IMG/VR virus record: IMGVR_UViG_2718218129_000002
Length of the DNA stretch: 52,782 nucleotides
Reading direction: 5' to 3' (one strand)
Origin: a virus
Lineage: Duplodnaviria; Heunggongvirae; Uroviricota; Caudoviricetes
How positions within the stretch are numbered: the stretch's first letter is position 1; each line of letters begins with the position of its first letter. Shown piece by piece: positions 1 through 52,782 of this stretch. The translations under genes were made by a program, and so were the position numbers. The notes under the pieces were generated by a model. It worked only from the letters and a program-made list of their open reading frames with translations, was not told where the DNA came from and did no database searches.

Positions 1-234
1 ATGAAATCAAAAGACACCCTAAAGTGGTTCCCTGCGCAGCTTCCTGAAGTAAGAATTATCCTAGGGGATGCTGTAGTGGAAGTAGCAAAACAGGGAAGAC
101 CTATCAATACCAGAACATTGCTTGATTACATTGAAGGAAACATAAAGAAAAAATCATGGCTGGATAACAAAGAATTATTACAAACAGCGATATCAGTTCT
201 TAAAGACAACCAAAATTTAAATGGTAAAATGTAA
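1..234 (+). CDS. hypothetical protein at window edge, possibly outside the prophage
   Basis: 77 aa ORF starting at base 1; lysine-rich, no recognised motif; may be truncated at the 5' end. Confidence 0.25.
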   Translation: MKSKDTLKWFPAQLPEVRIILGDAVVEVAKQGRPINTRTLLDYIEGNIKKKSWLDNKELLQTAISVLKDNQNLNGKM

Positions 235-550
235 TATAATAAACTTACTTTTTTATCATTTTTCCACTTTAACAACATTTTGCTCCACTTTTCCACGACC
301 AAACAACTTGAAATCTGGTTAAAATAACACGCAACACTATTCTTCTTCCTTGAGTCCGCCCGGAACTCGAAAAACAAACCGAGTTAAAGCCATTTTTCAC
401 AAAATCGATTTTGGGTCTCACCAAAATTACGGGGTTGCATACGCATTCGTTTATTTTCGAACGTGTACATACAAATATGCACAAAAATAATCATAATTAT
501 TTTCTGAGATGCATTATGATATGAACACCAATTTCGTATAGAGTCTCACT

Positions 551-1141
551 ATGTCTCGAATTTTTGCTTACTGTCGGATATCAACGCTGGATCAGACCAC
601 CGAAAATCAACGCCGGGAAATCGAAAGTGCAGGTTTTAAAATCAAACCTCAGCAAATAATCGAAGAACACATTAGCGGCTCAGCAGCAACCAGTGAGCGT
701 CCTGGTTTTAACCGGTTGCTTGCTCGCCTGAAATGTGGTGATCAATTGATTGTGACAAAACTGGATCGCCTTGGTTGTAATGCAATGGATATCAGGAAAA
801 CAGTGGAACAACTGACCGAAACAGGTATCAGAGTGCATTGCTTAGCATTGGGTGGCATTGACCTGACCAGTCCAACAGGAAAAATGATGATGCAAGTAAT
901 TTCAGCAGTCGCTGAATTTGAACGAGACCTTTTACTTGAACGCACTCATTCCGGGATAGTAAGAGCCCGCGGCGCAGGGAAACGTTTTGGTCGACCACCT
1001 GTGTTAAATGAAGAACAGAAACAGGTGGTATTCGAACGAATTAAGTCAGGTGTAAGTATAAGTGCCATTGCCCGGGAATTCAAAACCTCGCGGCAAACCA
1101 TTTTAAGAGCCAAAGCAAAACTTCAGACACCTGACATATAA
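551..1141 (+). CDS. pinR: serine recombinase (resolvase/invertase family), PinR-like
   Basis: 196 aa; N-terminal YCRISTLDQ catalytic-serine motif and C-terminal HTH; sits next to tail fibre genes as in Rac. Confidence 0.9.
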
Positions 1142-1238
1142 AAAATAATCTCGGTGTGAGATGCTTTACGTCTTCCAATCCCCCTTCCTTGCCGTAAATG
1201 GAAAGATACATCTAATTATAGAATTTATATGTTTTACC

Positions 1239-1814
1239 CTACGGCAGTGCTGGCCATTCAATATCCTGTGCAGTTGACGTATCAACACGGTTCAGCAATA
1301 CCCGATACTTTTTCCATGCTTCCAGCAACGAGATTTCTTCCTCCGTTGCAATTTCCAGATCTGCAGCATCCTGAAGCGGCGCAATATGCTCACTGGCTAC
1401 CTGCATCAGGTTGTTTTTTGTTTCTTCCGCCTCCCGGATCCGGAACAGTTTTTCTGCTTCCGTATCCTTCACCCAGGCTGTGCCGTTCCACTTCTGAAAC
1501 TCCCCTTCCGGCGATAACCAGGTAACATTTTCCGGTAACGGACCGAGTTCAGAAATAAATAACGCGTTGCCGGAAGCCACGTCATAAACCGTTTTACCCC
1601 GATGATCTTCAACGAGATGCCACGATGACTCATCACTGTTGAAAACAGCCACGAAGCCAGCCGGAATATCTGGCGGTGCAATATCGGTACTGTTTGCTGG
1701 CAGACCTGTATGAGGCGGAATATATGCATCACCTTCACCAATAAATTCATTAGTTCCGGCCAGCAGATTATAAATTTTTATGGTCCGTGGTTGTTCACTC
1801 ATTCTGAATGCCAT
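1239..1814 (-). CDS. tfaR: tail fibre assembly protein Tfa
   Basis: 191 aa ORF immediately downstream of stf with stop/start overlap; lambda Tfa-like position and size. Confidence 0.85.
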
Positions 1815-4800
1815 TATGCAAGCCTCACAATATAGTTAAATGCGATGTTTTTGACGGTGTTTTCCGCGTTACCAGCAGCGTTAACGGTGATGGTGTGTCC
1901 ATGTGAACCAATCGCAACGGAGTGCGTATGAGCACCAATACCGACAGTATGCGCGTGTGCACCTGCGCTTGCAGCAGTGCCGGACAGTGAGTGGGTATGT
2001 GCGCCAGCAGATGATGTTGCATAGTTTTGATTATGCACAACAGACAATCTTGTTGATGCACTACCAGCACCGGAGTTAGCACTAGCCGTGTTCACGTTGG
2101 CTAGTGAGTGTGTGTGTGCTCCAGCCGAGTTTGTAGAGCCGCTCACACTGTGTGTATGTGCCCCGGTGTTATTCGTGGATTTAGTGCCGTAATCAAACGA
2201 CGATGTGGTTTTCGTCCCCAAATCTGTACTGGATGCGCTGGCGCTGTGGGTATGCGATTTAATGCCGTCCTGTTCCTGAGACAATACGGCCCGACCACTG
2301 GCAGGTTTGCCCTTAATCGTCCAGCCACGCATATCAGGGATCACGCCTGACGGATAAGCGGCTGCAAGTTTCGGGTAAGCAGATTTGTCAAAAGCCTGCC
2401 CCTGCATCAGGGCATAACCAGACGGAACGGTATCTGATGGCCACGGGATTGGTGCGCCGACTGGGTAGCTTTCTGGTGGAAGATTTTTCGAGGTATAAAC
2501 TTCTGCCCAGTCTTCCTCAAAACCATAACCGTCTCTTGAAGAACGGTAGAACAGACCACCATTTCTGTAATGCGCCTTCATCTGCAGGGTCCGGCAACTT
2601 CCGACTCCGGTATAGAAGTTAACCAGAATATAGCTGTCGCCAGAGCGGGTGACATTGTAAGCGCCTGATTCGGCATTCCATGGAACGCCACCATCCGCAT
2701 CGGCATATGTATCCGTTGCCCTTCTGGCAAAAGCAGCCACATGCGCGGCGGTTAAAGTAATATCTTTGGAACCATCAAACTCAACACCAGAAACCCGTCT
2801 TGGCGTTTGCAGCTTTGTTGCTGTTAATGCATTACCGTTCAGACTTGCGGACAGTTTGGTTCCAATAACCAGTTCGCCGGTTGCGTTATCAATAGCAAAC
2901 GGTCTTAATGTATTCCAGCCACCATAAACATCACCTTGATTGGTAAGCAGCAGGTAAGTTTTAGCGCCATCATTACGCCATAATGCACCATACTCCCCAC
3001 CTATCATTCGAATCTGATTACCACCACGCGCTACAATTTCGTCTGTGGCAAAAAGTTTTTTGCACGACAAGTTATCGTTAACGATTAACGAATGAGACTC
3101 ATAAAAACCACGCCCACTCTTAAAATCAAGGATAACGTCCGCCGCGATACATTCAGTCGCCGGATTTGTTGCCCCAAACTTATAGGTCGTATCATTAACA
3201 ACGAGATCAGCACCAGGTGCGGATATTGACAGGCCATCTTCAATAAACGCAAAAACAGGGAAAGCAGCGCCATCAACATAGAACACAGAGCGCAAATCAT
3301 CGCCCTTATTACTCATCATTATTGAGTGAATGGCTCGTTCATTGTTTTGATATTGCCAGAACATGCCATAAGCATAACGCCCCCTGTCAGTCCAGCCACC
3401 AGGCATAACAAATCCGTTAAACTCGCAGTTATTCATCGGATCGCCTGCGGTTCGCGTTGCCGTGGTGATAATGACTCTTGATGCCAGTTCGCTTACTGAG
3501 CCAGCAGAACGCATAACAACAACAGGGTAATATTTTCCAGATGTTGCACCTGCAGGAGCGTTAACCCGCACATAACGCATACCACGCTTATCAGCAAAGT
3601 CTGTTTTACTGACCGCGTTAATGTTGTTCAGGAAGCGTCCCTTATCGGGTATATCAGCGCCGTTCTGGTCTTTCTGCAGACGTTTCTCTGCATTGTCATA
3701 GGCTGATTTTACTGCCTTTGGCGTTGCCGCCAGCGTTTCAGACGTACTGTTGGTCGCACTGCTGAGCTGTACTATCCCCTTTTTCGTCGTACTTGCATCC
3801 TCAAGCGCCACGGCGGATGCAATATCCTCTGCCCGTTTTGCCGCTGTCTCGGCGCGCGTTGCCGCGGATTCCGCCGTACTTTTGCTCTGTGCTGCCGCCG
3901 TCGCACTGCCAGCTGCCTCTGTCGCCTTCGTGGATGCTGTCGTGGCGCTGCCCTTCGCTGCGGACGCTTGTCTGGTCGCCTCATCTTTTGAAGCAGACGC
4001 CGATGATGCCGATGACGCCGCCGAACTGGCGGACGATGCGGCAGCCGTTTTTGAGGATTCTGCGCTGGTTTCCGACGCTTTCGCGTTCGTCTCGGATGTC
4101 TTCGCTGCGGAAGCAGACCTCGCTGCTGCGCTGGCCTGTTCAGTGGCTTCGCCAGCCTTCGTTGTGGCTGTTGAAGCAGACGATGCGGCACTTTCTGCCG
4201 ATTTTCCGGCGGCGGTGGCACTGGCTGAGGCCTGCCCGGCACTTGTTGACGCGGCACTGGCAGACGACGCAGCCGCTGTTTTTGAGCCTGCCGCAGCCGA
4301 GGCGCTCTGTCCCGCTGCCGTTTCAGAAGACCTGGCGTTTGTCTCAGACGTCTTTGCCGCCTTCGCGGAATTTCCTGCCGCCGTTGCCGAGGAAGCTGCA
4401 CTACTGGCGCTTGATGATGCGTTCGTTTCTGATGATTTTGCCGCTTCTTTTGAGGCCGCCGCATCCCGGGCCGAGGTCGCAGCTTCTGATGCCTTCGTGG
4501 TCGCGGTGGATGCAGATGTGGCTGCTGATTGTTGTGACGCTGAAGCATTCGTTTCTGACGTTTTCGCCGCACCGGCACTGGTGGCCGCCGCGCTTTTTGA
4601 GGACTCTGCAGCGGCAGCACTTTTTGATGCTTCAGTGGCCTTTGTTGATGCCGTTCCTGCGCTGGAAGACGCTGACTGAGCCGACGACGCGGCCTGTCCG
4701 GCTGACGTGCTGGCTGCGCGTGCTGAGTCCGCAGCATCAGCCGCATGGGTTGCCGCCTCACGGGCTGATGTGCTGGCATCACTGGCTGACTTCTTCGCGG

Positions 4801-5176
4801 CTGCCGTGTTCTGTGCCACCACGGACGCGTTACGCGCCACCTCTTCCACCATCAGTTCAAAACGGCGCAGTGCCTCAGGACGGGCATCATCCTCCGTCAT
4901 GGCACCGAGAAAATCATTCAGCGTACCGGGTCGGGAATCTTCATACACGGTGATGGTCCCGGCATGTGACGGCGGGAATCCTTCCACCAACAGAATAACG
5001 CTGTACTGACCGTACTCAACGTCCATGCTGTAACGCCCGGCTTCATCCGGATTTTCTGAGGCCAGCGTGTTCACCACCACCGTGGTGCTGTTACGTTTTG
5101 CTTTCAGCTGGATTGTGCAGTTCTGTACCGGTTTTCCTGTGCCGTCTTTCAGTACACCTGAAATCTTTACTGCCAT
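1814..5176 (-). CDS. stfR: side tail fibre protein Stf
   Basis: N-terminus [25 protein letters not shown]... matches lambda Stf as recalled; long Ala/Ser/Thr repeat region; C-terminal GAHTHS repeats ending [11 protein letters not shown]; start set at second Met (5176) by analogy to lambda. Confidence 0.9.
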
Positions 5177-5185
5177 ATTCACCCC

Positions 5186-5213
5186 ACAAAAAAGCCCGCC
5201 TGAACCGGCGGGC
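5186..5213 (-). terminator. rho-independent terminator candidate between lom and stf
   Basis: GCCCGCC-tgaacc-GGCGGGC hairpin followed by a U-run on the minus-strand transcript. Confidence 0.4.
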
Positions 5214-5240
5214 TGTCATAACACTGTGTTACCTGGCTAA

Positions 5241-5840
5241 TCAGAACTTATAACCGACACCCACGATGAAACCGTCAGTGCGCCAGTCGCCACTGCCGGA
5301 GCCTTCATAAGCAATATCAATGGCCACGGATTCGGTCGGGTTAAACTGCACGCCAGCTCCCCACGCCAGAGACGTGTTGCTGTGGCGACCGTCATCACTT
5401 CCGGTCAGCACGTCGTGCGTTTTCCCCTTGTTGTCAGTTACGCGGAGATAATCCCCGGAGAAAGTCGACACACGGCTGTAAGCCATACCCGCCATCGCAT
5501 ACGCGCTGAACCATTCATTCACGCGCACAGACGGCCCCACCATCACGCTGAACCAGCGGTTACGCACGGAATCTTCATGCCAGCGGGTATCGCTGTAACG
5601 GGTAAGCTGGCGATTCTTGTCTCCTGCATAGCTGAATGACGTCACCAGCCCCAGTGTGTCCGTAAACTCATAACGGTATTTCACGTTAATCCCGTTAAGA
5701 TCATCGCTGCCGGGAACGTTCGTCGAGGCATGAAGATACCCCGCGCTCAGCGTGGACTGATGTTCAGATGCCCATGCAGGCGCACCGGATACGGCCAGAC
5801 AAATGGCTGCGGACAAAATGGCGGCATAAAGTTTACGCAT
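5241..5840 (-). CDS. lomR: outer membrane protein Lom (Ail/Lom family)
   Basis: 199 aa; signal peptide; ends in ...GVGYKF beta-barrel terminus; lies between J and stf as lambda lom does. Confidence 0.85.
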
Positions 5841-5909
5841 AATTACCTCTCGCTTTTCTGCAATAAAAAAGGCACCATTTCTGGTGCCCTTATATGGGTT
5901 ATAACAATT

Positions 5910-8900
5910 TCAACGAATACTGATGCCGGAAGCGGCTTTTTTGGTCACAATCACCGTACAGTCGGTGATATTGCCTGCCCCCTGATTGCCTTTCTGGAAA
6001 ATCTTAAACTCCAGAGTGACGCTACCACCACCACTAGGCATATCAATAACTGCACTGTAACTACCGGGAATGGCCCCTTTAGTTTCTCTGGATGCGATTA
6101 ATACGCCGTTTTTGCGAACTTCAAAACCATAACCCGTGTATCGCGTGCCTCCTGGGTTATTTCCGCTCCCCGGATCGTCATACGCTATACCGTTAAAAAT
6201 AATGGGCGGAATAATAATCTGGCGGTCAAAGTTATGATCATCGCTGATGGTGACTGTAACCGTACCGTTTGGTGTTTCCGTGTTACCCCACGTACCGACT
6301 TTTTTCGGGAAGGCTTTTGATACAGCTTTAACGAAATCCCCTCTGACCTGGGTCGCCTCCAGCATGCCCTTAATCGTACAGTTCTGGTTAATCGTGACAT
6401 TGTTGAGCGTTCCTGAGTTCGCATTCACACTACCACTGATATCCGCATTTTTAGCGGTCAGCTTTCCGTCTGATGTCAGGGAAAATACCGGAGGACTGCC
6501 ACCGCTGGTAATGGTGGGGGCTGTCAGGCGCTTCAGGAACACGTCGTTCATGAATATCTGGTTGCCCTGCGCCACAAACATCGGCGTTTCATTCCCGTTT
6601 GCCGGGTCAATAAACGCGATACGGTTAGCGGCAACCAGAAACTGGCTCAGCTTGCCTTCCTCCGTGTCCTCCATGCTGAGGCCAATACCCGCGACATAAT
6701 GTTTGCCGTCTTTGGTCTGCTCAATTTTGACGCCCCACATGGCATTCCATTTATCGTTAGCGTCCTTCCACTCTTTCGAAAACTCATCCAGTCTGCTGGC
6801 GTTATCCTCCGTCAGATCAACTTTTTCCAGCAGCTCTTTACCGAGATGGGATTCGGTTATCTTGCCTTTGAAAAAATCCAGGTAACCTTCCGCATCATCG
6901 CTCGCCCGACCGACGGCCTCCACGAATGCCGATTTGCCAACGGTGTTCACACTGCGGATATAAAAGTAATAATCATGGCCCGGTTTGATATTGATACTGG
7001 CGGCTATCCAGTACAGCCCCGTGCCAAGGTAGCGGGCTGTGGTTTCAACCTGCCTGATATCGGTAATCCGCTTTTCCGAGAACCAGAACTCAAACTGTAC
7101 CGTCGGATCATAAACGGCAAGATGCGGCGTTGCGGTTATCTGAAAATAGCCCGGCGTCAGCTCAATCCGCGACGGTGCTGCCGGTGCGGCAATCCGGAAC
7201 GATACCGACGCCGGATCGCCCTGCTGCCCCCAGGCATTTGCCGCCCGGACTGTCAGCCTGTAGTTCCCCAGCGCCAGTTGCGTGAAGCGGTATGTGGTTT
7301 CCGTCGTCCGGGCCGTGCTGACCAGCCGCTCACTGCCGTCATCCGCTGCCACGGTCAGGCGAAGCATAAAGCTCACGCCCTTCACCACCTTCGGCGTGTC
7401 CCAGCGGGCCAGTACCTGATACTCCCCGCTGTCTGCGGTGACTTCGGCAGTCAGGTGCTGCACCGCTGGCGGCGTGACACCATTCACCGTGCCGCTCTGG
7501 TCGCCGTCAAAGTGCGCCCCGTTATCCACGATGGCTTCTTTTTCCGGTACATGCTGCACGGCAGTGATGGCATACGTGCCGTCATCGTTCTCACGGATAC
7601 TCACACAGCGGAACAGGCGCTGGCGCAACGTCGGCAACTTCAGCCCCCATACGCTGTATCCGGCAACGCCGTCAGGAACACGGCTCACTTTTACCTTCAC
7701 GCCGTCGGTGACGGACTGGACCTCCACGCTGACCGGATTGCCACTTCCGTCAACCAGGCTTATCAGCGTGGTACCGGAGGATGGCAGCGTGATTTCACGG
7801 TCGAGCGTCAGCGTCCGGCTCTGGCTGTTCACCGCCAGCACGCGCCCGCCGGTGCTGATACCGGCATAGTCATCATCGCAGATTTCAATGACATCGCCCG
7901 GTACATGGCGAAGCCCTTCAGCACCCACGCTGAAGTCCACGGTCTGCGTTTCCAGCAGCTCCGTTTTAATCAGCCACAGCCCGGCTCGGTGTGCCTGCCC
8001 CCGGCTGGTACAGCCAAAGGCATCCATCTTCGTGACGTTACGACCATAACGGGCAATGGCCTGCGTGTCCTCCACAAGCTCTGTCGCCGTCTCCCAGCCG
8101 TTATCCGGGTCAATCCAGTTCACCTCAACGGCATTATGGCGGTCCTTCAGGGCGCTGAAGCTGTAGCGGAACGGCGCGCCATCATCCGGCATCACCACAT
8201 TACTGCGGTTATAGGTCCACACCTTATCCGACGGTCGGTCCTGCACGAACGTCAGCGTCTGCCCGTTCCATACCGGCATACAGCGCATCGCCGAGCAGAA
8301 ATCACTGAGCACATCCCACGCCTTGCGCTGTGTGGTCAGGTACGCATTACAGGTGATGCGCGGCTCCGTGCCGCCAAAGCCGTCCGGCACTGACTGGTCG
8401 CAGTACTGGCCGATGACATACAGCGCCCATTTGTCCACATCCGCCGCACCAAGACGTTTCCCCATGCCGTAGCGTGGATGGGTCAGCATATCCCACAGAC
8501 ACCAGGCCATGTTATTGCTGTATGCTGGCTTAAACGTTCCGTCCCAGATACCGCTGTATTGCCGCGTCTGCGGGTTATAGTTCGACGGCACCTGCAGAAT
8601 ACGCCCGCGCAGATGATAATTACGGCTCACCTGCTGGCTGCCGAACTGCTCCGAATCCACCTGTACGCCGACCAGTGCCGTGTTCGGGTAGCACTGTTTC
8701 ACATCGATGATTTCGGTGTATGACGACCAGAGCGTTTTGTTCTGCAGCTGGTCTGTGGTGCTGTCCGGCGTCATCCTGCGCATCCGGATATTAAACGGGC
8801 GCGGCGGCAGGTTATCCACCACCACCGAGGCCAGATACTGCGAGGTGGTTTTGCCCTTAATGGTGATGTCTTTTTCCGTCACCCAGCCACCGTTACGTTG

Positions 8901-9323
8901 TATCTGAACCAGCAGGCGGACTTCCGACGGATTCCTGTCCCCCTTAGAGGTGGTTTCCACCAGTGCCTGCACGCCGAAAGTAAAACGCAGACGGTCAATG
9001 TTTGCCGACGTGATGGTCCGGGTGATCGGCGTGTCATATTTCACTTCTGTACCGAGCACCGTCTCGGAGCCGGAGGATTCAAATCCCTCCGGCGGTGTCT
9101 GCTCCTGCTCACCGGCCCGGAACACCACCGTGACGCCGGATATATTGGTATTCCCCTCACTGTCCAGCACCGGCGTACTGTTCAGCAGCACGCTTTTTAA
9201 TCCATCCACCGGACCTTCAACCGGCCCTTCGCTGATGGCATCGATCACACTCAGCAGCTGCGTGGACTTCAGGTTGTCCTTCGCTTCGCGCGGGGTATGC
9301 CCCTTACTGCTGCCTTTACCCAT
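5910..9323 (-). CDS. J: tail tip / host specificity protein J
   Basis: 1137 aa; N-terminus [34 protein letters not shown]... matches lambda J as recalled; C-terminal about 150 aa diverge. Confidence 0.9.
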
Positions 9324-9383
9324 TCGTCATGCTCCATAAACGATAAAACCGCCCGGAGGCGGTTTCACATAAAACGTTTTTCA

Positions 9384-10031
9384 TCAGCGACCAATCACCA
9401 CAACCTGACCACCATCCCCTTCGTCTGCCGTGCTGATCTCCTGAGAGACCACCCGCGACCCCACGCGCATTTCACCGTACAGAACGGGCAGAACATTGCC
9501 CTGGGCAACCATGTTATCCAGTGACGAGAAATACGTGTTCTGTTTGCCGTTATCTGTACTGGCTGCCGTGGGCGTCCTGGCTTTCGGTGCCAACATCTGC
9601 GCCACACCGCCCAGGATCATACTGGCCCCTGCCGCATACATACCCGATACAGCCGTGGCCCCCAGCCAGCCCACAGGGTTCCACCATGCAACCGCAATCA
9701 GCGCCGCCCCCAGCACTGCCTGAAAAATACCGCCACTTTTAGCACCCGCCGGACGCGGTACGATGTGGATCACGGCACCATTTTCCAGCGGCTCATTAAG
9801 ACGGGCAGACAATTCAGTTTCACCTGCATCACGCCCGGCAATGCGTACCTGGTACCAGCCGTCGCTCAGTTTCTGACGAAATGCCGGGATCTGCATGGCC
9901 AGCGCCCGGATGGCTTCGGACCCCGTTTTCACTCGAAGGTCGATGCGGCGGCCAAATCGTTGTAAATCCCCGTAAAGGCAGATGCGTGCCATGCCCGGTG
10001 ACGCCAGAGGGAGTGTGTGCGTCGCTGCCAT
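9384..10031 (-). CDS. I: tail assembly protein I
   Basis: 215 aa; MAATHTLPLASPGMARICLYGDLQRFGRR... matches lambda I as recalled. Confidence 0.85.
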   Translation of the reverse strand: MAATHTLPLASPGMARICLYGDLQRFGRRIDLRVKTGSEAIRALAMQIPAFRQKLSDGWYQVRIAGRDAGETELSARLNEPLENGAVIHIVPRPAGAKSGGIFQAVLGAALIAVAWWNPVGWLGATAVSGMYAAGASMILGGVAQMLAPKARTPTAASTDNGKQNTYFSSLDNMVAQGNVLPVLYGEMRVGSRVVSQEISTADEGDGGQVVVIGR

Positions 10032-10672
10032 TTGTCGGTGTACCTCTCTCGTTTGCTCAGTTGTTCAGGAATATGGTGCAGCAGCTCGCTGTCACCACAG
10101 TAAATGGCGGCATGATTCGGCACCGATGAACCAAAACAGCACAGCAGCACATCGCCCGGCTGCGCCGCTGACAACGGCACCTGATACAGCCCTGTGGCCT
10201 CCAGATTATCCAGATAGAGATTCTGACCGTTACGCCACCAGTTATCCCCGCGATGAAAATCCGGCATCTCAATTCCCGCCAGATGGTAAGCGTCCCGGAA
10301 CAGCGTGTAACAGTCCGTCACCCCGTGCTCAAAGCGCCGCCCGGTGAGATGCGGCACACAGCGGAATTTATGAATCGCCCCCCGGCAGACCAGCCACCAC
10401 GGCAAATCACTCTGTACCTGCAGCCGCCGGTCGGCCTCACTCAGCCAGGGCAGACCACCGGGGTGGCTGTGGACCAGCGCCACAATCTCTCCCTGCATTT
10501 CTGCACTCAGCCAGTCCTCCGGCGACATCCGGAAATACGCCTCCGGCTCACCGGAGATATTCACGCAGGGAAAATATCTTTCCTCCTCCGGCGTTCTCAC
10601 CACGAAGCCGCACGACTCCGCTGGCGCACATCGCCGGGCGTGCGCCAGAATCGCTGATTCTGTCTCTGTCAT
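9929..10672 (-). CDS. K: tail assembly protein K (JAMM/MPN plus NlpC/P60 domains)
   Basis: HSHPGGLPWLSEAD fits the JAMM HxHx7Sx2D motif; DCYTLF cysteine of an NlpC/P60 fold; overlaps I by about 100 nt as in lambda. Confidence 0.85.
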   Translation of the reverse strand: MTETESAILAHARRCAPAESCGFVVRTPEEERYFPCVNISGEPEAYFRMSPEDWLSAEMQGEIVALVHSHPGGLPWLSEADRRLQVQSDLPWWLVCRGAIHKFRCVPHLTGRRFEHGVTDCYTLFRDAYHLAGIEMPDFHRGDNWWRNGQNLYLDNLEATGLYQVPLSAAQPGDVLLCCFGSSVPNHAAIYCGDSELLHHIPEQLSKRERYTDKWQRRTHSLWRHRAWHASAFTGIYNDLAAASTFE

Positions 10673-10677
10673 GGGAT

Positions 10678-11376
10678 TTACTGCGAAAGTTTGTTAATGG
10701 AAAGGAAGCTGCCAAAGTTGCCGACATTATTGCGAAACTTACAGCCACTCAGGCATTTGCTGCATTTATCCTTCGTGATATCGGACGTCGGCTGGTCATA
10801 TTCATCCGCGACCGCCGGACCGCTATAACCGCACTCATCGCCGCGATAGGTCCAGGTGCAGGTGTTGGCCAGCATGATACGTCCCGGAAAAACAGCGCCA
10901 TCCGTTTCAGTCGGCGTGGACAGTACAAAAGAGGCACTGACCGCGCTCAGTTCGCTGCACTGCTCGATGCGCCAGCGGCTGATCACCTCCTGCTCCGGAT
11001 CGGCTTCGCTGTTTCCGTTGACGAAGTTCACCGCATCCAGAAAGCGGGCGTAAACCTTACGCCGGACCACCGTTCCGCCGACCAGACTCTGCAGATCTTC
11101 CGCCATCCCGGTGATCATGCCGTGCAGGTTAGAGACCGTCAGTGTCGGACGGGCAGCACTGCCCTTGCCGTTCATCTCAAATCCACTCCCCTGAATGGGA
11201 TAGGCCTGATACTGCCGACTCTGCCAGGTGACAGACTCACCTTTTTCGTTCTGCTCATTACAGAAAAAGTAGCGATCCCCGTCTACCTCGGTCAGGTCGA
11301 TTTCCCAGAGCACCACGCTGGCCGACTGCTCCGCACGAATGCATTCATTCAGCGTTTCCTGTTGTATGTCCTGCAT
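10678..11376 (-). CDS. L: minor tail protein L
   Basis: 232 aa; lambda L-like with C-terminal Cys cluster CSKCLSGC; position after M. Confidence 0.85.
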   Translation of the reverse strand: MQDIQQETLNECIRAEQSASVVLWEIDLTEVDGDRYFFCNEQNEKGESVTWQSRQYQAYPIQGSGFEMNGKGSAARPTLTVSNLHGMITGMAEDLQSLVGGTVVRRKVYARFLDAVNFVNGNSEADPEQEVISRWRIEQCSELSAVSASFVLSTPTETDGAVFPGRIMLANTCTWTYRGDECGYSGPAVADEYDQPTSDITKDKCSKCLSGCKFRNNVGNFGSFLSINKLSQ

Positions 11377-11714
11377 CAGATCACCACTTCGTCAAACTGA
11401 CACGAAAAATCGGTATAGGTGATATGTTCTGTCGCTGACCACGTTCGACACACCACTCTGATTTTTCTGTTAATACCCGGCGGGCGCCAAAAAAAAGATT
11501 TATAGCCTTCATGCCGGGCTAAAAATTTTTCAAATGAATCACGTTCATTCGCCTCAACTTTGAAATCACAGGTGAAAACGCGCAGAGAATGATTAAGTCC
11601 ATTTGGACTTCGTTGCTCATAACCATCGCCAAATCTTACAGTTTTTATCGATGGTTTATTTTCTGTTTTCATTCCATCCTCTGGTAACCAGTGAAATTCT
11701 TCCGTATTAGCCAC
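11376..11714 (-). CDS. minor tail protein M-like
   Basis: 112 aa; [12 protein letters not shown] motif similar to lambda M; sits between tape measure and L. Confidence 0.7.
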
Positions 11715-14700
11715 TTAACATTCCCCCATCACGTCGCATATTTAACAGATTGCCCTGCACCCGCTGATCAACCATCCCCATAAGTGCTTTTATTGCCTGA
11801 GGGCCAATCTCTCCATTCTGGCCGTCATTTTGAATAGTGATTTGGTATACAGGGGCATAGGTAATATCTCCGCCTCCATTACCACTTTTACTATTAATAG
11901 CTCTGACACCAAGAGAACCATCGGAAGTTCGTGTTAATGGCATAATGGCTTCCGGTCCAGCCTCACCAAAAACACCAGCCCCTCTTGCAAAAGCAAAAAA
12001 TTGCGGGGAATCATAAATACCGTTCGAATACGTGTTCAATGACGGAGACTCATAAACACCGCCCTTTGCATTCGGAATAAATTTACTAATAGCACTCCCG
12101 ATAGTTCCTAAAATCCCCCCAGAAGAACTGTTACTAATGCTGTCGAAAATCCCAGTAATTGAAGCCTTTAATGCTATTCGACTAAGATCCGAAATCACGG
12201 AAGTAGCGAAAGAACGAAAATTTGCCTTGCCTGTCGTGACAAAATCACCCAGCGCATCGGTCATTCCATCAAACATCTGAGTCGTGGTTGATTTTATCTG
12301 CTCACTGATATCCTTAGTGTCATCCAGCCAGTTATTGAATCCCTGGGAGGCACCACTAACCCAGTCTCCTGCCTGAATATCGAGCTGCTCGTTTTTCTGT
12401 CTGACAATTTCTTTTTCTCGTTCCAGAGCATCATTCAGAGCCTGCATTTTCTCCTGAAAAACATGATTTGACATCCCACGGGATTTATCTGCATAGTCAC
12501 GTTCAAGTTGCAGACGCTGATTGTTATATCCATGTTCAATCCGCAGTAATTCCTGCTGGCGTTGCTGATTTTTATCGCCAACCCCATAACCAGCAATCTG
12601 AATATCATACCCCTGCTGACGATTATCAATCGAAGCCTGCAATGAATCACGCCATGCTGTTATTTCTGCGGATTCCTTGATTAGCCTGTTATTCTTTTCA
12701 ATCGCAACATTTTTCTCCATCAACGCGGTTATTTCTTCCCGGTGTAAGAGAAGCGATTTCTGATCCTGGGTTAATTTCGATGATGGTCGTGACTCTAGGT
12801 CGGCAATCCGCTGACGCCACTTAACCAGTTCCTGTTCAGAGGAACTTAATTTAACGGTCAACTCAGCTTGTGAACTTAGTAACGCATTCTGTTGATTCAG
12901 ATGATCAATCATTCGTTGGGCTGCATCATCAGAATAACCTTTCGCCTTTGGTTGCTTTGGATCTTTATAACGCTCATTTATTTGAGCGATAAGATTATTA
13001 TATTCTTCCTTTGAATACTGATTCTTTAGCTTTTCCAGTTTTGCAAGTTCACTAGCTCTCTGCTGCTCCCGGGTCTGATATTGTTTTGAAAAGGCATCTG
13101 CTCTCTGTCTGAGTTCAATTCCTTCCTGTTGTCGCTTGTTGTAATCGTTTATTGATGAATTTAGTACGTCCTGAGCAATTTTTTCTGCTTGAAGTACGCC
13201 CAATTGCTGCTTTAATCGTGCCAGCCTTTTATTTTGAGCTCCGCCATCTCCAATGCCACCTAACCCGAAAACTCCGGGTCGGGTATTTTTTTCTATTTCA
13301 TCAATTTGACGGAGAACATCTGAGATTTTTTGATCAAGGGAGGCCTCACGGCCAATATCCAGCATGGAATCCCATGCCCATTTTGCGGAGTCTGCGACAG
13401 CTTTCCATGCAGTCTCAAGATAACCAAGATTTTCTTTAATCTGGTTGGTGCGCTGGATCATTGAGGATGAGTATTCTTCTGTCGCAATGCGGGCGGCCTC
13501 CTGCTGGTTCCCTTCATCCTGTAGCGCCTTAATCTGGTTATAAGTCGCAAGTGTCAGAAAATGGTACTGATCATTAAGTTTTGATATGGCACTGACAGGA
13601 TCCTTTGCAATTTCATTGAAGTCATTAACCAGTTGTTCGGTTGATATTCCTGTTACTTCGCTCGTTTTTACTATCGCTGTCGTCACTTGCTCCAGCGAAC
13701 TGCTCGCTACCTTTCCCGAACGCACAAGCTGATTTAATACTGCCGCCGCAGCACCAGTTGTCGAATCAGCCGCATTCCCGGCACGTTGAGCTATATCGCC
13801 CAATTGCCCGCTGGTTGTCCCCAACTGATTTCCGGTAAGAATAAGAGATTTATTAAATTCGTCCTGCTCCTGAGAGCCTTTATAGTAAGCCAGTCCTAAG
13901 ACCCCAACGGCTGCTGCGGCCAGGGTAAAAGGATTAATTAATCCCAGCACATAAGAACCTACACCTTTGATCGCCGGGCCAATCCCACCGAACATATCTT
14001 TTAGCTGGCCGCCCTGCTGCATTAACACCATAAATGGCGACTGACCAGTGGACAACCCAACAACAATATCCGTCATTTGTGCAGGCAACATGCGCATAGC
14101 AAAAGCCGTTTGTTTTGCCGACATTCCGGTTTTGCTTAATTGTGATTGAGTAACCTCAAGCTCACTCCGCATAGCACGAAGTTTTCCAGAAAGCTCCTCA
14201 TACATTTCAGGAGAAAGCATCCCCTTAGCTTTTGCTTCATTGAGCTGTTTCTGTTGTTCTACCAGACGATTAAAAGCAGTTCCGACAGGATCAAGTTGAG
14301 CAATCAGACGTTGCAAAGCAACAACCTGTTCATCATGCGCTTTTGCTGCTTCTCGCTCTGCCTGAGCCTCTCCGGTAAGCTCTCGCCGTGTTTCCTGTAT
14401 TTTTCGGCTATAATTCTCAAACTGAGAACCATTTATTTTCCCGGATGCAAACGCAGCATTAAGTTCATCATGCTGTTGTTCAAGATTTCTTAGCGCCGCA
14501 GCCAGAGGGTCGATCTTGTCCAGCATTCTTTGAAAGGCCTGAGCCTGCGCTTCCTGCTGGGCGGCAGCAAGTTTTCCGGCCTTCTCGGCTTCTCTCTGCG
14601 CTTGCGCAACCCCGCTCAATTCCTCTGTGGTTTCATTAAGTTTACGGACAAGAAATTCATATTCTTCTTTATCAATAAGCCCTTTATCGAAAAATTTCTT

Positions 14701-14940
14701 TAATTCAGAATAGCGTCGACCGACAGTATCAATTGCGGCACCAACTGGATCAATAGCTGCTTTTAATTTTGCGAGCGCGTTCTTCTCATCTTCTGTTGCC
14801 TTAGTCACTTTCCCTGCGCTATTTGCAGCAGTTTCCCCAGCCTGCGTCATTTTGACTAATGAGGAGGTCAGATTGTCAGCATTATTTTTCGCTCCAGTGC
14901 TATCAATAATTATTGCGAGACGCGAGGTTTGCTCTGCCAT
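11707..14940 (-). CDS. tail tape measure protein
   Basis: 1077 aa; coiled-coil-rich N-terminus, Gly-rich transmembrane-like centre; follows G/T; Rac tmpR is a remnant of this gene. Confidence 0.85.
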
Positions 14941-15105
14941 TTATTAAAACTCCTGACAACAAAAAACCCACCGCGAAGTGGGTTTCAGGCGACATAATAG
15001 TAGATATAGCGATTACGAGGCCACGCAATGCTTTTCTCCAGGAGCATCATCGATTTAATTAAAGACACCATCACATCTCTGTAATAGAGTGTACGTAATT
15101 AACAA

Positions 15106-15875
15106 CTACACACACTGCTCCTGAAAATACTGGTCATCCAGTGCAAAGATCACTGCTTCAAATTCATCGCGCTCAATCAATACCGGATGAGTGGCTAAAT
15201 ATTCATTTATCTCTGTCAGAGATAAAGGCAAAGGCACCCCAGCCATTCCAGCATAACGTCGGGCACGGGATATTACCGAATAGGCGTACAACAACTCCTT
15301 AAGCACCGGGTCTATTTCTGGTTCCGGTATCGGTGGCAACCTGAGTTTTTCTCGCTTCCATCTTGCCTTTTCCCCCCTTTCTCCCCCGAACTCCGATAAC
15401 CACCGCTGGGCAGCTATGGCTTTTTTATCGTATCCTGCTTCTGCTGCTCTTTACCCTGGGCGATGCTGGCTGCTTCTGCAAGGATCTGCCAGTACAACTC
15501 TGGATTCTGCTTAAGCAGCGCGATCCCTCGTTCTGCCGTATATTCCAGTGCAACCTCAACACCATTAACCAGTTCACCAACCCCTTTCCAGTCTTTCAGC
15601 AGATAACGAGCGGCATTATCAATGAGTAAATCATCAACAGAATCCACCTCGGAAACCTTTGAAATATCAAACTCCTTCGTTCCGACGTGCAAACTGGCAT
15701 CCATTTTCTCAATGTGGCGACGGATTAATGCATTACGGGAGCGATACTGATCGTTATCGCTGCTTGCCACCAACAGTTTTAACCCGTCTACAGGTTTTAA
15801 GTCCTTCATTGGCGTAAACCAGCGTTCTCCACCAATGATAATTTTCTGATTAAGAATAAACATCCATAACCTCAT
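15106..15875 (-). CDS. tail assembly chaperone GT fusion, made by programmed -1 frameshift
   Basis: The -1 frame stays open from the slippery site at the G 3' end through the 15106..15339 ORF; frame arithmetic checked by hand. Confidence 0.6.
15414..15875 (-). CDS. tail assembly chaperone G-like
   Basis: 153 aa ORF between major tail protein and tape measure; ends ...DTIKKP with A AAA AAG heptamer just before the stop. Confidence 0.6.
   Translation of the reverse strand: MRLWMFILNQKIIIGGERWFTPMKDLKPVDGLKLLVASSDNDQYRSRNALIRRHIEKMDASLHVGTKEFDISKVSEVDSVDDLLIDNAARYLLKDWKGVGELVNGVEVALEYTAERGIALLKQNPELYWQILAEAASIAQGKEQQKQDTIKKP
15420..15426 (-). other. slippery heptamer A AAA AAG for the G/GT -1 frameshift
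   Basis: Minus-strand sequence GAT ACG ATA AAA AAG CCA TAG read directly. Confidence 0.55.
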
Positions 15876-15923
15876 TCAATGCGTCCCCCTGTAGGGCAGT
15901 ACCACAGGAGGAATAACGGAAAA

Positions 15924-16886
15924 TCAACTAATCGCCTCAGCACTGGCTTTTGCGATCACGGCAGCCGGGGAATTTTTTTTTCTGGTTATCGTAGGTGCTT
16001 CATCTGCTGCGGTAATGCTCAATTGAACCTGGATAATGTCGCTATTACCCCCATCAGGCCATTCACCTGACACCTGAACCTTCGGGAAACTGAAAGTGTA
16101 TGCCCCCTCTCCATTCGAAAGCGTGAAGCTGAACGGAACTGTTTCTCCAGTCAGTGTTTTACTCCAGATTTCCCACGCGGCTTTAGACCATGAAAGCGTC
16201 ACCGTACCGGACGGTGTAAAAGTAGTCGGAATATTTGCTCCTGCATAAGGCGAGCCAGTCCCGATACAACGCTGTGTCTGGAGTTTGTTATCGAACTGAA
16301 TATCAAAACTGTCGATACAAAAACCGTTACCTCCGGCAACACCATTCAGGCTTACTGCTGAAACCTCCTTAAACGAATAACGTAGCTTTCCTGCACTATC
16401 CACAGGTTCGCCTTTGATAAAATTCGTATCATCGGCCTTTGATTCCCAGTCCAGTCCGGCAAAGGTTACGGTCGCTGTAATATCGCCGTCGTTAGGGATC
16501 TGCATTTTCCATGAGCCAACCTGCGCTCCTCTGACGACAGAGGCAATTCCGACATCGGACGCATAGGTCGCCAGAGAAAATGTTATTCGCTCATTCCCCA
16601 TTGTCAGAGAATCGCCTGACCATTCCGCGCCGAAACAGGATGCAAGAAAATCATCATGTTGACCCCAGCGAAATTTGGTACCAACATCACCGCCGACATC
16701 CACAGTGCCAGGCGTCGCCCCCTGAGCCATCCGGGAGCCACCAATCTCATTATTTTCGCCTTTATTCTGGGTGGGTTTTACTCCCCAGCTTGTGCGTTTT
16801 AATAAACTCCAGTCACCACTTGCTGGCGTAGTGCCTGCAACCGTCTCCCGGATAAATGCCGAGATAACCTTTGCACCTGAACTCAC
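15924..16886 (-). CDS. major tail protein (V-like, with C-terminal extension)
   Basis: 320 aa ORF directly upstream of G/T, the position of the major tail subunit. Confidence 0.65.
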   Translation of the reverse strand: MSSGAKVISAFIRETVAGTTPASGDWSLLKRTSWGVKPTQNKGENNEIGGSRMAQGATPGTVDVGGDVGTKFRWGQHDDFLASCFGAEWSGDSLTMGNERITFSLATYASDVGIASVVRGAQVGSWKMQIPNDGDITATVTFAGLDWESKADDTNFIKGEPVDSAGKLRYSFKEVSAVSLNGVAGGNGFCIDSFDIQFDNKLQTQRCIGTGSPYAGANIPTTFTPSGTVTLSWSKAAWEIWSKTLTGETVPFSFTLSNGEGAYTFSFPKVQVSGEWPDGGNSDIIQVQLSITAADEAPTITRKKNSPAAVIAKASAEAIS

Positions 16887-16912
16887 AGGAGCCTCCTATG
16901 TCATTAATTGCG

Positions 16913-17305
16913 CTAGAGCGCGCGATATGGAATTTGAAGATTAAGCTGGAACCAGCCATTCTTTTCGCCAACGGCTATTGAGGAAACAGCCTGGTAACTG
17001 AGACGATCGTCATCCTGAAACTCAAACAGTTCCCGCAATTTATCGGCTGTCTCAGTAATGAGTTTTGAACCAGAACCTGCGGGGACAAATAACTGAATAA
17101 TGATTATCCCCGTGCGATAAACAATCGGCCCCGCGCCAATTTCATTAACTCCAGCCTGCCCGGGAATATTACTTAACCGCGCCCAGATTAACTTACCGGA
17201 AGGATCGAACGTTGGCGCGTTCGGATACAATACGTCTTTTCCATCAATAATCGTCTGTGCCGTCATTCTGGAAATAACCGTATTTCTGATTTCAGTAAAC
17301 GTCAT
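16913..17305 (-). CDS. tail terminator-like protein (U analogue)
   Basis: 130 aa; assigned by position between tail completion protein and major tail. Confidence 0.5.
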   Translation of the reverse strand: MTFTEIRNTVISRMTAQTIIDGKDVLYPNAPTFDPSGKLIWARLSNIPGQAGVNEIGAGPIVYRTGIIIIQLFVPAGSGSKLITETADKLRELFEFQDDDRLSYQAVSSIAVGEKNGWFQLNLQIPYRAL

Positions 17306-17682
17306 TTGTAAGCCTGTAAAACACCATGAAAAGCGTTGGCATACACGCCAGTTGGCGCTTGTTGTGAATGACCGTTTTCAAGAGCCTCTGCATAAGGAAG
17401 GTTATTCTGGATATAAATAACTCCGTAATTTGCAGCTTTCGAAATAACCCCGATCCCACGCTGAACAGCAATCGTACCGTTCGGATCCACGTTATCAGAT
17501 ATACCAAAATCGGGATGCTGTAACGACACCAGGTTGTTATTTCTGAAACGTCCGGTATCAACCGGAGCAGCAATATCAATAGCAGTAAGAATCTGAATAG
17601 CGATGTAGCGAATCTTCAGCCCTACATCTTCCTCAATCATCCCGGCAAATATTGACGGTTCTATATCCCATGCCTTTGCCAT
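17302..17682 (-). CDS. tail completion protein (HK97 gp10-like)
   Basis: 126 aa; C-terminal ENGHSQQAPTG motif recalled from the HK97 gp10 family. Confidence 0.55.
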   Translation of the reverse strand: MAKAWDIEPSIFAGMIEEDVGLKIRYIAIQILTAIDIAAPVDTGRFRNNNLVSLQHPDFGISDNVDPNGTIAVQRGIGVISKAANYGVIYIQNNLPYAEALENGHSQQAPTGVYANAFHGVLQAYK

Positions 17683-18066
17683 TTACGCTCTCCTTAACTG
17701 GATAGAGTAAACTGATGCGGAAGGATCTACACTTGCTGTAATTACCTCGTATCGTTGTAACTGCCTTGATACAGGATCATAAATCTCAATAATATGGTCG
17801 ACAGCTGGTTTATCCGTAACCTCGCATACCAGAGCGGTTAATTTAAGGTCACCATGCAAAATATTAATCCCATCAATTCTGCCCAGCTTATAACGTGTCA
17901 ACACGCCTCGCCCGGTATAGATTGCGGTGGATTCGCCGCCAGTTTCCGTCACAGGATCCCAGTGCCGGTGCGTAACGTAAGAACCAGAAAAATCACTCAC
18001 GGCGTCCGCTAAATCCTCATCAAAAGCAGCGGCAACCTCTGACTGAATCTCTTCACGAAGCCCCAT
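17683..18066 (-). CDS. head-tail joining / head closure protein
   Basis: 127 aa; assigned by position in the connector module. Confidence 0.45.
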   Translation of the reverse strand: MGLREEIQSEVAAAFDEDLADAVSDFSGSYVTHRHWDPVTETGGESTAIYTGRGVLTRYKLGRIDGINILHGDLKLTALVCEVTDKPAVDHIIEIYDPVSRQLQRYEVITASVDPSASVYSIQLRRA

Positions 18067-18461
18067 TATCCCCCCCTCACAACCCTGACTTGTGAGCGAC
18101 TAAGTCCGTACGGTTTCAGCAGTGCTATCGCAAGCTGTAAATCGGGTTCAAGCAATGCAGTGCTGTTTGCTGGCAACTCAGAAAATGATTTCGATACACT
18201 GACCCCGTCAGCCGACACGGCTTTACTGATAACAACGCCAGAATCATTTTTCTGCTGAAACAACTTACCGAATGAGGCAATTCTGGCTGCATATGCTCCC
18301 GCAAGTTTTACCTCTTCCGGAATACGGGATGGGTTAATTTTCAGGTTGAAGCCATTAAGCCAGGCATTAGCCATTAAAACAGCTTTATTTTTAGCGTTCT
18401 CACTCGTCCAGGCGTTCCCAAACGCATTATCAACGTCATCACAGGTCACGTAAGTGATCAT
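18066..18461 (-). CDS. head-tail connector protein
   Basis: 131 aa; assigned by position immediately after the capsid region. Confidence 0.45.
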   Translation of the reverse strand: MITYVTCDDVDNAFGNAWTSENAKNKAVLMANAWLNGFNLKINPSRIPEEVKLAGAYAARIASFGKLFQQKNDSGVVISKAVSADGVSVSKSFSELPANSTALLEPDLQLAIALLKPYGLSRSQVRVVRGG

Positions 18462-18473
18462 GTGTTACTCCTG

Positions 18474-18641
18474 AGTTTTCCAGCCCATAGCCTTCCAGTT
18501 GTCAACTTCATCAGGATGAACATTAGCGATAGTTGGTGCGCCGGGAAACATCTGATAATCGGTCACCATAACCACTAACTCAATTTGCGTTTTTTGTGCG
18601 GCTTCACGCTGTGCTCTTTGCTCTTTAGTTAATCCGGCCAT
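18474..18641 (-). CDS. small hypothetical protein (55 aa)
   Basis: Hand-translated MAGLTKEQRAQREAAQKTQIELVVM...; fills the gap between capsid and connector genes; below the ORF-track size cutoff. Confidence 0.3.
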
Positions 18642-18683
18642 ATGCCCCCCATTAAAAATGGGGCCGAAGCCCCGTTTGAATGT

Positions 18684-19823
18684 TTAACCAAGAATCAGAC
18701 AACCATGTGCCGGCTTCACTGATGAAACACCCCATGCCAGTCCAACTTCATAGCGCACCTGGCGATACTGACGATACAGTGCAATCTGGAACGTAATCCC
18801 TGAAATCGGGTCCGTAACATTCATTACATCATCAGCATTATCGCCACCTTCCGGCATTGCCGGAGTACGGGATGCCAGCAGAAACGCGTTGCGATCAAAC
18901 GCCATATTTGCCGTAAAGGCCCCAACAACTGTGATGGCAGTATCATCGGCCAGATCCTGACGCAGTCCGGGCGCTGCAAGAGTAATCAGATTGCTGGTCG
19001 CTGCTGCCACAACATACTGATTCGGATCACCAGCGAACGTAACAATCTGACCTGCAGAAATACTCCCCGAACCAGTATCAATGGAAATAAGAACATCGCC
19101 TTCTTTTTTCTCTCCATTCACGAGATAACCAGTTGCAGCAACCTTTGGCGCTCGTTTCACACCTGCCGAACTGTGAATATTGAATCCCTCCAGACGCCCC
19201 AACACGCCCTCACGCAGTAGCTGTTCAGTGCCGGATTCATTCACTTTAAACAATACAGACTGTTTTCCGCGCAAATTAGCAATGGCAGTGGAGCCAAGCA
19301 CCATCTGCAGATCGGTTGTCGGTGCGCCGTTATCCTCCAGAACCTGACGAGCCAGAGCAGCATCAGAAAGATCATCTTTAACACCAAACGGCGTTGTCCC
19401 TGCGGTTCCCACGGCGCGGGAAGCACCGAAATACAACGCACCAAGATCAGCCTCAACCTCGTTTGCAAGGGCGCGAAAAGCCTGCTTGAACTGATCAGCC
19501 AGAATGGTGTTGTAAGTCCCTGAAGGGCCAAGAGCCAGTTGTTCTTCACCATTCCATTTAACCGGTGCCATTTTGGATTTAGTAATTTTTACATCAACAG
19601 TGCCAATATTTTGATCACCGGTATTCGGAGCTGACGGCCCCGGTACGATATCTTCGGTTTTCGCCTCAGGCGCAACTGGCGCGGTTACCGTCTGATCTTT
19701 TGCTGCGGCGTCAGCTTTTGCGTTTTTTGCTACCGCAGGGATAAAACCTACCTGCTCACGGGATACAACATCCAGGGCGGTATAAATAGTCGGGATCAAC
19801 CCGGTCAGGGTATTTCCAGCCAT
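18684..19823 (-). CDS. major capsid protein
   Basis: 379 aa from MAGNTLTGLIP... with AAGGAA Shine-Dalgarno; the longer ORF-track start overlaps the upstream gene. Confidence 0.8.
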   Translation of the reverse strand: MAGNTLTGLIPTIYTALDVVSREQVGFIPAVAKNAKADAAAKDQTVTAPVAPEAKTEDIVPGPSAPNTGDQNIGTVDVKITKSKMAPVKWNGEEQLALGPSGTYNTILADQFKQAFRALANEVEADLGALYFGASRAVGTAGTTPFGVKDDLSDAALARQVLEDNGAPTTDLQMVLGSTAIANLRGKQSVLFKVNESGTEQLLREGVLGRLEGFNIHSSAGVKRAPKVAATGYLVNGEKKEGDVLISIDTGSGSISAGQIVTFAGDPNQYVVAAATSNLITLAAPGLRQDLADDTAITVVGAFTANMAFDRNAFLLASRTPAMPEGGDNADDVMNVTDPISGITFQIALYRQYRQVRYEVGLAWGVSSVKPAHGCLILG

Positions 19824-19921
19824 AATTAAATATTCCTTAAAAATTTGCGTAATTGTGAATAGATGGAGTAATGAGCTATCCAGCCCTGACACCAGCTCCC
19901 ATCCGGAAGCTGACAAATGTG

Positions 19922-20686
19922 TTAATCAACGATTGTGATACCGTCTTTCAATGCGTTTTGCTTACCTGCAACATCCAGTGCATCAAAAGCAGAGCGTTTC
20001 ATCGTTTTCTGACCAATATCATGCTGTGTCGGACGGGAGCCGCCGCCATTGTTGCCACTGGCTTTCAGGATGTAGTCTTTCTGAGGGTAATTTTCGACAA
20101 GGAACTCCAGCGCCTCATCAAACTGCGCCAGTTCGCCAGGCTTCGCGCGGGAATAAATTTTGTTGCCGGAAGCGTCATAAGCAACGATCCTCCCTTCTTC
20201 CACTTTGAATGCCTGCCCGAAGCGGGCTTGTAATAAATCTGCCGGGATCGCAATTTTATCGGCAATATATTTTGAACCCGCAAAACTACCGCCAATCATA
20301 GAATCGTAAAGCTGCTTCTCCAGCATCTGAGAGCGTTGCTTTTCTTCATCTAATTGCTGCTGAAAATTTTTCGTAATTTCTGCCTTAACCTGGTCAACCT
20401 GTCCCGCATCGAGCAGCTTTTTCTGGTCGATTTTTGACAGCATTTCCAGTGCCTCGATCGCCTTCTTCGGGTCTTCGATAGCGGCAAACTTAGCCAGTTT
20501 TTCCTCTGCAGCTTCTTTAGCCAGGCGATGATTTTTTGCCTCGCCATTAAGCTCTGTAATTTTTTTTGTCGCCAGCGGTGCATCGAAGCCAATTTCTTTA
20601 CCATCGTCGTGCACATAAACTGGCAGGCCAGCAGTATCAATTTCTGCGTATTGTTTTCCGTTAATCTCGACCGTTTTCAGTTTCAT
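19922..20686 (-). CDS. scaffolding protein
   Basis: Start set at MKLKTVEING...; charged coiled-coil-rich centre; between head morphogenesis protein and capsid. Confidence 0.6.
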   Translation of the reverse strand: MKLKTVEINGKQYAEIDTAGLPVYVHDDGKEIGFDAPLATKKITELNGEAKNHRLAKEAAEEKLAKFAAIEDPKKAIEALEMLSKIDQKKLLDAGQVDQVKAEITKNFQQQLDEEKQRSQMLEKQLYDSMIGGSFAGSKYIADKIAIPADLLQARFGQAFKVEEGRIVAYDASGNKIYSRAKPGELAQFDEALEFLVENYPQKDYILKASGNNGGGSRPTQHDIGQKTMKRSAFDALDVAGKQNALKDGITIVD

Positions 20687-20790
20687 ATTAGTACCTGGTT
20701 TAAGTCTTCCGACAGTTACGCTGCTCACCATCCGGATCGCAGCAATAAAAAAGGCCACCCGAAGGTAGCCTGTTGTAATAAATGATTTAT

Positions 20791-21906
20791 TTAAATCCCT
20801 GCTTTTCTGAATACCTGTGCATCACGCTCACGGAGCTGCTTCAGCGTCAGCCATTCGCCTTTATCGGTGTAAAATTCATCTGGCGACATACCACCATCCC
20901 GAATCAGCTTTGCTCGGGTTTCCCCCACAATCTGTTTTTGTCTGGTGTAAGGCTGACGCAAAAACCATTCCCTGTAGGTTGTATCTCCGGCCACCACTCC
21001 ATCCATGCTGGCCCGCTCAGCCGGGGAAATATCGCGAACATCAATACCCAGTTCCTTCGCTGATTTCAGAATGAACGTTTCCGTTGAGCGGCAGCAGAAA
21101 TGAATTTTTCCCGGCCCCTGCAAATAAGGCACGCTGTGACCTACAGGTTTATTATTCAGCGTATATTTGAGGCGATCCCTGATTCGACATTGTGGCGTAG
21201 TACGATTATCAAGCGTTGATAACCATTGCTTACCCTTAATCAAATCATTATTCGCGCTGGCAAAACTCTCACGGGCAGTAGCAGCAAGATGTCCAACCGC
21301 TGTTTTTGCAATGCTGGCCGCATTAGCCCGGCTCATCTGCAATGCACCATCCTGAAATCCCTTACTGACATGTCCCCGAATTTTTCTTGCGATCTGCTCA
21401 TTGGTATCCCCCAGCAAAAAACCCTGACGCACTGTATTTGTTATGCGTCTGAGCCGATCCGCCTCAAGATCTGAGGCCCACTCACTGAGCAGTCGTCCCT
21501 GGAATGGTCGCGCCATTGCAGCGGCATAAAGTGCATCAGGAGAGATACCAACCAGAGGGTGAACATCAGCAACAAAATCAGGTAGCATAGAATCAAACAG
21601 ACTTAACTGATAACCAGCCTCATAAATTGCCAGCTCGTTCAGCTCTCCGGAGAGACTGGTAAACATGCTGTTAATAGCAGTGCGGTTAACCTTTCTGACG
21701 CTCGCCAGAAGTGACTCCAGGCGCTTAACGGTAAAATTACCTGGATCGAGGCTGTCCAGTGCTATCAGCAGGCGAGCAGTAAGTTCCGCATCGCTGTCAT
21801 TCAGTATTTTCACCATTCTGGCAGCCACGCCAGTGCTATAGCGGGATATCCAGACTGCATGAGCAATTGATTCATCACGCAGCCGTTCATTCACGGTTTG
21901 CATCAT
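20791..21906 (-). CDS. head morphogenesis protein (SPP1 gp7 / Mu F-like)
   Basis: 371 aa directly after the portal gene; family assigned by position and size. Confidence 0.7.
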   Translation of the reverse strand: MMQTVNERLRDESIAHAVWISRYSTGVAARMVKILNDSDAELTARLLIALDSLDPGNFTVKRLESLLASVRKVNRTAINSMFTSLSGELNELAIYEAGYQLSLFDSMLPDFVADVHPLVGISPDALYAAAMARPFQGRLLSEWASDLEADRLRRITNTVRQGFLLGDTNEQIARKIRGHVSKGFQDGALQMSRANAASIAKTAVGHLAATARESFASANNDLIKGKQWLSTLDNRTTPQCRIRDRLKYTLNNKPVGHSVPYLQGPGKIHFCCRSTETFILKSAKELGIDVRDISPAERASMDGVVAGDTTYREWFLRQPYTRQKQIVGETRAKLIRDGGMSPDEFYTDKGEWLTLKQLRERDAQVFRKAGI

Positions 21907-23293
21907 TGATTTCCATCAGCATTACACTCTGATTTTTTAATTCATCGATCACTTCCTCTGGACGGGAATCCTGATCGATAAATTTCAACGCCTGCAACAC
22001 CCGAACCGCATCAATCTGACGTATATCACCGCCCTGACGCAATGACTGAACAGCCAGCGCGGAGGATGAGTCAAACACCTGGGCAGATACATCCAGTTCA
22101 GTGCGCACATCCACATTGCCACCGCAACTCTCTCCGCTCCATTCCGCCATTATCTGGAGAATATTATCGAGGGCATCTTCGAGGGAGTTCGCCATTGTAT
22201 AAAGCGGCGAGTGTTCCTGCATCCGCTCTTCATTAGTCTGATCAACAGATTTGGTGGATGTATTTTCAGCCCGCAGAAGTTTAGCGCCGGCATGACGCAT
22301 CTGATTTTCCAGCTTCTCAAGTGATGTTTCGCCAGATTCTATCGCTGCGCCACTATGTTCAACATATTCGAGGCCATTTTTTGTTCTGTCCTCAAAAATC
22401 GTAGCCGTGGATGCACCAACCGTCAGTTCTTCATTCCTGTCCAGCCCGTAGGCCACCAGCAATGGAACGCGGGCAACATGAAGAATATTGTCCTGCTCGC
22501 TCTGGCTTTGCCAGTGCTTGATATTCAGCAAGCCAAGATTAAGCAATGGCGGTGTACCACGCATAAACCCTGTTTTCTTCGTATACAGTGTTACCAGAGG
22601 AATATCATCACGGCTGGTATTCCATGACTCATGAAGCATCCAGACAGATTCGCCATTAGTACCTTCGCTGCGTCGATAAATTTCTACTCGACGGGGCATA
22701 ATATGGCGGATCTGCTCCACCTTCTTCTGCCCGAAATCATCACCATCAATAATGATGACCTCTTTTATACGCAAATCAGTGAGAACAACTTTCCCTTTTT
22801 CAACTTTCGATTTCCATCCAATAACCTGGCGTGGATTCAGCATCGTAACGTACGGGCGACCACCGGCCGCGTTTTCATCGGCTTTTGTCCGAATCTCGTT
22901 CATATCCGTTCGTGGATAGTCCACCAGCGCATGTGCCACACCATACTGAAATGCGAGACTGAAAAATTGCTGCGCCCACACATCCAGTCGGCTCCCCTCC
23001 ATGTCGATATTTTCTGCATATTCCCTGATTTTTTCCGGCGTTTCCTCACTCAATACTGTCGGCTCTGCAAATATGCGCCCAATATTTTGTTTGATGCTTT
23101 CTTCATACACAGGAAGTAACGTAGCCACAGACAGGCGTTTTTTATAAGCGTCTTCATCTTCATTAGGCCATTTGGGGAGATAATTTTCCCCCTGCCTGCG
23201 CATTTCAAGCGTACCGCCCATCAATGCGTCGTTAATATCCCACGCCTCCAGCATATCGTTATAGTCGAGGTTGGGTGTTGATATATCAGCCAT
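21887..23293 (-). CDS. portal protein
   Basis: 468 aa ORF immediately after TerL. Confidence 0.8.
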   Translation of the reverse strand: MADISTPNLDYNDMLEAWDINDALMGGTLEMRRQGENYLPKWPNEDEDAYKKRLSVATLLPVYEESIKQNIGRIFAEPTVLSEETPEKIREYAENIDMEGSRLDVWAQQFFSLAFQYGVAHALVDYPRTDMNEIRTKADENAAGGRPYVTMLNPRQVIGWKSKVEKGKVVLTDLRIKEVIIIDGDDFGQKKVEQIRHIMPRRVEIYRRSEGTNGESVWMLHESWNTSRDDIPLVTLYTKKTGFMRGTPPLLNLGLLNIKHWQSQSEQDNILHVARVPLLVAYGLDRNEELTVGASTATIFEDRTKNGLEYVEHSGAAIESGETSLEKLENQMRHAGAKLLRAENTSTKSVDQTNEERMQEHSPLYTMANSLEDALDNILQIMAEWSGESCGGNVDVRTELDVSAQVFDSSSALAVQSLRQGGDIRQIDAVRVLQALKFIDQDSRPEEVIDELKNQSVMLMEINDANRE

Positions 23294-23295
23294 AA

Positions 23296-24606
23296 TTAAA
23301 TCCGAAGTGATGTGACTCTTCCGGTCGGTTTGACAATAGGGAATTGCTTAACGATGAAATAACCTCCGGCATCATTCGGGTGATCATTGCCAGATTTTTT
23401 ATCAGGCTCCCCCTTATCATCCCAGACCTGTTGCTCCAGAGATTCGGCATATACCGGACAACGCTTCACATTAACTTTATAGCGACGCTCACCATTGGCA
23501 TTGCAGAACATTGCATTCATTGAGTTAACGCGATCTTTTACTGGCGGGTTCGAGCTGTTCACCACAACGTTAAAACCTGCCTGCTTAAGCTGGGCTATAT
23601 CCGTCGTACTTGCGTTACTTGATTTTCTGGAATCTCCGGAAGCATCTGGATAAATATAAATCTCCCTCACTTTCCGGTAATCATGCCCGTCATACAGCCA
23701 GAAGCGTTCTTTAATGAGGCGGATCATATCCGGCGTATCGTAGGCATTGATGATTTCAGTTACCGCACATGGAAGCCCCAAACGCAGCACATGGACGATT
23801 CCCGCCATCTTTCCAACGTTAAAATCCATCCCAATATAAATCGGCTCCCCTGGCTGCTCCACTTCTTCGCAATTATTCAGTTTCCGGTCAAACTGATGGT
23901 AAACAGTACCACTTGTCAGGTTAGTAAACTGTCCTCGAAGATAGGCTTTAATCAGCTCTGGAGGGTATGATTCAAGAAGCGAAGGAATGTAATCTGCTGG
24001 CAGGTTCTTTTCATTATCGAAAGTAGATGCCTGCACCAGACCATACAGTGAGGCCAGCTCTGTTTTTTCACGCACGGCTTTAACAAACTGCTCGTAGACA
24101 AATTTGAATCCTTCCGGCGTGGTTGTAACGTCAATACCGTTGCGAAGTCCATCAATCTTATAACGCATACGTGCAATTATCTTGCGCCACGCCGTTCTGG
24201 CTTTTTCCTTCGGCAAAATGTCCAGTTCATCCACCAACGCATTACCAATTTTGAAACCGACGATCGTTTGTGGCTTCTCCATCGATCTGCAGATAGTGGT
24301 TCCCCGATACTGGCGTCCGTAATAAAAGTGAACCTCTTTATTTCCCTCATTAATTTTTACGTTCAATCCCCAGTCAGCAGCAACTTCTTCCACTGTAGGG
24401 TAAAAAATATCGCGAATTTGGGGATACGTTGGCGCAAAATATCCCTGATTTATACCTGGATGCTCCCAAATCCCCTTGCATATGCCGCCACACCCAACCC
24501 ATGTTTTGCCCGAGCCAAAACCAGCAATATAGGCTTTAAATTTATGGGGCATTGAAAGAAATCGCGCCTGAGGCACATTAAGCGTCGGAGAGATCATCTT
24601 CATCAC
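23296..24606 (-). CDS. terminase large subunit
   Basis: 436 aa; Walker A GFGSGKT near the N-terminus; overlaps the TerS stop. Confidence 0.9.
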   Translation of the reverse strand: MMKMISPTLNVPQARFLSMPHKFKAYIAGFGSGKTWVGCGGICKGIWEHPGINQGYFAPTYPQIRDIFYPTVEEVAADWGLNVKINEGNKEVHFYYGRQYRGTTICRSMEKPQTIVGFKIGNALVDELDILPKEKARTAWRKIIARMRYKIDGLRNGIDVTTTPEGFKFVYEQFVKAVREKTELASLYGLVQASTFDNEKNLPADYIPSLLESYPPELIKAYLRGQFTNLTSGTVYHQFDRKLNNCEEVEQPGEPIYIGMDFNVGKMAGIVHVLRLGLPCAVTEIINAYDTPDMIRLIKERFWLYDGHDYRKVREIYIYPDASGDSRKSSNASTTDIAQLKQAGFNVVVNSSNPPVKDRVNSMNAMFCNANGERRYKVNVKRCPVYAESLEQQVWDDKGEPDKKSGNDHPNDAGGYFIVKQFPIVKPTGRVTSLRI

Positions 24607-25672
24607 TCCTTACTCTGGCATCAACCACATTAATATTGATCGCCACAGGCTGGGGATGTTCATTATCTTCCACCGTTTCGATCTCTTTGCGCAGCTTCTG
24701 GTTTTCCATTCTGCGCCGTTCAATTTCCAGTTCCTGTAGCCGTTTATCTGCACATAAAGCCCCGCCAGCAGAAAACAAACGCAACAATTCACGCCGGGCG
24801 GCAGCCTTATCCTCCAGCAGGATCTCAACGCCGAATTTTCCGAATTTTGCCCCTGCATATAATTGCCGCGCATCCCCATCAAGCAGAGTGGTATCAGCCA
24901 TATAAAGCTGTCCCGTTCCCTCACCGCAGCACTTCGGGCAGTCCGGATTGGGTATGGCGTTATCAACAAAGCCGAGGCCTCCATATTCCGGTTCGGGTTT
25001 GCCATCTCTGGAAGCCTGCGCCGCTGCCTTGTCGAATTCTGCTATATCGCGCCACTGGTAGAGATGATTCTCGCCCCAGCAATAACGGCAGTTAACACGG
25101 CGAAATTGTGCAAGCTGATTGGGGTCGGCTAGGACAATAGCCATCAACTGACTCACTAGTAAATCCAGGTCTGCGGTATAGCGTTTCTGGTACTGATTGC
25201 GGAAGTAGCTGATAGCGCGAAAAACCCTGGCATTTCTAAGCATACGACTGGCGTTGCTGTTAGCTGTCGCACCTTGCCCCTCATAACCGGCTAGTCGGTA
25301 CGCCTCTGTCGGCTTTTTACCCTGAGCAACAAGCATCGCAAACTTAGCCTGCTGGTCAGAAATGCCGAATTCATCGGGACAGAACGAAAATTCCTCCGCG
25401 TCGCCCTCATTCAGGCCCGCATCGAATACTGGCTTTTTTTCCTGAGATTTTTCGTTCCGCTTTTGTGCAGTCTGCGCAGATTTTTTCTGCGCACTTTTTT
25501 GCGCAGTTTTGCACATTTCTGTCTGCGCATTTTTCGGAGTTTTTTTGATGTAACGACGGGCTGTTGCGTAATTCAGTCCCCTTGCTTCACACCATGCCAC
25601 CGGAGATATACCGGAGCGGGTGTATTCAGCAATATACTCCTGCTGCAACGCCCCCCAGTCCGGTCTGCTCAT
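24578..25672 (-). CDS. terminase small subunit
   Basis: 364 aa; N-terminal HTH-like segment; directly upstream of TerL. Confidence 0.7.
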   Translation of the reverse strand: MSRPDWGALQQEYIAEYTRSGISPVAWCEARGLNYATARRYIKKTPKNAQTEMCKTAQKSAQKKSAQTAQKRNEKSQEKKPVFDAGLNEGDAEEFSFCPDEFGISDQQAKFAMLVAQGKKPTEAYRLAGYEGQGATANSNASRMLRNARVFRAISYFRNQYQKRYTADLDLLVSQLMAIVLADPNQLAQFRRVNCRYCWGENHLYQWRDIAEFDKAAAQASRDGKPEPEYGGLGFVDNAIPNPDCPKCCGEGTGQLYMADTTLLDGDARQLYAGAKFGKFGVEILLEDKAAARRELLRLFSAGGALCADKRLQELEIERRRMENQKLRKEIETVEDNEHPQPVAININVVDARVRSDEDDLSDA

Positions 25673-25675
25673 CAG

Positions 25676-25927
25676 TTAGTCCTGATTTTTATCCACCCTG
25701 AGTAGTTCGCGCAGAGCAAAGGCATCCCCTTTTCTGGCAAGCTTAAACAATGCCGCTCGTAACTCGGCTTCACCTTTCGCTCTGCCCTTACGGATGGCCG
25801 CATAAAAATCTGTCATTGCTTCCCGATTTTCTTTCAGTCGGTTCAGATCAACATCCAGAACGTCAGCGATTTGTTGTGCAGTCATCCGGCACGCTGCCAG
25901 AGACTCGACTTTCGAATACGGAATCAT
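25676..25927 (-). CDS. hypothetical small protein
   Basis: 83 aa ORF between the unknown enzyme and TerS; true start may be an internal Met. Confidence 0.4.
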   Translation of the reverse strand: MIPYSKVESLAACRMTAQQIADVLDVDLNRLKENREAMTDFYAAIRKGRAKGEAELRAALFKLARKGDAFALRELLRVDKNQD

Positions 25928-26816
25928 TTGTCACCCCCATTGATATGCAGGGTGTCTTCTTCCTGTATTTTTCGTGAAGGATTTTTACTGCAGCGTTGTT
26001 CCAGGTGACCTGATGGTGAATGCGTTTATGGCTGGCACCCATCAGTGAGATTTTTACGCACGACGGCGCATACATGACGGAGTAAAAACTTTTAACGTAG
26101 GTTCCGGAATCCAGATACAGCTCGGTCATTCCGCCGCTGTTTTTCTGCGTCTGTTTCTGCCCTAACTGGACAGCACCGATCGTCATAAACAATTCACCAC
26201 AGCGACCGAGATTCGTGTACGTATTCACATCCTCGTTAATGCGCCCCATGAATGAGAACGGTCGATCAACCGAACAGATAAAGCTGTTCATTGCCTTGCG
26301 TTTCACCCACGAAGCATGGCCGCCATTGTCACCAAGAAAATCCCCGCCCTGCGACATAGCGATGGAAAGAGCAGGTATTGATTCGTAGTACGCCAGCATT
26401 TCAGAAAGGATCGCATCCAGTTTCCTTATCGGAAAATAGGCCTGGTCATAGTTGCGATCCACCCGAAACTGGAACTCGTGATAATCATCATCGAGCTGAA
26501 TGAAGTATTTACACCCGACCAGTTTTGCCAGGTCGAAACAGGCATTACGGGCGTAAAAAATTGAGCGGCGGTCACAGAAATTATCGGCTTCGTCAAAACG
26601 ACTGGCGATATCGGCTTTGGAAAACACCAGCACCTGTTCACCAAATTCAGCCATGTACTGATTCCGTGTCTTATCTTCATCATCAACAACGATAAAAATT
26701 TTCCCGGTATAGCCAGCACGACGCAACGTCCGGTAAGTCAGAACTTTGTCCGGTCGCCCGTGAGTCAGAATAAAGGCGCAAAAATCATCACGCATATTCC
26801 TCCTCCTCACCACCAT
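25863..26816 (-). CDS. uncharacterised enzyme-like protein with acidic DxD-type motifs
   Basis: 317 aa; motifs VVDDEDK and QLDDDY; Rac ydaY is probably a remnant of this gene; function not resolved. Confidence 0.5.
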   Translation of the reverse strand: MVVRRRNMRDDFCAFILTHGRPDKVLTYRTLRRAGYTGKIFIVVDDEDKTRNQYMAEFGEQVLVFSKADIASRFDEADNFCDRRSIFYARNACFDLAKLVGCKYFIQLDDDYHEFQFRVDRNYDQAYFPIRKLDAILSEMLAYYESIPALSIAMSQGGDFLGDNGGHASWVKRKAMNSFICSVDRPFSFMGRINEDVNTYTNLGRCGELFMTIGAVQLGQKQTQKNSGGMTELYLDSGTYVKSFYSVMYAPSCVKISLMGASHKRIHHQVTWNNAAVKILHEKYRKKTPCISMGVTNDSVFESRVSGSVPDDCTTNR

Positions 26817-27579
26817 GCATGATCTCCACCATGCGCTGCGTCATCCGGACAAATCCATTTTCAATAGCCTGCTGATAATCAATGATCACCAGCGCCGACT
26901 CCTCGAAAAAACACTGAATTTCAGAGGGGGCGTGAGCGTAATAGTCCGCAATTCTGCTGAAATTAAACACCGTGTGACGTTCTGCCGCACACAGGAGGAA
27001 TTTCTCAATATCAGGCTCAAGGGACGCCGAACGTATCCGGCTGATCAGCTCCTGAGTTTTCGTATCGTCGTACAGTTCACTGATATCCGGTTTACCGCCC
27101 GACGGCTCATAAACAGGCGTATCAATTTTCGTCGTATACGGCTCCTCCTCATTTCCTGTACCGGGCAAAACATCCGTCAACAGTTCATCAATTTCTGTCG
27201 GGATGAAGCCTGTCAGGGAGACATCAAAATCAGCATTGATTAGGTCCGACAGCTCCATCCGCAACAGATCTTCATCCCAGCCAGCATTCATCGGCAGGCG
27301 ATTATCTGCCAGGCGGTACGCCTTTTTCTGCTCATCCGTCAGGCCAGACAGAACAATGACCGGAACAGAATCCATTTTGAGCATTTCAGCCGCCATAACA
27401 CGACCGTGACCCGCAATAATTTCGCCCTTTTCGTCAATCAGCACCGGATTAGTCCAGCCGAATTGCTTAATACTTTCTACCAGTTGTGCCACCTGCTCAG
27501 GGCTGTGCGTCCTGGCGTTGTGCGCATACGGTGACAATTCTTGTAATGGGCGATAGACTATCTTTAATTTCTCGCTCAT
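26788..27579 (-). CDS. ynaK: ParB-like nuclease domain protein
   Basis: 263 aa; N-terminal ParB/sulfiredoxin-like motif IIAGHGR; acidic C-terminus. Confidence 0.7.
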   Translation of the reverse strand: MSEKLKIVYRPLQELSPYAHNARTHSPEQVAQLVESIKQFGWTNPVLIDEKGEIIAGHGRVMAAEMLKMDSVPVIVLSGLTDEQKKAYRLADNRLPMNAGWDEDLLRMELSDLINADFDVSLTGFIPTEIDELLTDVLPGTGNEEEPYTTKIDTPVYEPSGGKPDISELYDDTKTQELISRIRSASLEPDIEKFLLCAAERHTVFNFSRIADYYAHAPSEIQCFFEESALVIIDYQQAIENGFVRMTQRMVEIMHGGEEEEYA

Positions 27580-27716
27580 ACAGCCTTGCTTTATGAATAA
27601 AACGCACCCCAGCAGCCAGTGCTACTGGGGACGGAGGGGTTGCTGGTAAAGTTAGGTATTGGATCAATGAGTGAGTCAACATAATATTAAACTCACAATT
27701 ATAAATCAGCCATATA

Positions 27717-29192
27717 TTAGGAGCGCCAAAAAAAACCTGAAAACAATATAATAACAGGATAAATTTCAAGGCGACCAAGAATCATAGCTATGCACATTAA
27801 ACATTTTGCAATGTCATTAAGCACTCCGAATGACGATGCAGTAGCCCCAAAACCTAATCCCATATTATTAATACATGCAGCCACTGTTGCAAATGATGTA
27901 AGAAAATCATATCCCATACCATTTAACACCAGTATAAAAAACACCGTGAAGAGAGTATAAAGAAAAAAGAAACTCCATACAGACCTCATTACACGATCTG
28001 TAACTATCTTCCCTCCTACATTTACACTCAACAACGCTCTGGGATGAGAAAGCTGATTTATCTCGTGTTTGCTTTGTTTGAAAAGTATAAGAAATCGAAG
28101 TGACTTAATTCCACCACAAGTTGAACCTATACATCCCCCAAAGAAACTTGACAACAGCAAAAACACTATCGTGTGCGTGGGCCAACTTGCATAATCCTGC
28201 GTAGCTAAACCATTATCAGTGAGCATGGAGCTGGCAAGAAAAAACGAATGAATAAAACTTCCATGCAAGTCATACATACCTATATGCCAGACCTGGAAAG
28301 AGGTAACAATGATCACCCCTAAGGCTATTAACAGAAAGAAACGAAGTTCAATATCTCTGATTAAAGGTTTTATCGTTTTCCTGCTAATAACAATATACCA
28401 AAGAGTGAAGTTGAAAGCCGATAGCAGGGAAAAAGAACCAGCCACCAGCTCAACCAAATAGTTATTAAAATATCCGATACTCTCGCTATGAGTTGAGAAA
28501 CCACCAAGCGAAACTGTGGAAATCCCGTGACAAATAGCATCAAACAAAGGCATTCCTGCAAGTCTATAACAGACAATACAAGCAATACCTAATAAAGAAT
28601 AAGTTATCCACAGTGTCCGTGACGTATCGGCCAGGCGGGGAGTGAGTTTGTCATCCTTAAATGGCCCCGGCATTTCTGACTGATAAAGCTTTGCACCACC
28701 AATACCCAATAATGGCAATACAGCAACCGCCAGAACAATAACTCCTAAACCACCTATAAAATTTAACTGTGACCGATAGTACAAATATGCCCGAGGTAAT
28801 GAACTAACATCATCAATTACAGTTGCTCCTGTTGTTGTTATTCCAGAAACCCCTTCAAACAGAGCATCAATGAACGTTAAATTAAGTTCTGAGTCAATCC
28901 ATAAAGGGAATGCACTAATAACAGAAAACAAAATCCAAAACATTACAATTATAATAAACCCATCACGGGTACGTAATTGAATGCCAGATTTCTTAGTTGT
29001 ATACCACGCTCCGCCACCAATGCAAAAAAATATAACGAAAGTTATAAAGAAAACGAACAGGCTTTTTTCTTTATAAAACAATGCTACAACCATTGGTGGC
29101 AACATTGAAAGACTATAGAGCCAAACCAGGAACCCACACATATGAGTAACAACTCTTACATGAGATGTATTCATATCTAAATATTCTTTCAA
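27717..29192 (-). CDS. trkG: TrkH/TrkG-family potassium uptake membrane protein
   Basis: 491 aa polytopic membrane protein; visibly AT-rich gene with AT-rich flanks. Confidence 0.9.
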   Translation of the reverse strand: MKEYLDMNTSHVRVVTHMCGFLVWLYSLSMLPPMVVALFYKEKSLFVFFITFVIFFCIGGGAWYTTKKSGIQLRTRDGFIIIVMFWILFSVISAFPLWIDSELNLTFIDALFEGVSGITTTGATVIDDVSSLPRAYLYYRSQLNFIGGLGVIVLAVAVLPLLGIGGAKLYQSEMPGPFKDDKLTPRLADTSRTLWITYSLLGIACIVCYRLAGMPLFDAICHGISTVSLGGFSTHSESIGYFNNYLVELVAGSFSLLSAFNFTLWYIVISRKTIKPLIRDIELRFFLLIALGVIIVTSFQVWHIGMYDLHGSFIHSFFLASSMLTDNGLATQDYASWPTHTIVFLLLSSFFGGCIGSTCGGIKSLRFLILFKQSKHEINQLSHPRALLSVNVGGKIVTDRVMRSVWSFFFLYTLFTVFFILVLNGMGYDFLTSFATVAACINNMGLGFGATASSFGVLNDIAKCLMCIAMILGRLEIYPVIILFSGFFWRS

Positions 29193-29311
29193 TTATAACC
29201 ACCTTGCTGCAATATTATGATTATACTGTATAAAATTTAACTCCTCTTAGATCTTACTTCACTGTTCCTTATGAAACAATCATCAAAATGAATCATATTG
29301 TAGTTAAGATT

Positions 29312-29788
29312 TTACTTTAAACACTGCTCGGTTATGTATTGCTGAGCACCTTCAAGTTGGGCCTGCATCATTACCAGTCGTTCCCGGAGGGTGAAATAAT
29401 CCCGTTCAGCGGTGTCTGCCAGTCGGGGGGAGGCTGCATTATCCACGCCGGAGGCGGTGGTGGCTTCACGCACTGACTGACAGACTGCTTTGATGTGCAA
29501 CCGACGACGACCAGCGGCAACATCATCACGCAGAACATCATTTTCAGCTTTCGCATCAGCTAACTCCTTCGTGTATTTTGCATCGAGCGCAGCAACATCA
29601 CGCTGACGCATCTGCATGTCAGTAATTGCCGCGTTCGCCAGCTTCAGTTCTCTGGCATTTTTGTCGCGCTGTTCTTTGTAGGCGATGGCGTTATCACGGT
29701 AATGATTAACACCCCATGACAGGCAGACGACGATGCAGATAACCAGAGCGGAGATAATCGCGGTTACTCTGTTCATTGCTGACCCCAC
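29312..29788 (-). CDS. Rz i-spanin
   Basis: 158 aa; N-terminal transmembrane segment, coiled-coil body; overlaps the endolysin 3' end. Confidence 0.8.
29371..29556 (-). CDS. Rz1 o-spanin lipoprotein embedded in Rz
   Basis: 61 aa in the +1 frame inside Rz; lipobox VVGC; proline-rich. Confidence 0.75.
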
Positions 29789-30270
29789 AAACAGATTTCA
29801 CGCTCAATCTCACGACGAGTCATGAGACCTTTCCATTGCTTACCGCCAGCATATGTCCAGCGACGTAGCTGATCACATGCGCCTTTGATATCGCCCTGGT
29901 TTATTTTGCGAAGAAGCGTCGATGTTCTGAAATTGCCAGCACCCACGTTGTAAACGAATGAGTAAAGAGCGCCGCGCGTTGTTTCCGGTATATCGACTTT
30001 GATGTACGAGTTAATTTGTCTGGCGACCGTGGCAAGGTCTTTATTCAGGAGGGCTTTGCATTCTGCTTTGGTATACGTTTTACCGAGCATGATGTCTTTT
30101 CCTGTATGCCCGTGACATACAGTCCATACACCAACAATATCTTTGTATGGTATGTAGCTGACACCTTCCAGACCATCGTTACCACTTGGGCCAGTGATTA
30201 ACACTGATGCTATAGCAATTGCTCCGCCACCAATAGCAGCAGCAACGACTTTTCGTAATGATGGAGGCAT
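29773..30270 (-). CDS. SAR endolysin (T4-lysozyme-like muramidase)
   Basis: 165 aa; N-terminal signal-anchor-release segment [18 protein letters not shown]; resembles phage 21 R. Confidence 0.85.
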
Positions 30271-30485
30271 TATTCACCTCTCGCAGCCTTGCGCTTATCT
30301 TCTTTAATCTTGAAATAAAGGTTTGTCAGGTACGTCAGCAGGCCAAATACCAGACTACCCAGCACACCGATTGCAGCCCACTGTGACGGAGTTACTCTAT
30401 CGAGCAACTGTAAAAACCAGTAGCCAGCACTGCCTGCGGAGGTGCCGTAGGCAATGCCTGTTGAAATTTTGTCCATGGATTTCAT
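30270..30485 (-). CDS. pinholin (phage 21 S-like) with dual-start motif
   Basis: From [26 protein letters not shown]...; matches S21 as recalled; stop overlaps the endolysin start. Confidence 0.8.
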
Positions 30486-30583
30486 AGCCTCACCTCCGCA
30501 CGGAACGGATGGCATAGTTATTATGTGTAGGCTTTCAGACACATCAATCAGAGCCTTATTGATATATATGCTGGAGACGATGC

Positions 30584-30610
30584 AATATAAAAAGCTCGCC
30601 GTAGCGAGCT
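30584..30610 (-). terminator. rho-independent terminator candidate after the lipoprotein genes
   Basis: AGCTCGC-cgta-GCGAGCT hairpin followed by a U-run on the minus-strand transcript. Confidence 0.35.
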
Positions 30611-30735
30611 AATAAAATGTATTTCTCTGATATTATGTTTATTTGTATTAGCTCAGACTTGACATCACAGGTTTCGTATATAGAACATCATCAAATCTGT
30701 CAGTTTGCTATGAATGAGATATAGTAATTGAAGAG

Positions 30736-31131
30736 CTAACCTCGCATGTCAAAGCCAGATTTCTGAAAATCTCTGTAGACTTCCGGATTGTTGAAGGCCG
30801 GAAATTTGGCTTTATGAGCTGCGGACTTTATCGCTTCGCAATAGGCTTTATCACCGTTACTGGTAGATATTTTTAACGCCGTGCCATCCTGAGAGAATTC
30901 CATATGCAACCTGCATTTTTTCCCTTTCCAGTTATGCGGCTCATCAAGTTTGGCATTAATTGCAGCTCTGATTCCCCGCGCTTGCGCCCCCCATTCATCC
31001 TGATCATCCCAGCGTCCTGAACTGCAACTACCTGTAGCAGTAGTTTTGTGGCAATCTGAAGGGTGTAAAGGTGTGCATCCCGCAACAAAACCGACCCAAA
31101 AAGTCAACATAACGATTTTCTTTAATCCCAC
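30736..31131 (-). CDS. lipoprotein with TolA C-terminal-domain-like fold (paralogue 2)
   Basis: 131 aa; signal peptide with lipobox VAGC; C-terminus keeps the KxC...G...C...VY..FQ..G.D pattern of paralogue 1. Confidence 0.65.
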   Translation of the reverse strand: MGLKKIVMLTFWVGFVAGCTPLHPSDCHKTTATGSCSSGRWDDQDEWGAQARGIRAAINAKLDEPHNWKGKKCRLHMEFSQDGTALKISTSNGDKAYCEAIKSAAHKAKFPAFNNPEVYRDFQKSGFDMRG

Positions 31132-31281
31132 TTCTTGCTCCTCAATCCATTAAAATCTCAGCAATAGTAGTTGTTACGTCCGCCACTGGCTCAGAGCTGA
31201 CTATCCGCTAAATTTAGCTCAGTGCCGTAGCTGTGTCAGAACAAACCTAAGCCGAAACCGTTTATTACAAAACAATAAATA

Positions 31282-31710
31282 TCAGGGTTTAAAATCCAGC
31301 ACCCCATTTTGAAATACTTTATATACATCCGGCGAAGGGGGGGCAGGTATATCAGCATTCTTTATCGCATTCATCGCTTCACGACATAAATCGAGGTCTC
31401 CACTTTCTCTTTTAACCTCCAGTAGAAGGCCATTCGGGGCCATATGCATTCTCAGTGTACACTCTTTTCCTGAATACTTACTCGCATCCCCGAACTGTTT
31501 TTCGATGGCGCTCTTGATTTGATGGGCATACAGACGGATATCCTCACTAACATCAGAAGTACGTTCAGATGAACTCACATACTGTGTCTCTATTGCTTTA
31601 TCGGAGTAATATGATGTACGGTCATGATAATTTGTCGATACAGCATCAGTGCACCCGATAATAATCCCACTAATAATCAACGTAAGAATTGATGCGCTAC
31701 GAAAACCCAT
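31282..31710 (-). CDS. lipoprotein with TolA domain-III-like C-terminus (paralogue 1)
   Basis: 142 aa; lipobox IIGC; C-terminal about 85 aa closely resemble E. coli TolA domain III as recalled. Confidence 0.7.
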   Translation of the reverse strand: MGFRSASILTLIISGIIIGCTDAVSTNYHDRTSYYSDKAIETQYVSSSERTSDVSEDIRLYAHQIKSAIEKQFGDASKYSGKECTLRMHMAPNGLLLEVKRESGDLDLCREAMNAIKNADIPAPPSPDVYKVFQNGVLDFKP

Positions 31711-32647
31711 TTTTCCTCACATATGTCATATAGTAAAGGATTATATATACCGTTGTTTTGGACGCTCAAACAGCGAATCAGATCAAATAAAACGCACATT
31801 TGTTAACATTTACACAAAGTCTGCGTGGGATATTCTGAAAGAATATCCATAATGTGGAGAGAATCTATTGAAGTGCATGGTGCCGGGTGCCTCCCGGTGA
31901 ACAAAATGTTCGTGATACCTGTCGGCGACAGAAAAGGTTAATGGTATCACCCCACCGCACAGGGGGATTCACCATGCAGGAGTTTTCTTAGCAAACTCAC
32001 TGCGCGCCCGGCAACTCCCAACCACATAAAATGCGGAGTTTGTGGTATTTATGCATATAACTCGCAGGAATTATCTTAAAAAACTGATGTCGATCCGGAT
32101 TAAAAAGAAGCAGGTCATCATCAGATGACTGGAAAAAAGGAAAACAAAAAATACTCATCATACAGTTTTGATTGCAGGGATGAGCCTGCTATGCACAATA
32201 TGCAGAATATAAGCAAGATAAAAATATGCAGGCATATTATTTCGGATTTTGTTATTAACACAACCTTTTTAATAATCATTTGGCATACAATAAACCAGCC
32301 CAAAAAGAACCGCCTAAACAGGCGGTTGGTCAATACAAAGGATGCTTCGTCTTTATTATAGTAATCTGAGGCGTCGGGTGTCTTGTATCAGACAACATAT
32401 TGTCCCGCTAAACAGCGAATTACAAACCACCCTGCAATGATCTCTCATCTCATTTTATATGAGTTGACGACATCAGGATAACGCATCATCAGCCCCTGCC
32501 AAGAAATATCAAAACTCCCGCCAGCAATGTGTTATCACAATATTGTAAAAAAAACACAGCACCGAAACTATAACTGGTCTCTGTTATAATTTGGAGCAGA
32601 AAGACCAGTTGCCCAACTAGCAGCATTCTCCCCTGCTTTCCTGACGT

Positions 32648-32674
32648 AAAAAAACCGCATTAAGCGGTTTTTTT
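32648..32674. terminator. perfectly palindromic bidirectional terminator downstream of the Q-like gene
   Basis: AAAAAAACCGC-atta-GCGGTTTTTTT; reads as hairpin plus U-run on both strands; position fits a tR'-like late terminator. Confidence 0.5.
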
Positions 32675-32754
32675 ACGATGTCCATGTCTGCAATCCGCCT
32701 CGCGATACAGCTTTGCGAAGCATAGCAAAATTGAAGCAGTTTATACGTAAGAAA

Positions 32755-33297
32755 TCAAGCCATTTTCTCAGCAAATGATTCACGCATGGGAATATATAGG
32801 GCATACTCAGCAACAGCTAACCAATTAGCAATCCGTTTTTCGCATGTGCTAAAACACCACTCTGGGTGTGCATCATTTAGCAATTCAGCCATTTTGCGCT
32901 TAGTCATCCCCCGCCCTTCATAGCGTTGCCGGAGAATGCAAATCAATCCTGGATGCTCTGCCAGCACCTCACTTATGACTCGATCAATACATAACGCCTC
33001 TGCATCAGTACAATGCGCCAGCCAGCTCTTTTGCTTGCCGTTGATCATCTCTCGCAAAAACGCTTCCAGCTCAGCTTTCTCTATTCCCGCTTTTTTCATT
33101 CTGCGCAGGGCTTCATTAATGGCTGTTTTCGTCAGTTTTTTGGATGCCAACAACTGATTGAACATATTCCCTGACCTGCCACCGCCAATATACGACCAGC
33201 GCCCCCACATACGTAGTTTTCCCTGAATCCAGACACTTTCCAGCGTGGTGAGGCGAAGGTGTTCTCCGCTTTTTCCTGTATTCGTTGGGTAAATCAT
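32755..33297 (-). CDS. late gene regulator, Q-like antiterminator candidate
   Basis: 180 aa; last nin-region gene before the terminator and lysis cassette; HTH-like segment near the C-terminus. Confidence 0.5.
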   Translation of the reverse strand: MIYPTNTGKSGEHLRLTTLESVWIQGKLRMWGRWSYIGGGRSGNMFNQLLASKKLTKTAINEALRRMKKAGIEKAELEAFLREMINGKQKSWLAHCTDAEALCIDRVISEVLAEHPGLICILRQRYEGRGMTKRKMAELLNDAHPEWCFSTCEKRIANWLAVAEYALYIPMRESFAEKMA

Positions 33298-33584
33298 AAA
33301 TGACCTTTCTTTCTCCAGATTTCTTGTGTGCGAAAAACCCCTTCAGCATGCATCAGGCGCAATTCTTCTTTGGTGTAATCGCTGGTTTTTACCCGCCCGT
33401 CGATTAGATCGTGGCATGAGCTACAGGCTATCGCCGCCTGCATAACGTGTGGTTTTGTCGCTGTTCCGCACGTCCCCGCCAGCCTGTAATGCGCCAGCAC
33501 AGAGGTTTCGGGATTGTGATTGCAGTAGCCAGGGATTCTGATCTGGCACATCTGGCCTTTAGCCGCTTTACGTAAATTCACCAT
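33294..33584 (-). CDS. YbcO-like (DUF1364) protein
   Basis: 96 aa with a cysteine cluster; nin-region position. Confidence 0.55.
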   Translation of the reverse strand: MVNLRKAAKGQMCQIRIPGYCNHNPETSVLAHYRLAGTCGTATKPHVMQAAIACSSCHDLIDGRVKTSDYTKEELRLMHAEGVFRTQEIWRKKGHL

Positions 33585-34183
33585 TACGCAAACTCCAGTA
33601 GTTGTGCGGCCACATTTTCAACTTCCTCCTGAGAGGAGAATTTACGGAACAGAATCCAGTTCCACAGCACATTCAGTACAGATTTATAAACCTGCTGAAA
33701 CTCGACTTCGTCCATATTCGCAAAAGCGATGGATTTTGCCCGACGCCCACGGCTACCGTCCGGATAAATATGCTCGGTGTAAAATCCGGCCTGAATGGTT
33801 ACCCACTCGCGGAAAGCCTCAAACGACTTTAGCAACGCCGTATCCCGGGTTCTACGAGTCGCAACGGTGTTAAGGTATTGCTCTGCAGCATCACTCAGGG
33901 CTGGCGTGTGTTCCCGACCAACTGATTCGCACAGGTAATCAACGAAACCAGACAGCAGTTCTCGTTCGCGAGGCGTGATCGCCCCACCGACCGGAGTCCA
34001 GTAATCGAATCCCAGTTGCAGGAGTTTGAAAAAACGCTTGTGGAATGCGTAGTTACGCACACGCTTAAAGTCTGCGTGTATCCACTCACCTATTTTGATT
34101 TGATGCAGAAAATCGCAACTCTCCGGCGTCGCCGGGAGAAGTAAACCAGAAGAAGTTTGTTTGACCAGTTGTATATGCGCCAT
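33584..34183 (-). CDS. nin-region protein (DUF1367-like)
   Basis: 199 aa; assigned by position and recalled family resemblance. Confidence 0.45.
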   Translation of the reverse strand: MAHIQLVKQTSSGLLLPATPESCDFLHQIKIGEWIHADFKRVRNYAFHKRFFKLLQLGFDYWTPVGGAITPRERELLSGFVDYLCESVGREHTPALSDAAEQYLNTVATRRTRDTALLKSFEAFREWVTIQAGFYTEHIYPDGSRGRRAKSIAFANMDEVEFQQVYKSVLNVLWNWILFRKFSSQEEVENVAAQLLEFA

Positions 34184-34611
34184 TTCTCAATCTCTCGATG
34201 GCGCAGTGCAGCAGATGCCAGTTGTTCAGGCTGACGTATAAAGTATAAATAAACTGGTTCCAGTGTAAAGCCCCCACCTTAATGGAATAAAAACCAAACA
34301 ACAGATTGCTGGGATACAAACAACGCTTATTATTAAAAGCGGTTAAACAAATTAAATTTTAATGTTATGCAAATTTGTCAGATCACCATAATATCTCATT
34401 TGAAAACCGCTGAAATAACAGCCCTATCAGGGTTAATCATATTAAGGTGAGTAAATATGGAAAACAACAAATCTGTACATTACGTTCCTTTTTTATCTGT
34501 AATACTTTTTGTTTTATGCTGTGCGTGGGCATTATTTTTATAAAAATATTTACAGATGAAGTAAACCCGCCAATCAGGTTAACTGTGGCTGCGTTGAGGA
34601 TGCATAATACA

Positions 34612-34860
34612 TCAGAGGTTGCGGGGATTTCTCCCCGCTGGTCCTCTTACTCCCCAAGTTCGTAAGCTGTGAAGACAGCGACCTCCGTCTGGTCGGTTCG
34701 GATTCGTACCTCGCAGAGGTCTTTCCTCGTTACCAGTACCGTCACTATAACGGTTAAACAGATGACGATCAGGGTGATTAACATCGCCTTTTGCTGCTTC
34801 ATAGCCTGCTTCTCCTTGACCTTTTGGTCGGTAAGAGGCTAATCTACGTATGCAAAGCAT
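34612..34860 (-). CDS. mok-like overlapping reading frame
   Basis: 82 aa frame covering hok, as mok overlaps hok in characterised hok/sok loci. Confidence 0.4.
   Translation of the reverse strand: MLCIRRLASYRPKGQGEAGYEAAKGDVNHPDRHLFNRYSDGTGNEERPLRGTNPNRPDGGRCLHSLRTWGVRGPAGRNPRNL
34621..34638 (-). terminator. hok mRNA 3' hairpin
   Basis: GCGGGGA-ttt-CTCCCCGC perfect hairpin just after the hok stop; no clear U-run. Confidence 0.4.
34647..34802 (-). CDS. hok: Hok/Gef-family type I toxin
   Basis: Hand translation MKQQKAMLITLIVICLTVIVTVLVTRKDLCEVRIRTDQTEVAVFTAYELGE; Hok-like transmembrane toxin, 51 aa. Confidence 0.8.
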   Translation of the reverse strand: MKQQKAMLITLIVICLTVIVTVLVTRKDLCEVRIRTDQTEVAVFTAYELGE

Positions 34861-34925
34861 AGATGTGGCCTCAGATTAATGTTAAGCGTCTTGCCGGACG
34901 CGTAATGTTAACTGGGGCTTTTCTC
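34850..34925 (+). ncRNA. Sok-like antisense RNA (approximate position)
   Basis: TTGACC -35 and TAATCT -10 candidates on the plus strand opposite the mok start; boundaries not determined. Confidence 0.3.
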
Positions 34926-35298
34926 TATCTGCCTTTGGTGTTCATGCCCGAGGCAGACAGCCTCAAGCACCCGCAGCTATTCTACTTAACTCCCGTTACC
35001 TCGCCAATATGAAATCAATCAGAAAGGTGATCCATAAGAGCAATAGCAAGACCATAGATTGCCATTACAGCCGCTATAGTTTCTCTGATTTATTCTGTGG
35101 AAATGGGACACAACACCCCGTCACCACCACCACTTCCTTAAATGCGCTAAGTCAGTCACAAGCCAACACTTTAGTCCGCTTTGAGCGAAAAGCTGACAGG
35201 AGTTTAAATAATCAGTTAAGGCATTACAAAAAGCATGTGCTAATAGAGATAACCAGAGTCAATATATAATCTCTTAGCTCTATTTACACTTACGTACA

Positions 35299-36003
35299 TT
35301 ATTCTTGCTTTTTGGGAGGTCTTGGATATTTCGCAGGTAATTTTTCTGTAATCTTAAATATATCCTCATTTTTTAGTATTGTTCGCATTACAAAATTTTC
35401 TATAATTACCAAAAGCGATTTAAATTCAGTTTCGTTCGGTGCCCATGTCCTGTGTGCAGCTGAGTTGCCAGCTTCGGTTACAATTTTAAGTTGGCTCCTT
35501 TCTGTTTCCCCAATAAAACCTTCCTCTTTAAGAATGTCAACCTTCTGGCCTAATGTATATCCTGGATGAATATTTAGAACCTCAACTGTTCTGTCAAAAA
35601 TAGTTCTAAGTCCAATCGCCGCTAAAATGAATGATTTATTTTGAAATGCGATGTACATTTCGTTCATTATTACATACAGCTGACGATCTTTGTTTAATAT
35701 CTCACCAAACCAAGTTGGTCTAATCTCTTCTTGCTCTTGAGTGGGATATGTTGATATATGATAGTTATATACCATACAATCATAGCCTGACTCATCTCTT
35801 TCAATGTCGTAATCTTCACTGTGACGGGATTTAATATATGTAAATATTCCGTCGCACCCCATACACTCTAATAATTTGTATTCACTTTCAGCCCAAAAAT
35901 AGTTGCCCCCATCATCCTCACTCCATTCTCTTTTTTTATGGCCTATTATGTGGCAATTTTTTTCACCTTTACAATATGGACAAGGAGCTTTAATTTTTTC
36001 CAT
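35299..36003 (-). CDS. zinc-ribbon protein with HEPN-like (DUF4145-like) C-terminal domain, candidate defence protein
   Basis: 234 aa; CPYC...CMGC zinc ribbon; C-terminal helical domain with GNSAAHRTW; AT-rich gene; the domain family is uncertain. Confidence 0.55.
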   Translation of the reverse strand: MEKIKAPCPYCKGEKNCHIIGHKKREWSEDDGGNYFWAESEYKLLECMGCDGIFTYIKSRHSEDYDIERDESGYDCMVYNYHISTYPTQEQEEIRPTWFGEILNKDRQLYVIMNEMYIAFQNKSFILAAIGLRTIFDRTVEVLNIHPGYTLGQKVDILKEEGFIGETERSQLKIVTEAGNSAAHRTWAPNETEFKSLLVIIENFVMRTILKNEDIFKITEKLPAKYPRPPKKQE

Positions 36004-36717
36004 GGTAATTATTCTGCCATTTAAATTAAAATTGATATAACATATATGCTATATGATTTATAAATGATGAACTTACGGCTCACTTTACTACAATAATTTT
36101 CATATGAGTAGTGATATGCCTCTCATTTTCTTTGTCGTTGATTGATCTGCTCTACATTGATTAACACCGAATGGGAGTAACTCCCGCTTTTGGCAGAGTG
36201 CGAACAAGCTGACCAAACCTTAGGTCCGCAGTGAGCGAGGAGCGAGCATTGGCCTTATAAGGCATCGGAGCTGTTCTCCGGAGATCCTCTGAAAGCGAAC
36301 TGTTCGGTTAAGCAGGACGCTTACAAGGCAAGCTTAGCGTGTTGTCTTGTGATGGGTTGCTTAAACCTTTTGTGAAGGTATTTTTCTATCGAAAGATAAT
36401 TAACTGAGGTTGTTATGTCATACATTCGCGTCGAGAAAGATGACCTTCAGCATTAATCAGATTATTTCTGTGAAGAGGATATGGTTACAGTCTGTAGAAC
36501 TTAGGGGATTGTAGTCCAGTGTGGTTGTTAATGAGATGGCAGAAGTAGCTGCTGTTCGTACTGCGTTGCGAAATCTCATTAGAGAAAATCGGGTTGATCC
36601 TCTAACTGATTGAATATACATTCCTATTGCTCACGAGTTGGAATGAGCTGTGACTTTTTAGCTTTAAACTTAACTTTAAGACAATTTTATGATCACGTTA
36701 GGGTGTAAGAAGGATAT

Positions 36718-37944
36718 ATGAGCGGAGAAGTATTTCATAAAAGATTGTTTCCCGTTGGCCAGGGTGGATTTAGTTTAGGCGGACTGAGGGGAAGGGATGG
36801 TAGTTTGCTTTACAGTTATGTGTATGACTGCGGAAGTGACCAATTAAATGCGTTGCGTAGGGAGATGGATGTGGCTAAATCTCTCTTTAATATTGATGAG
36901 AAATATATTGATGTGGTATACATCTCTCATTTGGATTCAGACCATATAAATGGATTTGACCATTTATGTCAGCTTGTAGATAACAAAATACGCAAGGTTG
37001 TATTACCATACCTAGATATCCATGATAGCTATTACTTAATTGCATCGGAGCTATGCTCTAATTCTACGTCAGGTCTTTTTATGGAATTTCTCATTGATCC
37101 TGTCAAATGGATAAAATCAAGGTTGCCTGAGGCAGATATATCTTTGCTTTACCCCAGTGATATTGATGATAATTTTGACCCTCCTATATTTAATAGTGAA
37201 AACATTAAGGGTAGCGCTGTAAGCTTACCAATGAAAATATCTGACTCCAAAGGAGATGTTGAATGTAACCGTTGGTTGGTTAAAAGGATTGGGGAAAACA
37301 AAACTGATACACTAATGTCATTTATTTCTTGGATACCGCCCCGTTCACGTAAGAAAATTGAAATTTTCAGTCAGCAGTTAATAGAAAATGGTTTTACTGA
37401 GTTAAGTAAGAAAAAAATGCTTAAAATATTAACTAGCACGGGGGAAAGAAAGAAATTACGCGAGTGTTATTTAAAACTTGCTGGCGATCATAATGTAATA
37501 TCAATCAATCTCTTGATTATTAATAATCAAGAAGCTGAGATGAAAATTGTTAATGAGCCTTCTCGTGAGTGGTTTAGTTTTAGAAATAGTCGGGTTGAGC
37601 GACATTTTCTCTTTGATAGAGATAAAGGAATTAGATCTGTTTTATTAACAGGTGACTCAAAGCTTAATACATCATTGTATTATAATAAATGGGCTGAATT
37701 CTATTCAAAAGTGATTAAAACGGTAAGGGTGATGACATTACCTCATCATGGTTCGGAATTAAATTTCAATCAAAAAATAATTGCGGATTTTGATAATGTT
37801 TTGTTTATAGCTCAGTCGGATGGTCATTCACATGGACACCCATCACAATCAGTAATCGATGCTATAAATTCAAGTCATGGACATAGCGTTACTTTAGTTG
37901 ACAATAATGCTAAAAATTGGGTTGATATAAAATATATATTTTAA
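36718..37944 (+). CDS. metallo-beta-lactamase-fold protein
   Basis: 408 aa; ISHLDSDHINGF resembles the MBL HxHxDH motif; C-terminal LPHHGS as in ComEC-type MBL domains; AT-rich. Confidence 0.65.
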   Translation: MSGEVFHKRLFPVGQGGFSLGGLRGRDGSLLYSYVYDCGSDQLNALRREMDVAKSLFNIDEKYIDVVYISHLDSDHINGFDHLCQLVDNKIRKVVLPYLDIHDSYYLIASELCSNSTSGLFMEFLIDPVKWIKSRLPEADISLLYPSDIDDNFDPPIFNSENIKGSAVSLPMKISDSKGDVECNRWLVKRIGENKTDTLMSFISWIPPRSRKKIEIFSQQLIENGFTELSKKKMLKILTSTGERKKLRECYLKLAGDHNVISINLLIINNQEAEMKIVNEPSREWFSFRNSRVERHFLFDRDKGIRSVLLTGDSKLNTSLYYNKWAEFYSKVIKTVRVMTLPHHGSELNFNQKIIADFDNVLFIAQSDGHSHGHPSQSVIDAINSSHGHSVTLVDNNAKNWVDIKYIF

Positions 37945-38069
37945 ACATTAGTTGTATTAATAGCATTTAAATAAATTAAGTTTGTTGGTATGTTAAAAGT
38001 TTTTGCTAGATAACCAGGTCTTTTTTGACCGATGATACAGTCTTTGTTCCACGGTGACGTGTTCACACT

Positions 38070-38100
38070 CAAATCTCCTGCAATGTGGGAGATTTGAGTA
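38070..38100. terminator. bidirectional hairpin between convergent genes
   Basis: CTCAAATCTCC-tgcaatgtg-GGAGATTTGAG, an 11-bp perfect stem. Confidence 0.4.
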
Positions 38101-38184
38101 TGGTTGTCCCTGATGTGCGATAAGCGGACCTAACATTATTATGTTTTGAATAATAAGAGACAGTCAGTTGGCTGTAAGTCTGAC

Positions 38185-39078
38185 TTAGTTATCCAAAACA
38201 GCTTTTCTTTGTATTATTGTTCTAATAAATGCTGCTGATATATGCAACACGAATTCAGCATCGTATTCCAAGACAGAAGAAACCTTGTTGCTACCATGTC
38301 TTACTGCTGGCTCTGCATTTGTATAAGCGTAAAATTTCTCTATCACCGTTAAAAGCATAGGTGAGATAGTGTTTTCTTTTCTCATCAGTTTTAATACATC
38401 GCCCAAGGTTGAGGCTGAAGGATAATAAGTCCGACACATGCTTTCTATTGCACTTATTGATTCTTTTATGGAATTTTCTGGATCCTTATGCGCACCTAAT
38501 GCAAAAGCCCGGGCTTTCACATAGTGCCTCCTTGCAGGTTCAAACTGGTCTTGCAATAAGTTGTTAGTTTCATCGATTTTTTGTTCTAATTCATTTGGTA
38601 GTGGTGTTTCTAACCTACCAGCAGAATTCATTTTCCAGTCAATATTTCGAGATGCGAATAACTCGTTCAATTTCTGACGATATGATGTAAAAGTAATGTC
38701 TTCTAATGCCTTCTTACCCCAAGTATGGCCTCTTTCTACATCTCTTTTTCTTAATAGATCTCCGATAATCTCAACAGCATCATAAAATTGAAACCAACGC
38801 ATATGTTGCAAACGCGCTTTCAAAGCATCATAGCAGTACCATGAATCGAAATCCTCATGATCTGTTTCTTGACCATTCTCTGCGCAAAGTCGCTCGATCA
38901 AAGCCTTAATACCCAACGGCTTGTTCTCATCATTCGTAATGCGGCTATCACCATCAATGTACAAAAAATTATCGAGGACAGTTACAAAAAATAAAGAGCG
39001 AAGCCACTCTGGAGCATCTTCCCGTATCGGCTTTTTATTATACTCAGGATCAAAACCATGTCTGTACGAGAACTTCAT
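38185..39078 (-). CDS. hypothetical protein, candidate defence-associated
   Basis: 297 aa from MKFSYRHGFDPEYNKK... with GGGAG Shine-Dalgarno; AT-rich; no motif recognised with confidence. Confidence 0.55.
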   Translation of the reverse strand: MKFSYRHGFDPEYNKKPIREDAPEWLRSLFFVTVLDNFLYIDGDSRITNDENKPLGIKALIERLCAENGQETDHEDFDSWYCYDALKARLQHMRWFQFYDAVEIIGDLLRKRDVERGHTWGKKALEDITFTSYRQKLNELFASRNIDWKMNSAGRLETPLPNELEQKIDETNNLLQDQFEPARRHYVKARAFALGAHKDPENSIKESISAIESMCRTYYPSASTLGDVLKLMRKENTISPMLLTVIEKFYAYTNAEPAVRHGSNKVSSVLEYDAEFVLHISAAFIRTIIQRKAVLDN

Positions 39079-39488
39079 CCCACATCTCCCATTCAACTGT
39101 ATGAATATTAGGTAATTATACAACCAACACAAATCCCTTTGCGAATACAAAAAAATCAAAAAATCACAACAAATTTAAGAACTGATCGCTTATTTCTCTA
39201 TGGATGTCCGCTTCTGGCACGAAGCGGACAAGTTACCGTAGCTGAAGGTCACTAATACTGGGGGCAGGTCAGTTCGCGTTTGTTCTCATAACGGAGTAAG
39301 ACGCTAATGGTATTAAGGTGTATTAATGATCAATGTAGATCAACGATTATTGGCGTTTAACGCTCAGATGAGAACGTTCACCGATTCTGCACGAACAAAT
39401 TCAGAATGGGGGGATTTGATATCCCCCTGGTAGATGCCTTGGTTAATGTTTATAGGTCAATTGAACTCAGAGCATCATTCTTGCCGCA

Positions 39489-40850
39489 TTAGAGATGGTC
39501 AAAAATAGACCCTTTGCGTGGAATAAGGATCTTCTCATAAAGCTTTGTTGCATAGTCATCAGTCATCCCTGAAACATAGTCGCAAATGACTCGCATACCA
39601 GCCTTCTCGTCCAAGCTAGTCTGCCGCTCGTAAATTTCCCTCGTTGATGCCGGTAGAAACCGACACGGATCGTTAGCCAGCACACCGAAAAGCTCAACAA
39701 TCAACTTTTGTCCCTTGAATTCAAGCTGCTGTACATTTTCATGCTTAATTACTTTATTTTTGACCAGTTTGAAAATTTTCAACCGTAGTGCTTCGACCGC
39801 TTCCGGAAGGACCGCATTATATTTGAGCATGCCACATTCGAATGCTGGATTCTTTGTAATAAGCTCAACGCTTGTAATCATCAGGTGAACCAGCATCCCG
39901 ATGCACTCTTTTCTCTTGTAACTTTCACCAAAAAGGCTATCCGCGACAGATTCACATGTTGCGGAAAATGTTTCTCCATGGCAGTTAGTAAATAGGGTTT
40001 CATATTCACTGAAATGCTCCATCCACATTTCTCGTGTCACCATTCCGAGAGAAATAGCATCCTCCAAATCGTGCAGCGAATACGAAATTTCATCGGCAAG
40101 ATCCATGATGGTTGTATCGAGAGCTTTATAAGAAGCTTTTTTATGATCGGATTTAGTTTGACCATCTTCAACGGAAGTAAAAAGCCTCCGATCCTGTTCA
40201 GTAAATGGTGAAAGAGCAAATTCTACAACATCGCATTCTGAATCTAGATAGCATTTTGGAGGTTTAAAATCAGATGACTTAAAGAGCCAGTTCGGCGATC
40301 CGATAGTGGCCGGGATTCTGTCTTTTGTAACCACTAGATCCGAGTATTTAACCGGATATTTCAGTATGCCTAGCAGAAGTCTGCGTGTAGGATCGAGTCC
40401 GTGTTCAACGGTATACTTATCTAGTTTCGAGAGAATGCGAAGTGTCTGACCGTTTCCTTCAAAACCACCGTAATCCTGCATACAGTAGTTAAGAGCTACC
40501 TCACCGCCGTGACCAAATGGAGGATGTCCAATATCATGTGCGAGACATACTGCCTGCATAAGATCGTTATCTGGTAAAAATTGCTCTTGCTCTTTACCTT
40601 TATATTTTATTTTCAGCTTAGCAAGAAGACCTGAACCGATTTGTGCGACTTCCATAGAATGAGTCAGTCGTGTGCGGTAGAAATCACTTTCACCCAGACC
40701 AAGAACCTGTGTTTTGGATTGCAATCGTCTGAAAGCAGACGAGTGAATCAGTCGAGAAAGGTCGTGCTGAGCTTCAGATCGAATCTCCTCCACACGATGA
40801 CTATTGGTGCCTCGTCTCTTATCCCAGACGTTTATTTCACTCCGAGTCAT
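39489..40850 (-). CDS. dGTP triphosphohydrolase (HD domain, Dgt family), likely anti-phage dGTPase
   Basis: RTRLTHSMEVAQIG and HDIGHPPFGHGGE HD-domain motifs; start set at MTRSEINVW by GAGGAA Shine-Dalgarno; about 453 aa. Confidence 0.8.
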   Translation of the reverse strand: MTRSEINVWDKRRGTNSHRVEEIRSEAQHDLSRLIHSSAFRRLQSKTQVLGLGESDFYRTRLTHSMEVAQIGSGLLAKLKIKYKGKEQEQFLPDNDLMQAVCLAHDIGHPPFGHGGEVALNYCMQDYGGFEGNGQTLRILSKLDKYTVEHGLDPTRRLLLGILKYPVKYSDLVVTKDRIPATIGSPNWLFKSSDFKPPKCYLDSECDVVEFALSPFTEQDRRLFTSVEDGQTKSDHKKASYKALDTTIMDLADEISYSLHDLEDAISLGMVTREMWMEHFSEYETLFTNCHGETFSATCESVADSLFGESYKRKECIGMLVHLMITSVELITKNPAFECGMLKYNAVLPEAVEALRLKIFKLVKNKVIKHENVQQLEFKGQKLIVELFGVLANDPCRFLPASTREIYERQTSLDEKAGMRVICDYVSGMTDDYATKLYEKILIPRKGSIFDHL

Positions 40851-41059
40851 ATTATTCCTCATTTTTACTTTGTACACTGCGGCATTCTAACGTAACTAAA
40901 TTATCAAAATAACCTATTTATTTCTGACCTAATCTTCAATAATCAATGTTGTGTGAACTTAGTTAGGCCCGCCCCTGGCACAAAACAGACAACCACGCTA
41001 GCCGTATCCTGTGCCATGAAACTGTCAATTCACATATGAATTAATGGTCTTTAATCTCG

Positions 41060-41482
41060 TCACTTCAATAAATACCGAACATTTCCCTGATAGAATGCTA
41101 ATACACGCTGCATAACTTCACTCTTCCGGCACTCACGGCAAATTATGTTCAGACGCCTGTCGTAGCGACGTATTTCTCCGTCTGGTAATGACCAAATAAG
41201 GTCCAGATCAACCACAACTGGTTTCTTCACCTTTGCCCTCGATAGTTTTTTGCGGGCGTTTTGCCAGTCTTGACGTGCCTGCTCAGACGGAAATAACCCA
41301 TAGCCAGAGTTGTATACATCACCATTCGCAACCAACTCCCTAGCAAGAGCGCTTATCAGATATCTTGTCGCCCCCGTTTTAGCTTCCAGTTGTCGTAACG
41401 TCTCTCGCCCGCTCTGGCGTACAAGATCAACAATCTGCCCTTTAATTTTTTCTCGCTCTTCCTGTGTAAATACTTTTGCCAT
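41060..41482 (-). CDS. hypothetical phage protein
   Basis: 140 aa from MAKVFTQEEREKIKG... with GGGGAGGG Shine-Dalgarno; C-terminal CRECRK. Confidence 0.5.
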   Translation of the reverse strand: MAKVFTQEEREKIKGQIVDLVRQSGRETLRQLEAKTGATRYLISALARELVANGDVYNSGYGLFPSEQARQDWQNARKKLSRAKVKKPVVVDLDLIWSLPDGEIRRYDRRLNIICRECRKSEVMQRVLAFYQGNVRYLLK

Positions 41483-41498
41483 AAGCCCTCCCCAGGAA

Positions 41499-42224
41499 TC
41501 ACTTTTCCGACACAATACGACTGGAGGAATCGACAATCTGACGGACAATATCCTGGTGCTTGTTCAGCTCACGCAGCGCGGCGCAGACTCGCTCCCACTT
41601 CTGGACATAACTTTTCGCCCGGCGCAGTTCGCGGTTTGCCATTTGCAGCGATGGTATAATCAGGTCATTGGCTCGCGTTTCAGTGAACGATGGTAGTGAC
41701 TGCACAATGTCCCCCACAGTATCTGTTTTAATTTCTTCCTGTGTTGCCGCTTCCTGTACTGGTAACGCAACACCGGCTGGCTGAGGAAAGCCTTTACCAG
41801 GTGTTTTCACTACCGATACAACTTTCGGCTCTGCTGGTAAATTACCGTCCGGCAGGCAGTAACGAAATTTACCGTTCTGATTTACGCGAATCAGACGACC
41901 TTTGCTGATGGCCATAGCCAGCGATGAGTTCACCCTGCGGGAAGTAATTCTGAATATCAGTGCAAGTTCATCAGCCGCTTTAGGGCCATGCTGTTCAATC
42001 GCCTCGATCAGCATTTGCGCTGTCACTTTAGAAGCCTGTGCTACAGATGCGTTTTCGTCGGTTTGAGTCAACCACCACATCGGGCCCTTGTTATCAGCTT
42101 CCCCACGACGCTTCAGTTTCCACAGCTCGTTAATCGCCTCATCCCGGGTCATTCCCAGACGTGCTGCCACTTCCTGGGAAGAGGCTTTTCCCATTGCTTT
42201 CAGTGCGTCAAAAACGGTCTCCAT
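41499..42224 (-). CDS. hypothetical phage protein, YdaW-like position
   Basis: 241 aa from METVFDALKAMG... with GGGAGGAA Shine-Dalgarno; N-terminal winged-helix-like segment. Confidence 0.5.
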   Translation of the reverse strand: METVFDALKAMGKASSQEVAARLGMTRDEAINELWKLKRRGEADNKGPMWWLTQTDENASVAQASKVTAQMLIEAIEQHGPKAADELALIFRITSRRVNSSLAMAISKGRLIRVNQNGKFRYCLPDGNLPAEPKVVSVVKTPGKGFPQPAGVALPVQEAATQEEIKTDTVGDIVQSLPSFTETRANDLIIPSLQMANRELRRAKSYVQKWERVCAALRELNKHQDIVRQIVDSSSRIVSEK

Positions 42225-42246
42225 TAAAATTTCCTCCCGGTAAAAA

Positions 42247-42993
42247 TTACTTCTCAATTCCTGGCTGACCAACATTCGGGCGCCAGCTCTCCCAGTTAAA
42301 ATTCACCCATCGCCCGCCGTTCATGGTCATCCGATCCATAATCCTCTCGCCGAGCAATGTTTTCATGGCCTCATAGTTCAGGTTTGTCAGCATCCCCACG
42401 CTGCGGATCGACGCTGTCCGGCGATCAACAATCTGGTGCAGTACCACCTGCTCGTTTTTTGTCTCGCGCTGAATGCCAATTTCATCAAGAACCAGCAGAT
42501 CCACTTCGCACAGTTCCCGCAAAAATTTTTCGCCTGATTGCCCGTCGTCATAGCTGGCGTGTAGAGCACTCATAACATCAGCCACGGTAACCACAATCAC
42601 TGTCTGACCGTTTTTCAGCAGGCGATTCCCGATAGCCGCCGCCAGATGGTTTTTTCCGGTACCAGGTTTTCCGCTAAACGCAAAATTTGTACACCCGACC
42701 ATCAGTTCATCGGCGATGAATTTCGCCTGGCTCAACGCGTATCGCTGGCCGTCGTTCTGCACCTGGTAATTCGAAAACGAGCATTTGCGGTGCAACGGCT
42801 GGATGCCGGAGCGATTCAGAATTTTTTCCACCCGCAACTGACGATTCTGGCGATTGATCTCCTCGCAACGTTTCTGGCCTTCTGCAAGTTGCCACTCGCG
42901 CCACTCCGCCACCGTCCTGAATGGCGCGGTTACATGTGGCGGGGCCAGTCTGCGGATACGTTCCAGAACGCCGCCTGTCGCAATATTTTTCAT
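42247..42993 (-). CDS. ydaV: DnaC-like helicase loader (IstB-like AAA+ ATPase)
   Basis: 248 aa; Walker A GKPGTGKNHLAAAIG; Walker B LLVLDEIG. Confidence 0.85.
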   Translation of the reverse strand: MKNIATGGVLERIRRLAPPHVTAPFRTVAEWREWQLAEGQKRCEEINRQNRQLRVEKILNRSGIQPLHRKCSFSNYQVQNDGQRYALSQAKFIADELMVGCTNFAFSGKPGTGKNHLAAAIGNRLLKNGQTVIVVTVADVMSALHASYDDGQSGEKFLRELCEVDLLVLDEIGIQRETKNEQVVLHQIVDRRTASIRSVGMLTNLNYEAMKTLLGERIMDRMTMNGGRWVNFNWESWRPNVGQPGIEK

Positions 42994-42999
42994 GGTCAG

Positions 43000-43788
43000 T
43001 TACCCCCTGAAGCCTGGCGGGATCGCACTGTCCGGAAACGAGACAGTGTTAACCTGTCGGAGCAACGTCTCAGGCCGAACACTTTTCGGCGCGAACAAGC
43101 CCTGGTATTCATTGGCGATGCTGTGTCGAATCACCTGCTCAGGGGTAAAACCCTGCTGGCGGAATTTTTCCAGTTCCCGTATCGCCCCGTTAGCGCCCTG
43201 CTCCGTTCGAATCGGTTTTCGCAATGCCTGCCTGAACTGGACCCACTCATTCCAGAGTGTTTCTGGCAACCAGTCGGGCAGAGCAATGGCCTCCGGCTCG
43301 AATTGTTTAGACGCTCGTTTTTGCCGAGGGGGATTTAGGGGGAGATCAGTATTTATATCTTCCTCTTCCTCTTCCTCTGGTAACGCTTTTTGATCCGTTT
43401 GTGTAACGCTGGCAGCGTTACCTTTTCGCTTCAGTTCGCGTATTTTTGTAACTCTCTCGTTTGTAACCGCCCGTTTTTTCGAGCTTTTTCCGTTATGACG
43501 CTCAAAGTTTGGTAGTGAAAGCACTCCATCACTTTCGACCAGCCATCCAACCTGAATTAACGCATCAGCAAAACCAGCCATAAAAGTGATACGGTCTATT
43601 GCACTTTTTGTAACGCCTCGAGCGTTACACTCTGCGTTACCGTCTATCATTTGTTGATCCGCCCATGCCCAGAAGCGAATGACTTTCCCTAATGCGGCAT
43701 CTGGATCAATATTCAGAATCTCAGCAAGCCTGAATATTTCCGGCTTATCCGGCGTAATAACTTCGAGCTTTATCCAGTTTGAAGCCAT
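43000..43788 (-). CDS. ydaU: replication initiation protein (O / DnaT-like)
   Basis: 262 aa directly upstream of the DnaC-like gene; acidic EEEEEED linker. Confidence 0.6.
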   Translation of the reverse strand: MASNWIKLEVITPDKPEIFRLAEILNIDPDAALGKVIRFWAWADQQMIDGNAECNARGVTKSAIDRITFMAGFADALIQVGWLVESDGVLSLPNFERHNGKSSKKRAVTNERVTKIRELKRKGNAASVTQTDQKALPEEEEEEDINTDLPLNPPRQKRASKQFEPEAIALPDWLPETLWNEWVQFRQALRKPIRTEQGANGAIRELEKFRQQGFTPEQVIRHSIANEYQGLFAPKSVRPETLLRQVNTVSFPDSAIPPGFRG

Positions 43789-43865
43789 TTGTTTTCACCT
43801 TGTAACGCTCGCAGCGTTACATTTAACTGATACCGAACAAAACAGTTCGGTACGATTAATTTCAA

Positions 43866-44288
43866 TCAATGCACTACGACAGAATCGCTAGGAGAACCGC
43901 CGCCGCTGAAATGTGCTTTACGGTAAACGGCCTGGACTGCATCATCATGCGCATCAATTGCCGTACTCAGTGCATCCTGTGCCGCCAGTAATGCACGGCG
44001 TTCCAGGGTATCGAAGATGCAGAGTCGGTGACGCAGCTCGCGAGGAAGAATTGCCAGAACCGCAGGGATCAGTTTCTGAATTTTTTCCCTTTGCGCATTC
44101 GTTTCACCTTTCAACCAACGATGATAGATATTCTGCTGATTGTTCCAGTCCTTGCCTGGTACCAGGGGCAATTCGCCGCCCCCCTGGCGCAGATATTCTT
44201 CAGTAATTGCGTTAGCGACCCACGCCTGCCCTTTTTCGGCTGCCAGGGCTAACAACACTGATTCGATGTGCTCATGCTTGATTTTCAT
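43866..44288 (-). CDS. ydaT: YdaT-like protein (cII-position early gene)
   Basis: 140 aa, the size and position of Rac YdaT. Confidence 0.6.
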   Translation of the reverse strand: MKIKHEHIESVLLALAAEKGQAWVANAITEEYLRQGGGELPLVPGKDWNNQQNIYHRWLKGETNAQREKIQKLIPAVLAILPRELRHRLCIFDTLERRALLAAQDALSTAIDAHDDAVQAVYRKAHFSGGGSPSDSVVVH

Positions 44289-44539
44289 GAATCAACTCCC
44301 ATCAGCTTTTTCGTAGTAGTTTTATTTCTGCCAATAGTTAAAATTGCATCGGCAGAAAATAATCCGTTTGATGCATGAGCGATTTTTTCAGCGTAATTTG
44401 TTTCGCCGGTATATTCTGTGCGAGGCAATTTTCCGTTATCCATCCATTTGTAGATTGCTCTTTGGCTGACACCACAAACGTCGGCCACAACAGAAACGCG
44501 AACAGTTTTGATTACATCTTCAAGTGTTTTCTGGTTCAT
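44285..44539 (-). CDS. ydaS: Cro-like HTH regulator YdaS
   Basis: Start set at MNQKTLEDVIKTV...; HTH segment VCGVSQRAIYKW; divergent from the repressor gene. Confidence 0.6.
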   Translation of the reverse strand: MNQKTLEDVIKTVRVSVVADVCGVSQRAIYKWMDNGKLPRTEYTGETNYAEKIAHASNGLFSADAILTIGRNKTTTKKLMGVDS

Positions 44540-44554
44540 ATCATCCTCACAATG

Positions 44555-44594
44555 TGAACTTTGAGTACATGCTATAACAGAACTGACAGTACAT
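44555..44594. promoter_or_regulatory. candidate operator repeats in the divergent repressor / ydaS region
   Basis: TGAAC-N4-AGTACAT at 44555-44570 and AGAAC-N4-AGTACAT at 44579-44594. Confidence 0.4.
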
Positions 44595-44618
44595 TCAAGA
44601 GCGAATATCATTGAACTT

Positions 44619-45038
44619 ATGGTTCATGAAGATAAAGCGCGTAAAGAGTTCGCCAGTAGGCTTGCGCTAGCCTGTGAAAACGCTGGTTATGAACAACATG
44701 GAAGGCAGGCAGAAATTGCCCGTCGAATGAAATTAACACCAAAAGCGGTTAGCAAATGGTTTAATGGTGAAACAATTCCTCGCCGAGAGAAATTAAGGGA
44801 ATTAGCAACACTCATTGGAACAACACCAACCTATCTTTTGGGAGAGGATACAGAAGAAAGTGGACAGATACGTTTCTATCAGGAGTTAAATCCAAGACAA
44901 AAAATCATCATTGACCTTCTGGACGAGCTCCCTGACAGTGAGACAGATGAACTTTTAAAAACTCTTGAGGAGAAAAAACAGAAGTACAATGCAATTTACG
45001 AAGAGTTAGCACGAAAGAAAAAACAAAAAGCCTCTTAA
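44619..45038 (+). CDS. racR: prophage repressor (XRE-type HTH), RacR-like
   Basis: 139 aa; N-terminal HTH; no LexA/S24-like C-terminal domain seen; divergent from ydaS. Confidence 0.65.
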   Translation: MVHEDKARKEFASRLALACENAGYEQHGRQAEIARRMKLTPKAVSKWFNGETIPRREKLRELATLIGTTPTYLLGEDTEESGQIRFYQELNPRQKIIIDLLDELPDSETDELLKTLEEKKQKYNAIYEELARKKKQKAS

Positions 45039-45104
45039 ACCAGCATAAATCCGGTAGCGTCCCCCTCCGGGTTTGTGCTTCACTTTATCCCGTCTCATTT
45101 TTTT

Positions 45105-45154
45105 ATACATAAAATGTACTTAAAGTACTTTACAATAATGAACACAAAGTACAT
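45105..45154. promoter_or_regulatory. second operator-like repeat cluster downstream of the repressor gene
   Basis: Palindrome ATGTACT-TAA-AGTACTT plus TGAAC-ACAA-AGTACAT at 45139-45154. Confidence 0.4.
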
Positions 45155-45325
45155 TATATACCTACCAACCCACCCCGCCCCACAGAACGCCGGGCAATAC
45201 TTCGAGTTACCAGGCAGTGGTCAGGGGTTAAGTAGCCAGCCCGAGGCGTATGAACATGACGGCGGGATTCAAATTTTGCAGTGCAGCAGTTAGTTCCGCC
45301 ACCCGGCGTTAAGGGGATAGATAAG

Positions 45326-45460
45326 ATGGTGCATTACGAAGTAGTTCAGTATTTGATGGATTGTTGCGGTATCACTTACAACCAGGCTGTGCAGGCTTTA
45401 CGCAGCAACGACTGGGATCTCTGGCAGGCAGAAGTCGCTATACGTAGCAACAAGATGTGA
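45326..45460 (+). CDS. ydaG: small protein, YdaG-like
   Basis: 44 aa hand-translated MVHYEVVQYLMDCCG...; strong AAGGGGA Shine-Dalgarno. Confidence 0.45.
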   Translation: MVHYEVVQYLMDCCGITYNQAVQALRSNDWDLWQAEVAIRSNKM

Positions 45461-45470
45461 GATTCGCAAA

Positions 45471-45626
45471 ATGCAAAAAATCGACCTCGGCAACAACGAA
45501 TCCCTGGTGTGCGGCGTGTTCCCCAACCAGGATGGAACGTTCACTGCCATGACGTATACCAAAAGCAAAACATTTAAAACCGAAACTGGTGCGCGCCGAT
45601 GGTTGGAGAAGCACACAGTAAGCTAA
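45471..45626 (+). CDS. ydaF: small protein, YdaF-like
   Basis: 51 aa hand-translated MQKIDLGNNESLVCGVFPNQDG... Confidence 0.45.
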   Translation: MQKIDLGNNESLVCGVFPNQDGTFTAMTYTKSKTFKTETGARRWLEKHTVS

Positions 45627-46234
45627 CGATTAAAACGTCTACTCCTGCTGTTCCAGAATAACTTCATAAAATGGGAGTATTTTTCGGTGACGAGATAATA
45701 AGAACAGTTTGCGCTATCACTCTGATGTTGAATGATGCCCTTCCGTTCTAATTTTTTCATAACCGGGTTACGGCAAGGAGAAGTGATAATAAGATTTCCT
45801 GTTTTAAGGAAATCTTTAAATACAGCGATTTCTTTCTCAGATAAACGAAGCAATACTCGTTGCTCTGGTAGTAATGAATAATGCTTTTGAATATGTGCTC
45901 GCAATCTTGAGAAGGAAATGGCGACCACGAAAGAAAAGGCAAAAACGATAATCTGAAAGAGCCAAGGTATTTCAGTATAAGCATTGAATGCGACAGTAAA
46001 CTCTTTCGGTATCAGCCAGAGAGTGAGACCAAAAATGATAATCGTATACATAAGTCTTTCGAGTGGCTCGTTAGCAAAAAGTTTCAACAATGGAGTAAAT
46101 ACATCCAACGTATCAATAACTCTCAACTGTAAGGGTATTGAAATGTTAACACAAGCTCTCGCTGTAGGGGTATAGCCGAGACCACCGAAGCCCGGAGGTG
46201 GTGAAATAAAACCGGGCACAACACGAAGGCGCAT
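45623..46234 (-). CDS. sieB: superinfection exclusion protein SieB-like membrane protein
   Basis: Hydrophobic segments; lies between the repressor region and kilR as sieB does in Rac; true start may be the internal Met MYTIIIFGL. Confidence 0.55.
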   Translation of the reverse strand: MRLRVVPGFISPPPGFGGLGYTPTARACVNISIPLQLRVIDTLDVFTPLLKLFANEPLERLMYTIIIFGLTLWLIPKEFTVAFNAYTEIPWLFQIIVFAFSFVVAISFSRLRAHIQKHYSLLPEQRVLLRLSEKEIAVFKDFLKTGNLIITSPCRNPVMKKLERKGIIQHQSDSANCSYYLVTEKYSHFMKLFWNSRSRRFNR

Positions 46235-46552
46235 TTCCGATATCCATAAAGAGTCGGTCTTGTCTGTTAAATTTAAATGGTGGGAGTGCGCCTCCGGTTG
46301 TAAATAACGACATTGCTGTGTGTAGTCCTGGCGGCATCAGTTTTTTTCTTGAAGTTCGGCTGATGTCCGCCCTTTTTAAAGTGAATTTTGTGATGCGGTG
46401 AATGCGGCTAAGCGCACGTGGCACAGTTAAAAGTCATGTTAGTCCTTATTGGTTTGGGTGGGAAAGCCGACTTTAATTGTTAACTGGTTGCAGTCACCTG
46501 GAGGCACCAGGCACCGCATCAACAAAGTTCATTTGTAAAAATGGAGATAATT

Positions 46553-46774
46553 ATGATTGCACATCACTTCGGAACTGATGAAATACCACGTCAGTGTGTG
46601 ACTCCTGGCGATTATGTTCTTCATGAAGGCCGGACATATATTGCCTCGGCAAACAATATTAAAAAGCGAAAACTATATATTCGTAACCTGACCACAAAAA
46701 CATGCATTACTGACCGCATGATTAAAGTCTTCCTCGGTCGTGATGGTTTACCTGTAAAGGCGGAGTCATGGTGA
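46553..46774 (+). CDS. kilR: Kil protein (FtsZ inhibitor)
   Basis: 73 aa from [15 protein letters not shown]...; GGAG Shine-Dalgarno six nt upstream. Confidence 0.65.
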
Positions 46775-46944
46775 TGACTAAGAAAATAAAATGTGCTTAC
46801 CACCTTTGCAAAAAAGACGTTGAAGAAAGCAAAGCTATTGAAAGAATGCTTCACTTCATGCACGGGATTTTATCAAAAGACGAACCGAGAAAATATTGCA
46901 GTGAAGCTTGTGCCGAAAAAGACCAGATGGCACATGAACTTTAA
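46774..46944 (+). CDS. ydaE: small Cys/His-rich protein YdaE-like
   Basis: 56 aa hand-translated [20 protein letters not shown]...; start overlaps the kilR stop. Confidence 0.5.
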   Translation: MTKKIKCAYHLCKKDVEESKAIERMLHFMHGILSKDEPRKYCSEACAEKDQMAHEL

Positions 46945-47018
46945 TTAATTGACTATTCGAAACTGAATTTATGCCAGAAATGGCAGGTATTCGCTCAACT
47001 TTAATTAAGGAGAAAAAC

Positions 47019-47294
47019 ATGATTACCAATTATGAAGCCACTGTTGTAACTACCGATGACATTGTTCACGAGGTGAATCTGGAAGGAAAGCGCATTGGCT
47101 ACGTAATTAAAACAGAAAATAAAGAAACCCCATTCACTGTGGTTGATATCGATGGTCCATCAGGCAACGTAAAAACACTTGATGAAGGTGTCAAAAAAAT
47201 GTGCCTGGTGCATATCGGAAAGAATCTGCCCGCAGAAAAAAAAGCCGAATTTCTGGCAACTCTAATTGCAATGAAATTAAAAGGTGAAATCTGA
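47019..47294 (+). CDS. racC: RacC-like protein
   Basis: 91 aa from MITNYEATVVTTDDIVHEV...; immediately upstream of recE. Confidence 0.6.
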   Translation: MITNYEATVVTTDDIVHEVNLEGKRIGYVIKTENKETPFTVVDIDGPSGNVKTLDEGVKKMCLVHIGKNLPAEKKAEFLATLIAMKLKGEI

Positions 47295-47395
47295 AAGAAA
47301 TAGCCTGCGTATGGCGCAGGCTATGAACAGTGTGTATCCGGCAAGATCATTCACTGAACAAAACGAATTTTAATCTGAGTTGAGGTTAAAAAACA

Positions 47396-49996
47396 ATGAG
47401 CACAAAACCACTCTTCCTGTTACGGAAAGCGAAAAAATCATCCGGTGAACCTGACGTCGTCCTGTGGGCAAGCAACGATTTTGAATCGACCTGTGCCACT
47501 CTGGACTACCTGATCGTTAAGTCAGGTAAAAAACTGAGCAGCTATTTTAAAGCTGTTGCCACGAATTTTCCTGTCGTTAATGACCTGCCCGCTGAAGGTG
47601 AGATCGATTTTACCTGGAGTGAACGCTATCAACTCAGCAAAGACTCCATGACATGGGAACTAAAACCGGGAGCAGCACCAGACAACGCTCACTATCAAGG
47701 CAATACCAACGTCAACGGCGAAGACATGACTGAGATTGAGGAGAATATGCTACTCCCAATTTCTGGCCAGGAACTGCCCATTCGTTGGCTTGCTCAACAC
47801 GGCAGCGAAAAACCGGTAACGCACGTTTCACGCGACGGACTCCAGGCATTACACATTGCTCGGGCTGAAGAACTACCGGCTGTTACTGCCCTGGCTGTTT
47901 CCCACAAAACCAGCCTGCTCGACCCGCTGGAAATTCGCGAACTCCACAAACTGGTTCGTGACACTGACAAAGTTTTCCCTAATCCTGGTAATTCAAACCT
48001 GGGACTGATAACTGCTTTTTTCGAAGCATACCTGAACGCTGACTACACCGATCGAGGACTGCTGACAAAAGAGTGGGTGAAGGGTAATCGTGTTTCACAC
48101 ATCACTCGCACGGCTTCCGGTGCTAATGCTGGCGGCGGAAACCTCACCGATCGCGGCGAAGGTTTCGTACACGATCTGACGTCACTGGCGCGCGACGTAG
48201 CCACTGGCGTACTGGCCCGTTCAATGGATCTGGACATCTATAACCTTCATCCGGCACACGCTAAACGCATTGAGGAAATTATCGCTGAAAATAAACCGCC
48301 CTTTTCTGTTTTCCGCGACAAATTCATCACCATGCCTGGCGGGCTGGATTATTCCCGCGCCATCGTGGTTGCGTCCGTAAAAGAAGCACCAATTGGGATC
48401 GAGGTCATCCCCGCGCACGTCACTGAATATCTGAACAAAGTACTGACTGAAACCGATCATGCCAACCCTGATCCGGAAATCGTGGATATTGCCTGCGGTC
48501 GCTCCTCTGCCCCGATGCCGCAGCGAGTAACAGAAGAAGGAAAACAGGATGATGAAGAAAAACCGCAACCATCTGGAACAACGGCAGTTGAACAGGGAGA
48601 GGCTGAAACAATGGAACCGGACGCAACTGAACATCATCAGGACACGCAGCCGCTGGATGCTCAGTCACAGGTAAATTCTGTTGATGCGAAATATCAGGAA
48701 CTGCGGGCAAAACTCCATGAAGCCCGGAAAAACATTCCATCAAAAAATCCTGTCGATGCCGATAAATTGCTTGCTGCATCACGTGGTGAATTTGTTGACG
48801 GAATTAGCGACCCGAACGATCCGAAATGGGTAAAGGGGATCCAGACTCGCGATTGTGTGTACCAGAACCAGCCAGAAACGGAAAAAACCAGCCCAGATAT
48901 GAATCAACCTGAGCCAGTAGTGCAACAGGAACCGGAAATAGCCTGCAATGCCTGCGGCCAGACTGGCGGGGATAACTGCCCTGACTGTGGTGCGGTGATG
49001 GGCGACGCAACATACCAGGAAACATTCGCTGAAGAGAGTCAGGTTGAAGCTAAGGAAAATGATCCGGAGGAAATGGAAGGCGCTGAACATCCGCACAATG
49101 AGAATGCTGGCAGCGATCCGCATCGCGATTGCAGTGATGAAACTGGCGAAGTCGCAGATCCCGTAATCGTAGAAGACATAGAGCCAGGTATTTATTACGG
49201 AATTTCGAATGAGAATTACCACGCGGGTCCCGGTATCAGTAAGTCTCAGCTCGATGACATTGCTGATACTCCGGCACTATATTTGTGGCGTAAAAATGCC
49301 CCCGTGGACACCACAAAGACAAAAACGCTCGATTTAGGAACTGCTTTCCACTGCCGGGTACTTGAACCGGAAGAATTCAGTAACCGCTTTATCGTAGCAC
49401 CTGAATTTAACCGCCGTACAAACGCCGGAAAAGAAGAAGAGAAAGCGTTTCTGATGGAATGCGCAAGCACAGGAAAAACGGTTATCACTGCGGAAGAAGG
49501 CCGGAAAATTGAACTCATGTATCAAAGCGTTATGGCTTTGCCGCTGGGGCAATGGCTTGTTGAAAGCGCCGGACACGCTGAATCATCAATTTACTGGGAA
49601 GATCCTGAAACAGGAATTTTGTGTCGGTGCCGTCCGGACAAAATTATCCCTGAATTTCACTGGATCATGGACGTGAAAACTACGGCGGATATTCAACGAT
49701 TCAAAACCGCTTATTACGACTACCGCTATCACGTTCAGGATGCATTCTACAGTGACGGTTATGTAGCACAGTTTGGAGTGCAGCCAACTTTCGTTTTTCT
49801 GGTTGCCAGCACAACTATTGAATGCGGACGTTATCCGGTTGAAATTTTCATGATGGGCGAAGAAGCAAAACTGGCAGGTCAACAGGAATATCACCGCAAT
49901 CTGCGAACCCTGTCTGACTGCCTGAATACCGATGAATGGCCAGCTATTAAGACATTATCACTGCCCCGCTGGGCTAAGGAATATGCAAATGACTAA
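47396..49996 (+). CDS. recE: exodeoxyribonuclease VIII RecE
   Basis: 866 aa, the size of RecE; acidic central linker; stop overlaps the recT start. Confidence 0.9.
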
Positions 49997-50798
49997 GCAA
50001 CCACCAATCGCAAAAGCCGATCTGCAAAAAACTCAGGGAAACCGTGCACCAGCAGCAGTTAAAAATAGCGACGTGATTAGTTTTATTAACCAGCCATCAA
50101 TGAAAGAGCAACTGGCAGCAGCTCTTCCACGCCATATGACGGCTGAACGTATGATCCGTATCGCCACCACAGAAATTCGTAAAGTTCCGGCGTTAGGAAA
50201 CTGTGACACTATGAGTTTTGTCAGTGCGATCGTACAGTGTTCACAGCTCGGACTTGAGCCAGGTAGCGCCCTCGGTCATGCATATTTACTGCCTTTTGGT
50301 AATAAAAACGAAAAGAGCGGTAAAAAGAACGTTCAGCTAATCATTGGCTATCGCGGCATGATTGATCTGGCTCGCCGTTCTGGTCAAATCGCCAGCCTGT
50401 CAGCCCGTGTTGTCCGTGAAGGTGACGAGTTTAGCTTCGAATTTGGCCTTGATGAAAAGTTAATACACCGCCCGGGAGAAAACGAAGATGCCCCGGTTAC
50501 CCACGTCTATGCTGTCGCAAGACTGAAAGACGGAGGTACTCAGTTTGAAGTTATGACGCGCAAACAGATTGAGCTGGTGCGCAGCCTGAGTAAAGCTGGT
50601 AATAACGGGCCGTGGGTAACTCACTGGGAAGAAATGGCAAAGAAAACGGCTATTCGTCGCCTGTTCAAATATCTGCCCGTATCAATTGAGATCCAGCGTG
50701 CAGTATCAATGGATGAAAAGGAACCACTGACAATCGATCCTGCAGATTCCTCTGTATTAACCGGGGAATACAGTGTAATCGATAATTCAGAGGAATAA
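49989..50798 (+). CDS. recT: single-strand annealing protein RecT
   Basis: 269 aa from [13 protein letters not shown]...; coupled to recE by ATGA overlap. Confidence 0.9.
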
Positions 50799-50854
50799 TT
50801 CAGCCTGGCGGTGTAATGCACCGCCAACTTGAAATATTTTTTATGAGAAAAATT

Positions 50855-51049
50855 ATGAGATATGACAATGTTAAACCATGTCCATTTTGTGGTTGTCCAT
50901 CAGTAACGGTGAAAGCCATTTCAGGATATTACCGAGCGAAGTGTAACGGATGCGAATCCCGAACCGGTTATGGTGGAAGTGAAAAAGAAGCACTCGAAAG
51001 ATGGAATAAACGAACCACTGGAAATAATAATGGAGGTGTTCATGTGTAA
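50855..51049 (+). CDS. ralR: restriction alleviation protein RalR/Lar
   Basis: 64 aa from MRYDNVKPCPFCGCPSVTVKAISGYYRAKCNGCESRTG...; zinc-ribbon-like Cys pairs. Confidence 0.75.
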   Translation: MRYDNVKPCPFCGCPSVTVKAISGYYRAKCNGCESRTGYGGSEKEALERWNKRTTGNNNGGVHV

Positions 51050-51251
51050 AATTACCGCCACTATTGAAAAGGAAGGTGGCACTCCTACTAACTGGACAAG
51101 ATATTCAAAATCTAAACTAACGAAATCAGAATGCGAAAAAATGCTCTCAGGTAAAAAAGAAGCAGGCGTTTCCAGAGAGCAGAAAGTAAAACTGATAAAT
51201 TTTAATTGCGAGAAACTTCAGTCCTCGAGAATTGCATTGTATTCAAATTAA
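51042..51251 (+). CDS. ydaC: YdaC-like small protein
   Basis: 69 aa from MCKITATIEKEGG...; GGAGGTG Shine-Dalgarno. Confidence 0.55.
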   Translation: MCKITATIEKEGGTPTNWTRYSKSKLTKSECEKMLSGKKEAGVSREQKVKLINFNCEKLQSSRIALYSN

Positions 51252-51329
51252 AACTTCATAGCTGATTATTAATAATCAACATCGGGCGTCAATTTCAGTC
51301 TAACATTGGCGCCTGCCAGAGGTGATGCG

Positions 51330-51545
51330 ATGGCACAAGTAATCTTTAATGAAGAGTGGATGGTTGAATACGGCCTGATGCTTCGCACTGGTCTGGGGGC
51401 CAGACAAATTGAAGCATACCGCCAGAACTGTTGGGTGGAGGGCTTCCACTTCAAACGAGTATCTCCTTTAGGTAAGCCAGACAGCAAACGAGGGATTATC
51501 TGGTACAACTATCCAAAGATAAATCAGTTTATCAAAGACTCATGA
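51330..51545 (+). CDS. xisR: excisionase-like protein
   Basis: 71 aa from [15 protein letters not shown]...; directly upstream of and nearly abutting the integrase. Confidence 0.6.
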
Positions 51546-51546
51546 T

Positions 51547-52782
51547 ATGTCTAAATTACCAACAGGTGTCGAGATTAGAGGTAGATACATTCGCATCTGG
51601 TTCATGTTTCGAGGAAAACGATGTCGGGAAACATTAAAAGGCTGGGAGATTACAAACAGTAATATTAAAAAGGCCGGAAATTTAAGATCGCTGATAGTTC
51701 ATGAAATAAACTCCGGTGAATTTGAGTATTTAAGACGTTTTCCCCTGTCCAGCACTGGGGCAAAAATGGTGACAACGAGAGTCATAAAAACGTTCGGAGA
51801 GCTTTGTGATATCTGGACAAAAATTAAAGAGACAGAGTTAACAACAAACACAATGAAGAAAACGAAATCACAATTAAAAACACTCAGAATAATAATTTGT
51901 GAAAGTACCCCGATATCACATATTCGTTATAGCGATATCTTAAACTACCGGAATGAACTGCTGCATGGAGAAACGCTTTACCTGGATAATCCAAGATCCA
52001 ACAAAAAAGGAAGAACCGTGCGCACAGTTGATAACTATATCGCCCTGCTCTGTTCGCTGTTGCGTTTTGCGTATCAGTCGGGATTTATATCAACTAAACC
52101 ATTTGAAGGAGTAAAAAAATTACAGCGAAACAGAATAAAGCCTGATCCTTTATCTAAAACAGAATTCAATGCATTAATGGAAAGTGAAAAAGGACAGAGC
52201 CAGAACTTGTGGAAATTTGCCGTTTACTCAGGACTTCGTCACGGGGAACTGGCAGCTCTGGCGTGGGAGGATGTGGATCTCGAAAAGGGAATAGTGAATG
52301 TCAGAAGAAACCTGACGATACTTGATATGTTCGGTCCCCCAAAAACAAATGCCGGGATCCGAACAGTAACACTACTGCAGCCTGCTCTTGAAGCACTGAA
52401 GGAGCAATACAAACTGACCGGGCATCATCGCAAAAGCGAAATCACCTTTTATCATCGGGAGTACGGCAGAACCGAAAAGCAAAAACTGCATTTTGTTTTC
52501 ATGCCCAGGGTGTGTAACGGAAAACAAAAACCTTATTACTCGGTAAGCAGTTTGGGGGCAAGGTGGAATGCAGCAGTAAAACGTGCTGGTATTCGCCGCC
52601 GTAATCCGTACCATACGCGGCATACTTTTGCCTGCTGGCTGTTGACGGCAGGAGCGAACCCGGCATTTATAGCCAGCCAAATGGGGCATGAAACTGCGCA
52701 GATGGTGTATGAAATTTACGGTATGTGGATTGATGACATGAACGACGAACAGATAGCCATGTTGAATGCGCGGTTATCGTAG
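51547..52782 (+). CDS. intR: tyrosine integrase IntR
   Basis: 411 aa; C-terminal catalytic region with RHTFACWLL and HETAQMVYEIYG motifs; ends at the window edge. Confidence 0.9.
   Translation: MSKLPTGVEIRGRYIRIWFMFRGKRCRETLKGWEITNSNIKKAGNLRSLIVHEINSGEFEYLRRFPLSSTGAKMVTTRVIKTFGELCDIWTKIKETELTTNTMKKTKSQLKTLRIIICESTPISHIRYSDILNYRNELLHGETLYLDNPRSNKKGRTVRTVDNYIALLCSLLRFAYQSGFISTKPFEGVKKLQRNRIKPDPLSKTEFNALMESEKGQSQNLWKFAVYSGLRHGELAALAWEDVDLEKGIVNVRRNLTILDMFGPPKTNAGIRTVTLLQPALEALKEQYKLTGHHRKSEITFYHREYGRTEKQKLHFVFMPRVCNGKQKPYYSVSSLGARWNAAVKRAGIRRRNPYHTRHTFACWLLTAGANPAFIASQMGHETAQMVYEIYGMWIDDMNDEQIAMLNARLS

Follow-up and report, generated by a model that had tools for sequence, protein, structure and literature searches.

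The window, that is, the whole stretch of 52,782 nucleotides analysed here, opens with the ATG of ynaE, closes with the intR stop codon as its final triplet, and contains the genes and other features collected in Table 1. All 61 genes are open, and no frameshift, stop or IS element disrupts the essential head, tail, lysis or regulatory genes, in line with the first-pass annotation, which had called the prophage intact. With PHROGs and Pfam, genes can be assigned to each structural function expected in a lambda-like siphovirus (packaging, head, connector and tail), the lysis genes are complete, and the genes with predicted functions in the switch and in replication (repressor/Cro, initiator, loader and Q-type antiterminator) are all present and open. 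The head module has the order portal, gp7-like protein, scaffold, P22-fold capsid and small protein, with no maturation protease. Among the tail genes, the G/GT slippery site A_AAA_AAG at 15426-15420 is intact, and by frameshift analysis the -1 frame is open to 15106. Both TolA-domain proteins have apparent lipoprotein signal peptides, as judged by eye from their lipobox-like N-termini. A tRNA scan of the window found no tRNA.

Table 1. Features of the window and its correspondence with the Rac remnant of K-12 (aa, amino acid).
Feature	Position	Strand	Basis or remark
ynaE/ydfK	1-234	+	stfR-to-ynaE proteins: 0-5 aa differences from K-12
pinR	551-1141	+	identical protein in K-12
tfaR	1239-1814	-	identical protein in K-12
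stfR	1814-5176	-	5 aa differences from K-12
Lom	5241-5840	-	RefSeq annotation; open
J	5910-9323	-	RefSeq annotation; open
I	9384-9932	-	RefSeq annotation; open
K	9929-10672	-	RefSeq annotation; open
L	10678-11376	-	RefSeq annotation; open
M	11376-11714	-	RefSeq annotation; open
Tape measure, 1077 aa	11707-14940	-	RefSeq annotation; open
Chaperone G	15414-15875	-	PHROGs
Tail tube	15924-16886	-	PHROGs
Tail terminator	16913-17305	-	PHROGs
Neck1	17302-17682	-	PHROGs
Hc1	17683-18066	-	PHROGs
Ad1	18066-18461	-	PHROGs
58-aa protein	18465-18641	-	62% to HK639
P22-type major capsid protein	18684-19823	-	75% to HK639; Pfam P22_CoatProtein
Scaffold	19922-20686	-	65% to HK639
SPP1 gp7-like head morphogenesis protein	20791-21903	-	50% to HK639
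Portal	21887-23293	-	69% to HK639
TerL	23296-24597	-	ATPase and nuclease domains both present
TerS	24578-25672	-	PHROGs/Pfam
69-aa protein	25676-25885	-	packaging/head module
TAGT-family GT-A glycosyltransferase	25863-26795	-	Pfam TAGT (PF20691), E=7.6e-35
ParB_N-X fusion protein, 263 aa	26788-27579	-	Pfam ParB_N
trkG, potassium transporter moron	27717-29174	-	identical to K-12 TrkG across 485 aa
Rz	29312-29776	-	RefSeq annotation; open
Rz1, embedded in Rz	29371-29556	-	open
Lysozyme	29773-30270	-	RefSeq annotation; open
Holin	30270-30485	-	RefSeq annotation; open
TolA C-terminal-domain protein 2, moron slot	30736-31110	-	Pfam
TolA C-terminal-domain protein 1, moron slot	31282-31710	-	Pfam
STnc100 RNA match	31821-32007	-	late leader, downstream of Q-like gene
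Terminator-like hairpin	32327-32308	-	late leader
Promoter-like site	32384-32355	-	late leader, downstream of Q-like gene
DUF1133 Q-like antiterminator	32755-33297	-	PHROGs, Pfam
YbcO nuclease	33294-33584	-	PHROGs, Pfam
DUF1367/NinB-like	33584-34183	-	PHROGs, Pfam
hok/sok	34647-34972	-	Pfam; Rfam sok
DUF4145	35299-36003	-	Pfam/PADLOC
MBL-fold hydrolase	36718-37944	+	Pfam/PADLOC
AbiJ_NTD4/PDC-S32	38185-39078	-	Pfam/PADLOC
Anti-phage dGTPase	39489-40850	-	Pfam/PADLOC
DUF977	41060-41482	-	Pfam
ydaW, DUF1627	41499-42224	-	55% aa identity to K-12; Pfam
ydaV, DnaC-like loader	42247-42993	-	96% aa identity to K-12
YdaU-like replication initiator	43000-43788	-	only C-terminal half homologous to K-12, 78% aa
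ydaT, CII-like	43866-44288	-	94% aa identity to K-12
HTH Cro-like protein, 84 aa	44285-44539	-	with repressor, in place of racR/ydaS
HTH_3 repressor, 139 aa	44619-45038	+	Pfam HTH_3
ydaG-like	45281-45460	+	98-100% aa identity to K-12 (range for ydaG-like, ydaF, sieB)
ydaF	45471-45626	+	same range
sieB	45623-46051	-	same range
Early-left operon kilR, ydaE, racC, recE, recT, ralR, rcbA	46553-51251	+	0-5 aa differences from K-12 per protein
recE	47396-49996	+	
recT	49989-50798	+	
RalA antitoxin sRNA	51048-51226	-	Rfam, 225 bits
xisR, excisionase	51330-51545	+	identical to K-12
intR, tyrosine integrase	51547-52782	+	RefSeq annotation of identical WGI31CT sequence; K-12 comparison
K-12 block lomR part 2, stfR, tfaR, pinR, ynaE	5430-1		blastn, 99.5%
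K-12 block lomR part 1	5638-5425		blastn, 100%
Deletion 3, absent from K-12	5639-14005		8,367 bp; most of tape measure, tail tip, lom 5' end; microhomology TG
K-12 block ydaY, ynaA/tmpR	15765-14006		blastn, 99.9%
Deletion 2, absent from K-12	15766-27325		11,560 bp; packaging, head, tail tube; junction microhomology TT
K-12 block Rz, trkG, ynaK	29756-27326		blastn, 99.7%
Deletion 1, absent from K-12	29757-41810		12,054 bp; nin, cargo, holin, lysozyme; junction microhomology TA
K-12 block intR to ydaG	52782-45163		blastn, 99.75% over 7.6 kb

Genomic site and immunity region

Where does the element reside? Its copies in the E. coli strains PEC1009 (100% identical to window 1-25000, a match that blastn extends to 1-33000 at 99.98%) and in WGI31CT (100% identical to window 27783-52782) both sit between uspF/ynaM and ttcA, which is the Rac site in K-12. 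The flanks of these two copies, not of the window's own genome, place the insertion in the 5' end of ttcA with an att direct repeat on both sides; the repeat is 43 bp long, imperfect (40/43), and agrees with that of K-12. Its left copy, positioned from PEC1009, lies 735-777 bp beyond the window start, and the integrase-side copy, positioned from the near-identical WGI31CT, 59-101 bp past the window end. Thus neither is inside the window; for the integrase-side copy the first-pass annotation had foreseen this from the integrase ending at the edge, and the search of the flanks for attL and attR that it proposed gives a whole element of ~53.6 kb. Of 5426 complete E. coli genomes, 405 (~7%) have the structural half at a coverage of at least 80%.

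The early-left arm is all present (rcbA, ralR/RalA, recT, recE, racC, ydaE, kilR and sieB). XisR, RecT, RalR, RacC, YdaE, TrkG, TfaR and PinR are identical to the K-12 proteins; IntR differs at two of 411 residues (A48S, Q67L), and RecE and StfR at five each. The gene list given at first reading, from intR through pinR, is right in its order and wrong for racR and ydaS, which have no match in the window by blastn or tblastn and are replaced by unrelated HTH genes; YdaU corresponds in its C-terminal half only. The repressor is 99.3% identical to CI of phage Tritos, with the same cI-cro-ydaT-like layout. The different cassette presumably confers another immunity specificity than that of K-12.

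Relation to the Rac remnant of K-12

When the window was compared by blastn with K-12 MG1655, whose Rac occupies 1411899-1434958 of NC_000913.3, the two were colinear, with 99.5-100% identity in all K-12 segments except the immunity/replication region. The late markers Rz/Rz1, trkG, ynaK, ydaY, tmpR, lomR, stfR, tfaR, pinR and ynaE keep the K-12 order at 99.5-100% DNA identity. Three segments are absent from K-12, each junction showing a microhomology of 2 nt only, and their endpoints bear out the earlier statement that the head, lysis and nin modules are missing there. IS5 lies in lomR of K-12 and is absent from the window. Orphan K-12 genes find their full-length origin here: ynaK corresponds to codons 1-85 of the gene for the 263-aa ParB fusion; ydaY is residues 38-153 of the tail-assembly chaperone, from the 3' part of its gene; ynaA/tmpR is residues 1 to ~312 of the tape measure (the 5' third), fused out of frame into lom; and Rz (rzpR) keeps residues 8-154, its first seven codons missing. 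A literature search found no paper mapping ynaK, ydaY and tmpR onto full-length genes, and the correspondence should help annotation.

Might the window instead be a different lambdoid prophage that shares with Rac only the integrase and the early-left arm, like Rac-SA53 and Sp10/CP-933R, so that its late genes would be uninformative on K-12 Rac? Rac-like prophages are mosaic, Rac-SA53 combines a Rac-like early arm with unrelated structural genes, and the window, too, departs from K-12 in its immunity and initiator region. However, ten K-12 late remnants match the window at 99.5-100% in conserved order, and each truncated K-12 product corresponds exactly to part of a full-length protein of the window, which argues for the Rac lineage and not merely a shared integrase. 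The blastn colinearity and the protein alignments refute the different-prophage reading for the late region, and we give it hardly any chance, so that the first-pass assignment to Rac stands. Equally improbable is the opposite extreme, in which K-12 Rac descends directly from the window element and has lost the cargo seen here. The three clean junctions with their 2-nt microhomologies would suit it, as would flanks that are 99.5-100% identical on five of six junction sides. Yet it is contradicted by the immunity/replication region, where racR/ydaS homologues are lacking and DNA identity falls to 90-92% in ydaT, ydaU and ydaV and to 80% in ydaW, and by the rarity of the cargo. Moreover, the K-12 block from racR to ydaW is 97% identical to vB_EcoS-683R6, another Rac variant with other genes in its cargo slot; therefore K-12 is no simple deletion derivative of the window element.

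The cargo genes deserve separate mention. The island 34647-40850, with a GC content of 0.388, is poorer in GC than the window overall (0.467). The block 34900-41060 is found in only eight of the 5426 genomes, and the genes in this variable slot differ in other Rac copies. The cargo is a rare low-GC island of defence-like genes and, given its distribution, not ancestral; the suggestion that it shows what the ancestral element carried is not supported. A PDB sequence search with the MBL protein gave weak ComEC-like matches only.

The alignments thus indicate that the K-12 Rac remnant is what three illegitimate deletions and the insertion of one IS5 have left of a close relative, and that the window copy is a mosaic sibling of the K-12 Rac progenitor, differing from K-12 Rac in its immunity cassette, in the N-terminus of YdaU, in a diverged ydaW and in the cargo island. 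The origin of the textbook remnant is thereby described to the exact base. The understanding of Rac biology is not changed by it; only the cargo island and the gene pair described below may possibly lead to something new.

The ParB-X and TAGT gene pair

Just upstream of the terminase lie two translationally coupled genes, for a ParB_N-X fusion and for a TAGT-family glycosyltransferase (Pfam score 121 bits, cut-off 27.5, with a DDD motif visible in the sequence). The X domain is conserved, helical and without a Pfam model, and RefSeq calls the intact 263-codon gene a truncated "ynaK" pseudogene in genomes of the PEC1009/WGI31CT type. The pair is kept at 40-47% identity in unrelated viruses, namely phages of Lactobacillus and Nocardia and one haloarchaeal virus; in Vibrio phage pv27 a stand-alone X domain adjoins the TAGT gene, and each of the three metagenomic contexts examined likewise has a TAGT gene directly after a stand-alone X domain. 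The partner here is ParB_N-X, unlike in TET/JBP-associated TAGT systems of DNA modification, and no TET/JBP dioxygenase or hydroxymethylase appears among the RefSeq product names of the prophage or ~40 profile-scanned proteins. A PDB sequence search with the TAGT protein gave no match, and the literature searched yielded nothing relevant on TAGT together with ParB, or on GREB1 together with ParB and phage. We tentatively regard the pair as an uncharacterised virus module that may, although we would not bet on it, glycosylate phage DNA without the TET/hydroxymethyl-cytosine pathway, or else a protein, possibly via an invariant tyrosine in the linker of the X protein. If so, Rac-type phages carry a new genome or virion modification, perhaps directed against host restriction.

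Completeness of the element and its known relatives

Very probably, the window holds a temperate lambdoid siphovirus of the Rac lineage at ttcA that is full-length and complete in its genes, and of which the K-12 remnant is a deleted close relative. In such a phage, IntR and XisR would carry out integration and excision at the 43-bp imperfect att repeat, the small HTH repressor and the divergent Cro-like gene would set immunity with YdaT as a CII analogue, and the genome would be replicated via the YdaU-like initiator and the YdaV loader. The DUF1133 Q-like antiterminator would then switch on a single long late operon for morons, holin, lysozyme, Rz/Rz1, trkG, the ParB-X/TAGT pair, TerS, TerL, and head and tail genes, giving an HK639-type head of P22 fold and a lambda-type tail whose side fibres are Stf and Tfa. 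That these genes jointly give inducible, infectious virions is what we infer, a step beyond what identity, open reading frames and domains themselves show.

HK639 (NC_016158), an isolated viable lambdoid phage whose database record is a complete genome of 49.6 kb, has a homologous head module with the same order and gene lengths at 50-75% amino acid identity. Little or no relation to the window is seen in its terminase, connectors (one weak match excepted), tail, integrase or early genes.

Is the element, then, gene-complete but defective, with every frame present and no infectious particles made? The cause could be missense or regulatory lesions, a genome that has outgrown its capsid by taking up cargo, or a missing induction pathway; on this view the prophage was recently immobilised and is retained for its cargo. 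No near-identical virion-derived genome, and none with this head, was found in the phage collection searched, every match of at least 99% being either predicted by PHASTER or a mislabelled excerpt of a prophage; vB_EcoS-683R6, a PHASTER prediction according to its source preprint, and SPF_0923, a prophage excerpt whose annotation includes ompN, uspF and sitABCD, were accordingly dropped as proofs of viability. The repressor has no S24 self-cleavage domain (Pfam gives HTH_3 only), and a LexA-box search gave four matches at two mismatches against 1.1 expected, none at a regulatory position, hence no evidence of SOS control. The ~53.6 kb are at the large end of the family, ~4 kb above HK639 with its homologous capsid, and might exceed capsid capacity if packaging is headful, a mode deduced from terminase type only; in several other Rac copies the stretch matching the early half of the window is ~4 kb shorter, and KingRac itself is only weakly inducible (PMC6731689). 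Against all this stand the 61 genes free of frameshift, stop or IS, the gene and protein lengths kept in independent strains and, for the head, in HK639, an excess of synonymous over non-synonymous changes (109:53 and 68:49 in comparisons with two other copies), and the intact structural module in 405 genomes, which would be hard to keep without function. A defective element is thus a real but lesser possibility.

Full-length Rac phages being known and common, the finding is correct but ordinary: full-sized Rac-like prophages were reported earlier (PMC5917428), and active ones at ttcA have also been published. The records vB_EcoS-683R6, -666R9 and -673R7 (ON470595, ON470614, ON470616), which are PHASTER-predicted prophages and not virions, have, like the Rac copies in the 405 RefSeq genomes (PEC1009 and WGI31CT among them), the packaging, head and tail module of the window at 98-100% identity, and share with it trkG, the lysis genes and the ttcA context. 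The immunity repressor of the window is common to 666R9 and 673R7, whereas 683R6 has K-12-type racR immunity, carries two tRNA genes where the window has its TolA-like genes, and fills the cargo slot with an S8 peptidase and an ATPase. Phage Tritos (OV696610) covers only 12% of the window sequence, at ~90% identity, in the 23.6-kb early half compared. Rac-SA53 (KU052037; Jobling, 2016) shares IntR integration at ttcA, the recET-kil early arm, and the Q/YbcO/DUF1367 (irsA) genes and hok at the matching place, but its structural module is unrelated, its immunity is of the dicA/dicC type, and it carries toxin cargo. IntR integration at ttcA and the recET-kil arm are likewise found in KingRac (Frazao et al., 2019), which upon mitomycin C induction made virions and replaced the K-12 Rac (PMC6731689).

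Site and gene content of the prophage

The window runs from the ATG of ynaE/ydfK to the stop codon of intR (52,782 bp). When 5,426 complete E. coli genomes were searched by megablast, strain PEC1009 was identical (100%) to window 1-25000 and strain WGI31CT to window 27783-52782 (100%), and by blastn the PEC1009 match reaches window 1-33000 at 99.98%. In both strains the element is flanked by uspF/ynaM and ttcA, where K-12 MG1655 carries its cryptic Rac prophage. The element has on both sides an imperfect direct repeat of 43 bp (40/43), found likewise in K-12, and neither copy falls within the window: the left copy is 735-777 bp left of the window start, as read in PEC1009, and the right copy, as read in WGI31CT, is 59-101 bp right of the window end and overlaps the beginning of ttcA. 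The attachment site was thus found where the first-pass annotation had expected it, just beyond the integrase edge, and the whole prophage measures about 53.6 kb because the repeats flank the window at those distances.

That annotation had also called the element an intact Rac-type prophage. It is colinear with K-12 Rac at ttcA, and all 61 genes, as listed in the RefSeq annotation of identical or near-identical genomes, are open in the window and align end to end with counterparts in independent strains. The observation is confirmed, and its first interpretation is partly supported. All structural roles could be assigned by PHROGs and Pfam, namely TerS, TerL (with ATPase and nuclease domains), portal, SPP1 gp7-like protein, scaffold and P22-fold capsid protein for packaging and head, and Ad1, Hc1, Neck1, tail terminator, tube, chaperone, tape measure, M, L, K, I, J, Lom, Stf and Tfa for connector and tail. 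A canonical slippery heptamer, A_AAA_AAG, is located three codons before the end of the chaperone ORF, and reading in the -1 frame meets no stop for 114 codons, so that the G/GT frameshift is preserved. Each gene of the head module has a homologue of matching length in phage HK639, with identities of 75% for the capsid, 69% for the portal, 65% for the scaffold and 50% for the gp7-like protein. Synonymous and non-synonymous codon differences from two other copies number 109:53 and 68:49, and this mostly synonymous change indicates purifying selection on the genes.

The lysis cassette is also complete (holin, lysozyme, Rz/Rz1). Downstream of a DUF1133 Q-like antiterminator gene come a promoter-like site, a terminator-like hairpin and an STnc100 sRNA-family match, which together probably form the late-operon leader. 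The moron slot that separates the Q-like gene from the holin holds two small proteins with TolA C-terminal domains, whose N-termini, read by eye, resemble lipoprotein signal peptides with VAGC and IIGC lipoboxes; in vB_EcoS-683R6, two tRNA genes occupy this slot instead. Colicins or phages that depend on Tol for entry might be hindered by the TolA-like proteins.

Deletions in K-12 Rac and the reading of its orphan genes

The alignment with K-12 Rac proposed for mapping deletion endpoints was run by blastn between MG1655 Rac and the window, and it delimits three blocks absent from K-12, listed below with the colinear blocks and the other located features.

Features of the window, with DNA identity to K-12 Rac where aligned
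Feature	Window position	Strand	Identity to K-12	Content or remark
intR to ydaG	52782-45163		99.75%	
ydaT	44294-43868		92.5%	
ydaU 3' part, ydaV, ydaW start	43361-42112		90.4%	
ydaW	42001-41811		79.6%	
Rz/Rz1, trkG, ynaK	29756-27326		99.7%	
ydaY, ynaA/tmpR	15765-14006		99.9%	
lomR part 1	5638-5425		100%	
lomR part 2, stfR, tfaR, pinR, ynaE	5430-1		99.5%	
Deletion 1	29757-41810		absent	12.05 kb: cargo, nin-like genes, Q-like gene, two TolA-like genes, holin, lysozyme, first 7 codons of Rz
Deletion 2	15766-27325		absent	11.56 kb: most of ParB-like gene, TAGT, terminase genes, head, connector, tail tube, tail chaperone 5' end
Deletion 3	5639-14005		absent	8.37 kb: tape measure from about residue 312, M, L, K, I, J, 5' third of lom
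Palindromes	43402-43425, 43609-43632, 43801-43824			in and just upstream of YdaU-like initiator gene
Cargo island	34647-40850			GC 0.388; hok/sok, DUF4145, MBL-fold protein, AbiJ_NTD4/PDC-S32 protein, anti-phage dGTPase
Probable late-operon leader	31821-32384	-		3' of Q-like gene
Promoter-like site	32384-32355	-		
Terminator-like hairpin	32327-32308	-		
STnc100 match (Rfam)	31821-32007	-		86.6 bits
TolA-like genes	30736-31710	-		
ParB_N-X and TAGT genes	25863-27579	-		between trkG and terminase, directly upstream of terminase; 8-nt overlap
ParB-X gene	26788-27579			263 codons, intact
Tail-assembly chaperone ORF	15414-15875			153 aa
IS009 match (Rfam)	1273-1471	-	99.5% (region)	221 bits; within tfaR coding region

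The deletion junctions in K-12 show microhomology of TA, TT and TG only, which points to illegitimate recombination, and 337 genomes have the deletion 1 junction of the K-12 type. K-12 Rac also carries an IS5 in lomR that the window does not have. Proteins common to both differ by 0-5 residues; in IntR the only changes are A48S and Q67L. What, then, are the orphan genes of K-12? YnaK keeps residues 1-85 of a 263-aa protein and then ends in QR and a stop, YdaY represents residues 38-153 of the 153-aa tail-assembly chaperone, and YnaA is the tape-measure N-terminus continued out of frame in lom. In RefSeq (PGAP), the intact ParB-X gene is called a 258-bp 'ynaK' pseudogene 'missing C-terminus' (12040-12297 and 35322-35579 in comparison loci L001 and L005, respectively), and 'ydaY' is begun at an internal TTG (119 aa) instead of at the start of the chaperone ORF. 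In effect, truncated K-12 remnants serve as the annotation reference for full-length genes.

Immunity, cargo and the ParB-X/TAGT pair

Two genes listed as part of the Rac order, racR and ydaS, are not there: their positions are taken by two HTH proteins unlike RacR or YdaS, one of 139 aa (HTH_3) and one of 84 aa, and therefore the immunity cassette differs from that of K-12 Rac. The YdaU-like initiator also departs from K-12 in its N-terminal half. The repressor shares 99.3% identity with CI of phage Tritos, where cI, cro and a ydaT-like gene are arranged as here. A palindrome of about 21 bp (TGTAACGC..GCGTTACA) occurs three times about 200 bp apart, and its copies are candidate origin or regulator binding sites specific to this immunity/replication type.

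The cargo island, situated between replication and nin-like genes, had been taken for that of the ancestral element. This reading did not hold, since the K-12 racR-to-ydaW block has 97% identity to another Rac variant, vB_EcoS-683R6, whose cargo slot contains an S8 peptidase, an ATPase and other genes, and since the island is rare, being found in only 8 of the 5,426 genomes. Other Rac copies have other defence-like genes in the same slot (IteA/IteS; DUF262; a nuclease with a methyltransferase), and thus this position acts as a defence hotspot of variable content. The AbiJ_NTD4/PDC-S32 gene is a candidate defence gene. At its C-terminus the MBL-fold protein is similar to the MBL effectors found in Lamassu, DRT and Avs systems.

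In the pair upstream of terminase, the first gene joins a ParB_N domain to a conserved helical C-terminal domain, X, and the second encodes a GT-A glycosyltransferase of the TET/JBP-associated (TAGT) family (Pfam E=7.6e-35). Homologous pairs with 40-47% identity are found in Lactobacillus phage phi jlb1 and Nocardia phage NTR1, directly upstream of terminase in both, and in haloarchaeal virus HHTV-2; Vibrio phage pv27 has X alone adjoining a TAGT gene. Stand-alone X proteins (about 132 aa) matched no Pfam domain, X being without a Pfam model, and in all three metagenomic contexts examined the TAGT gene directly follows the X gene beside replication genes. These arrangements are evidence that ParB-X and TAGT constitute a conserved module. 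Neither a TET nor a hydroxymethyl-pyrimidine pathway was found in the prophage, either among the RefSeq product names of its genes or among the roughly 40 proteins scanned against profile libraries. The pair may be a new glycosylation module whose acceptor is DNA or protein.

Inducibility and known Rac-like phages

Inducibility, also suggested at first, is beyond what sequence can show; the repressor has no self-cleavage domain, and the search gave no credible LexA box. At about 53.6 kb, the element also exceeds by 4 kb phage HK639, whose capsid is homologous. Near-identical "phage" records are PHASTER predictions, except for one that is a prophage excerpt with host genes. This last record, ON032529.1 ('Salmonella phage SPF_0923', labelled complete genome), includes the E. 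coli chromosomal genes nifJ (a fragment), ompN and uspF, has sitABCD adjoining the Rac tail-fibre genes and breaks off within the lysis region. In the strain from which this excerpt comes, sitABCD takes the place of pinR/ynaE as cargo at the right end. In the WGI31CT scaffold NZ_CM135810.1 (23114-24260 of the fetched locus), stfR is broken after 543 bp and joined to a 5S rRNA gene, tRNA-Asp and dkgB, so that this record is without the left 5 kb of the window; the join is probably one of assembly, not of biology.

Rac-like prophages at ttcA in other strains have been reviewed (PMC4632033), and toxin-carrying "full-sized Rac-like prophages" were described by Jobling (PMC5917428). Among the latter, Rac-SA53 has the early arm, Q/YbcO/DUF1367 and hok as in the window, with an unrelated structural module. 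Frazao et al. (PMC6731689) showed that mitomycin C induces KingRac, a Rac-related prophage of 46.8 kb at ttcA, which forms particles and displaces the defective K-12 Rac in the mouse gut. As full-size and active Rac-like phages are published and the structural half of the window occurs in 405 of the 5,426 genomes at 80% coverage or more, the finding is correct but already known. The present analysis contributes an exact map of the deletions and a new reading of the K-12 orphan genes; in an element of a known kind, the ParB-X/TAGT pair is a lead of modest interest.

Follow-up and report, generated by a model that had tools for sequence, protein, structure and literature searches.

In the long-tailed phages, the frameshift that gives the tail assembly chaperones G and GT is described as conserved (Xu et al. 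2004, as cited in PMC5009743), and the -1 frameshift of lambda gpG/gpGT has been treated in a series of papers (Levin, Hendrix & Casjens 1993; Xu, Hendrix & Duda 2004, 2013, 2014; as cited in PMC5009743), with the role of lambda G/GT reviewed in PMC5009743. A G/GT pair is recognised in this class by synteny together with two overlapping frames (Xu et al. 2004). We have read the lambda site directly, and it is GCG GGA AAG.

For the heptamer A_AAA_AAG, a tail assembly chaperone has been described in E. coli prophages as well. Sharma et al. (2014) list a prophage cluster A_AAA_AAG_25 with ECs1801, labelled 'tail assembly chaperone [true]' and equated with GeneTack cluster #10, in which the motif lies at codon 124 of 124 and the -1 product has 226 aa (PMC4066793). 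In Antonov et al. (2013), 41 genes form an HK97-like cluster of 'phage tail assembly chaperone', and frameshifting of 6-7% was measured for two of its members (PMC3711429); we take this to be the ECs1801 cluster of Sharma et al. In the E. coli O157 Sakai prophage Sp9 (L002 20360..20376), we have read ECs1801 as ...GCC AGA AAA AAG TAG with a -1 extension of 101 codons. ECs1801 is 63% identical to HK97 gp13, and the two heptamers differ at the same place, AGA AAA AAG in Sp9 and CGG GAA AAG in HK97 (L114 830..859), where gp13 carries an annotated -1 join over the site G_GAA_AAG. The same heptamer, in the same kind of gene and the same host, was thus already documented, and turnover around A_AAG occurs there too. 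That is, the HK97/ECs1801 family, which is unrelated to the one analysed here, shows heptamer exchange independently.

The dnaX gene of E. coli (tau/gamma) shifts on the same heptamer at about 50%, helped by an internal SD that lies 10 nt before it and a strong hairpin after it, and gives a shorter product (PMC3711429). In E. coli reporters, the heptamers V_VVA_AAG (V = C, A or G) are the three most efficient ones and A_AAG is the best tetramer, with about 0.3% frameshifting in the absence of stimulators and up to about 3.7% in a favourable 3' context (Sharma et al. 2014, PMC4066793).

The window, i.e., the whole stretch of 52,782 nucleotides of viral DNA analysed in this work (IMG/VR record IMGVR_UViG_2718218129_000002), carries two overlapping reading frames between its tail tube and tape measure genes. 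We consider it highly probable that they encode the tail assembly chaperone pair of a Rac-like prophage, with GT made by a -1 ribosomal shift. The features concerned are the following:

15924..16886, minus strand: tail tube (major tail) protein gene, the upstream neighbour (Pfam Phage_tube_2, E=9e-32; phrog_290)
15414..15863, minus strand: G-like tail assembly chaperone ORF of the YdaY family, 149 aa from ATG 15863 (ORF list, translation, phrog_313)
15420..15426, minus strand: slippery heptamer A_AAA_AAG, phased as X_XXY_YYZ in the 0 frame and separated from the G stop TAG by a single codon (CCA)
15106..15420, minus strand: T extension of 104 codons in the -1 frame, starting with GCC at 15420..15418 and closed by TAG at 15108..15106 (translation, phrog_1189)
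15106..15863, minus strand: whole coding region of the putative GT fusion, 252 aa after the -1 shift (phrog_313, end-to-end alignment with relatives)
14963..15074, minus strand: 29-aa ORF at 14985..15074 (MMVSLIKSMMLLEKSIAWPRNRYIYYYVA) and a terminator-like hairpin at 14986..14963, directly after the ORF
11707..14940, minus strand: tape measure protein gene, the downstream neighbour, 1077 aa (Pfam TMP_2 1e-81, Tape_meas_lam_C, TMP_4)

A preliminary description of this DNA had given the end of the G-like ORF as GAT ACG ATA AAA AAG CCA TAG, and the minus strand indeed reads ...CAG GAT ACG ATA AAA AAG CCA TAG, with the TAG at 15416..15414. It had also held that a -1 slip on A AAA AAG leads into a frame without stops, through a 77-aa ORF down to position 15106. 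Translation of 15426..15106 bears this out, since the frame reads KKAIAAQRW...QEQCV* with no internal stop; read as AAA AAA GCC... from 15426, it gives KKAIAAQRWLSEFGG...FQEQCV. The 77-aa ORF, which begins with TTG and occupies 15106..15339, is contained in the T extension. The G and T frames overlap by 34 nt, with A_AAA_AAG in phase. Under the local base composition, an open -1 frame of 104 codons has a P of about 0.002. In addition, the string AAAAAAG occurs 24 times in the window, and only the copy at 15426..15420 lies in phase at the end of a long ORF, no more than 3 codons from the stop, and is followed by over 100 open codons in the -1 frame. A chance origin of the open -1 frame is excluded.

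The longest form of the G ORF begins at ATG 15875 and has 153 aa. We prefer ATG 15863 (MFILNQK..., 149 aa) as the likely true start, because the homologues begin with MLII... or MFVI... and align with MFILNQK, and because phage SPF_0923 is annotated from the same Met. The fusion is 252 aa long from 15863 and 256 aa from 15875, as compared with 149 and 153 aa for G. The gain is therefore about 103 residues, somewhat less than the 107 or so that had been proposed.

At the protein level, G alone matches phrog_313 'tail assembly chaperone' with E=4e-46 over profile positions 13-149 of 258. The GT fusion matches the same profile with E=6e-51 and a higher score than G alone, covering positions 13-246 of 258 in a single stretch. 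As this match runs across the GT junction, the PHROG profile already contains fused members. T alone matches phrog_1189 with E=1e-36. G is the protein named YdaY in RefSeq, and all its homologues are marked by the precomputed Pfam family PF27119. The Pfam family PF23812 (Phage_TAC_18) scores 20.6 bits with T alone and 18 bits with the fusion, below the gathering threshold of 27 bits, so neither counts as a member; in the reconstructed fusions of relatives, Pfam gave nothing consistent, and Phage_TAC_18 matched no other family member. The NCBIfam search matched no model, and a profile search of the PDB sequences returned no match. An AF2 model of G built on a 26-sequence alignment reaches a pLDDT of 48.9, which is too poor for judging a chaperone fold.

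The pair had been placed between the major tail protein and the tape measure protein, and the gene order agrees: G and T are flanked by the Phage_tube_2 gene at 15924..16886 on one side and by the tape measure gene at 11707..14940 on the other. Genes for the tail terminator and the neck are found further upstream of the tail tube gene, and genes like lambda M, L, K, I and J follow the tape measure gene. The gap of 165 nt from the GT stop to the tape measure start houses the 29-aa ORF and the hairpin, which belong to the context and lie outside the frameshift signal.

The 29-aa ORF at 14985..15074 has no Pfam match, and it may be a moron. In HK97, the same slot before the tape measure gene holds the gp15 moron and an annotated terminator, and in the relatives of the window the slot carries other cargo, such as a membrane protein, a DUF4760 protein and further ORFs. 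A terminator-like hairpin directly upstream of the tape measure gene is also found in Sakai Sp9 (L002 20690..20716), whose tail module is unrelated. A terminator-like element before a long tape measure gene is therefore common to the three tail modules of the window, Sakai Sp9 and HK97.

Compared with lambda, the locus shows the same order of tail tube, G, T and tape measure genes, a -1 shift near the 3' end of G, an extension of about 100 aa, a slip that would involve tRNA-Lys on AAG, and no conserved stimulatory structure that we could find. It differs in having A_AAA_AAG instead of G_GGA_AAG, in the G stop, which lies 1 codon past the site here and 5 in lambda, and in the 165 nt that separate T from the tape measure gene, in place of the overlap of T and H in lambda. 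By sequence, G and T show no similarity that we could detect to lambda G and T (hhalign with the family profile: probability 0.1%, E about 0.6), nor to HK97 gp13. Missing similarity to lambda G/T, HK97 gp13 and the PDB is usual in this fast-evolving class of chaperones.

The ECs1801/ECs1802 pair (HK97 gp13/gp14-like) resembles the locus in being an E. coli prophage chaperone with A_AAA_AAG at the end of G, about 100 aa added by the -1 frame and a terminator-like hairpin ahead of the tape measure gene. By sequence it belongs to a different protein family (BLASTP E=1.0 and 0.1), and its stop follows the heptamer immediately, unlike that of G in the window. A real homologue is found in Acinetobacter phage vB_AbaS_TRS1 (TRS1_18/TRS1_19), which falls in the same PHROG-level family with a T part of 39% identity. 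There, the annotated -1 joined CDS ends exactly at the end of the reconstructed fusion, and the shift-site Lys occupies the same alignment column, although TRS1 uses G_GGA_AAG and has its 0-frame stop 78 nt past the heptamer.

For the comparative analysis, we have gathered 10 phage loci, 18 genome loci from 12 Enterobacterales genera, and 80 viral contigs; in tblastn of the fusion against phage genomes, matches in two pieces, i.e., in two frames, appeared in Klebsiella, Erwinia, Pseudomonas and Acinetobacter phages. Both parts are detectable in 105 related loci, and T lies in the -1 frame throughout, apart from 3 assembly artefacts. These three (L029, L031, L032) would give in-frame or +1 'fusions', and they were rejected as natural variants since they come from draft-assembly homopolymer indels or N characters. 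The heptamer A_AAA_AAG is present in 91 of the surveyed loci.

The surveyed loci were collapsed to 23 distinct site contexts, with three Acinetobacter phages counted separately. The -1 offset of T holds in 23/23 contexts and in the three Acinetobacter phages, and so does AAG as the A-site codon of the slip site. The heptamer itself varies: it is A_AAA_AAG in 13/23 contexts (Escherichia, Shigella, Citrobacter, Klebsiella phages, Siccibacter, Dryocola), G_GGA_AAG in 6/23 (Raoultella, Serratia, Pantoea, Tatumella), G_GAA_AAG in 2/23 (Pseudomonas phages), G_GGG_AAG in one (Pectobacterium) and C_GCA_AAG in one (Erwinia phage), and the three Acinetobacter phages have G_GGA_AAG. When 7 members from the enteric, Pseudomonas and Acinetobacter groups are aligned, only 14 columns are invariant, and the shift-site Lys is among them. 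The 0-frame stop is found 0, 3, 21, 60, 75, 78-87 or 105 nt downstream of the site. Since the position of the stop varies while AAG stays, the conserved element is the slip site, not the stop.

The -1 frame is conserved as protein from its first codon (A[ILV]EAQKWLxEFGGExGEKAKWRREKLxLPPIPEPEID), and the 0 frame of the same region is riddled with stops. In the first 38 codons past the slip, the differences from the window number 142, 114 and 340 at the first, second and third positions of the -1-frame codons, and this third-position bias is the signature of coding sequence from the slip site on. Along its whole length, the fusion can also be aligned with the fusions reconstructed for relatives.

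These data bear directly on whether G and T might be separate genes, with T translated from its own start, either as 77 aa from TTG 15339 or in a shorter form behind the AAGGAG at about 15300. Annotation pipelines (PGAP, GenBank) do call an own T ORF, and in the window AAGGAG stands just before a TTG TTG at about 15292. Against this, the 27 codons from the slip site to the first possible start are kept as protein across genera with the third-position bias, the annotated T starts vary between records, and both the -1 offset and the heptamer persist while the 0-frame stop changes place. Actually, the first potential T-frame start that lies at the same position in 16/16 sequences is codon 58, and two relatives (L030 and L099) have no ATG, GTG or TTG before this codon. 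We thus regard independent initiation of T as very improbable.

A decayed prophage gene would be another way to arrive at two frames, i.e., a frameshift mutation would have broken a once continuous gene that has no function any more. Rac-type prophages are often cryptic, K-12 keeps only an N-terminally truncated ydaY, and deletion derivatives exist (P0009, P0016). The same two-frame layout, on the other hand, is found in isolated phages (SPF_0923 and Klebsiella, Erwinia, Pseudomonas and Acinetobacter phages) and in many genera, and both frames are under purifying selection, which makes decay the least credible of the explanations, with next to no weight in our assessment.

With a functional T extension, the remaining matter is the step at which the frame changes. 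For E. coli RNA polymerase, slippage is generally efficient only on runs of about 8-9 A or T. The heptamer holds six consecutive A, and if the polymerase added one A in this run, the identical protein ...IKKAIAA... would result, so that protein sequence alone cannot separate the two mechanisms. Homologues with a run of only three or four A (G_GGA_AAG, C_GCA_AAG, G_GAA_AAG), however, keep A_AAG in the correct phase, and the phase of the motif, which is conserved, matters to ribosomes but not to the polymerase. Slippage during transcription is accordingly a doubtful explanation, to which we assign only a very small probability, and the comparative sequence evidence strongly supports a programmed -1 shift at this site.

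Overall, the locus shows what is expected of the G/GT class, namely two ORFs between the tube and tape measure genes, a -1 overlap with a slippery site, and a T that is under selection as coding sequence from the slip on and has no conserved signal for its own initiation. The G/GT-type arrangement proposed at first thus stands, on the basis of synteny, the PHROG matches, the joined CDS of TRS1, and the -1 geometry, AAG and post-slip peptide shared across the family.

By the ribosomal mechanism, most ribosomes would make G (YdaY, 149 aa), ending at the TAG one codon past the heptamer. A minority would shift with AAA in the P site and AAG in the A site: the two tRNA-Lys would move back one base onto AAA AAA, and reading would resume at GCC in the -1 frame. 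The predicted product is the 252-aa G-T fusion, in which ...DTIKK is followed directly by AIAAQRWLSEFGG... In this step the A-site tRNA-Lys would re-pair from AAG to AAA, and A_AAG is the feature that stays invariant. On the model of lambda gpG/gpGT, the tape measure protein may be coated by G and by the G part of GT, while the T part may recruit the tail tube protein, and a fixed low frequency of shifting would set the G:GT ratio.

We have looked for elements that might stimulate the shift. A hairpin predicted right 3' of the window heptamer does not surpass shuffled sequence (z = +0.6 and -0.2) and is absent in relatives; single-sequence folds downstream of the site in six family members and relatives do not surpass it either (z -0.2 to +0.8); and 16 aligned sites folded with RNAalifold have a consensus of -2.7 kcal/mol with no supported helix. 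A conserved internal SD was also considered and rejected: AGGA lies 6 nt upstream of the site in the window and in some relatives and is absent in others, and it is explained by Gln-Glu/Asp codons.

Of the label 'dnaX type' in the preliminary description, one part holds and the other does not. The heptamer A_AAA_AAG is identical to that of dnaX, and the tandem slip of tRNA-Lys(mnm5s2UUU) is presumably the same; the upstream SD and the downstream hairpin of dnaX are not present here in conserved form, and the shift product is longer rather than shorter, so the locus does not amount to a dnaX-type cassette. As there is no conserved stimulatory structure, the frameshift efficiency is not predictable from the site itself. 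By extrapolation from the reporter data (0.3-3.7%) and the 6-7% of the ECs1801 cluster, the native efficiency would probably range from a fraction of one percent up to a few percent.

The preliminary description had set A_AAA_AAG against the heptamer of lambda in a way that implied novelty. This is not supported: V_VVA_AAG is the top efficiency class, so A_AAA_AAG and lambda G_GGA_AAG form one functional class, both are found at the identical position within the present family, and A_AAA_AAG had already been catalogued for ECs1801. Judging from the aligned sites, 'dnaX-type' versus 'lambda-type' amounts to ordinary turnover around an A_AAG core (GTA AAA AAG to GTG GGA AAG and back). The site is thus an ordinary, unannotated member of a well-known class, and its difference from lambda is neither functionally surprising nor new. 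It is conceivable that the exchange of heptamers at a fixed position is not neutral turnover but an adaptive tuning of the G:GT ratio to host translation or tail length, though we consider this unlikely. As a weaker variant of the tuning reading, the intact site in the truncated K-12 ydaY might still yield a YdaY-T fusion from the cryptic Rac prophage.

In Pectobacterium odoriferum (L023), the site with G_GGG_AAG reads GTG GGG AAG TCG, and a -1 shift would put the A-site tRNA-Lys on GAA, which is non-cognate. This slip site would be either weakened or reliant on P-site slippage.

The host element is a Rac-like siphovirus prophage of E. coli. A region of 1.2 kb is 100% identical to an E. coli chromosome, the locus is present in 1074/5426 complete E. 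coli genomes (about a fifth), and it also occurs in phage SPF_0923 and in prophage-derived vB_EcoS records. The cryptic Rac prophage of E. coli K-12 has its N-terminally truncated ydaY beside ynaA, a remnant of the tape measure gene. Deletion variants exist in nature. P0009 (240 aa, E. coli NB16F79) has lost about 12 codons upstream of the heptamer, with G fused into the T frame (...ILAEAGYDKKAIAAQ...); as the deletion joins G directly to T, a GT-like protein is all that this prophage can make. In P0016 and P0013, deletions have fused terminase or other genes to ydaY.

None of the records inspected annotates ribosomal slippage at this locus. In RefSeq and GenBank it appears as 'YdaY' and a 'hypothetical protein', and the truncated G start that goes back to the K-12 remnant is frequent. 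In E. coli EC21Z-014 (L113 1828..2495), RefSeq/PGAP calls the intact G a 119-aa 'protein YdaY' and T a 77-aa hypothetical protein; the 119-aa call uses an internal start inherited from the truncated Rac copy of K-12 (MG1655, L112 1493..1852). A catalogue of K-12 genes containing A_AAA_AAG is reportedly found in Gurvich et al. 2003 (EMBO J), and outside that work our literature search for ydaY and frameshifting found no relevant account. The main value of the present case is therefore in annotation, where YdaY would become tail assembly chaperone G, the 'hypothetical' ORF its T part, and a slippage join could be added. This would give YdaY a function and remove a spurious hypothetical ORF, and our understanding of frameshifting or tail assembly is unchanged by it. 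In addition, the family offers a natural series of slip-site variants at one homologous position, which is usable to calibrate frameshift predictors and could serve to compare heptamer efficiencies in their native context.

A second in-phase A_AAA_AAG is found in the window within the gene of the terminase small subunit (Terminase_2, ORF 24578..25672, minus strand), at 25433..25439 in the context CAG GAA AAA AAG CCA. It lies at about codon 79 and is probably incidental, since a -1 shift there would run for only 8 codons before a stop, for a product of about 88 aa.

Follow-up and report, generated by a model that had tools for sequence, protein, structure and literature searches.

A TAGT-family glycosyltransferase paired with a ParB-like adaptor upstream of phage terminase genes: a candidate clamp-tethered DNA-modification module

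The TAGT family of glycosyltransferases takes its name from an association with enzymes that produce hydroxylated bases or with first-step glucosyltransferases, and homology to the family does not require that association. Among its members, the T2/T6 beta-glucosyl-HMC-alpha-glucosyltransferase, the trypanosome JGT and the phage 5hmC glycosyltransferases transfer sugars onto DNA-borne hydroxyls (PMC13216743; bioRxiv 10.1101/2023.12.21.572611). Solitary TAGTs without a defined function occur in 288 of 753 GT-encoding phage genomes (PMC13216743), and approximately 65% of phage GT contigs lack a known base-hydroxymethylating partner (bioRxiv 10.1101/2023.12.21.572611). The alpha-GT of T4 binds the gp45 sliding clamp (PMC13216743), and ParB-like proteins activate phage thymine dioxygenases on dsDNA (PMC13229309). 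Mutations in the NTP-binding residues of the ParB protein did not abolish this activation (PMC13229309), so that clamp action is a hypothesis even for the thymine dioxygenases.

The window (the whole stretch of DNA analysed, 52,782 nt of the Caudoviricetes record IMGVR_UViG_2718218129_000002, from a Rac-like E. coli prophage) contains ORFs of 263 and 317 aa exactly at the coordinates given by the initial annotation, which had described them as a ParB-like nuclease domain protein and an unknown enzyme. The motifs quoted there (IIAGHGR and the acidic tail GGEEEEYA in the shorter protein, VVDDEDK and QLDDDY in the longer) are all present and are not chance occurrences: D48 and D109-D111 are invariant or nearly so in 56 homologues of the transferase, down to 38% identity, as are G57 and R60 (G57-H-G-R60, a GxxR motif) in 63 homologues of the ParB-like protein. 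The gene pair lies directly upstream of an 83-aa ORF, TerS, TerL and the portal gene, and downstream of trkG (27717-29192). The features of the locus are given below in window coordinates.

23296-24606, minus strand: TerL, a conserved downstream neighbour of the module
24578-25672, minus strand: TerS, a conserved downstream neighbour of the module
25676-25927, minus strand: 83-aa ORF (69 aa in RefSeq) resembling a piece of TerS (phrog_309, E 8e-23; RefSeq annotation)
25863-26816, minus strand: TAGT-family GT-A glycosyltransferase gene (317-aa ORF)
26484-26492, minus strand: DDD (D109-D111), the DxD metal/nucleotide-sugar motif of the transferase (homologue alignment)
26788-27579, minus strand: adaptor gene, ynaK-like and intact (263-aa ORF; PF02195; phrog_620, E 8.5e-91; AlphaFold model; 63-sequence alignment)
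26791-26844, minus strand: acidic C-terminal tail of the adaptor, aa 246-263, ending HGGEEEEYA (homologues are likewise acidic at the C-terminus)
26845-27087, minus strand: C-domain, aa 165-245, a four-helix core (AAxRH, IADYYAH) with a SALVIIDxxxAIxNGF element
27103-27141, minus strand: extended linker motif PYTTKIDTPVYEP, aa 147-159 (homologue alignments; pLDDT <50 for residues 137-154)
27175-27579, minus strand: ParB N-domain, aa 1-135 (profile alignment to M. xanthus ParB 7bnk; Foldseek matches)
27607-27630, minus strand: terminator-like hairpin (10-bp stem, then a T-run) separating the module from the trkG moron

The 83-aa ORF overlaps the 3' end of the transferase gene and joins the module to TerS and TerL. 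From the terminator-like hairpin ahead of the module and a Q-antiterminator-like gene at 32755-33297, we infer that the module is read by an antiterminated late transcript. No parS-like or pac-like repeats were found around the module, a short repeat cluster being present inside terS only, and no ParA gene was found in the prophage.

The enzyme that had been called unknown could be placed in a family. It matched PF20691 (TAGT) over aa 15-229 with 121 bits against a cut-off of 27.5 (E 8.4e-35), and phrog_842 over the entire profile (E 1.2e-103). It has a GT-A fold, a DxD motif and an R...DDD...ED active-site pattern, the last of these being the motif of the phage DNA GT-A enzymes (bioRxiv 10.1101/2023.12.21.572611). 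VVDDEDK occupies aa 43-49 and QLDDDY aa 107-112; R90, N194-E-D196 (NED) and R265/H267/H268 are also conserved. The transferase sequence matched no PDB chain, and tblastn at E<=1e-5 did not reach the T-even enzymes. Its true start is likely M8 (ATG at 26795), giving 310 aa, because this codon has GAGGAGGAGGAA ahead of it, overlaps with the ParB stop as ATGCGTGA (8 nt), agrees with the N-termini of homologues and is the start annotated in RefSeq. Neither the transferase nor the adaptor matched a membrane-protein family in the Pfam profile search.

The upstream protein, referred to here as the adaptor, consists in order of a ParB CTPase-type N-domain, a conserved linker motif, the C-domain and the acidic tail, and its AlphaFold monomer model comprises the N-domain, the linker and a helical C-domain. 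The ParB/Srx-type part of its earlier description stands (PF02195, 28.9 bits against a cut-off of 26.3; Foldseek), and the nuclease part found no support, the closest structures being NTP-binding clamps. The best Foldseek matches of the adaptor model were CTP-bound ParB, Noc and PadC (E 1.7e-6 to ParB-CDP), and those of the N-domain also include CDP/CTP-bound KorB. The TIGR00180 score fell below threshold (38.5 against 58.45). When IIAGHGR (aa 54-60) and the rest of the N-domain were aligned to MxParB 7bnk, the NTP-binding residues were found to be kept, R23, S36, G41, R60 and N93 corresponding to MxParB R54, S68, G73, R95 and N127, and the hydrolysis residues to be replaced, MxParB Q52 by N21 and E93 by H58 (residue roles as given in PMC13229309). 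Judged from these positions, the N-domain probably binds NTP yet hydrolyses it poorly. Searches of Pfam, NCBIfam and the PDB found no HTH DNA-binding domain or canonical C-terminal dimerisation domain in the adaptor, only the N-domain giving matches.

In the linker motif (YTxKIxxPxYEP), Y148, P155 and Y157 are invariant. Its disorder in the monomer model makes it a candidate docking or acceptor peptide; both this motif and the SALVIID element have low confidence in that model, and the roles given to them are guesses. The C-domain, of approximately 120 aa and without an earlier name, matched only the C-terminal part of phrog_620 when it was searched alone against Pfam, NCBIfam and PHROGs. Among PDB chains the adaptor matched nothing past profile position 94 of 259, so that the C-domain has no solved relative there, and Foldseek of the full adaptor model was uninformative on it because the N-domain dominates the matches. 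The adaptor has a pI of 4.5 and a net charge of -25, compared with a pI of 8.6 for the basic enzyme, and any contact with DNA would therefore have to come from the enzyme.

A first scan of viral contigs with a single-protein query returned near-identical E. coli prophages only, and an alignment-based genome scan was then used. The C-domain was encoded immediately upstream of the TAGT gene, on the same strand, in 76 of 80 TAGT loci from many bacterial phyla. Three of the four misses were contig-edge truncations (L135, L153 and L160), and the fourth (L154) had only a ParB_N fragment upstream of the TAGT. The median intergenic gap was -14 nt, with 74 of the 76 pairs overlapping. In the reciprocal test, a TAGT lay downstream in every viral locus retrieved via the C-domain (43/43). 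At least 587 viral contigs carry the C-domain. One locus (L148) carried two pairs of C-domain and TAGT in tandem, and the pair is annotated also in the archaeal virus HHTV-2. As far as these sequence comparisons reach, the C-domain and its TAGT clade are an obligate overlapping gene pair, recognised here for the first time, and it is the C-terminal half of the ParB-like protein, rather than the ParB domain, that is conserved as partner of the transferase.

The C-domain was found either fused to ParB_N or as a stand-alone protein of 129-153 aa. A match to Qx(1-2)[LMI]x?F within the first 16 aa (MKQxNLFG, MIQKTLFG) was present in 22 of 43 distinct stand-alone N-termini, as compared to 0 of 61 fused partners (p 5e-11) and 0.9% of 2069 control ORFs. 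The beta-clamp-binding consensus is a terminal sequence of the QL[SD]LF or QxxLF type. The motif belongs to the relatives: the adaptor of the window carries ParB_N in its place, and the stand-alone adaptor of Vibrio phage pv27 is without it. DnaN-like clamp genes adjoined the TAGT in 4 of 8 stand-alone loci and in none of the 67 loci with long ParB_N partners (p 6e-5), and one of these neighbouring clamps matched phrog_947, a processivity factor, at E 1e-30. Weak DnaN-like similarity was seen beside the adaptor in two more stand-alone loci, L162 (Pfam E 0.0047) and L253 (a 'faint' Pfam match). By these alignments the ParB N-domain is exchangeable for a putative beta-clamp-binding-like motif with DnaN, which is new here, and it is dispensable in the family, the C-domain and transferase being the constant elements. 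That one adaptor domain carries either a ParB N-domain or a beta-clamp-binding-like motif beside DnaN points to clamp tethering as the shared logic.

The pair usually lies directly upstream of terminases, with at least five Pfam terminase families following it in related loci, and is found also in replication modules far from terminases. Its placement upstream of several unrelated terminase families, without a nearby TET/JBP or hydroxymethylase in the loci compared, is likewise new here. Identity within the transferase family is 43-59% across hosts from Archaea to Proteobacteria, including Firmicutes and Bacteroidota, a spread that favours an acceptor present in every one of these hosts, for which DNA would qualify.

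Genes that could supply a hydroxylated base were searched for. The window contained neither a TET/JBP enzyme nor a thymidylate-synthase-like hydroxymethylase or a C5-methylase, and all three were absent from the recurrent neighbour families of approximately 118 related loci. A first-step alpha/beta-GT was likewise found neither in the window nor among those families, and the SE11 prophage yielded no TET/JBP, ThyA-like hydroxymethylase or first-step GT. Canonical DNA has, to our knowledge, no hydroxyl except at its ends. Relatives carry extra TAGT paralogues, up to three in tandem, as well as TAGT fusions to a SAM methyltransferase, a sulfotransferase or a P-loop kinase-like domain, and their neighbour genes encode UDP-Galp mutase, epimerases and a phosphatase-cytidylyltransferase. 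Such accessory genes are typical of glycan-building DNA hypermodification clusters. A family search with the P-loop kinase-like N-domain of the fusions was uninformative, and sub-typing of radical SAM neighbours gave generic radical SAM similarity only.

Compared with the TAGT family (T2/T6 enzyme, JGT, phage 5hmC GT-A enzymes and GREB1), the transferase is alike in Pfam/PHROG membership, GT-A fold and R...DDD...ED motif; it is also phage-borne, and the relatives of the module have the extra paralogues and sugar-tailoring genes described above. It differs from the known DNA TAGTs in that its phage has no 5hmC/5hmU source (TET/JBP, dCMP/dUMP hydroxymethylase) and no first-step GT, and from other TAGTs in the obligate pairing of its clade with a C-domain adaptor, for which the literature searched gave no precedent. 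Our searches found no paper combining TAGT with ParB, and nothing on function or DNA modification for ynaK or HHTV-2.

The 5mYOX176/ParB176 thymine dioxygenases (O'Toole et al., PNAS 2026, PMC13229309) likewise place a phage DNA-modifying enzyme beside a ParB-like protein. As far as the descriptions allow comparison, ParB176-type proteins and the adaptor of the window both have a nucleotide-binding N-domain and a C-terminal domain and lack a DNA-binding domain; the NTP-binding residues are kept in both systems, and terminases are frequent neighbours of both. The enzyme here is a glycosyltransferase, not a dioxygenase, and the C-domain occurs only with TAGT (43/43). The strict co-occurrence of C-domain and TAGT (76/80 and 43/43) gives no more than indirect support to a possible dependence of the enzyme on its ParB-like partner. 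T4 alpha-GT, a DNA glycosyltransferase recruited by gp45 to newly replicated DNA, is an analogue of the stand-alone adaptors beside DnaN; however, it is a GT-B enzyme that contacts the clamp itself and uses 5hmC produced ahead of replication, whereas the module would make its clamp contact through a separate adaptor. In the ParB_N-DNA methyltransferase prophage fusions (phrog_498; Kaljevic et al. 2025, PMC12704722), the ParB part matches the adaptor N-domain at E 1e-50 and is joined to the enzyme. In the module, which is also a prophage-carried DNA-modification function if our reading is right, ParB is joined to the adaptor and the enzyme is separate and translationally coupled. The adaptor shares its N-domain fold and NTP-binding residues with the CTP-gated partition clamps ParB, Noc and KorB; it differs from them in lacking the HTH, the canonical dimerisation domain and a parS-like repeat, and in the replacement of Q52 and E93.

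On balance, we favour the reading that the module is a late-expressed, two-component, clamp-tethered glycosyltransferase directed at DNA, and the context agrees with the earlier suggestion of a DNA-modification module beside the terminase. The 310-aa enzyme, a basic protein of the TAGT family, would be a GT-A transferase that uses nucleotide sugars and depends on Mn/Mg, acting together with an obligate, translationally coupled adaptor, the approximately 120-aa C-domain of the upstream protein. This C-domain would be held on a sliding clamp that encircles DNA. The link would be, in Rac-like phages and most others, the fused ParB CTPase-type N-domain acting as an NTP-gated clamp module, and in other phages an N-terminal beta-clamp-binding motif, often beside a phage DnaN gene. 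Transcribed as part of the late operon, immediately before the terminase genes, the module would survey phage DNA after its replication and add sugar to it either prior to packaging or while packaging proceeds, and the outcome could be protection from host nucleases or DNA marked for packaging. The ParB-like partner probably tethers the enzyme to DNA. We infer that adaptor and enzyme bind physically, that the clamp loads onto DNA, and that DNA is the substrate in such a role. Against this reading, no acceptor is evident, and the adaptor, a very acidic protein, lacks any DNA-binding domain that could be recognised.

The same lack of an evident DNA acceptor would be accounted for if the enzyme modified a protein, either its own partner or a DNA-associated or packaging protein, with DNA serving only as a platform. 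The sites could be Tyr148, Thr149 and Tyr157 of YTxKIxxPxYEP, in a glycogenin-like manner, or lie on another protein such as TerS, the portal or a clamp client. This invariant Tyr/Thr-rich motif sits in a predicted disordered segment, the partner is conserved as universally as the enzyme and could itself be a universal acceptor, and GREB1, which has a TAGT domain, O-GlcNAcylates a protein (PMC7968844). The characterised viral and kinetoplastid members of the family act on DNA, however, self-glycosylation fits poorly with ParB/beta-clamp tethering and with placement in replication or packaging modules, and the tandem transferases and sugar-tailoring fusions recall DNA hypermodification clusters (Pyle et al., bioRxiv 10.1101/2023.12.21.572611); we consider protein glycosylation unlikely. 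Less probable still is a small-molecule acceptor, such as a free nucleotide, a dNTP precursor or an immune signalling nucleotide, with the ParB-type domain as an NTP-sensing regulator. ParB/Srx folds do include nucleotide-dependent enzymes and kinases (Srx, SerK), the adaptor keeps its NTP-binding residues, P-loop kinase-like fusions exist and nucleotidyltransferase genes lie nearby. Such an acceptor leaves unexplained the exchange of ParB_N for a beta-clamp-binding-like motif with an adjacent DnaN, as well as the constant position by terminases, and the phage GT-A enzymes of the TAGT family act on the DNA polymer (bioRxiv 10.1101/2023.12.21.572611).

Two further readings were judged very improbable and were rejected. 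In the accessory packaging nuclease proposed by the initial annotation, the ParB-like domain would cut or process DNA for the terminase and the second protein would be an unrelated cofactor. The position directly upstream of TerS/TerL would suit this, and nuclease annotations exist for certain ParB_N proteins, among them the pNOB8-like ParB 5k5d ('ParB domain protein nuclease'). The adaptor is closer to the CTP-binding clamps (sequence E 5e-10 for MxParB against 1.3e-4 for 5k5d; Foldseek 1.7e-6 for ParB-CDP against 2.6e-5, approximately tenfold weaker), its conserved residues are the NTP-binding set, the ParB domain is replaceable by a clamp-binding motif with the C-domain and transferase constant, and the pair also occurs in replication modules distant from terminases; no supporting feature was found. 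Modification of a cell-envelope glycan of the TarP or Gtr kind, leading to seroconversion or to exclusion of superinfecting phages, is at odds with the host range and with the clamp tether: family members at 43-59% identity occur in viruses of Archaea, Firmicutes, Bacteroidota and Proteobacteria, hosts with no envelope acceptor in common, and the pairing with a ParB- or clamp-tethered adaptor is obligate. The module also lies in a late or replication module behind a terminator, away from the attachment site, and neither protein matched a membrane-protein family in the Pfam search. Action on incoming T-even phage DNA was rejected as well, given the late-operon position and the presence of the module in hosts that lack such phages.

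The module is intact in 866 of 5426 complete E. coli genomes (~16%), it resides in inducible lambdoid prophages, and induced phages bearing it have already been sequenced. In K-12, ynaK alone remains, as an 87-aa N-terminal fragment of the ParB-like gene, and the glycosyltransferase gene is wholly absent. The ydaY gene, which had been counted as a second remnant, is a tail-module gene placed beside ynaK by deletion. The loss of the module from K-12 may explain why it went unstudied.

The module bears on the function of solitary TAGTs and on the activation of phage DNA-modifying enzymes by ParB-like proteins (PMC13229309), and its frequency in E. coli, within inducible prophages, makes it a tractable system. 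If its target is DNA, one of the best-known phage groups would prove to carry a new modification. The broadest form of the proposal, that Rac-like coliphages and hundreds of unrelated bacterial and archaeal phages glycosylate DNA free of hydroxymethylpyrimidines via an adaptor- and clamp-tethered GT-A enzyme, is put forward tentatively, and we regard it as doubtful at present. If true, it would mean new chemistry, with the sugar placed directly on a canonical base, a phosphate or a DNA end. The GT-A enzyme would be held by its adaptor on an exchangeable sliding clamp, either a ParB-type NTP clamp or the beta clamp, and clamp tethering would be the first mechanistic rationale for the ParB-like proteins of phage DNA-modification clusters.

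The window was found to be a Rac-like lambdoid prophage of E. coli. Its minus strand carries, in order, lysis genes, trkG, a 263-aa ORF (the ynaK-like protein, here called the adaptor), a 317-aa ORF (the transferase), an 83-aa ORF, TerS, TerL and the portal gene.

Features surrounding the adaptor-transferase pair
27717-29192 (-), trkG
26788-27579 (-), adaptor, 263-aa ORF
25863-26816 (-), transferase, 317-aa ORF
25676-25927 (-), 83-aa ORF (69 aa in RefSeq), overlapping the 3' end of the transferase gene
24578-25672 (-), TerS

The transferase most likely starts at M8 (ATG at 26795), which is the RefSeq-annotated start and the position where homologues begin. This ATG is preceded by GAGGAGGAGGAA and overlaps the adaptor stop as ATGCGTGA, suggesting translational coupling. 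A strong terminator-like hairpin (27630-27607, -; 10 bp, GC-rich, with a T-run) lies between the trkG moron and the pair, ~85 nt past the trkG stop and 27 nt ahead of the ParB-like gene, and a Q-antiterminator-like gene lies upstream of the pair; together these make expression of the pair with the late operon likely. trkG (27717-29192) with its hairpin (27607-27630) behaves as a self-contained moron.

The 83-aa ORF matched only an internal piece of the terminase-small-subunit PHROG phrog_309 (E 8e-23) and may have arisen as a DNA-binding module split from TerS. Direct repeats of TTTTTCTGCGCA-like type (4-5 copies, 12-21 nt, 12-34 nt apart) were observed at 25448-25538, in the 5' part of terS (24578-25672, -), where they encode an AQK-rich low-complexity stretch and could form a pac-type recognition array. 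A defence-like gene island at 35299-40877 separates the prophage replication and nin/Q regions; at this position the SE11 prophage has different cargo (IS3, a TPR protein and a DUF262 protein).

Genes of the defence-like island
35299-36003 (-), DUF4145 protein
36718-37944 (+), metallo-beta-lactamase-fold protein
38185-39159 (-), AbiJ_NTD4 protein
39489-40877 (-), HD + HD_assoc dGTPase-like protein

The transferase, described in the initial annotation as an unknown DxD enzyme, matched the Pfam family TAGT ('TET-associated glycosyltransferase', PF20691, E 8.4e-35) and phrog_842 (E 1.2e-103), and is a TAGT family member by sequence and fold. The motifs quoted in that annotation are present, VVDDEDK at aa 43-49 and QLDDDY at aa 107-112 of the transferase, and IIAGHGR at aa 54-60 and the acidic tail GGEEEEYA in the adaptor. 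Invariant transferase residues include T27, D48, Y54, R90, G158, K174, M176, N194, D196, R265, H267 and H268, and D109-D111 is nearly invariant among homologues. These conserved residues fit the R...DDD...ED pattern of phage DNA-glycosylating GT-A enzymes and JGT (bioRxiv 10.1101/2023.12.21.572611). The transferase is basic (pI 8.6), and the adaptor has a pI of 4.5 and a net charge of -25.

The adaptor consists of four parts: a ParB N-domain (aa 1-135, hereafter ParB_N), a conserved linker motif, PYTTKIDTPVYEP, that seems to be disordered, a core of four helices predicted with confidence (aa 165-227) with the invariant SALVIIDxxxAIxNGF element after it, and the acidic tail. The ParB-type N-terminal domain proposed earlier was borne out by Foldseek, with best matches to nucleotide-bound ParB, Noc, PadC and KorB and weaker ones to sulfiredoxin and SerK, and by alignment to CTP-binding ParBs. 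The binding residues are retained (M. xanthus ParB R54, S68, G73, R95 and N127 correspond to adaptor R23, S36, G41, R60 and N93), whereas the hydrolysis residues are swapped (Q52 to N21, E93 to H58); the roles of these phosphate-/base-binding and hydrolysis residues were taken from PMC13229309. The closest ParB domains are those of prophage ParB-methyltransferase fusions. A partition ParB was rejected because the HTH domain, parS, ParA and the canonical C-terminal domain are missing. The C-terminal half (C-domain) gave no match in Pfam, NCBIfam or PDB, and in PHROGs was seen only as the C-terminal part of phrog_620. Its 993 database relatives fell into two architectures only, ParB_N + C-domain (about 237-290 aa) or stand-alone (129-153 aa).

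Adaptor and transferase genes form an obligate unit, with the C-domain as the conserved partner. Scanning a transferase alignment against a genome collection yielded 80 loci from Bacteroidota, Firmicutes, Proteobacteria, Planctomycetota, Patescibacteria and other phyla, with 46-59% identity outside Enterobacterales. The adaptor was cut into N and C halves, and the ORFs of all loci were searched with each. In 76/80, the same-strand gene directly preceding the transferase encoded the C half; three misses (L135, L153, L160) are contig-edge truncations, and the fourth (L154) has only a ParB_N fragment upstream. Partner stop and transferase start lay a median of -14 nt apart, and 74 of the 76 pairs overlapped. 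Reciprocally, the C-domain alone found at least 587 viral contigs, and in all 43 non-E. coli loci examined the transferase lay downstream (38 adjacent, 5 with one gene between). The intervening gene, read in four of those five and in L164, encodes a histidine-phosphatase + cytidylyltransferase-like protein, suggesting phage-encoded synthesis of a CDP- or ADP-activated donor. Two C-domain-TAGT pairs occur in tandem in L148. Phage isolates infecting Lactobacillus, Nocardia and Vibrio also carry the pair, as does archaeal virus HHTV-2 (annotated genes 21 and 22).

Histidine-phosphatase + cytidylyl/adenylyl-transferase fusions between adaptor and TAGT, by locus
L164:2603-3556
L222:2942-3895
L228:7326-8321
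L234:5676-6662
L239:1419-2387

Almost all stand-alone adaptors start with MKQxNLFG, MIQKTLFG, xFDLFG or alike. The pattern Qx(1-2)[LMI]x?F occurred within the first 16 residues of 22/43 distinct stand-alone N-termini versus 0/61 ParB-fused partners (Fisher p 5e-11); among 2069 control ORFs of these loci the rate was just 0.9%. Bacterial beta-clamp-binding motifs have the consensus QL[SD]LF, which the stand-alone motif resembles. A DnaN-like gene directly follows the transferase in L106, L113, L148 and L150, representing 4/8 stand-alone loci versus 0/67 with a long ParB_N-type partner (p 6e-5); one of these clamps matched phrog_947, 'DNA polymerase processivity factor' (E 1e-30). Weak DnaN-like similarity was seen by the stand-alone adaptors of L162 (Pfam E 0.0047) and L253 ('faint'), beside PolA or RecA, and in L164 ParB_N and C-domain are separate neighbouring genes. 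The motif and DnaN patterns point to a constant core of C-domain and transferase with a variable link to a DNA sliding clamp, ParB_N being exchangeable for a candidate beta-clamp tether. In Vibrio phage pv27 (191 kb), a stand-alone adaptor (L165:6459-6878) flanked by primase/exonuclease and helicase genes has neither ParB_N nor a clamp-binding-like motif, so that tethering may there take a third form or be lacking.

The large terminases found within three genes downstream of the pair represent five or more Pfam families (Terminase_6N, Terminase_3, GpA, T7-type, TerL_ATPase), and assorted small terminases occur there as well; replication and recombination genes, and in lambdoids Q and lysis genes, lie upstream. 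The context that gave the family its name is missing, as no TET/JBP accompanies the transferase. The window yielded no TET/JBP, no thymidylate-synthase-like and no other hydroxymethylating enzyme, and none was among the 25 most frequent neighbour families, i.e. none occurred more than about once per sample. UDP-galactopyranose mutase, epimerases, nucleotidyltransferases and extra TAGT paralogues recur near the pair in relatives. In L162:8001-10982 (phage contig of ~104 kb), a stand-alone adaptor and three tandem TAGT paralogues directly follow PolA and a weakly DnaN-like 378-aa protein; the tandem TAGTs imply a multi-sugar product. The kinase-like domain of some TAGT fusions has a Walker A motif (GxxxxGKS) and no informative family match. 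A radical SAM protein (about 311-329 aa, CxxxCxxC near the N-terminus, no specific subfamily found) recurs by the pair in Firmicutes and Bacteroidota phages and could make or tailor the acceptor. These accessory genes and fusions match the make-up of glycan-building DNA hypermodification clusters, minus the acceptor-creating step (bioRxiv 10.1101/2023.12.21.572611).

TAGT fusions (proteins) and radical SAM neighbours (loci) in relatives
P0248, P0249, P0286: TAGT + class-I SAM methyltransferase
P0285: TAGT + sulfotransferase
P0267, P0268: TAGT-TAGT
P0269, P0301, P0316: P-loop kinase-like domain + TAGT
L137, L141, L142, L145, L156: radical SAM protein downstream of TAGT
L167:80-1042: radical SAM protein upstream, accompanying a P-loop kinase-like + TAGT fusion

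Family, fold, conserved motifs, obligate pairing, tether exchange and context are established by the comparisons above; for the physical complex, clamp loading, DNA substrate and biological role, we infer the following mechanism. The acidic adaptor would bind the basic GT-A transferase through the C-domain, possibly using two elements unstructured in the monomer model, and keep it on DNA via a clamp. In Rac, the clamp would be a dimer closed by NTP-bound ParB N-domains, with DNA contact supplied by the transferase; elsewhere it would be a host or phage beta clamp. The transferase would act late, adding sugar to phage DNA once it has been replicated and before or while it is packaged. This agrees with Iyer et al. 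2013, who reportedly suggested that ParB proteins guide the modification machinery to DNA as it is being packaged. The Rac arrangement is similar to that predicted for ParB-dependent thymine dioxygenases, with the enzyme between N- and C-terminal domains (PMC13229309), and beta-clamp tethering would be akin to that of T4 alpha-GT with gp45 (PMC13216743); the pair would work like these dioxygenase pairs (described 2026) and the T4 interaction.

The main alternative is that the transferase glycosylates the adaptor itself or another protein. An invariant Tyr/Thr motif in a disordered adaptor segment and fold matches of the transferase to glycogenin and SunS are consistent with this, as is protein modification by the TAGT family member GREB1 (PMC7968844). 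Glycosylation of a nucleotide or small molecule is less likely, as is envelope seroconversion. An accessory nuclease is also less likely; the adaptor had been termed a ParB-like nuclease, and it gave no nuclease indication, its best structural matches being nucleotide-bound ParB-type proteins. The initial observation of the pair was confirmed, and its interpretation was supported in part.

Phage glycosyltransferases near ParB-like and terminase genes have been reported (bioRxiv 10.1101/2023.12.21.572611), and solitary TAGTs have been described as functionally undefined (PMC13216743). The literature searched gave no account of the C-domain adaptor, its strict pairing with this TAGT clade or the ParB_N/clamp-motif exchange.

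Among 5426 complete E. coli genomes, 866 had at least 80% coverage of the 2.1-kb module region. Some lineages show the module in decay, as happened in K-12, where the transferase gene is absent and only ynaK, an 87-aa N-terminal fragment, is left. Of the two K-12 remnants named initially, ynaK stands but ydaY, which it abuts, belongs to the tail module in the intact SE11 prophage. ISKpn26 (IS5-like) interrupts an otherwise identical module in one E. coli genome (NZ_CP159152.1, 4088941-4092241), and the Shigella flexneri copy (L083) has its ParB-like gene broken into two ORFs. Late glycosylation of phage DNA would be the work of a TAGT module that depends on an adaptor, is tethered to a clamp and lacks a known acceptor pathway; the module is common in E. 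coli and readily tested.

Follow-up and report, generated by a model that had tools for sequence, protein, structure and literature searches.

Two tandem lipoproteins of a Rac-like Escherichia coli prophage carry a TolA domain III and may act as decoys for Tol-dependent invaders

Introduction

Llp of phage T5, Cor of phi80, N15 and the mEp phages, and the plasmid protein TraT are small outer-membrane lipoproteins that block the entry of competitors from the periplasmic face; Llp and Cor inactivate the receptor FhuA. A second group, represented by Bor of phage lambda and Iss of the ColV plasmids, consists of lipoprotein genes that lie beside the lambdoid lysis cassette and have homologues on virulence plasmids, with serum resistance as their reported phenotype.

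[quoted passage not shown] Cells that export TolAIII are reportedly tolerant to colicins E1, E2, E3 and A, not to colicin D, and are said to be leaky, releasing periplasmic contents; periplasmic production of Tol domains has reportedly been described in later work as well. When the N1 domain of the filamentous-phage protein pIII is placed in the periplasm it sequesters TolA and blocks the uptake of colicin A and of phage (PMC10424213).

Here we describe two tandem prophage genes, referred to as L1 and L2, whose products carry this domain. A preliminary description took them to be apparently undescribed for Rac-type phages. Their similarity to TolA is in fact already recorded in RefSeq and Pfam annotation, and what appears to be undescribed in the literature searched is their function: full-text searches returned passing mentions and no characterisation, expression or binding study of L1 or L2. 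One such mention concerns a 'TolA' gene on a Klebsiella cloacin plasmid. The reading that we favour, although doubt still slightly outweighs conviction, is one in which L1 and L2 serve as decoys, drawing Tol-dependent colicins and the pIII protein of filamentous phages away from the TolQR motor.

Genomic setting

The window (the whole stretch of DNA analysed, 52,782 nucleotides) holds a Rac-like E. coli prophage; the Rac-type setting that had been suggested for it is borne out by trkG and ynaK in the RefSeq annotation. L1 and L2 are both intact open reading frames, arranged in tandem on the minus strand between a Q-like gene and the holin gene. They occupy, as had been proposed, a moron site flanked by Q and the lysis genes (RefSeq names essD, rrrD and rzpD), being extra genes that lie between conserved neighbours and are variably present. 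The elements that surround them are as follows.

32755–33297, minus strand: Q-like late-gene regulator, upstream boundary of the moron site (Pfam DUF1133 and a weak Phage_antitermQ match; RefSeq)
32308–32384, minus strand: candidate late promoter, AAGACA, 18-nt spacer and TATAAT, plus a terminator hairpin, 3' of the Q-like gene (consensus scan only)
31821–32007, minus strand: STnc100-family RNA element directly 5' of the L1 promoter-like site (Rfam RF02076, scoring 86.6 bits where the gathering threshold is 47)
31740–31769, minus strand: sigma-70 promoter-like site, TTGAGC, 18-nt spacer and TATAAT, about 30 nt 5' of L1 (consensus scan)
30585–30610, minus strand: hairpin resembling an intrinsic terminator, AGCTCGC-TACG-GCGAGCT and then TTTTTAT, in the interval from L2 to the holin gene (consensus scan)
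29312–30542, minus strand: lysis cassette of P21-type holin, lysozyme and Rz, downstream boundary of the moron site (Pfam, ORFs, RefSeq)
29371–29556, minus strand: Rz1-like lipoprotein ORF embedded in the lysis cassette (ORF list)

The promoter-like site matches 10 of 12 consensus positions and lies inside a module shared with phage mEp460, in which the arrangement of the STnc100 element and L1 recurs; a consensus scan of the region finds 11 promoter-like sites, with 7.7 expected by chance. The terminator was called by consensus scan, and folding of the 91 nt of RNA around it favours an alternative pairing, with a marginal z of −1.9 against shuffled sequences. These two sites bracket the L1-L2 pair in a cassette-like architecture, which suggests that its expression may be uncoupled from lysis. 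The signals 3' of the Q-like gene are possibly equivalents of pR' and tR'. The region upstream of L1, including the promoter-like site, is not conserved in the variant of L1 that we call L1b, and the homology of L2 with plasmid and chromosomal copies begins only ∼30–60 nt 5' of the start codon; conservation of the promoter can therefore not be used as evidence. The same prophage also encodes a dGTPase and other defence-like genes.

DNA and protein searches alike found the L1-L2 pair in one of 50,697 phage records, that of mEp460. The segment from the holin gene through the terminator, L2 and L1 to the promoter is shared with this phage as a single block of 98.9% identity, and the annotated Q gene of mEp460 is of a different type. 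Phage records thus gave almost no comparative depth, which came from E. coli genomes, plasmids and protein collections.

The late operon is also where the main rival to the decoy proposal arises. L1 and L2 could deliberately perturb the Tol-Pal system, titrating the N-terminus of TolB or other partners of TolAIII at the outer membrane and so loosening the tethering of that membrane by Pal, with a benefit in easier lysis and virion release, in additional vesicles, or in leakage of cargo such as toxins or bacteriocins. Although we take it seriously, we think such a role unlikely. It is favoured by the position of the pair directly 5' of the holin gene, and by the differently organised late region of STEC-type prophages, in which L1b holds the slot between Q and nanS-p/holin. 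A TolA-type gene of prophage CP-933O, EDL933_2012, possibly the same as L1, was reported to be induced 32-fold by ciprofloxacin (PMC11125564). Set against this, the promoter-like and terminator-like sites may point to expression uncoupled from lysis, and the lysis cassette already encodes a spanin pair for disruption of the outer membrane. The setting also tells against the decoys, because in a Q-dependent late unit the main expression of the pair could be lytic, when protection from colicins would be of little use.

Domain structure and predicted lipidation

The L1 protein begins MGFRSASILTLIISGIIIGC and the L2 protein MGLKKIVMLTFWVGFVAGC. Their parts, and the ribosome-binding sequences that precede them, are listed here.

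31282–31710, minus strand: L1 gene, ATG start and TGA stop, encoding a 142-residue lipoprotein with a TolA domain III (ORF, Pfam, BLASTP)
31714–31718, minus strand: Shine-Dalgarno sequence GAGGA of L1
31651–31710, minus strand: L1 signal peptide and lipobox, MGFRSASILTLIISGIIIG-C20, with Thr as the +2 residue (read from sequence)
31549–31650, minus strand: L1 disordered tether, residues 21–54, rich in Ser, Thr, Tyr and Asp (AlphaFold2 pLDDT)
31285–31548, minus strand: L1 TolAIII-like domain, residues 55–142, including the β2 edge LLEVKR and the β3 strand VLDFKP (phmmer, Foldseek, binding-site table)
30736–31131, minus strand: L2 gene, GTG start, encoding a 131-residue lipoprotein with a divergent TolA domain III (ORF, Pfam, Foldseek)
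31138–31143, minus strand: GAGGAG preceding the GTG start of L2
31075–31131, minus strand: L2 signal peptide and lipobox, MGLKKIVMLTFWVGFVAG-C19, with Thr as the +2 residue (read from sequence)
31003–31074, minus strand: L2 conserved Cys-rich tether, residues 20–43, TPLHPSDCHKTTATGSCSSGRWDD (alignment)
30739–31002, minus strand: L2 TolAIII-like domain, residues 44–131, with β3 as FDMRG and the colicin A-type residues replaced (AlphaFold2, Foldseek, binding-site table)

Both proteins are confirmed to have a lipoprotein signal peptide and a C-terminal TolA domain III. The Pfam profile PF06519 matches L1 with an E-value of 1.3e-23 (83.4 bits) and L2 with 1.3e-14 (54.6 bits), the cut-off being 25 bits, and phmmer connects L1 with the E. 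coli TolAIII entries 1s62, 3qdp, 2x9a and 1tol of the PDB at E-values of about 1e-27. Residues 334–421 of E. coli TolA are 60% identical to L1 over 86 residues in BLASTP, in agreement with the resemblance originally noticed, and the TolA sequence that had then been quoted matches that of the PDB; for L2 the identity to TolA is 32–34%, being 34% over 77 residues in BLASTP. AlphaFold2 models both domains with pLDDT values of about 80–96 as the TolAIII α/β fold, a three-stranded sheet packed against helices. The best Foldseek matches are again TolAIII structures, 2x9a_B for L1 (TM 0.96, rmsd 0.6 Å) and 3qdp for L2 (TM 0.92, rmsd 1.1 Å), so that the comparison by profile and by structure prediction proposed in the preliminary description is significant for both proteins. 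The cysteines that form the TolA disulfide, Cys363 and Cys388, are invariant in the alignment of L1, L2 and their plasmid homologues, and from this conservation an equivalent disulfide is predicted in L1 and L2.

The N-terminal parts are those of lipoproteins, as had been read from the two lipoboxes IIGC and VAGC, and the two ORFs lie at the coordinates first given. In each protein a positively charged n-region and a hydrophobic core lead to the lipobox, which is I-I-G-C20 in L1. In L2 the lipobox is V-A-G-C19, and both it and the Lys-Lys n-region are kept in homologues; the shorter RefSeq start (124 residues) cuts off this n-region. Both sequences match the pattern [LVI][ASTVI][GAS]C near residue 20, and the lipobox cysteine is kept in all aligned homologues, despite the divergence of their signal peptides. 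L1 and L2 are thus predicted to be lipidated and to be sorted to the outer membrane by the Lol system, since the +2 residue, Thr in both, is not Asp (the rule for Enterobacteriaceae).

Between the lipobox cysteine and the domain lies a tether. In L1, AlphaFold2 gives pLDDT values below 50 at residues 13–51, and residues 1–51 are disordered; among the members of the L1 family compared, the part that precedes the domain is 47–84% identical and the domain 77–94%. Residues 1–37 of L2 are disordered in the model, and its tether, with two extra cysteines at Cys27 and Cys36, is near-invariant across genera. The residues QDEWG that adjoin this tether are assigned here to the domain. A stretch of the L2 tether that resembles a TolB box (SSGRWDDQDEW) was considered and set aside: its core mismatches the colicin motif DG[ST]GWSSE, and part of it caps helix 1 in the model.

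Neither protein is a TolA proper. In place of the domain I anchor that couples TolA to TolQ-TolR there is a cleavable lipoprotein signal peptide, and in place of the long helical domain II, rich in Ala, Lys and Glu, just a disordered tether of 24–34 residues. Matches to the TolA equivalog profile span only model positions 293–386 of 387. With the equivalog NF007065, L1 scores 107.8 and L2 53.7 bits, both below the cut-off of 213. With TIGR02794, L2 fails at 47.2 bits and L1 passes at 75.4 bits against a cut-off of 59.45, though it matches only the C-terminal end of the model; this probably explains the RefSeq name 'tolA' for L1. L1 and L2 also carry the RefSeq name 'cell envelope integrity TolA C-terminal domain-containing protein', and both belong to PHROG 5772 (E-values 6e-62 and 7e-65), a group tagged 'unknown function'.

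Ligand-binding surfaces

The site for colicin A on TolA is formed by Leu375–Pro380 together with Lys368, Lys379 and Lys396 (PMC3365938). TolB, g3p and colicin N bind instead at strand β3, where the mutations D418P or K420P abolish binding (PMC4339652). The affinities differ, with a Kd for TolA of 1 µM for colicin N and of 40 µM for TolB (PMC4339652; PMC7391070).

Strand β3 of L1, LDFKP, is identical to the TolA strand used by TolB, by the N1 domain of g3p and by colicin N; the structure matched by L1 in Foldseek, 2x9a, is that of the IF1 g3p-TolA complex. At the colicin A site, L1 has H, L, L, E, V, K, R, M, K where TolA has K, L, L, D, I, K, P, L, K, so that L1 keeps most of this β2 edge, with conservative substitutions. 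All three cation-π lysines are lost in L2, and the charge at Asp377 is reversed; L2 has retained the fold and lost the colicin A edge. The exact β3 strand and the conservatively substituted colicin A edge of L1 make the decoy proposal more plausible, and the loss of the lysines and of the Asp377 charge in L2 weakens it.

The TolB-binding strand β3 is conserved in L1 and in the plasmid copies, and conservatively in L2, as would also be expected if the Tol-Pal system were being perturbed. In TolA, proline substitutions in β3 produce the leaky tol phenotype in full (PMC4339652), and a review suggests that modulated TolB interactions could regulate vesicle production (PMC7391070). The leakage of cells that reportedly follows export of TolAIII points the same way. 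Against such perturbation stands the weak affinity of TolA for TolB, about 40 µM. The same difference in affinity bears on the decoys: because the invaders bind at ∼1 µM, a moderate dose of decoy could protect the cell without a full tol defect. Conservation of β3 could also reflect constraints of the fold alone.

Distribution and selection

Of 5426 complete E. coli genomes, 898 carry L1, about one in six, and in 781 genomes its identity is 99% or higher; variants with just 65% protein identity still have 142 residues. Compared with the variant at this 65% identity, dN/dS is 0.37 for the whole L1 gene and 0.26 for its domain. For L2, dN/dS is 0.08–0.11 for the gene and 0.06–0.08 for the domain, with dS of 0.5–1.1, a saturating synonymous divergence. 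Both genes are under purifying selection (dN/dS 0.06–0.37).

RefSeq (PGAP) labels L1 an incomplete tolA, that is, a pseudogene with a missing N-terminus; every E. coli RefSeq record examined names it tolA, and the pseudogene flag is present wherever the feature table was read. This label, and the passing of the TIGR02794 cut-off with the C-terminal end of the model alone, would fit functionless, decaying fragments of a captured tolA. Both ORFs are intact, however, each equipped with a Shine-Dalgarno sequence, a start codon and a signal peptide of the lipoprotein type, and neither the values of dN/dS (0.26–0.37 for L1, about 0.1 for L2) nor the conservation of L1 and of its length agrees with decay. 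Nor is L1 a recent fragment of tolA, since blastn of L1 in a distant search gave no match to chromosomal tolA. We conclude that decay is effectively refuted and that the pseudogene label is an artefact, given that both genes are under purifying selection.

L2 had been described as a divergent paralogue of L1. It does share the TolAIII fold and both cysteines, but divergence from L1 does not account for it: L2 is a member of another family, conserved far more strongly than that of L1 and located mostly on chromosomes or plasmids. There are 368 clusters of homologues, and among the 120 matches listed, which come from several enterobacterial genera, identity is 78–99%. L2 is a stand-alone chromosomal gene in Enterobacter, Citrobacter and Serratia; it looks ordinary in the first two, and in Serratia it adjoins a GmrSD_N and HEPN pair. 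L2-type genes also occur on IncI1-type plasmids and on pO157, a virulence plasmid, immediately 3' of the relaxase.

Related proteins extend further. In tblastn, 657 Klebsiella plasmids match L1. Two small plasmids, one of 10 kb from Klebsiella and one of 6.4 kb from Enterobacter, encode a lipoprotein with a TolA C-terminal domain beside a bacteriocin operon; the one from Klebsiella is paired with a TonB_C protein that has a Sec signal. Stand-alone TolAIII proteins form a large class: 69 of the best 150 representatives are 100–175 residues long, and 46 of these 69 have a lipobox. No defence model in PADLOC-DB matches L1 or L2 at E-values up to 1.

This distribution bears on each reading. The sharing of one design by unrelated mobile elements, including small bacteriocin plasmids of which one also encodes a secreted TonB C-terminal domain, makes decoys more plausible. 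The GmrSD_N and HEPN neighbours of L2 in Serratia and the defence-like genes of the prophage count on the same side, the lack of a PADLOC-DB match on the other. A leaky outer membrane would profit bacteriocin plasmids too, as a perturbation of Tol-Pal would have it; that explanation nevertheless leaves the TonB partner on the Klebsiella plasmid unaccounted for, and chronic leakiness would be costly, which is at odds with stable carriage on conjugative plasmids and chromosomes.

The decoy reading is weakened by the ordinary-looking chromosomal L2 genes of Enterobacter and Citrobacter, and the low dN/dS of L2 across genera (0.06–0.11) speaks for a conserved partner in the host and not for the capture of invaders. 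L2-type proteins, and possibly L1, might accordingly be envelope accessory factors with a physiological partner, which mobile elements carry for general fitness or virulence, much as they do Bor, Iss and TraT. We judge this improbable, though not negligible. The very strong purifying selection on L2, its stand-alone chromosomal copies, its conserved Cys-rich tether, its presence on pO157 and the size of the stand-alone TolAIII class all speak for such factors. They do not predict the recurrent linkage to bacteriocin operons, relaxase and defence-like neighbours, and L1 closely mimics the TolA surface, as a decoy requires.

A role in helping the phage itself to enter, or to inject its DNA, by way of the Tol pathway, as speculated for the 'TolA' gene of a Cronobacter prophage (PMC2833190), is highly improbable. 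A lipoprotein signal peptide sends its product to the envelope of the producing cell, not to the virion, and the plasmid and chromosomal homologues have no phage to assist.

Proposed function

On the decoy reading, processing by signal peptidase II and a +2 residue other than Asp would deliver L1 and L2 to the outer membrane, in its inner leaflet, with each domain hanging on a flexible tether of about 25–35 residues. They would then be located where the TolA-binding epitopes of porin-threaded group A colicins and of pIII-N1 first emerge in the periplasm, and this predicted placement adds to the plausibility of the decoy proposal. L1 would be expected to bind its ligands (TolB, g3p-N1, colicin N and colicin A) by β-strand addition, as the edges it has kept suggest. 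Having no connection to TolQ-TolR, it would not pull a captured invader inward, and the lysogen, in which expression may be driven from the promoter-like site, would gain tolerance to Tol-dependent colicins and to Ff/If-type phages. L2, with the same fold and anchor and a different, very conserved surface, may bind other ligands, or the N-terminus of TolB.

The tolerance that exported TolAIII is said to give lends the decoy proposal further plausibility, and the leakiness said to accompany it weakens the proposal as a cost. Pilus-specific, TolA-dependent filamentous phages target the hosts of conjugative plasmids, which would fit the L2-type genes on IncI1-type plasmids and pO157. More broadly, and with more doubt than for L1 and L2 themselves, it is possible that prophages and conjugative and bacteriocin plasmids of the Enterobacterales widely deploy lipid-anchored C-terminal domains of TolA, and on at least one plasmid type of TonB, as decoys against Tol- or Ton-dependent bacteriocins and pilus-specific filamentous phages. 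Acting at the inner face of the outer membrane, these would form a class of envelope immunity distinct from receptor masking, cognate immunity proteins and cytoplasmic defence, with L1-L2 as its E. coli prophage example.

Should L1 and L2 be decoys, about one-sixth of complete E. coli genomes would carry an unrecognised determinant of tolerance to colicins and filamentous phages, as would pO157, IncI1-type plasmids and hundreds of Klebsiella plasmid records. The consequences would extend to therapeutics based on bacteriocins such as colicins and klebicins, to phage display and tools built on Ff, and to competition within the gut, and mimicry of the host import hub would join the known immunity strategies of mobile elements. 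If they instead tune the Tol-Pal system, they would amount to natural regulators of the stability of the outer membrane and of the release of vesicles, with genes beside the lysis cassette and, in STEC-type prophages, in the late-region slot that Q and the holin gene enclose. Under either reading they are small natural probes of the interactions between TolA, TolB and colicins, and the annotation of L1 is corrected to that of an intact, selected gene.

Comparison with known systems

L1 and L2 share with domain III of E. coli TolA (residues ∼334–421; PDB 1TOL, 1S62, 3QDP/3QDR and 2X9A) the fold, the disulfide cysteine pair and PF06519; the surface residues of L1 are close to those of TolA, whereas those of L2 are different. 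Unlike TolA, they have neither the domain I anchor nor the long helical domain II and hence no coupling to TolQ-TolR, and their signal peptide and short disordered tether predict anchoring from the side of the outer membrane. PHROG 5772 and the RefSeq name record this similarity rather than a role, with L1 mislabelled as a pseudogene.

Exported TolAIII constructs are likewise free periplasmic TolAIII, uncoupled from the motor, with a reported outcome of tolerance to group A colicins and leakiness. For pIII-N1 the logic of sequestration has been demonstrated (PMC10424213). The Tol, colicin and pIII fragments are soluble, overproduced laboratory constructs, whereas L1 and L2 are natural, predicted to be lipid-anchored, diverged, and selected on mobile elements.

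Bor and Iss are lysis-adjacent lipoprotein cargo, as are L1 and L2, with an unrelated fold. Llp, Cor and TraT, to which L1 and L2 have no kinship of sequence or fold, are phage- or plasmid-encoded lipoproteins of the outer membrane, as predicted for L1 and L2. Llp and Cor act on the receptor, whereas L1 and L2 would imitate a component of the host import machinery and titrate the invader itself.

The lipoproteins and their TolA domain

The preliminary description placed two tandem ORFs within 30736-31710, each with a lipoprotein signal peptide. Both are present, as neighbours on the same strand:

31282-31710, minus strand: L1 gene, 142 aa, ATG start with GAGGA in front
30736-31131, minus strand: L2 gene, 131 aa, GTG start with GAGGAG in front
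31003-31074, minus strand: L2 tether, residues 20-43, running on to residue 48 (homologue alignment)

The N-termini are typical lipoprotein signal peptides, MGFRSASILTLIISGIIIG-C20 in L1 and MGLKKIVMLTFWVGFVAG-C19 in L2. The lipobox Cys is kept in all homologues aligned, and within the L1 family the signal peptides are strongly diverged (for example MYCRAVPVLVLILASLTTGC). Because the residue following this Cys is Thr, never Asp, both proteins are predicted to be transferred to the outer membrane under the established +2 sorting rule of the Enterobacteriaceae. The L2 tether is almost invariant between genera and contains two additional cysteines (C27, C36) and an acidic, aromatic stretch, SSGRWDDQDEWG.

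The resemblance to TolA domain III (TolAIII) that had been noted for both ORFs is real. Each matches the TolA C-terminal family PF06519 in Pfam (E 1.3e-23 for L1, 1.3e-14 for L2), L1 matches solved E. coli TolAIII chains with E about 1e-27, and BLASTP identity to TolA 334-421 is 60% for L1 and 34% for L2, the two being 28% identical to each other. AlphaFold2 models are confident for residues 52-142 of L1 and 38-131 of L2, with the preceding residues disordered, and Foldseek ranks TolAIII first for both (2x9a_B for L1, TM 0.96, rmsd 0.6 Å; 3qdp for L2, TM 0.92, rmsd 1.1 Å). The two cysteines described as kept are the disulfide cysteines of TolA, invariant in the alignment. Neither protein contains the TolA membrane anchor or helical domain II, and in a profile search both fall short of the NF007065 equivalog cut-off. 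Their place is in the TolA C-terminal domain family, and they are not orthologues of TolA itself.

Genomic setting

The annotation of trkG and ynaK next to the lysis genes identifies the window as a Rac-like prophage, trkG being a potassium transporter cargo typical of Rac. Its late region includes the following features:

34797-34972, minus strand: hok/sok-type toxin-antitoxin RNA (Rfam sok, 105 bits), upstream of a DUF1367/YbcO/DUF1133 block
32755-33297: Q-like gene (DUF1133 and a weak Phage_antitermQ match)
31821-32007, minus strand: STnc100 (Rfam RF02076, 86.6 bits), immediately preceding the promoter-like site of L1
About 30 nt upstream of L1: promoter-like site TTGAGC-18-TATAAT (consensus match)
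Between L2 and holin: terminator-like GC-rich hairpin with T-run (consensus match)
29371-29556, minus strand: Rz1-like lipoprotein ORF, embedded within the Rz gene
27717-29192, minus strand: trkG, between lysis cassette and terminase genes

The pair is flanked on one side by the Q-like gene and on the other by a P21-type holin, lysozyme and Rz cassette, and thus does occupy the proposed moron position between Q and the lysis genes; the putative promoter and terminator around it, consensus matches only, would complete a classical moron layout. Phage mEp460 shares 30269-31901, which spans the holin, the putative terminator, both lipoprotein genes and the promoter-like site, at 98.9% identity, its annotated Q gene being of a different type, and the 1.3-kb region comprising both genes and their flanks is found at a coverage of at least 80% in 773 genomes. 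STnc100 also lies upstream of L1 in mEp460 (5444-5634 of its sequence, 114 bits) and is absent upstream of L1b, an L1 variant 65% identical in protein, where tRNA genes take its place; it could belong to the leader of the late transcript or be an sRNA. The sok element was found in every related late region examined.

The same prophage also carries a defence-like gene cluster at 35299-40877 (35.3-40.9 kb), a segment in which the otherwise near-identical prophage of E. coli strain E62 differs, having DUF262 and AAA ATPase genes:

39489-40877: dGTPase defence gene (PADLOC, E 9e-145)
38185-39159: PDC-S32/AbiJ_NTD4-like protein
36718-37944, plus strand: MBL-fold protein with LmuA-like C-terminus
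35299-36003: DUF4145 protein

Functional genes or pseudogenes

RefSeq describes L1 as "tolA, incomplete, missing N-terminus", that is, as a pseudogene, and shortens L2 to 124 aa by choosing an internal ATG, with loss of the charged KK n-region of its signal peptide (E62 chromosome 8137-8943; window 30736-31710). The 131-aa GTG start of L2 is supported by homologue conservation and by its Shine-Dalgarno sequence. That L1 is a pseudogene is scarcely credible: 898 of 5426 complete E. coli genomes carry it (781 of those copies at least 99% identical), variants down to 65% protein identity retain the 142-aa length and the lipobox, and its dN/dS (Nei-Gojobori) is 0.37, with 0.26 in the domain and 0.52 before it. 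We conclude that the pseudogene label is an annotation artefact. For L2, dN/dS by the same method is 0.08-0.11 (dS 0.5-1.1) against the pO157, Serratia, Enterobacter and Citrobacter copies. To judge from their sequences, L1 and L2 are functional genes, not debris.

Distribution of the two families

L1 and L2 are members of different families. The relatives of L1 form 46 clusters, in which all source names given are E. coli or Shigella; 136 genomes, with several named STEC strains among them, have L1b alone; it lies in late regions ordered Q, TfpB, AraC-type gene, TolA-like gene, nanS-p, holin. L2 relatives form 368 clusters, with 78-99% identity among the 120 listed, whose genera include Citrobacter, Enterobacter, Serratia, Raoultella and Klebsiella; these relatives lie on the chromosome as stand-alone genes, with neighbourhoods that vary. 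About 600 E. coli/Shigella plasmids carry an L2-type copy at 88% amino-acid identity. Examples are:

Serratia chromosome (L010/L011) 6001-8736: L2 homologue beside a GmrSD_N (DUF262) and HEPN gene pair, next to nrdDG
pO157 (NZ_CP017670.1) 6003-6434: L2-type gene immediately downstream of relaxase gene nikB, before trbC
IncI1-type plasmid (L005) 7004-7435: L2-type gene immediately downstream of nikB, before trbC

The Serratia locus looks like a small defence-island-like insertion, and the plasmid gene may have a role in protection against I-pilus-specific filamentous phages. The extreme conservation of L2 suggests a conserved host partner and would fit a physiological role in the envelope or in virulence, for L2 especially, a reading that we consider quite unlikely.

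An exhaustive profile-free search shows the stand-alone short TolAIII architecture to be common: 69 of the 150 best representatives are 100-175 aa long, 46 of these having a lipobox and about nine more an ordinary signal peptide, as judged by eye from the N-termini.

Bacteriocin and other plasmids

Lipoproteins with a TolA C-terminal domain also occur on small bacteriocin plasmids and on a large Klebsiella plasmid:

K. pneumoniae 10-kb ColRNAI plasmid NZ_CP044260.1, 6174-9939: cloacin-like tRNase bacteriocin, immunity and lysis genes adjoining a TolA/TonB_C pair
Same plasmid, 9206-9577: lipoprotein TolA C-terminal domain, lipobox L-T-A-C
Same plasmid, 9574-9939: Sec-signal TonB_C domain protein, the next gene, with a 4-nt overlap
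Enterobacter hormaechei 6.4-kb plasmid NZ_CP053647.1, 1282-4828: pore-forming colicin and lipoprotein TolA C-terminal domain
Large Klebsiella IncFIA plasmid (L022), 5229-6258: lipoprotein TolA C-terminal domain directly after a thioredoxin-fold (Dsb-like) gene

The plasmid copies retain a DDLLG(D/N)L motif, which resembles DDIFGEL of TolA. L1 matches 657 Klebsiella plasmid records by tblastn. One survey mentions a TolA gene on such a bacteriocin plasmid without comment (PMC10269471), and we found no functional description of the Klebsiella TolA/TonB_C pair in the literature searched. The TonB partner on this plasmid, and the stable carriage on plasmids and chromosomes, argue against a deliberate perturbation of Tol-Pal that would aid lysis, vesiculation or cargo release; the late-operon position of the prophage pair and the known leaky phenotype favour it, and on balance we think it unlikely.

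Binding surfaces

Colicin A joins TolAIII by strand addition at the β2 edge L375-P380, with cation-π contacts to K368, K379 and K396 (PMC3365938). Strand β3 is the strand-addition site for the TolB N-terminus, g3p-N1 and colicin N; TolA D418P or K420P abolishes binding and gives a full tol phenotype, and the Kd is about 1 µM for ColN and about 40 µM for TolB (PMC4339652; PMC7391070).

Residues aligned with the β3 strand and the colicin A site of TolA

TolA (reference): β3 APLDFKP; colicin A site K,L,L,D,I,K,P,L,K
L1 family: β3 GVLDFKP (LDFKP exact in 4 of 5 sequences, LDFKL in 1); colicin A site H/Y,L,L,E/Q,V,K,R,M,K, conservative
L2 family: β3 SGFDMRG, invariant; colicin A site E,A/V,L/S,K/N/S,I/V/L,S,T,K,H/L/Q, not retained
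Klebsiella plasmid lipoprotein: β3 APLDFRP; colicin A site S,L,N,S,A,I,A,I,T, edge rewritten

By these residues L1, but not L2, is a close mimic of the host TolA surface.

A possible decoy for colicins and filamentous phage

The TolA similarity itself is already known, being recorded in RefSeq, Pfam and PHROG 5772, the last listed as "unknown function"; a functional study of these proteins was not found in the literature searched. What is new is an architectural variant of a known domain, which may plausibly serve a new form of exclusion at the level of the envelope. The most economical reading over all contexts, which we hold at a little short of even confidence, is that L1 and L2 are decoys that capture Tol-dependent colicins and filamentous-phage pIII away from the TolQ-TolR motor; that they help the phage's own entry is very improbable. 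A TolAIII domain tethered beneath the outer membrane would lie at the point where pIII-N1 and the translocation epitopes of colicins enter the periplasm, and would bind them through strand addition; as the decoy is uncoupled from TolQ-TolR, import of the captured colicin or phage would then stall. The roughly 40-fold affinity gap between the invaders and TolB suggests that a decoy dose could protect and yet spare Tol-Pal.

Two precedents are in keeping with a decoy. Exported TolAIII, in the work of Levengood-Freyermuth et al. in 1993, reportedly conferred tolerance to colicins E1, E2, E3 and A, not D, and caused leakiness too. The other is pIII-N1, which in the periplasm sequesters TolA and so blocks the uptake of colicin A and phage (PMC10424213).

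Follow-up and report, generated by a model that had tools for sequence, protein, structure and literature searches.

The hok/mok/sok locus of plasmid R1 (parB) is a plasmid-borne cassette whose role there is post-segregational killing. The R1 hok mRNA is described by a model in which the full-length RNA refolds once it has been truncated (PMC9841398). A related cassette, hokW–mokW–sokW, is annotated in the genome record of phage 933W (AF125520), and hokW–sokW has been shown experimentally to be a type I toxin–antitoxin pair in which HokW is toxic and sokW neutralises it (PMC8621323). After mitomycin C, sokW vanishes and HokW is produced in a RecA-dependent manner; when hokW–sokW is deleted, the onset of growth arrest comes ~40 min later and phage release is halved, and growth without induction is unchanged (PMC8621323). 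Two further relatives are the cassette of 'Escherichia phage Rac' of E. coli 442/2 (MN652886), in which mok and hok are annotated, and hokD (relF) of the Qin prophage of E. coli K-12, which encodes the closest named Hok protein. A literature search on the phage Rac 442/2 record returned irrelevant papers only.

The window analysed here is a stretch of viral DNA of 52,782 nucleotides (Caudoviricetes; IMG/VR record IMGVR_UViG_2718218129_000002). Positions 34560–35007 very probably form a complete and apparently intact hok/mok/sok type I toxin–antitoxin cassette of the hokD/hokW subgroup, operating by the canonical mechanism. This kind of element is already known and ordinary, and its toxin is already annotated in RefSeq as a 'Hok/Gef family protein' (WP_021554378.1). 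An earlier sequence-only reading had called the locus a hok/mok/sok type I toxin–antitoxin system spanning 34600–34990. Every sequence-level test (Pfam, Rfam, folds and covariation) backs the call and the locus itself stands, but the limits were too narrow, since fbi, the terminator-like hairpin at 34560–34584 and the −35 element of the hok promoter all lie outside them. In the cassette comparison the edges of homology are sharp, at ~34563 and ~34992. The features of the cassette, in the order of the mRNA and followed by those of the antisense gene, are:

34979..35007, minus strand: hok/mok promoter; −35 TTGGCG (35007..35002), 17-nt spacer, −10 TAGAAT (34984..34979)
34560..34972, minus strand: predicted full-length hok/mok mRNA, ~390–413 nt, both ends predicted
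34962..34972, minus strand: tac (translational activator element), mRNA nt 1–11, nearly invariant in 68 leaders
34913..34920, minus strand: ucb (upstream complementary box, AAGCCCCA)
34867..34873, minus strand: mok Shine-Dalgarno (SD) region, UGAGGCC
34612..34860, minus strand: mok, ATG start, 82 aa, +1 frame relative to hok, overlapping all of hok
34835..34839, minus strand: dcb (downstream complementary box, GCCUC)
34809–34817, minus strand: hok SD, AAGGAGAAG
34647..34802, minus strand: hok, 51 aa, MKQQKAMLITLIVICLTVIVTVLVTRKDLCEVRIRTDQTEVAVFTAYELGE (RefSeq WP_021554378.1)
34621..34638, minus strand: 3' stem-loop GCGGGGA-GAAA-UCCCCGC, perfect 7-bp stem starting 9 nt past the hok stop
34587..34599, minus strand: fbi (fold-back inhibitory element, CCUCAACGCAGCC)
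34560..34584, minus strand: weak terminator-like hairpin downstream of fbi, a predicted fold
34816..34845, plus strand: Sok promoter; −35 TTGACC (34816–34821), 18-nt spacer, −10 TAATCT (34840–34845)
34852..34922, plus strand: predicted Sok RNA, ~71 nt, placed by gap-free coordinate transfer from the annotated sokW of 933W

Hok covers all 42 positions of the Pfam profile HOK_GEF (PF01848), its score of 74.4 bits (E=5.3e-21) exceeding the cut-off of 22, while the leader at 34797–34972 matches the full Rfam model RF01794 ('sok', positions 1–157) with a score of 105.2 bits (E=6e-23), the gathering score being 59; the two scores reject a chance open reading frame outright. The Rfam model has the orientation of the hok-sense strand and describes the hok leader, so the match supports the locus and was rejected as proof of an antisense transcript. 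The sequence of the 51-aa minus-strand protein is exactly as given in the earlier reading, which had assigned it to the Hok family. It keeps the invariant residues common to HokW, the Hok of Rac 442/2 and R1-type Hok, and is identical to K-12 HokD at 46 of 51 residues and to HokW at 43 of 51. The five substitutions relative to HokD are all found in other family members too, and PGAP calls near-identical alleles 'hokD'. Several independent prophages, a Qin-like one among them, encode the identical protein, and the hok ORF is free of frameshifts, IS insertions and premature stops.

The 82-aa mok-like frame proposed to overlap hok entirely is present in the list of ORFs (34612–34860, minus strand). 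Its ATG at 34860 lies 58 nt ahead of the hok ATG, in an alignment column that reads ATG in 52 of 58 distinct family loci. Among the distinct loci, mok shares the frame of hok in 33 and lies in the +1 frame in 16, the window included. The mok frames of relatives are mostly 68–72 aa long (68 in the closest +1-frame relatives); in the window the usual TGA stop reads TGG, which adds 14 codons, carries the frame across the 3' hairpin and makes its length atypical.

The hok/mok promoter has nine of 12 consensus matches in a consensus scan. Its −10 element is conserved in Rac 442/2 and 933W, and homology between the cassettes stops at the −35 region. The predicted 5' end of the mRNA, 34972, is where both the Rfam model and the conserved GGGUGCUUGAGG have their first position. 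Folded in full, the 413-nt RNA from 34972 to 34560 has a minimum free energy (MFE) of −155.8 kcal/mol (z=−6.3 against shuffles). Beyond hok, the perfect 3' hairpin that had been noted earlier can be read directly from the sequence (GCGGGGA-GAAA-TCCCCGC, 34621–34638); its helix is retained in 79–88% of cells across 58 loci, with compensatory changes present. The equivalent hairpin of R1 is taken to protect the processed mRNA. Relatives carry a canonical CCCGCTTCGGCGGGTTTTT terminator further downstream, which in the Rac-lineage allele is degraded in its 5' arm and T-run to AACCTGATTGGCGGGTTTAC. A terminator scan of 34400–35200 reported none. The Rac-lineage 3' UTR allele is also found in the Rac-type prophages of HKUOPY1 and 64.1, and so in three independent prophages; the canonical 3' UTR is present in a Qin-like prophage whose Hok protein is identical.

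In the MFE structure of the full-length RNA, tac pairs with fbi, and the mok SD (34867–34873) pairs with ucb. RNAs shortened so as to end at 34612 or 34605 fold instead with tac/ucb and mok-SD/dcb, and the loop of the mok-SD/dcb hairpin faces the Sok tail; on trimming to 34618 tac/ucb forms and the mok-SD/dcb hairpin does not. The switch is an in silico prediction from MFE folds at chosen trim points. The predicted folds match the refolding of R1 hok from its full-length to its truncated form (PMC9841398), and the fold-back elements expected of such a locus were recovered by RNA structure prediction, both as the closed tac/fbi form and as the refolding on trimming. As candidates for ucb and dcb, AGCCUCUUACC and a site at the hok stop codon were rejected, since ucb and dcb lie on either side of the mok SD within the leader (PMC9841398).

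The duplex between tac and fbi is predicted at −17.4 kcal/mol with a mean pair probability of 0.99 in the window. For the window alone this energy compares with −13.3 kcal/mol for shuffled UTRs, and 48 of 1000 shuffles were equally good; across the family the mean is −20.9 kcal/mol with the locus's own UTR against −14.5 kcal/mol with shuffled UTRs. One tac/fbi pair, 4:120, covaries, with 26 loci carrying C-G and 25 carrying U-A. The fbi of the window reads GCAGCC where relatives read GCACCC. This produces a G·G mismatch at 34589 at a cost of ~4 kcal/mol; of 57 loci, the window is the only one left unpaired there.

Conservation of these structures was followed through a family scan of one genome per species, which gave 79 loci; the genera represented include Escherichia, Shigella, Kluyvera, Photorhabdus and Enterobacter. 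The leader is kept in 75 of 83 sequences (the 79 loci, the window and three reference copies). When the structure predicted for the window is laid over 68 leaders, 80.1% of cells are paired, compared with 39–51% when slid, a comparison which somewhat favours that structure as it was taken from one aligned sequence, the window; 19 pairs show two-sided or compensatory changes. In the 68 leaders 96% of the cells of the tac/ucb helix are paired, and for the mok-SD/dcb helix the figure is 88% across the family. For tac/fbi together with the 3' hairpin the paired share of cells is 84%, compared with 37–59% when slid.

On the opposite strand, a plus-strand promoter-like element had been proposed where a Sok RNA would start, and such an element, TTGACC-18-TAATCT, is placed as are the annotated sokW promoter and start of 933W. 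Of 58 loci, 57 have TTGACC or TTGCC as the −35. The −10, TAATCT, is the commonest in the family (26 of 58 loci), and TAACCT, TATCCT or TACTCT occupies its place in a further 16. A strict sigma-70 consensus scan left the Sok promoter unreported because its −10 matches only three of six consensus positions; the assignment therefore draws on positional homology with sokW and on conservation of the hexamers. Mutation of the sokW −10 abolished antitoxin activity, and the reported length of sokW, 71 nt, is that predicted for Sok here (PMC8621323). In the predicted Sok RNA a single-stranded 5' tail of 15 nt lies over the mok start codon and is followed by a long hairpin and, at the end, by GGGGCUUUU (U-tail); the fold is at −29.7 kcal/mol (z=−4.1). 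At the level of the sequence, a Sok gene with a promoter inside the leader, a 5' tail and a terminator hairpin is predicted.

By analogy with R1 and with the work on hokW, a stable mRNA would be transcribed from the minus-strand promoter. In this RNA tac would pair with the 3' fbi and ucb would mask the mok ribosome-binding site, so that, as proposed, the full-length form would be neither translated nor bound by Sok. Slow trimming from the 3' end would then strip fbi, allowing the tac/ucb and mok-SD/dcb helices to form and exposing the mok start region. A short-lived, ~71-nt Sok from the plus strand is expected to pair through its 5' tail with the exposed region, blocking translation of mok and hence that of hok, which is coupled to it; degradation of the duplex would follow. 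Once Sok synthesis stops, Hok would be translated, insert into the inner membrane and collapse it. Possible triggers include prophage induction, shut-off of transcription by an infecting phage and loss of the element.

Over 38 kb the window shows 99.98% identity to a WGI31CT prophage, which sits next to ttcA and carries intR, xisR, rcbA, ralR, recET, racC, kilR, sieB and trkG, indicating a full-length Rac-type prophage. Within it hok lies between a block of variable cargo and the DUF1367-DUF1364-DUF1133(Q) module. The cargo beside hok comprises a dGTPase, a PDC-S32 candidate, an MBL-fold protein and a DUF4145 protein; PADLOC recognises the dGTPase as a defence gene (E=5.7e-144) and the PDC-S32 candidate (E=1.6e-33), and its search left Hok and the DUF4145 neighbour unmatched, PADLOC holding no Hok model. 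No rem gene, as found in phage Rac 442/2 and Qin, was detected by tblastn between hok and DUF1367.

It had also been suggested that the cassette is cargo specific to this variant of Rac, given that Rac of K-12 has no hok. The premise is true, in that the truncated ydaW of K-12 runs straight into the rzpR pseudogene, and the reason is that the whole segment from ydaW to Rz has been deleted; K-12 Rac is consequently a poor reference for the content of Rac prophages. The suggestion itself is unsupported, since hok occupies the same site in other Rac-type prophages, in MN652886 and in Qin-like prophages, and is widely distributed. The Rac-type prophages of HKUOPY1 and 64.1 have the same cassette at the same site with different cargo upstream, and the arrangement hok-spacer-DUF1367 is common to 343 complete genomes. 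A hok homologue is present in 4727 of 5426 complete E. coli genomes (median two per genome, in up to 10 places) and in 110 phage records. Among the lambda-like prophages of E. coli, the hok/mok/sok cassette is a standard accessory module. For annotation, the locus is properly described as a complete hok/mok/sok module with a Sok RNA, of which PGAP gives the Hok CDS only; beyond correct annotation its significance is small.

For the prophage, the pay-off of a functional cassette would most likely be earlier lysis and greater phage release on induction, as found for hokW–sokW in a single study, and prophage addiction and abortive infection are possible additional effects; the earlier reading had suggested stabilisation of the prophage or a contribution to phage defence. 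Alternatively, the locus may be a decaying, non-functional relic in which the ORF has been kept but regulated killing lost, like several chromosomal hok loci of K-12. Pedersen and Gerdes are said to have found in 1999 that most of those loci are inactive, a precedent by which an intact sequence is no guarantee of function. Four traits of the allele would suit such a relic, namely the unique fbi mismatch among 57 loci, the weakened terminator with its interrupted T-run, the lost mok stop codon (82 aa as opposed to mostly 68–72) and a Sok −10 which agrees with consensus at only three of six positions; truncated copies do persist, such as K-12 hokD, where relE sequence replaces the leader upstream of 34816. 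Each element is, however, present and in register. The tac/fbi pairing is still predicted at a probability of 0.99, the Sok −10 is the commonest in the family, the 3' UTR allele persists in three independent Rac-type prophages whose cargo differs, and hok has suffered no frameshift, IS insertion or premature stop. The peculiarities of the allele are read as tolerated lineage variants instead of decay; they remain the chief doubt on function, and a relic appears highly improbable.

If the cassette functions, its main selected role might instead be phage defence by abortive infection, with firing at the point when an infecting phage shuts off transcription, alongside the neighbouring defence genes. 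The cassette does adjoin the dGTPase defence gene and the PDC-S32 candidate, and in the Qin-like prophage it comes after an ATPase/AAA/HNH cluster, but other Rac-type prophages have transporters and regulators in this slot in place of defence genes, which makes the link to defence inconstant, and Hok has no match in PADLOC (where no model for it exists). R1 hok/sok on a high-copy plasmid cut the plating of T4 by 42% (cited in PMC8621323), an effect which is modest and required high copy number, whereas the sole prophage homologue tested, hokW–sokW, aided phage release instead of blocking phage (PMC8621323). Defence as the main role is unlikely. In addiction, cells losing the prophage or its cargo through excision or deletion would be killed because Sok disappears before the stable hok mRNA does. 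This is what R1 hok/sok classically does for plasmids (summarised in PMC9841398), and in four prophages the cassette is a conserved neighbour of the variable cargo slot. However, most E. coli genomes hold several hok/sok copies (median two, up to 10 places), K-12 survived the loss of the entire segment from its Rac, and deletion of hokW–sokW left uninduced growth unaffected (PMC8621323), so that addiction too is an improbable main role. In the four prophages the slot upstream of hok contains defence genes, transporters or ATPase/HNH systems. One speculative extension, to which very little weight is given, is that the cassette is a fixed anchor at the downstream edge of a recombination hotspot in which lambda-like prophages swap cargo, where the Rac-lineage 3' UTR might retune the timing of Hok and the cassette could guard the cargo from deletion or couple killing to the defence that the cargo provides. 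As a constant edge of a variable cargo and defence slot in lambda-like prophages, the cassette could aid the automatic finding of such slots.

A functional hok/mok/sok cassette that assists the prophage on induction remains the preferred reading. The cassette of phage Rac 442/2 is 92.8% identical to the window over 34563–34989 and belongs to the same prophage family, where it lies at an equivalent site, downstream of ydaV-ydaW-DUF977 and upstream of DUF1367-DUF1364-Q. Its mok is likewise in the +1 frame, but is 68 aa long; it has rem between hok and DUF1367, which the window does not, together with a canonical terminator and a perfect fbi, and its Hok differs from that of the window at six amino acids. 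In the cassette of Stx2 phage 933W and Sakai prophage Sp5 (AF125520; Takada et al. 2021, PMC8621323), DNA identity is 89.5% over 34587–34992 of the window, and the two share the leader, the position of the Sok promoter, a 71-nt Sok, the 3' hairpin, fbi and carriage by a lambda-like prophage. They differ in their flanking genes, in the fully complementary fbi of 933W and in mok, which in 933W is an in-frame N-terminal extension of hok starting 57 nt upstream and 70 aa long, in contrast to the +1 frame of the window. The 5' tail of Sok and its target differ from those of 933W at many positions, which makes cross-regulation unlikely.

K-12 hokD occupies a similar site, with rem and the Q antiterminator of its lambda-like prophage downstream. 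It is truncated, with homology ending at 34816 of the window, and the end of relE takes the place of tac, ucb, the mok start, and the Sok −10 and transcribed region, whereas the copy in the window is complete. R1 hok/mok/sok has the same order of elements (tac, ucb, mok SD, mok, dcb, hok, 3' hairpin and fbi), with Sok on the opposite strand and mok out of frame with hok. Its Hok is only 43% identical to that of the window, and its tac/fbi pairing is GGCGC/GCGCC instead of GGGUGC/GCACCC. Relative to R1, the subgroup to which the window belongs has an insertion of ~19 nt in the hairpin of the Sok gene; the Sok of R1 is ~64 nt long, compared with the ~71 nt predicted here.

The hok cassette of the window encodes a Hok protein (WP_021554378.1) that occurs, identical in sequence, with two distinct 3' UTRs: that of the Rac lineage, at window positions 34560–34646, and that of a Qin-like prophage, L088, at its positions 9365–9481. 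In the Rac-lineage 3' UTR, the fbi element, which is predicted to pair with the tac element at the mRNA 5' end, contains a mismatch and the terminator is degraded, whereas in the Qin-type 3' UTR both fbi and terminator are canonical. Since one protein is joined to two different 3' UTRs, the hok cassette is itself mosaic.

The leader is conserved apart from its most variable part, the stretch from the mok Shine-Dalgarno sequence (SD) to the dcb, the box that pairs with it (window 34845–34866; alignment A3, columns ~126–150). This stretch is also the predicted target of the Sok 5' tail; its variability would be consistent with the 1–10 hok copies per genome avoiding cross-talk with one another. 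The Rfam family RF01794, 'sok antitoxin' by name, matches the hok-coding strand at window 34797–34972, and effectively models the leader of the hok mRNA, folded as in the truncated form, rather than the Sok RNA strand. Three further RNA elements in the window scored above the Rfam gathering score:

51048–51226 (-), RalA antitoxin sRNA (RalR/RalA pair), 225 bits
31821–32007 (-), STnc100, 86.6 bits
1273–1471 (-), IS009, 220.9 bits

The RalA match therefore places a second type I toxin-antitoxin system on the prophage.

A variable cargo slot follows the replication genes and precedes the Q module (DUF1367-DUF1364-Q); its constant downstream edge is the hok cassette. The contents of this slot were compared among prophages with a hok identical or near-identical to the window copy:

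window 35299–40850, dGTPase (PADLOC E=5.7e-144), PDC-S32 candidate (E=1.6e-33), MBL-fold protein and DUF4145 protein
L007 (Rac-type prophage, strain HKUOPY1) 5237–11487, slot
L087 (Rac-type prophage, strain 64.1) 7281–8764, slot
L088 5019–8894, slot

In the prophages other than that of the window, the cargo consists of transporters with a LysR regulator, of two hypothetical proteins, or of a cluster of ATPase/AAA/HNH genes. On the other side of the cassette, an AT-rich spacer of ~380 nt (window 34184–34560) separates it from the DUF1367 gene; no convincing ORF was found in this spacer, nor any rem homologue by tblastn. Phage Rac 442/2 and Qin, in contrast, carry a rem gene at this position.

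The mok frame also varies across the family. In 33 of 58 distinct loci, that of the Stx2 phage 933W among them, mok is in frame with hok and extends Hok at the N terminus; in 16 others, among them plasmid R1 and the window (mok at 34612–34860), it occupies the +1 frame. Closely related copies switch frame through an indel of one base between the start codons of mok and hok; relative to 933W, the window and Rac 442/2 are one base longer in this interval.

Follow-up and report, generated by a model that had tools for sequence, protein, structure and literature searches.

A single-gene zinc-ribbon/HEPN cassette in the Rac prophage of Escherichia coli encodes a candidate RAZR-like anti-phage protein with a non-canonical active site

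Introduction

The sequence analyzed in this study, referred to as the window, is a stretch of 52,782 nucleotides of viral DNA (Caudoviricetes; IMG/VR record IMGVR_UViG_2718218129_000002). One of its minus-strand genes encodes a protein with two CxxC pairs near the N-terminus and a helical C-terminal region, and is neighbored by a divergent gene for an MBL-fold protein. The locus therefore raises the question of what such a protein, referred to here as zinc-HEPN, contributes to a prophage and whether it acts alone or regulates the neighboring MBL gene, both of which had been considered in the initial annotation.

Results and Discussion

The zinc-HEPN gene and its location in the Rac prophage

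The window represents the Rac prophage of E. coli, and an identical locus, flanked by trkG, ydaV, ydaT, sieB, kilR and racC, was found in strain WGI31CT. RalA and sok were detected in the window using Rfam. The gene belongs to a cargo block that is bounded by the replication genes on one side and by the DUF1367/DUF1364/DUF1133 late-regulation block on the other and has a low GC content of 30-43%, compared to approximately 50% in the flanks. In addition to zinc-HEPN, this block comprises hok/sok and the genes for a dGTPase, a PDC-S32 protein and the MBL-fold protein:

35299..36003, minus strand: zinc-ribbon/HEPN CDS, 234 aa plus stop (ORF, RefSeq, Pfam, PHROGs)
36718-37944: MBL-fold (nuclease-like) protein, Rac cargo block
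38185-39159: PDC-S32 AbiJ_NTD4 protein, Rac cargo block
39489-40877: anti-phage dGTPase, Rac cargo block

According to the ORF listing and the translation, the minus-strand ORF extends from ATG to stop over exactly 35299..36003 and encodes 234 aa with the N-terminus MEKIKAPCPYCKGEKNC. The annotated ATG start is supported by 13 homologs, which start in the same register (MEKIKAPCPYC...). An identical protein is present in RefSeq (WP_029798703.1), labelled 'DUF4145 domain-containing protein', and the 90% cluster of the protein includes sequences from E. coli, Enterobacter, Citrobacter and Pectobacterium. Since the exact protein sequence is present on 624 contigs, 2,723 relatives were found and the cysteines are invariant, the ORF does not occur by chance. 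It is a genuine gene, which the initial annotation had described correctly as a zinc ribbon followed by a HEPN-like domain.

The HEPN/DUF4145 character of the C-terminus, which had been suspected from its helical appearance, was confirmed by the profile search. The Pfam family DUF4145 (PF13643) matched residues 115-201 with an E-value of 3.2e-11 and a score of 43.6 bits, which is above the curated gathering cut-off of 23.1 and places the protein in this family; the match covers HMM positions 2-87 of 88. In PHROGs, a full-length match to phrog_1305 was obtained (E 9.6e-30). The sole label on phrog_1305 is 'DNA binding protein'. No matches were found in NCBIfam or in PADLOC 2.0 (the latter at E ≤ 1), and inventories of E. 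coli prophage defense genes consequently miss this gene.

Zinc-HEPN forms a mobile single-gene cassette

The comparison with copies in other prophages using blastn revealed that the gene moves as a unit of its own, which consists of the CDS, about 200 bp of upstream and about 100-125 bp of downstream sequence. The borders were located at 35174-36195 in comparison to one outside copy and at 35202-36201 in comparison to the other. One of the copies, with 82% nucleotide identity, resides in a P2-like prophage of an O121 E. coli strain between the tail-fiber-assembly and the tail-sheath genes, a position that corresponds to the Z/fun cargo site of P2. The copy with 89-91% identity is located in another prophage, where it is the terminal gene and adjoins pinE. 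Neither copy is accompanied by an MBL gene. The adjacent MBL gene forms a cassette as well and was found alone, with 83% identity, between tail-fiber and umuDC-like genes on an IMG/VR contig from which zinc-HEPN is absent:

35174..36201, no strand assigned: mobile single-gene cassette, about 1.0 kb (blastn; about 82-89% identity to the copies in other prophages)
36004..36201, minus strand: conserved 5′ region of about 200 bp, which travels together with the gene (three-way alignment, blastn)
36224-38011: MBL cassette (blastn against the IMG/VR copy)

Because homology breaks between 36201 and 36224, the two genes are regarded as separate modules that abut within about 20 bp.

These borders bear directly on the question of whether zinc-HEPN and the MBL gene constitute one two-gene system, with zinc-HEPN as the sensor or regulator and the MBL protein as the nuclease effector. 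In 8 complete E. coli genomes and on 2 IMG/VR contigs, the two genes are divergently transcribed neighbors separated by 715 bp, and the MBL protein shows weak matches to LmuA, RTasMBL, Avs1a and PDC-M48B, the MBL parts of multi-gene defense systems. However, homology to the outside copies ends at 36195-36201 for the one gene and at 36224 for the other, each gene was found without the other, and no MBL homolog was detected within ±5-6 kb of the family members at 78 genomic and 62 viral loci (about 140 in total). A common system is thus very improbable, and the pairing is largely refuted by the cassette borders, the solo copies and the neighbor census. Rac prophages carrying just one of the two genes result from IS-mediated deletion and are uninformative with respect to pairing.

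The neighborhood census comprised 78 loci of other species, 64 of which are distinct at 90% identity. The most common neighbor family was found at just 4 of the 64 distinct loci, all of them syntenic Pseudomonas prophages, and the orientation of the neighbors was random. Homologs of the MBL, PDC-S32, dGTPase and Hok proteins were not found beside any of the 78 loci, and the viral loci of the family showed no conserved neighbor beyond prophage synteny. The 1.0-kb cassette border and the census agree that the gene operates without a conserved partner, as described for the single-gene system RAZR discussed below. Of the two options in the initial annotation, action alone was retained, whereas coupling to the MBL gene was not, and zinc-HEPN is very likely a stand-alone unit.

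DUF4145 domains are often located beside, or fused to, type I HsdR proteins, so that a role as an accessory of restriction-modification systems was considered. An HsdR-type protein was the immediate neighbor at 3 of the 64 distinct loci, and one of these HsdR proteins bears an N-terminal DUF4145 itself. The link is nevertheless restricted to about 5% of the loci and was found neither in the window nor in the other E. coli or P2-like prophage contexts, which makes such a role extremely improbable.

The 5′ region of the cassette

The region between the start codon and the upstream cassette border (36004..36201) presumably holds the promoter of the gene or a leader. It contains an AT-rich palindrome at 36026-36063. 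The consensus RNA fold, calculated from three sequences, is weak (−14.6 kcal/mol) and includes 3 pairs with double changes. No Rfam family was found in 36004..36201, promoter and terminator scans gave results no better than shuffled controls, and no tandem repeats of the kind known from type III antitoxins were present. The search for border repeats as recombination sites yielded short matches at chance level plus the AT-rich palindrome.

A non-coding sequence of about 200 bp that accompanies the gene in each of three unrelated contexts could also be expected of an addiction module, in which zinc-HEPN would be a toxin stabilizing the prophage or plasmid and the antidote would be a 5′-leader RNA or lie within the protein itself; defense would then not be its primary role. 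HEPN toxins are common in toxin-antitoxin systems (Anantharaman et al., 2013), homologs are carried by plasmids, and hok/sok adjoins the gene. On the other hand, the 5′ fold is weak, type III-like repeats are missing, and the conservation of the region is equally expected of a promoter or an operator. Furthermore, the neighbor census revealed neither a conserved partner ORF nor an antitoxin of the MNT type; the adjacent minimal nucleotidyltransferase that defines HEPN-MNT type II systems was not found in the window and is not conserved at the other loci. Taken together, an addiction module appears quite unlikely.

Extent of the family and distribution on mobile elements

A word-indexed search identified 16 close clusters, all from Enterobacterales. 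In the exhaustive profile search, 2,723 relatives were found at E ≤ 1e-3 and 1,441 at E ≤ 1e-10; at E ≤ 1e-30, 280 clusters remained. Nearly all of them are about 220-260 aa in length and aligned from about residue 3 to about residue 230, so that the two-domain protein as a whole is the unit of conservation. The family ranges over the Gamma-, Beta- and Alphaproteobacteria with a few members in Bacteroidota, Acidobacteriota, Chloroflexota and Cyanobacteria. A profile search with the HEPN part alone, intended to reach further DUF4145 families such as those resembling RAZR, retrieved nothing but truncated proteins of the zinc-HEPN family.

Family members were found on 63 viral contigs of IMG/VR. 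In about 12-15 of 33 distinct viral groups, the gene occupies a cargo hot spot of P2-like prophages, with the tail-terminator/tail-completion genes on one side and the baseplate V/W/J genes on the other; P2 carries the non-essential orf30 at this position. A tblastn search against 50,697 GenBank phage records gave nothing at 1e-5; the family is present in IMG/VR and PHROGs despite this blank. Homologs are also carried by 68 plasmids, 51 of which are from Yersinia, among them the Y. pestis plasmids of about 100 kb. Many members in the Alphaproteobacteria are found amid ordinary chromosomal genes, which counts against a defense reading.

The conservation of individual positions was determined for 81 aligned representatives with 24-83% identity to the query. 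C8, C11, C47, C50, R133 and H184 are invariant in all 81 sequences, and no other position is. The two CxxC pairs read from the translation in the initial annotation (C8-P-Y-C11 and C47-M-G-C50) are thus a constant feature of the family. At least 90% conservation was found for P87, P96, W98, G131, D137 (or E), K154, A178 and G179 as well as for A181-A183, R185, W187, P189 and E202. The resulting family signature is AG[NS]AAAHR[GA]WxP.

Domain organization and predicted fold

The protein was modelled with AlphaFold2 using 14 homologs (mean pLDDT 83), and both domains were modelled confidently. A beta-rich N-terminal domain with strands within residues 3-85 is followed by a helical C-terminal domain with helices within residues 107-210 and a disordered basic tail. 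The segments and the positions discussed below are:

35746..36003, minus strand: N-terminal beta-rich four-cysteine zinc domain, residues 1-86, seven strands, presumed sensor
35971..35982, minus strand: CxxC knuckle 1, C8-P-Y-C11 (translation; family-invariant)
35854..35865, minus strand: CxxC knuckle 2, C47-M-G-C50 (translation; family-invariant)
35686..35745, minus strand: linker, residues 87-106, with near-invariant P87, P96 and W98 (conservation table, secondary structure of the model)
35374..35685, minus strand: HEPN (DUF4145) helical domain, residues 107-210, presumed RNase effector
35605..35607, minus strand: codon of R133 in the helix motif AAIGLRTxFDR (conservation; comparison with the DUF4145 of HsdR)
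35449..35478, minus strand: active-site helix T176-E-A-G-N-S-A-A-H184-R185 (column counts of 81 representatives, survey of 165 proteins)

The C-terminal domain shows the all-alpha, up-down helical bundle shared with solved HEPN domains and belongs to this superfamily by fold; sacsin and Roquin are among its top structural matches. For the seven-stranded sheet of the N-terminal domain, the fold search found no solved structural relative. Its top matches were weak and consisted of nucleic-acid binders of the Pur-alpha, WGR and Whirly type.

Comparison with RAZR

The closest characterized system, likewise encoded by a single gene and with the same succession of domains, is PD-T7-4, described as 'Zn finger-HEPN', in which HHpred located a zinc ribbon at about 9-59 and DUF4145 at 87-175 (Vassallo et al., 2022, PMC9519451). 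It has been renamed RAZR (ring-activated zinc-finger RNase; E. coli UMB1727, RRL46918.1; Zhang et al., 2026, PMC13017515). Its zinc-finger domain binds rings of phage portal proteins or of SECphi27 Gp77, so that the target is a phage protein ring and not nucleic acid, and 24 RAZR copies assemble around the ring (PMC13017515). Activated RAZR cuts ssRNA non-specifically, which leads to abortive infection, and both R146 and H154 are required, with the arginine at position −8 relative to the histidine (PMC13017515). Swapping the zinc domain swaps the specificity, and RAZR homologs are widespread and variable in this domain (PMC13017515).

Zinc-HEPN and RAZR are both encoded by single genes and are of similar size (about 220-234 aa). 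In both, an N-terminal four-cysteine zinc domain, with cysteine pairs about 36-40 residues apart, is joined by a conserved linker to a C-terminal DUF4145/HEPN domain with a histidine of the catalytic type. The RAZR architecture, as taken from the published PD-T7-4 layout (Cys4 zinc domain, linker and DUF4145 in one protein of about 200-230 aa), is therefore present in zinc-HEPN. However, DUF4145 starts at residue 115 compared to residue 87 in PD-T7-4, which makes the N-terminal domain plus linker about 28 residues longer. The PADLOC profile for PD-T7-4 (PDLC04109) did not match the protein encoded by 35299..36003 and gave only marginal matches to 2 of the 81 family members (best E 0.021). Of the catalytic pair, the equivalent of H154 is kept and that of R146 is missing; T, I, V, A or L is found at this position in the family, and an arginine follows the histidine instead. 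Due to the lack of a profile match, the missing arginine and the longer N-terminal part, zinc-HEPN was not classed as RAZR. Judged from the profile, the published residues and the layout, it is regarded as a different variant of the same architecture.

A non-canonical HEPN active site

DUF4145 belongs to the HEPN superfamily and keeps the Rx4-6H motif in approximately 80% of its members, while approximately 20% are without it; zinc-ribbon fusions are already among the described architectures, and a sister family is listed with 'conserved H but lacks R' (Anantharaman et al., 2013). In zinc-HEPN, position 176, which corresponds to the −8 position relative to H184, was T in 34, I in 21, V in 19, A in 6 and L in 1 of the 81 representatives, and Arg or Lys in none. 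The same position was likewise never basic in the survey of 165 proteins. Since no Arg or Lys is located 4-8 residues before H184, neither the canonical R-x(4-6)-H motif nor the R-x7-H spacing of RAZR is present, a feature that the initial annotation had overlooked. R185, directly after H184, is an arginine in 75 of the 81 representatives.

The register was checked by alignment to the N-terminal DUF4145 of the type I HsdR that adjoins a family member (locus L059). The HsdR sequence '...IHKVGNNAVH' aligns with 'vlvdAGnAAaH', and 'RRGLE' in the first helix of HsdR matches R133-x3-D137. R133 and D137 are consequently common to another DUF4145, and the arginine at −8 is truly missing. R133 is the counterpart of the 'R...E' in the first core helix of other DUF4145 domains. 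With the −8 arginine absent, another basic residue would have to substitute for it, and R185 and R133 are the candidates.

Since all 81 members have replaced the arginine on which RAZR depends, RNase activity is not assured. The HEPN domain could be catalytically inactive, and the protein would then bind or sequester RNA, a nucleotide or a phage protein, with superinfection exclusion or regulation as its outcome. This would fit with the existence of non-catalytic HEPN domains, such as the structural matches sacsin and Roquin, and with the incomplete conservation of the motif in DUF4145 and the sister family that keeps only the histidine (Anantharaman et al., 2013). Against a degenerate site stand the invariant H184 within the highly conserved signature AG[NS]AAAHR[GA]W, the invariant R133 and the near-invariant R185, K154, D137 and E202, a pattern typical of an active site. 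Furthermore, the arginine right after the histidine in 75 of 81 representatives could take over the role of the one that is absent. By analogy with RAZR, the HEPN domain is probably an active RNase; an inactive, binding HEPN is rather unlikely, and it is the only one among the alternatives considered here that carries real weight.

A further reading is that the family represents a second class of zinc/HEPN sensors, mechanistically distinct from RAZR, which would combine a rewired active site with a trigger of a different kind. In this case, the arginine needed for catalysis would have shifted from the −8 position to directly after the histidine, or R133 would supply it, and the enlarged zinc-clamped sheet would sense another phage assembly or nucleic acid. 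Such a distinct class is conceivable but doubtful.

Relation to other HEPN systems

The E. coli protein DS-38 is a single protein with HEPN and zinc finger that was validated as anti-phage (DefensePredictor preprint, 10.1101/2025.01.08.631726). It superposes on PD-T7-4 by the HEPN domain only, whereas its zinc finger is distinct (10.1101/2025.01.08.631726). Zinc-HEPN has the same relation to PD-T7-4, a likeness that is drawn from the verbal description of DS-38, and judged from this description the two may be one family. If so, the defense phenotype is already contained in the preprint.

[quoted passage not shown] Both act as constitutive single-protein abortive-infection systems, are encoded among the cargo genes of temperate phages and are triggered by direct binding of a structural protein. 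HepS is a solo HEPN with the canonical R100-x4-H105 and without a zinc domain (PMC13043305). Zinc-HEPN differs from this type by its additional 86-residue zinc domain and the missing canonical arginine, and its sensor, unlike that of HepS, would lie in an N-terminal domain of its own.

Other defense proteins with DUF4145 are the N-termini of type I HsdR, BxaP (PMC10799925), Ishtar1 (10.64898/2026.07.06.735840) and PD-T7-3. What they have in common with zinc-HEPN is the DUF4145 HEPN module and the defense context; they differ in the order of the domains and in the partner domains (helicase/REase, HEAT-like, beta/alpha C-domain). The signature AG[NS]AAAHR[GA]W is absent from all of them.

Proposed function and significance

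The favored interpretation is that zinc-HEPN is a stand-alone anti-phage protein carried by prophages, in which a zinc-finger sensor would be combined with a HEPN effector in a RAZR-like manner. This specific reading appears reasonably probable, and a role in defense against phages, or against other mobile elements, is likely. It is supported by the position beside other defense genes in Rac, by the P2-like cargo sites and plasmids on which the family recurs, and by the precedents RAZR and DS-38. The analysis itself establishes how the protein is built and folded, which of its residues are constrained, that it travels as a one-gene cassette recurring as prophage cargo, and that it is independent of the MBL gene. 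Defense, RNA cleavage, recognition of a trigger by the zinc domain and oligomerization are proposed here by analogy with RAZR. In the lysogen, the protein would be made constitutively from its own promoter and would be inactive. The N-terminal four-cysteine beta domain would then recognize a component made by an infecting phage, by analogy with RAZR most likely an oligomeric phage protein. That the zinc domain reads a protein trigger is a possibility with nearly even chances. The sensing of nucleic acid suggested in the initial annotation is not supported, given that the zinc domain of RAZR, the one characterized protein of this architecture, binds protein rings. Recognition would rearrange the HEPN dimers or oligomers and thereby form a composite active site around H184, and the activated enzyme would cut cellular and phage RNA, so that translation stops and the infection is aborted.

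A gene of this kind would be expected at its location in the cargo block, and the rewired active site and the sensor fold without a structural match would be the interesting parts of the finding. The clean borders indicate that the cargo region of Rac is a mosaic of single-gene cassettes that can be exchanged independently. If the defense role is confirmed, zinc-HEPN would be a widespread addition to the small set of single-protein immune systems of the 'sensor + HEPN' type, with hundreds of 50%-identity clusters in Proteobacteria and other phyla, on prophages as well as on plasmids. The comparison with RAZR, which shares the effector scaffold but has another sensor and retains the arginine absent here, could reveal the general features of scaffold-activated HEPN immunity.

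Defence and addiction genes of the Rac cargo block

Three Rfam matches of the window, all at gathering level, are consistent with its identity as the Rac prophage:

1273-1471, minus strand, IS009
31821-32007, minus strand, STnc100
51048-51226, minus strand, RalA, the antitoxin sRNA of RalR

The zinc-HEPN gene shares the low-GC cargo block of this prophage with the following features:

34647-34972, minus strand, Hok/Gef-family toxin ORF (51 aa) with the sok antisense RNA (Rfam RF01794, 105 bits)
36718-37944, plus strand, MBL-fold protein (408 aa)
38185-39159, minus strand, PDC-S32/AbiJ_NTD4 protein (324-aa ORF)
39489-40877, minus strand, anti-phage dGTPase (NCBIfam NF041026, E 3.9e-168; PADLOC dGTPase, E 8.7e-145)

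The MBL-fold gene forms a mobile cassette of about 1.8 kb (36224-38011) on its own, and a copy with 83% identity was found alone in the IMG/VR contig L150, flanked by tail-fibre and umuDC-like genes. Its protein gave only weak and partial matches to MBL proteins that are parts of multi-gene defence systems, namely LmuA (E 2.4e-12), RTasMBL, Avs1a, PDC-M48B and 6A-MBL. No PHROG matches this protein, which seems to be a candidate for a stand-alone, as yet uncharacterised defence nuclease.

The 324-aa protein matches PDC-S32, a candidate system of PADLOC (E 5.8e-34), and scores 33.9 bits against Pfam AbiJ_NTD4, marginally below the cut-off of 34.0. The start annotated in RefSeq is located more downstream, resulting in 297 aa. 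The gene probably encodes another single-gene Abi-type protein within the same block as the zinc-HEPN gene. The Hok/Gef ORF and sok are located directly downstream of the zinc-HEPN cassette. Together, dGTPase, PDC-S32, MBL, zinc-HEPN and hok/sok are a defence and addiction mosaic of five modules in Rac.

Upstream region of the zinc-HEPN gene

The approximately 200 bp upstream of the gene (36004-36201) are kept in three unrelated prophage insertion sites with a mean column identity of 74%. The consensus RNA fold of this region is weak. Immediately before the start codon, it contains a candidate element that may serve as operator or as part of the promoter:

36026-36063, AT-rich palindrome with arms of 23 nt

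Distribution of the zinc-HEPN family

One family member adjoins a type I restriction gene:

Locus L059, 6666-10046, minus strand, type I HsdR

This HsdR has an N-terminal DUF4145 of its own, in which the position eight residues before the HEPN histidine is His, not Arg (IHKVGNNAVH). This domain is a further DUF4145 without the canonical arginine.

Homologues with 41-43% identity (matches H29-H35) are carried by Yersinia pestis plasmids of about 99-101 kb and by a Y. pseudotuberculosis IP31758 plasmid (YpsIP31758_A0010). In the Yersinia family member P0016, the catalytic-type histidine is followed by G, not R (THGSW), and the conserved G179 is replaced by E (AENAVTH).

In more than 12 genera of Sphingomonadales and relatives (loci L019, L021-L024, L026-L032, L034 and L036), the family members are mutually more than 90% identical. 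This points to a single mobile element as the vehicle of a recent horizontal spread.
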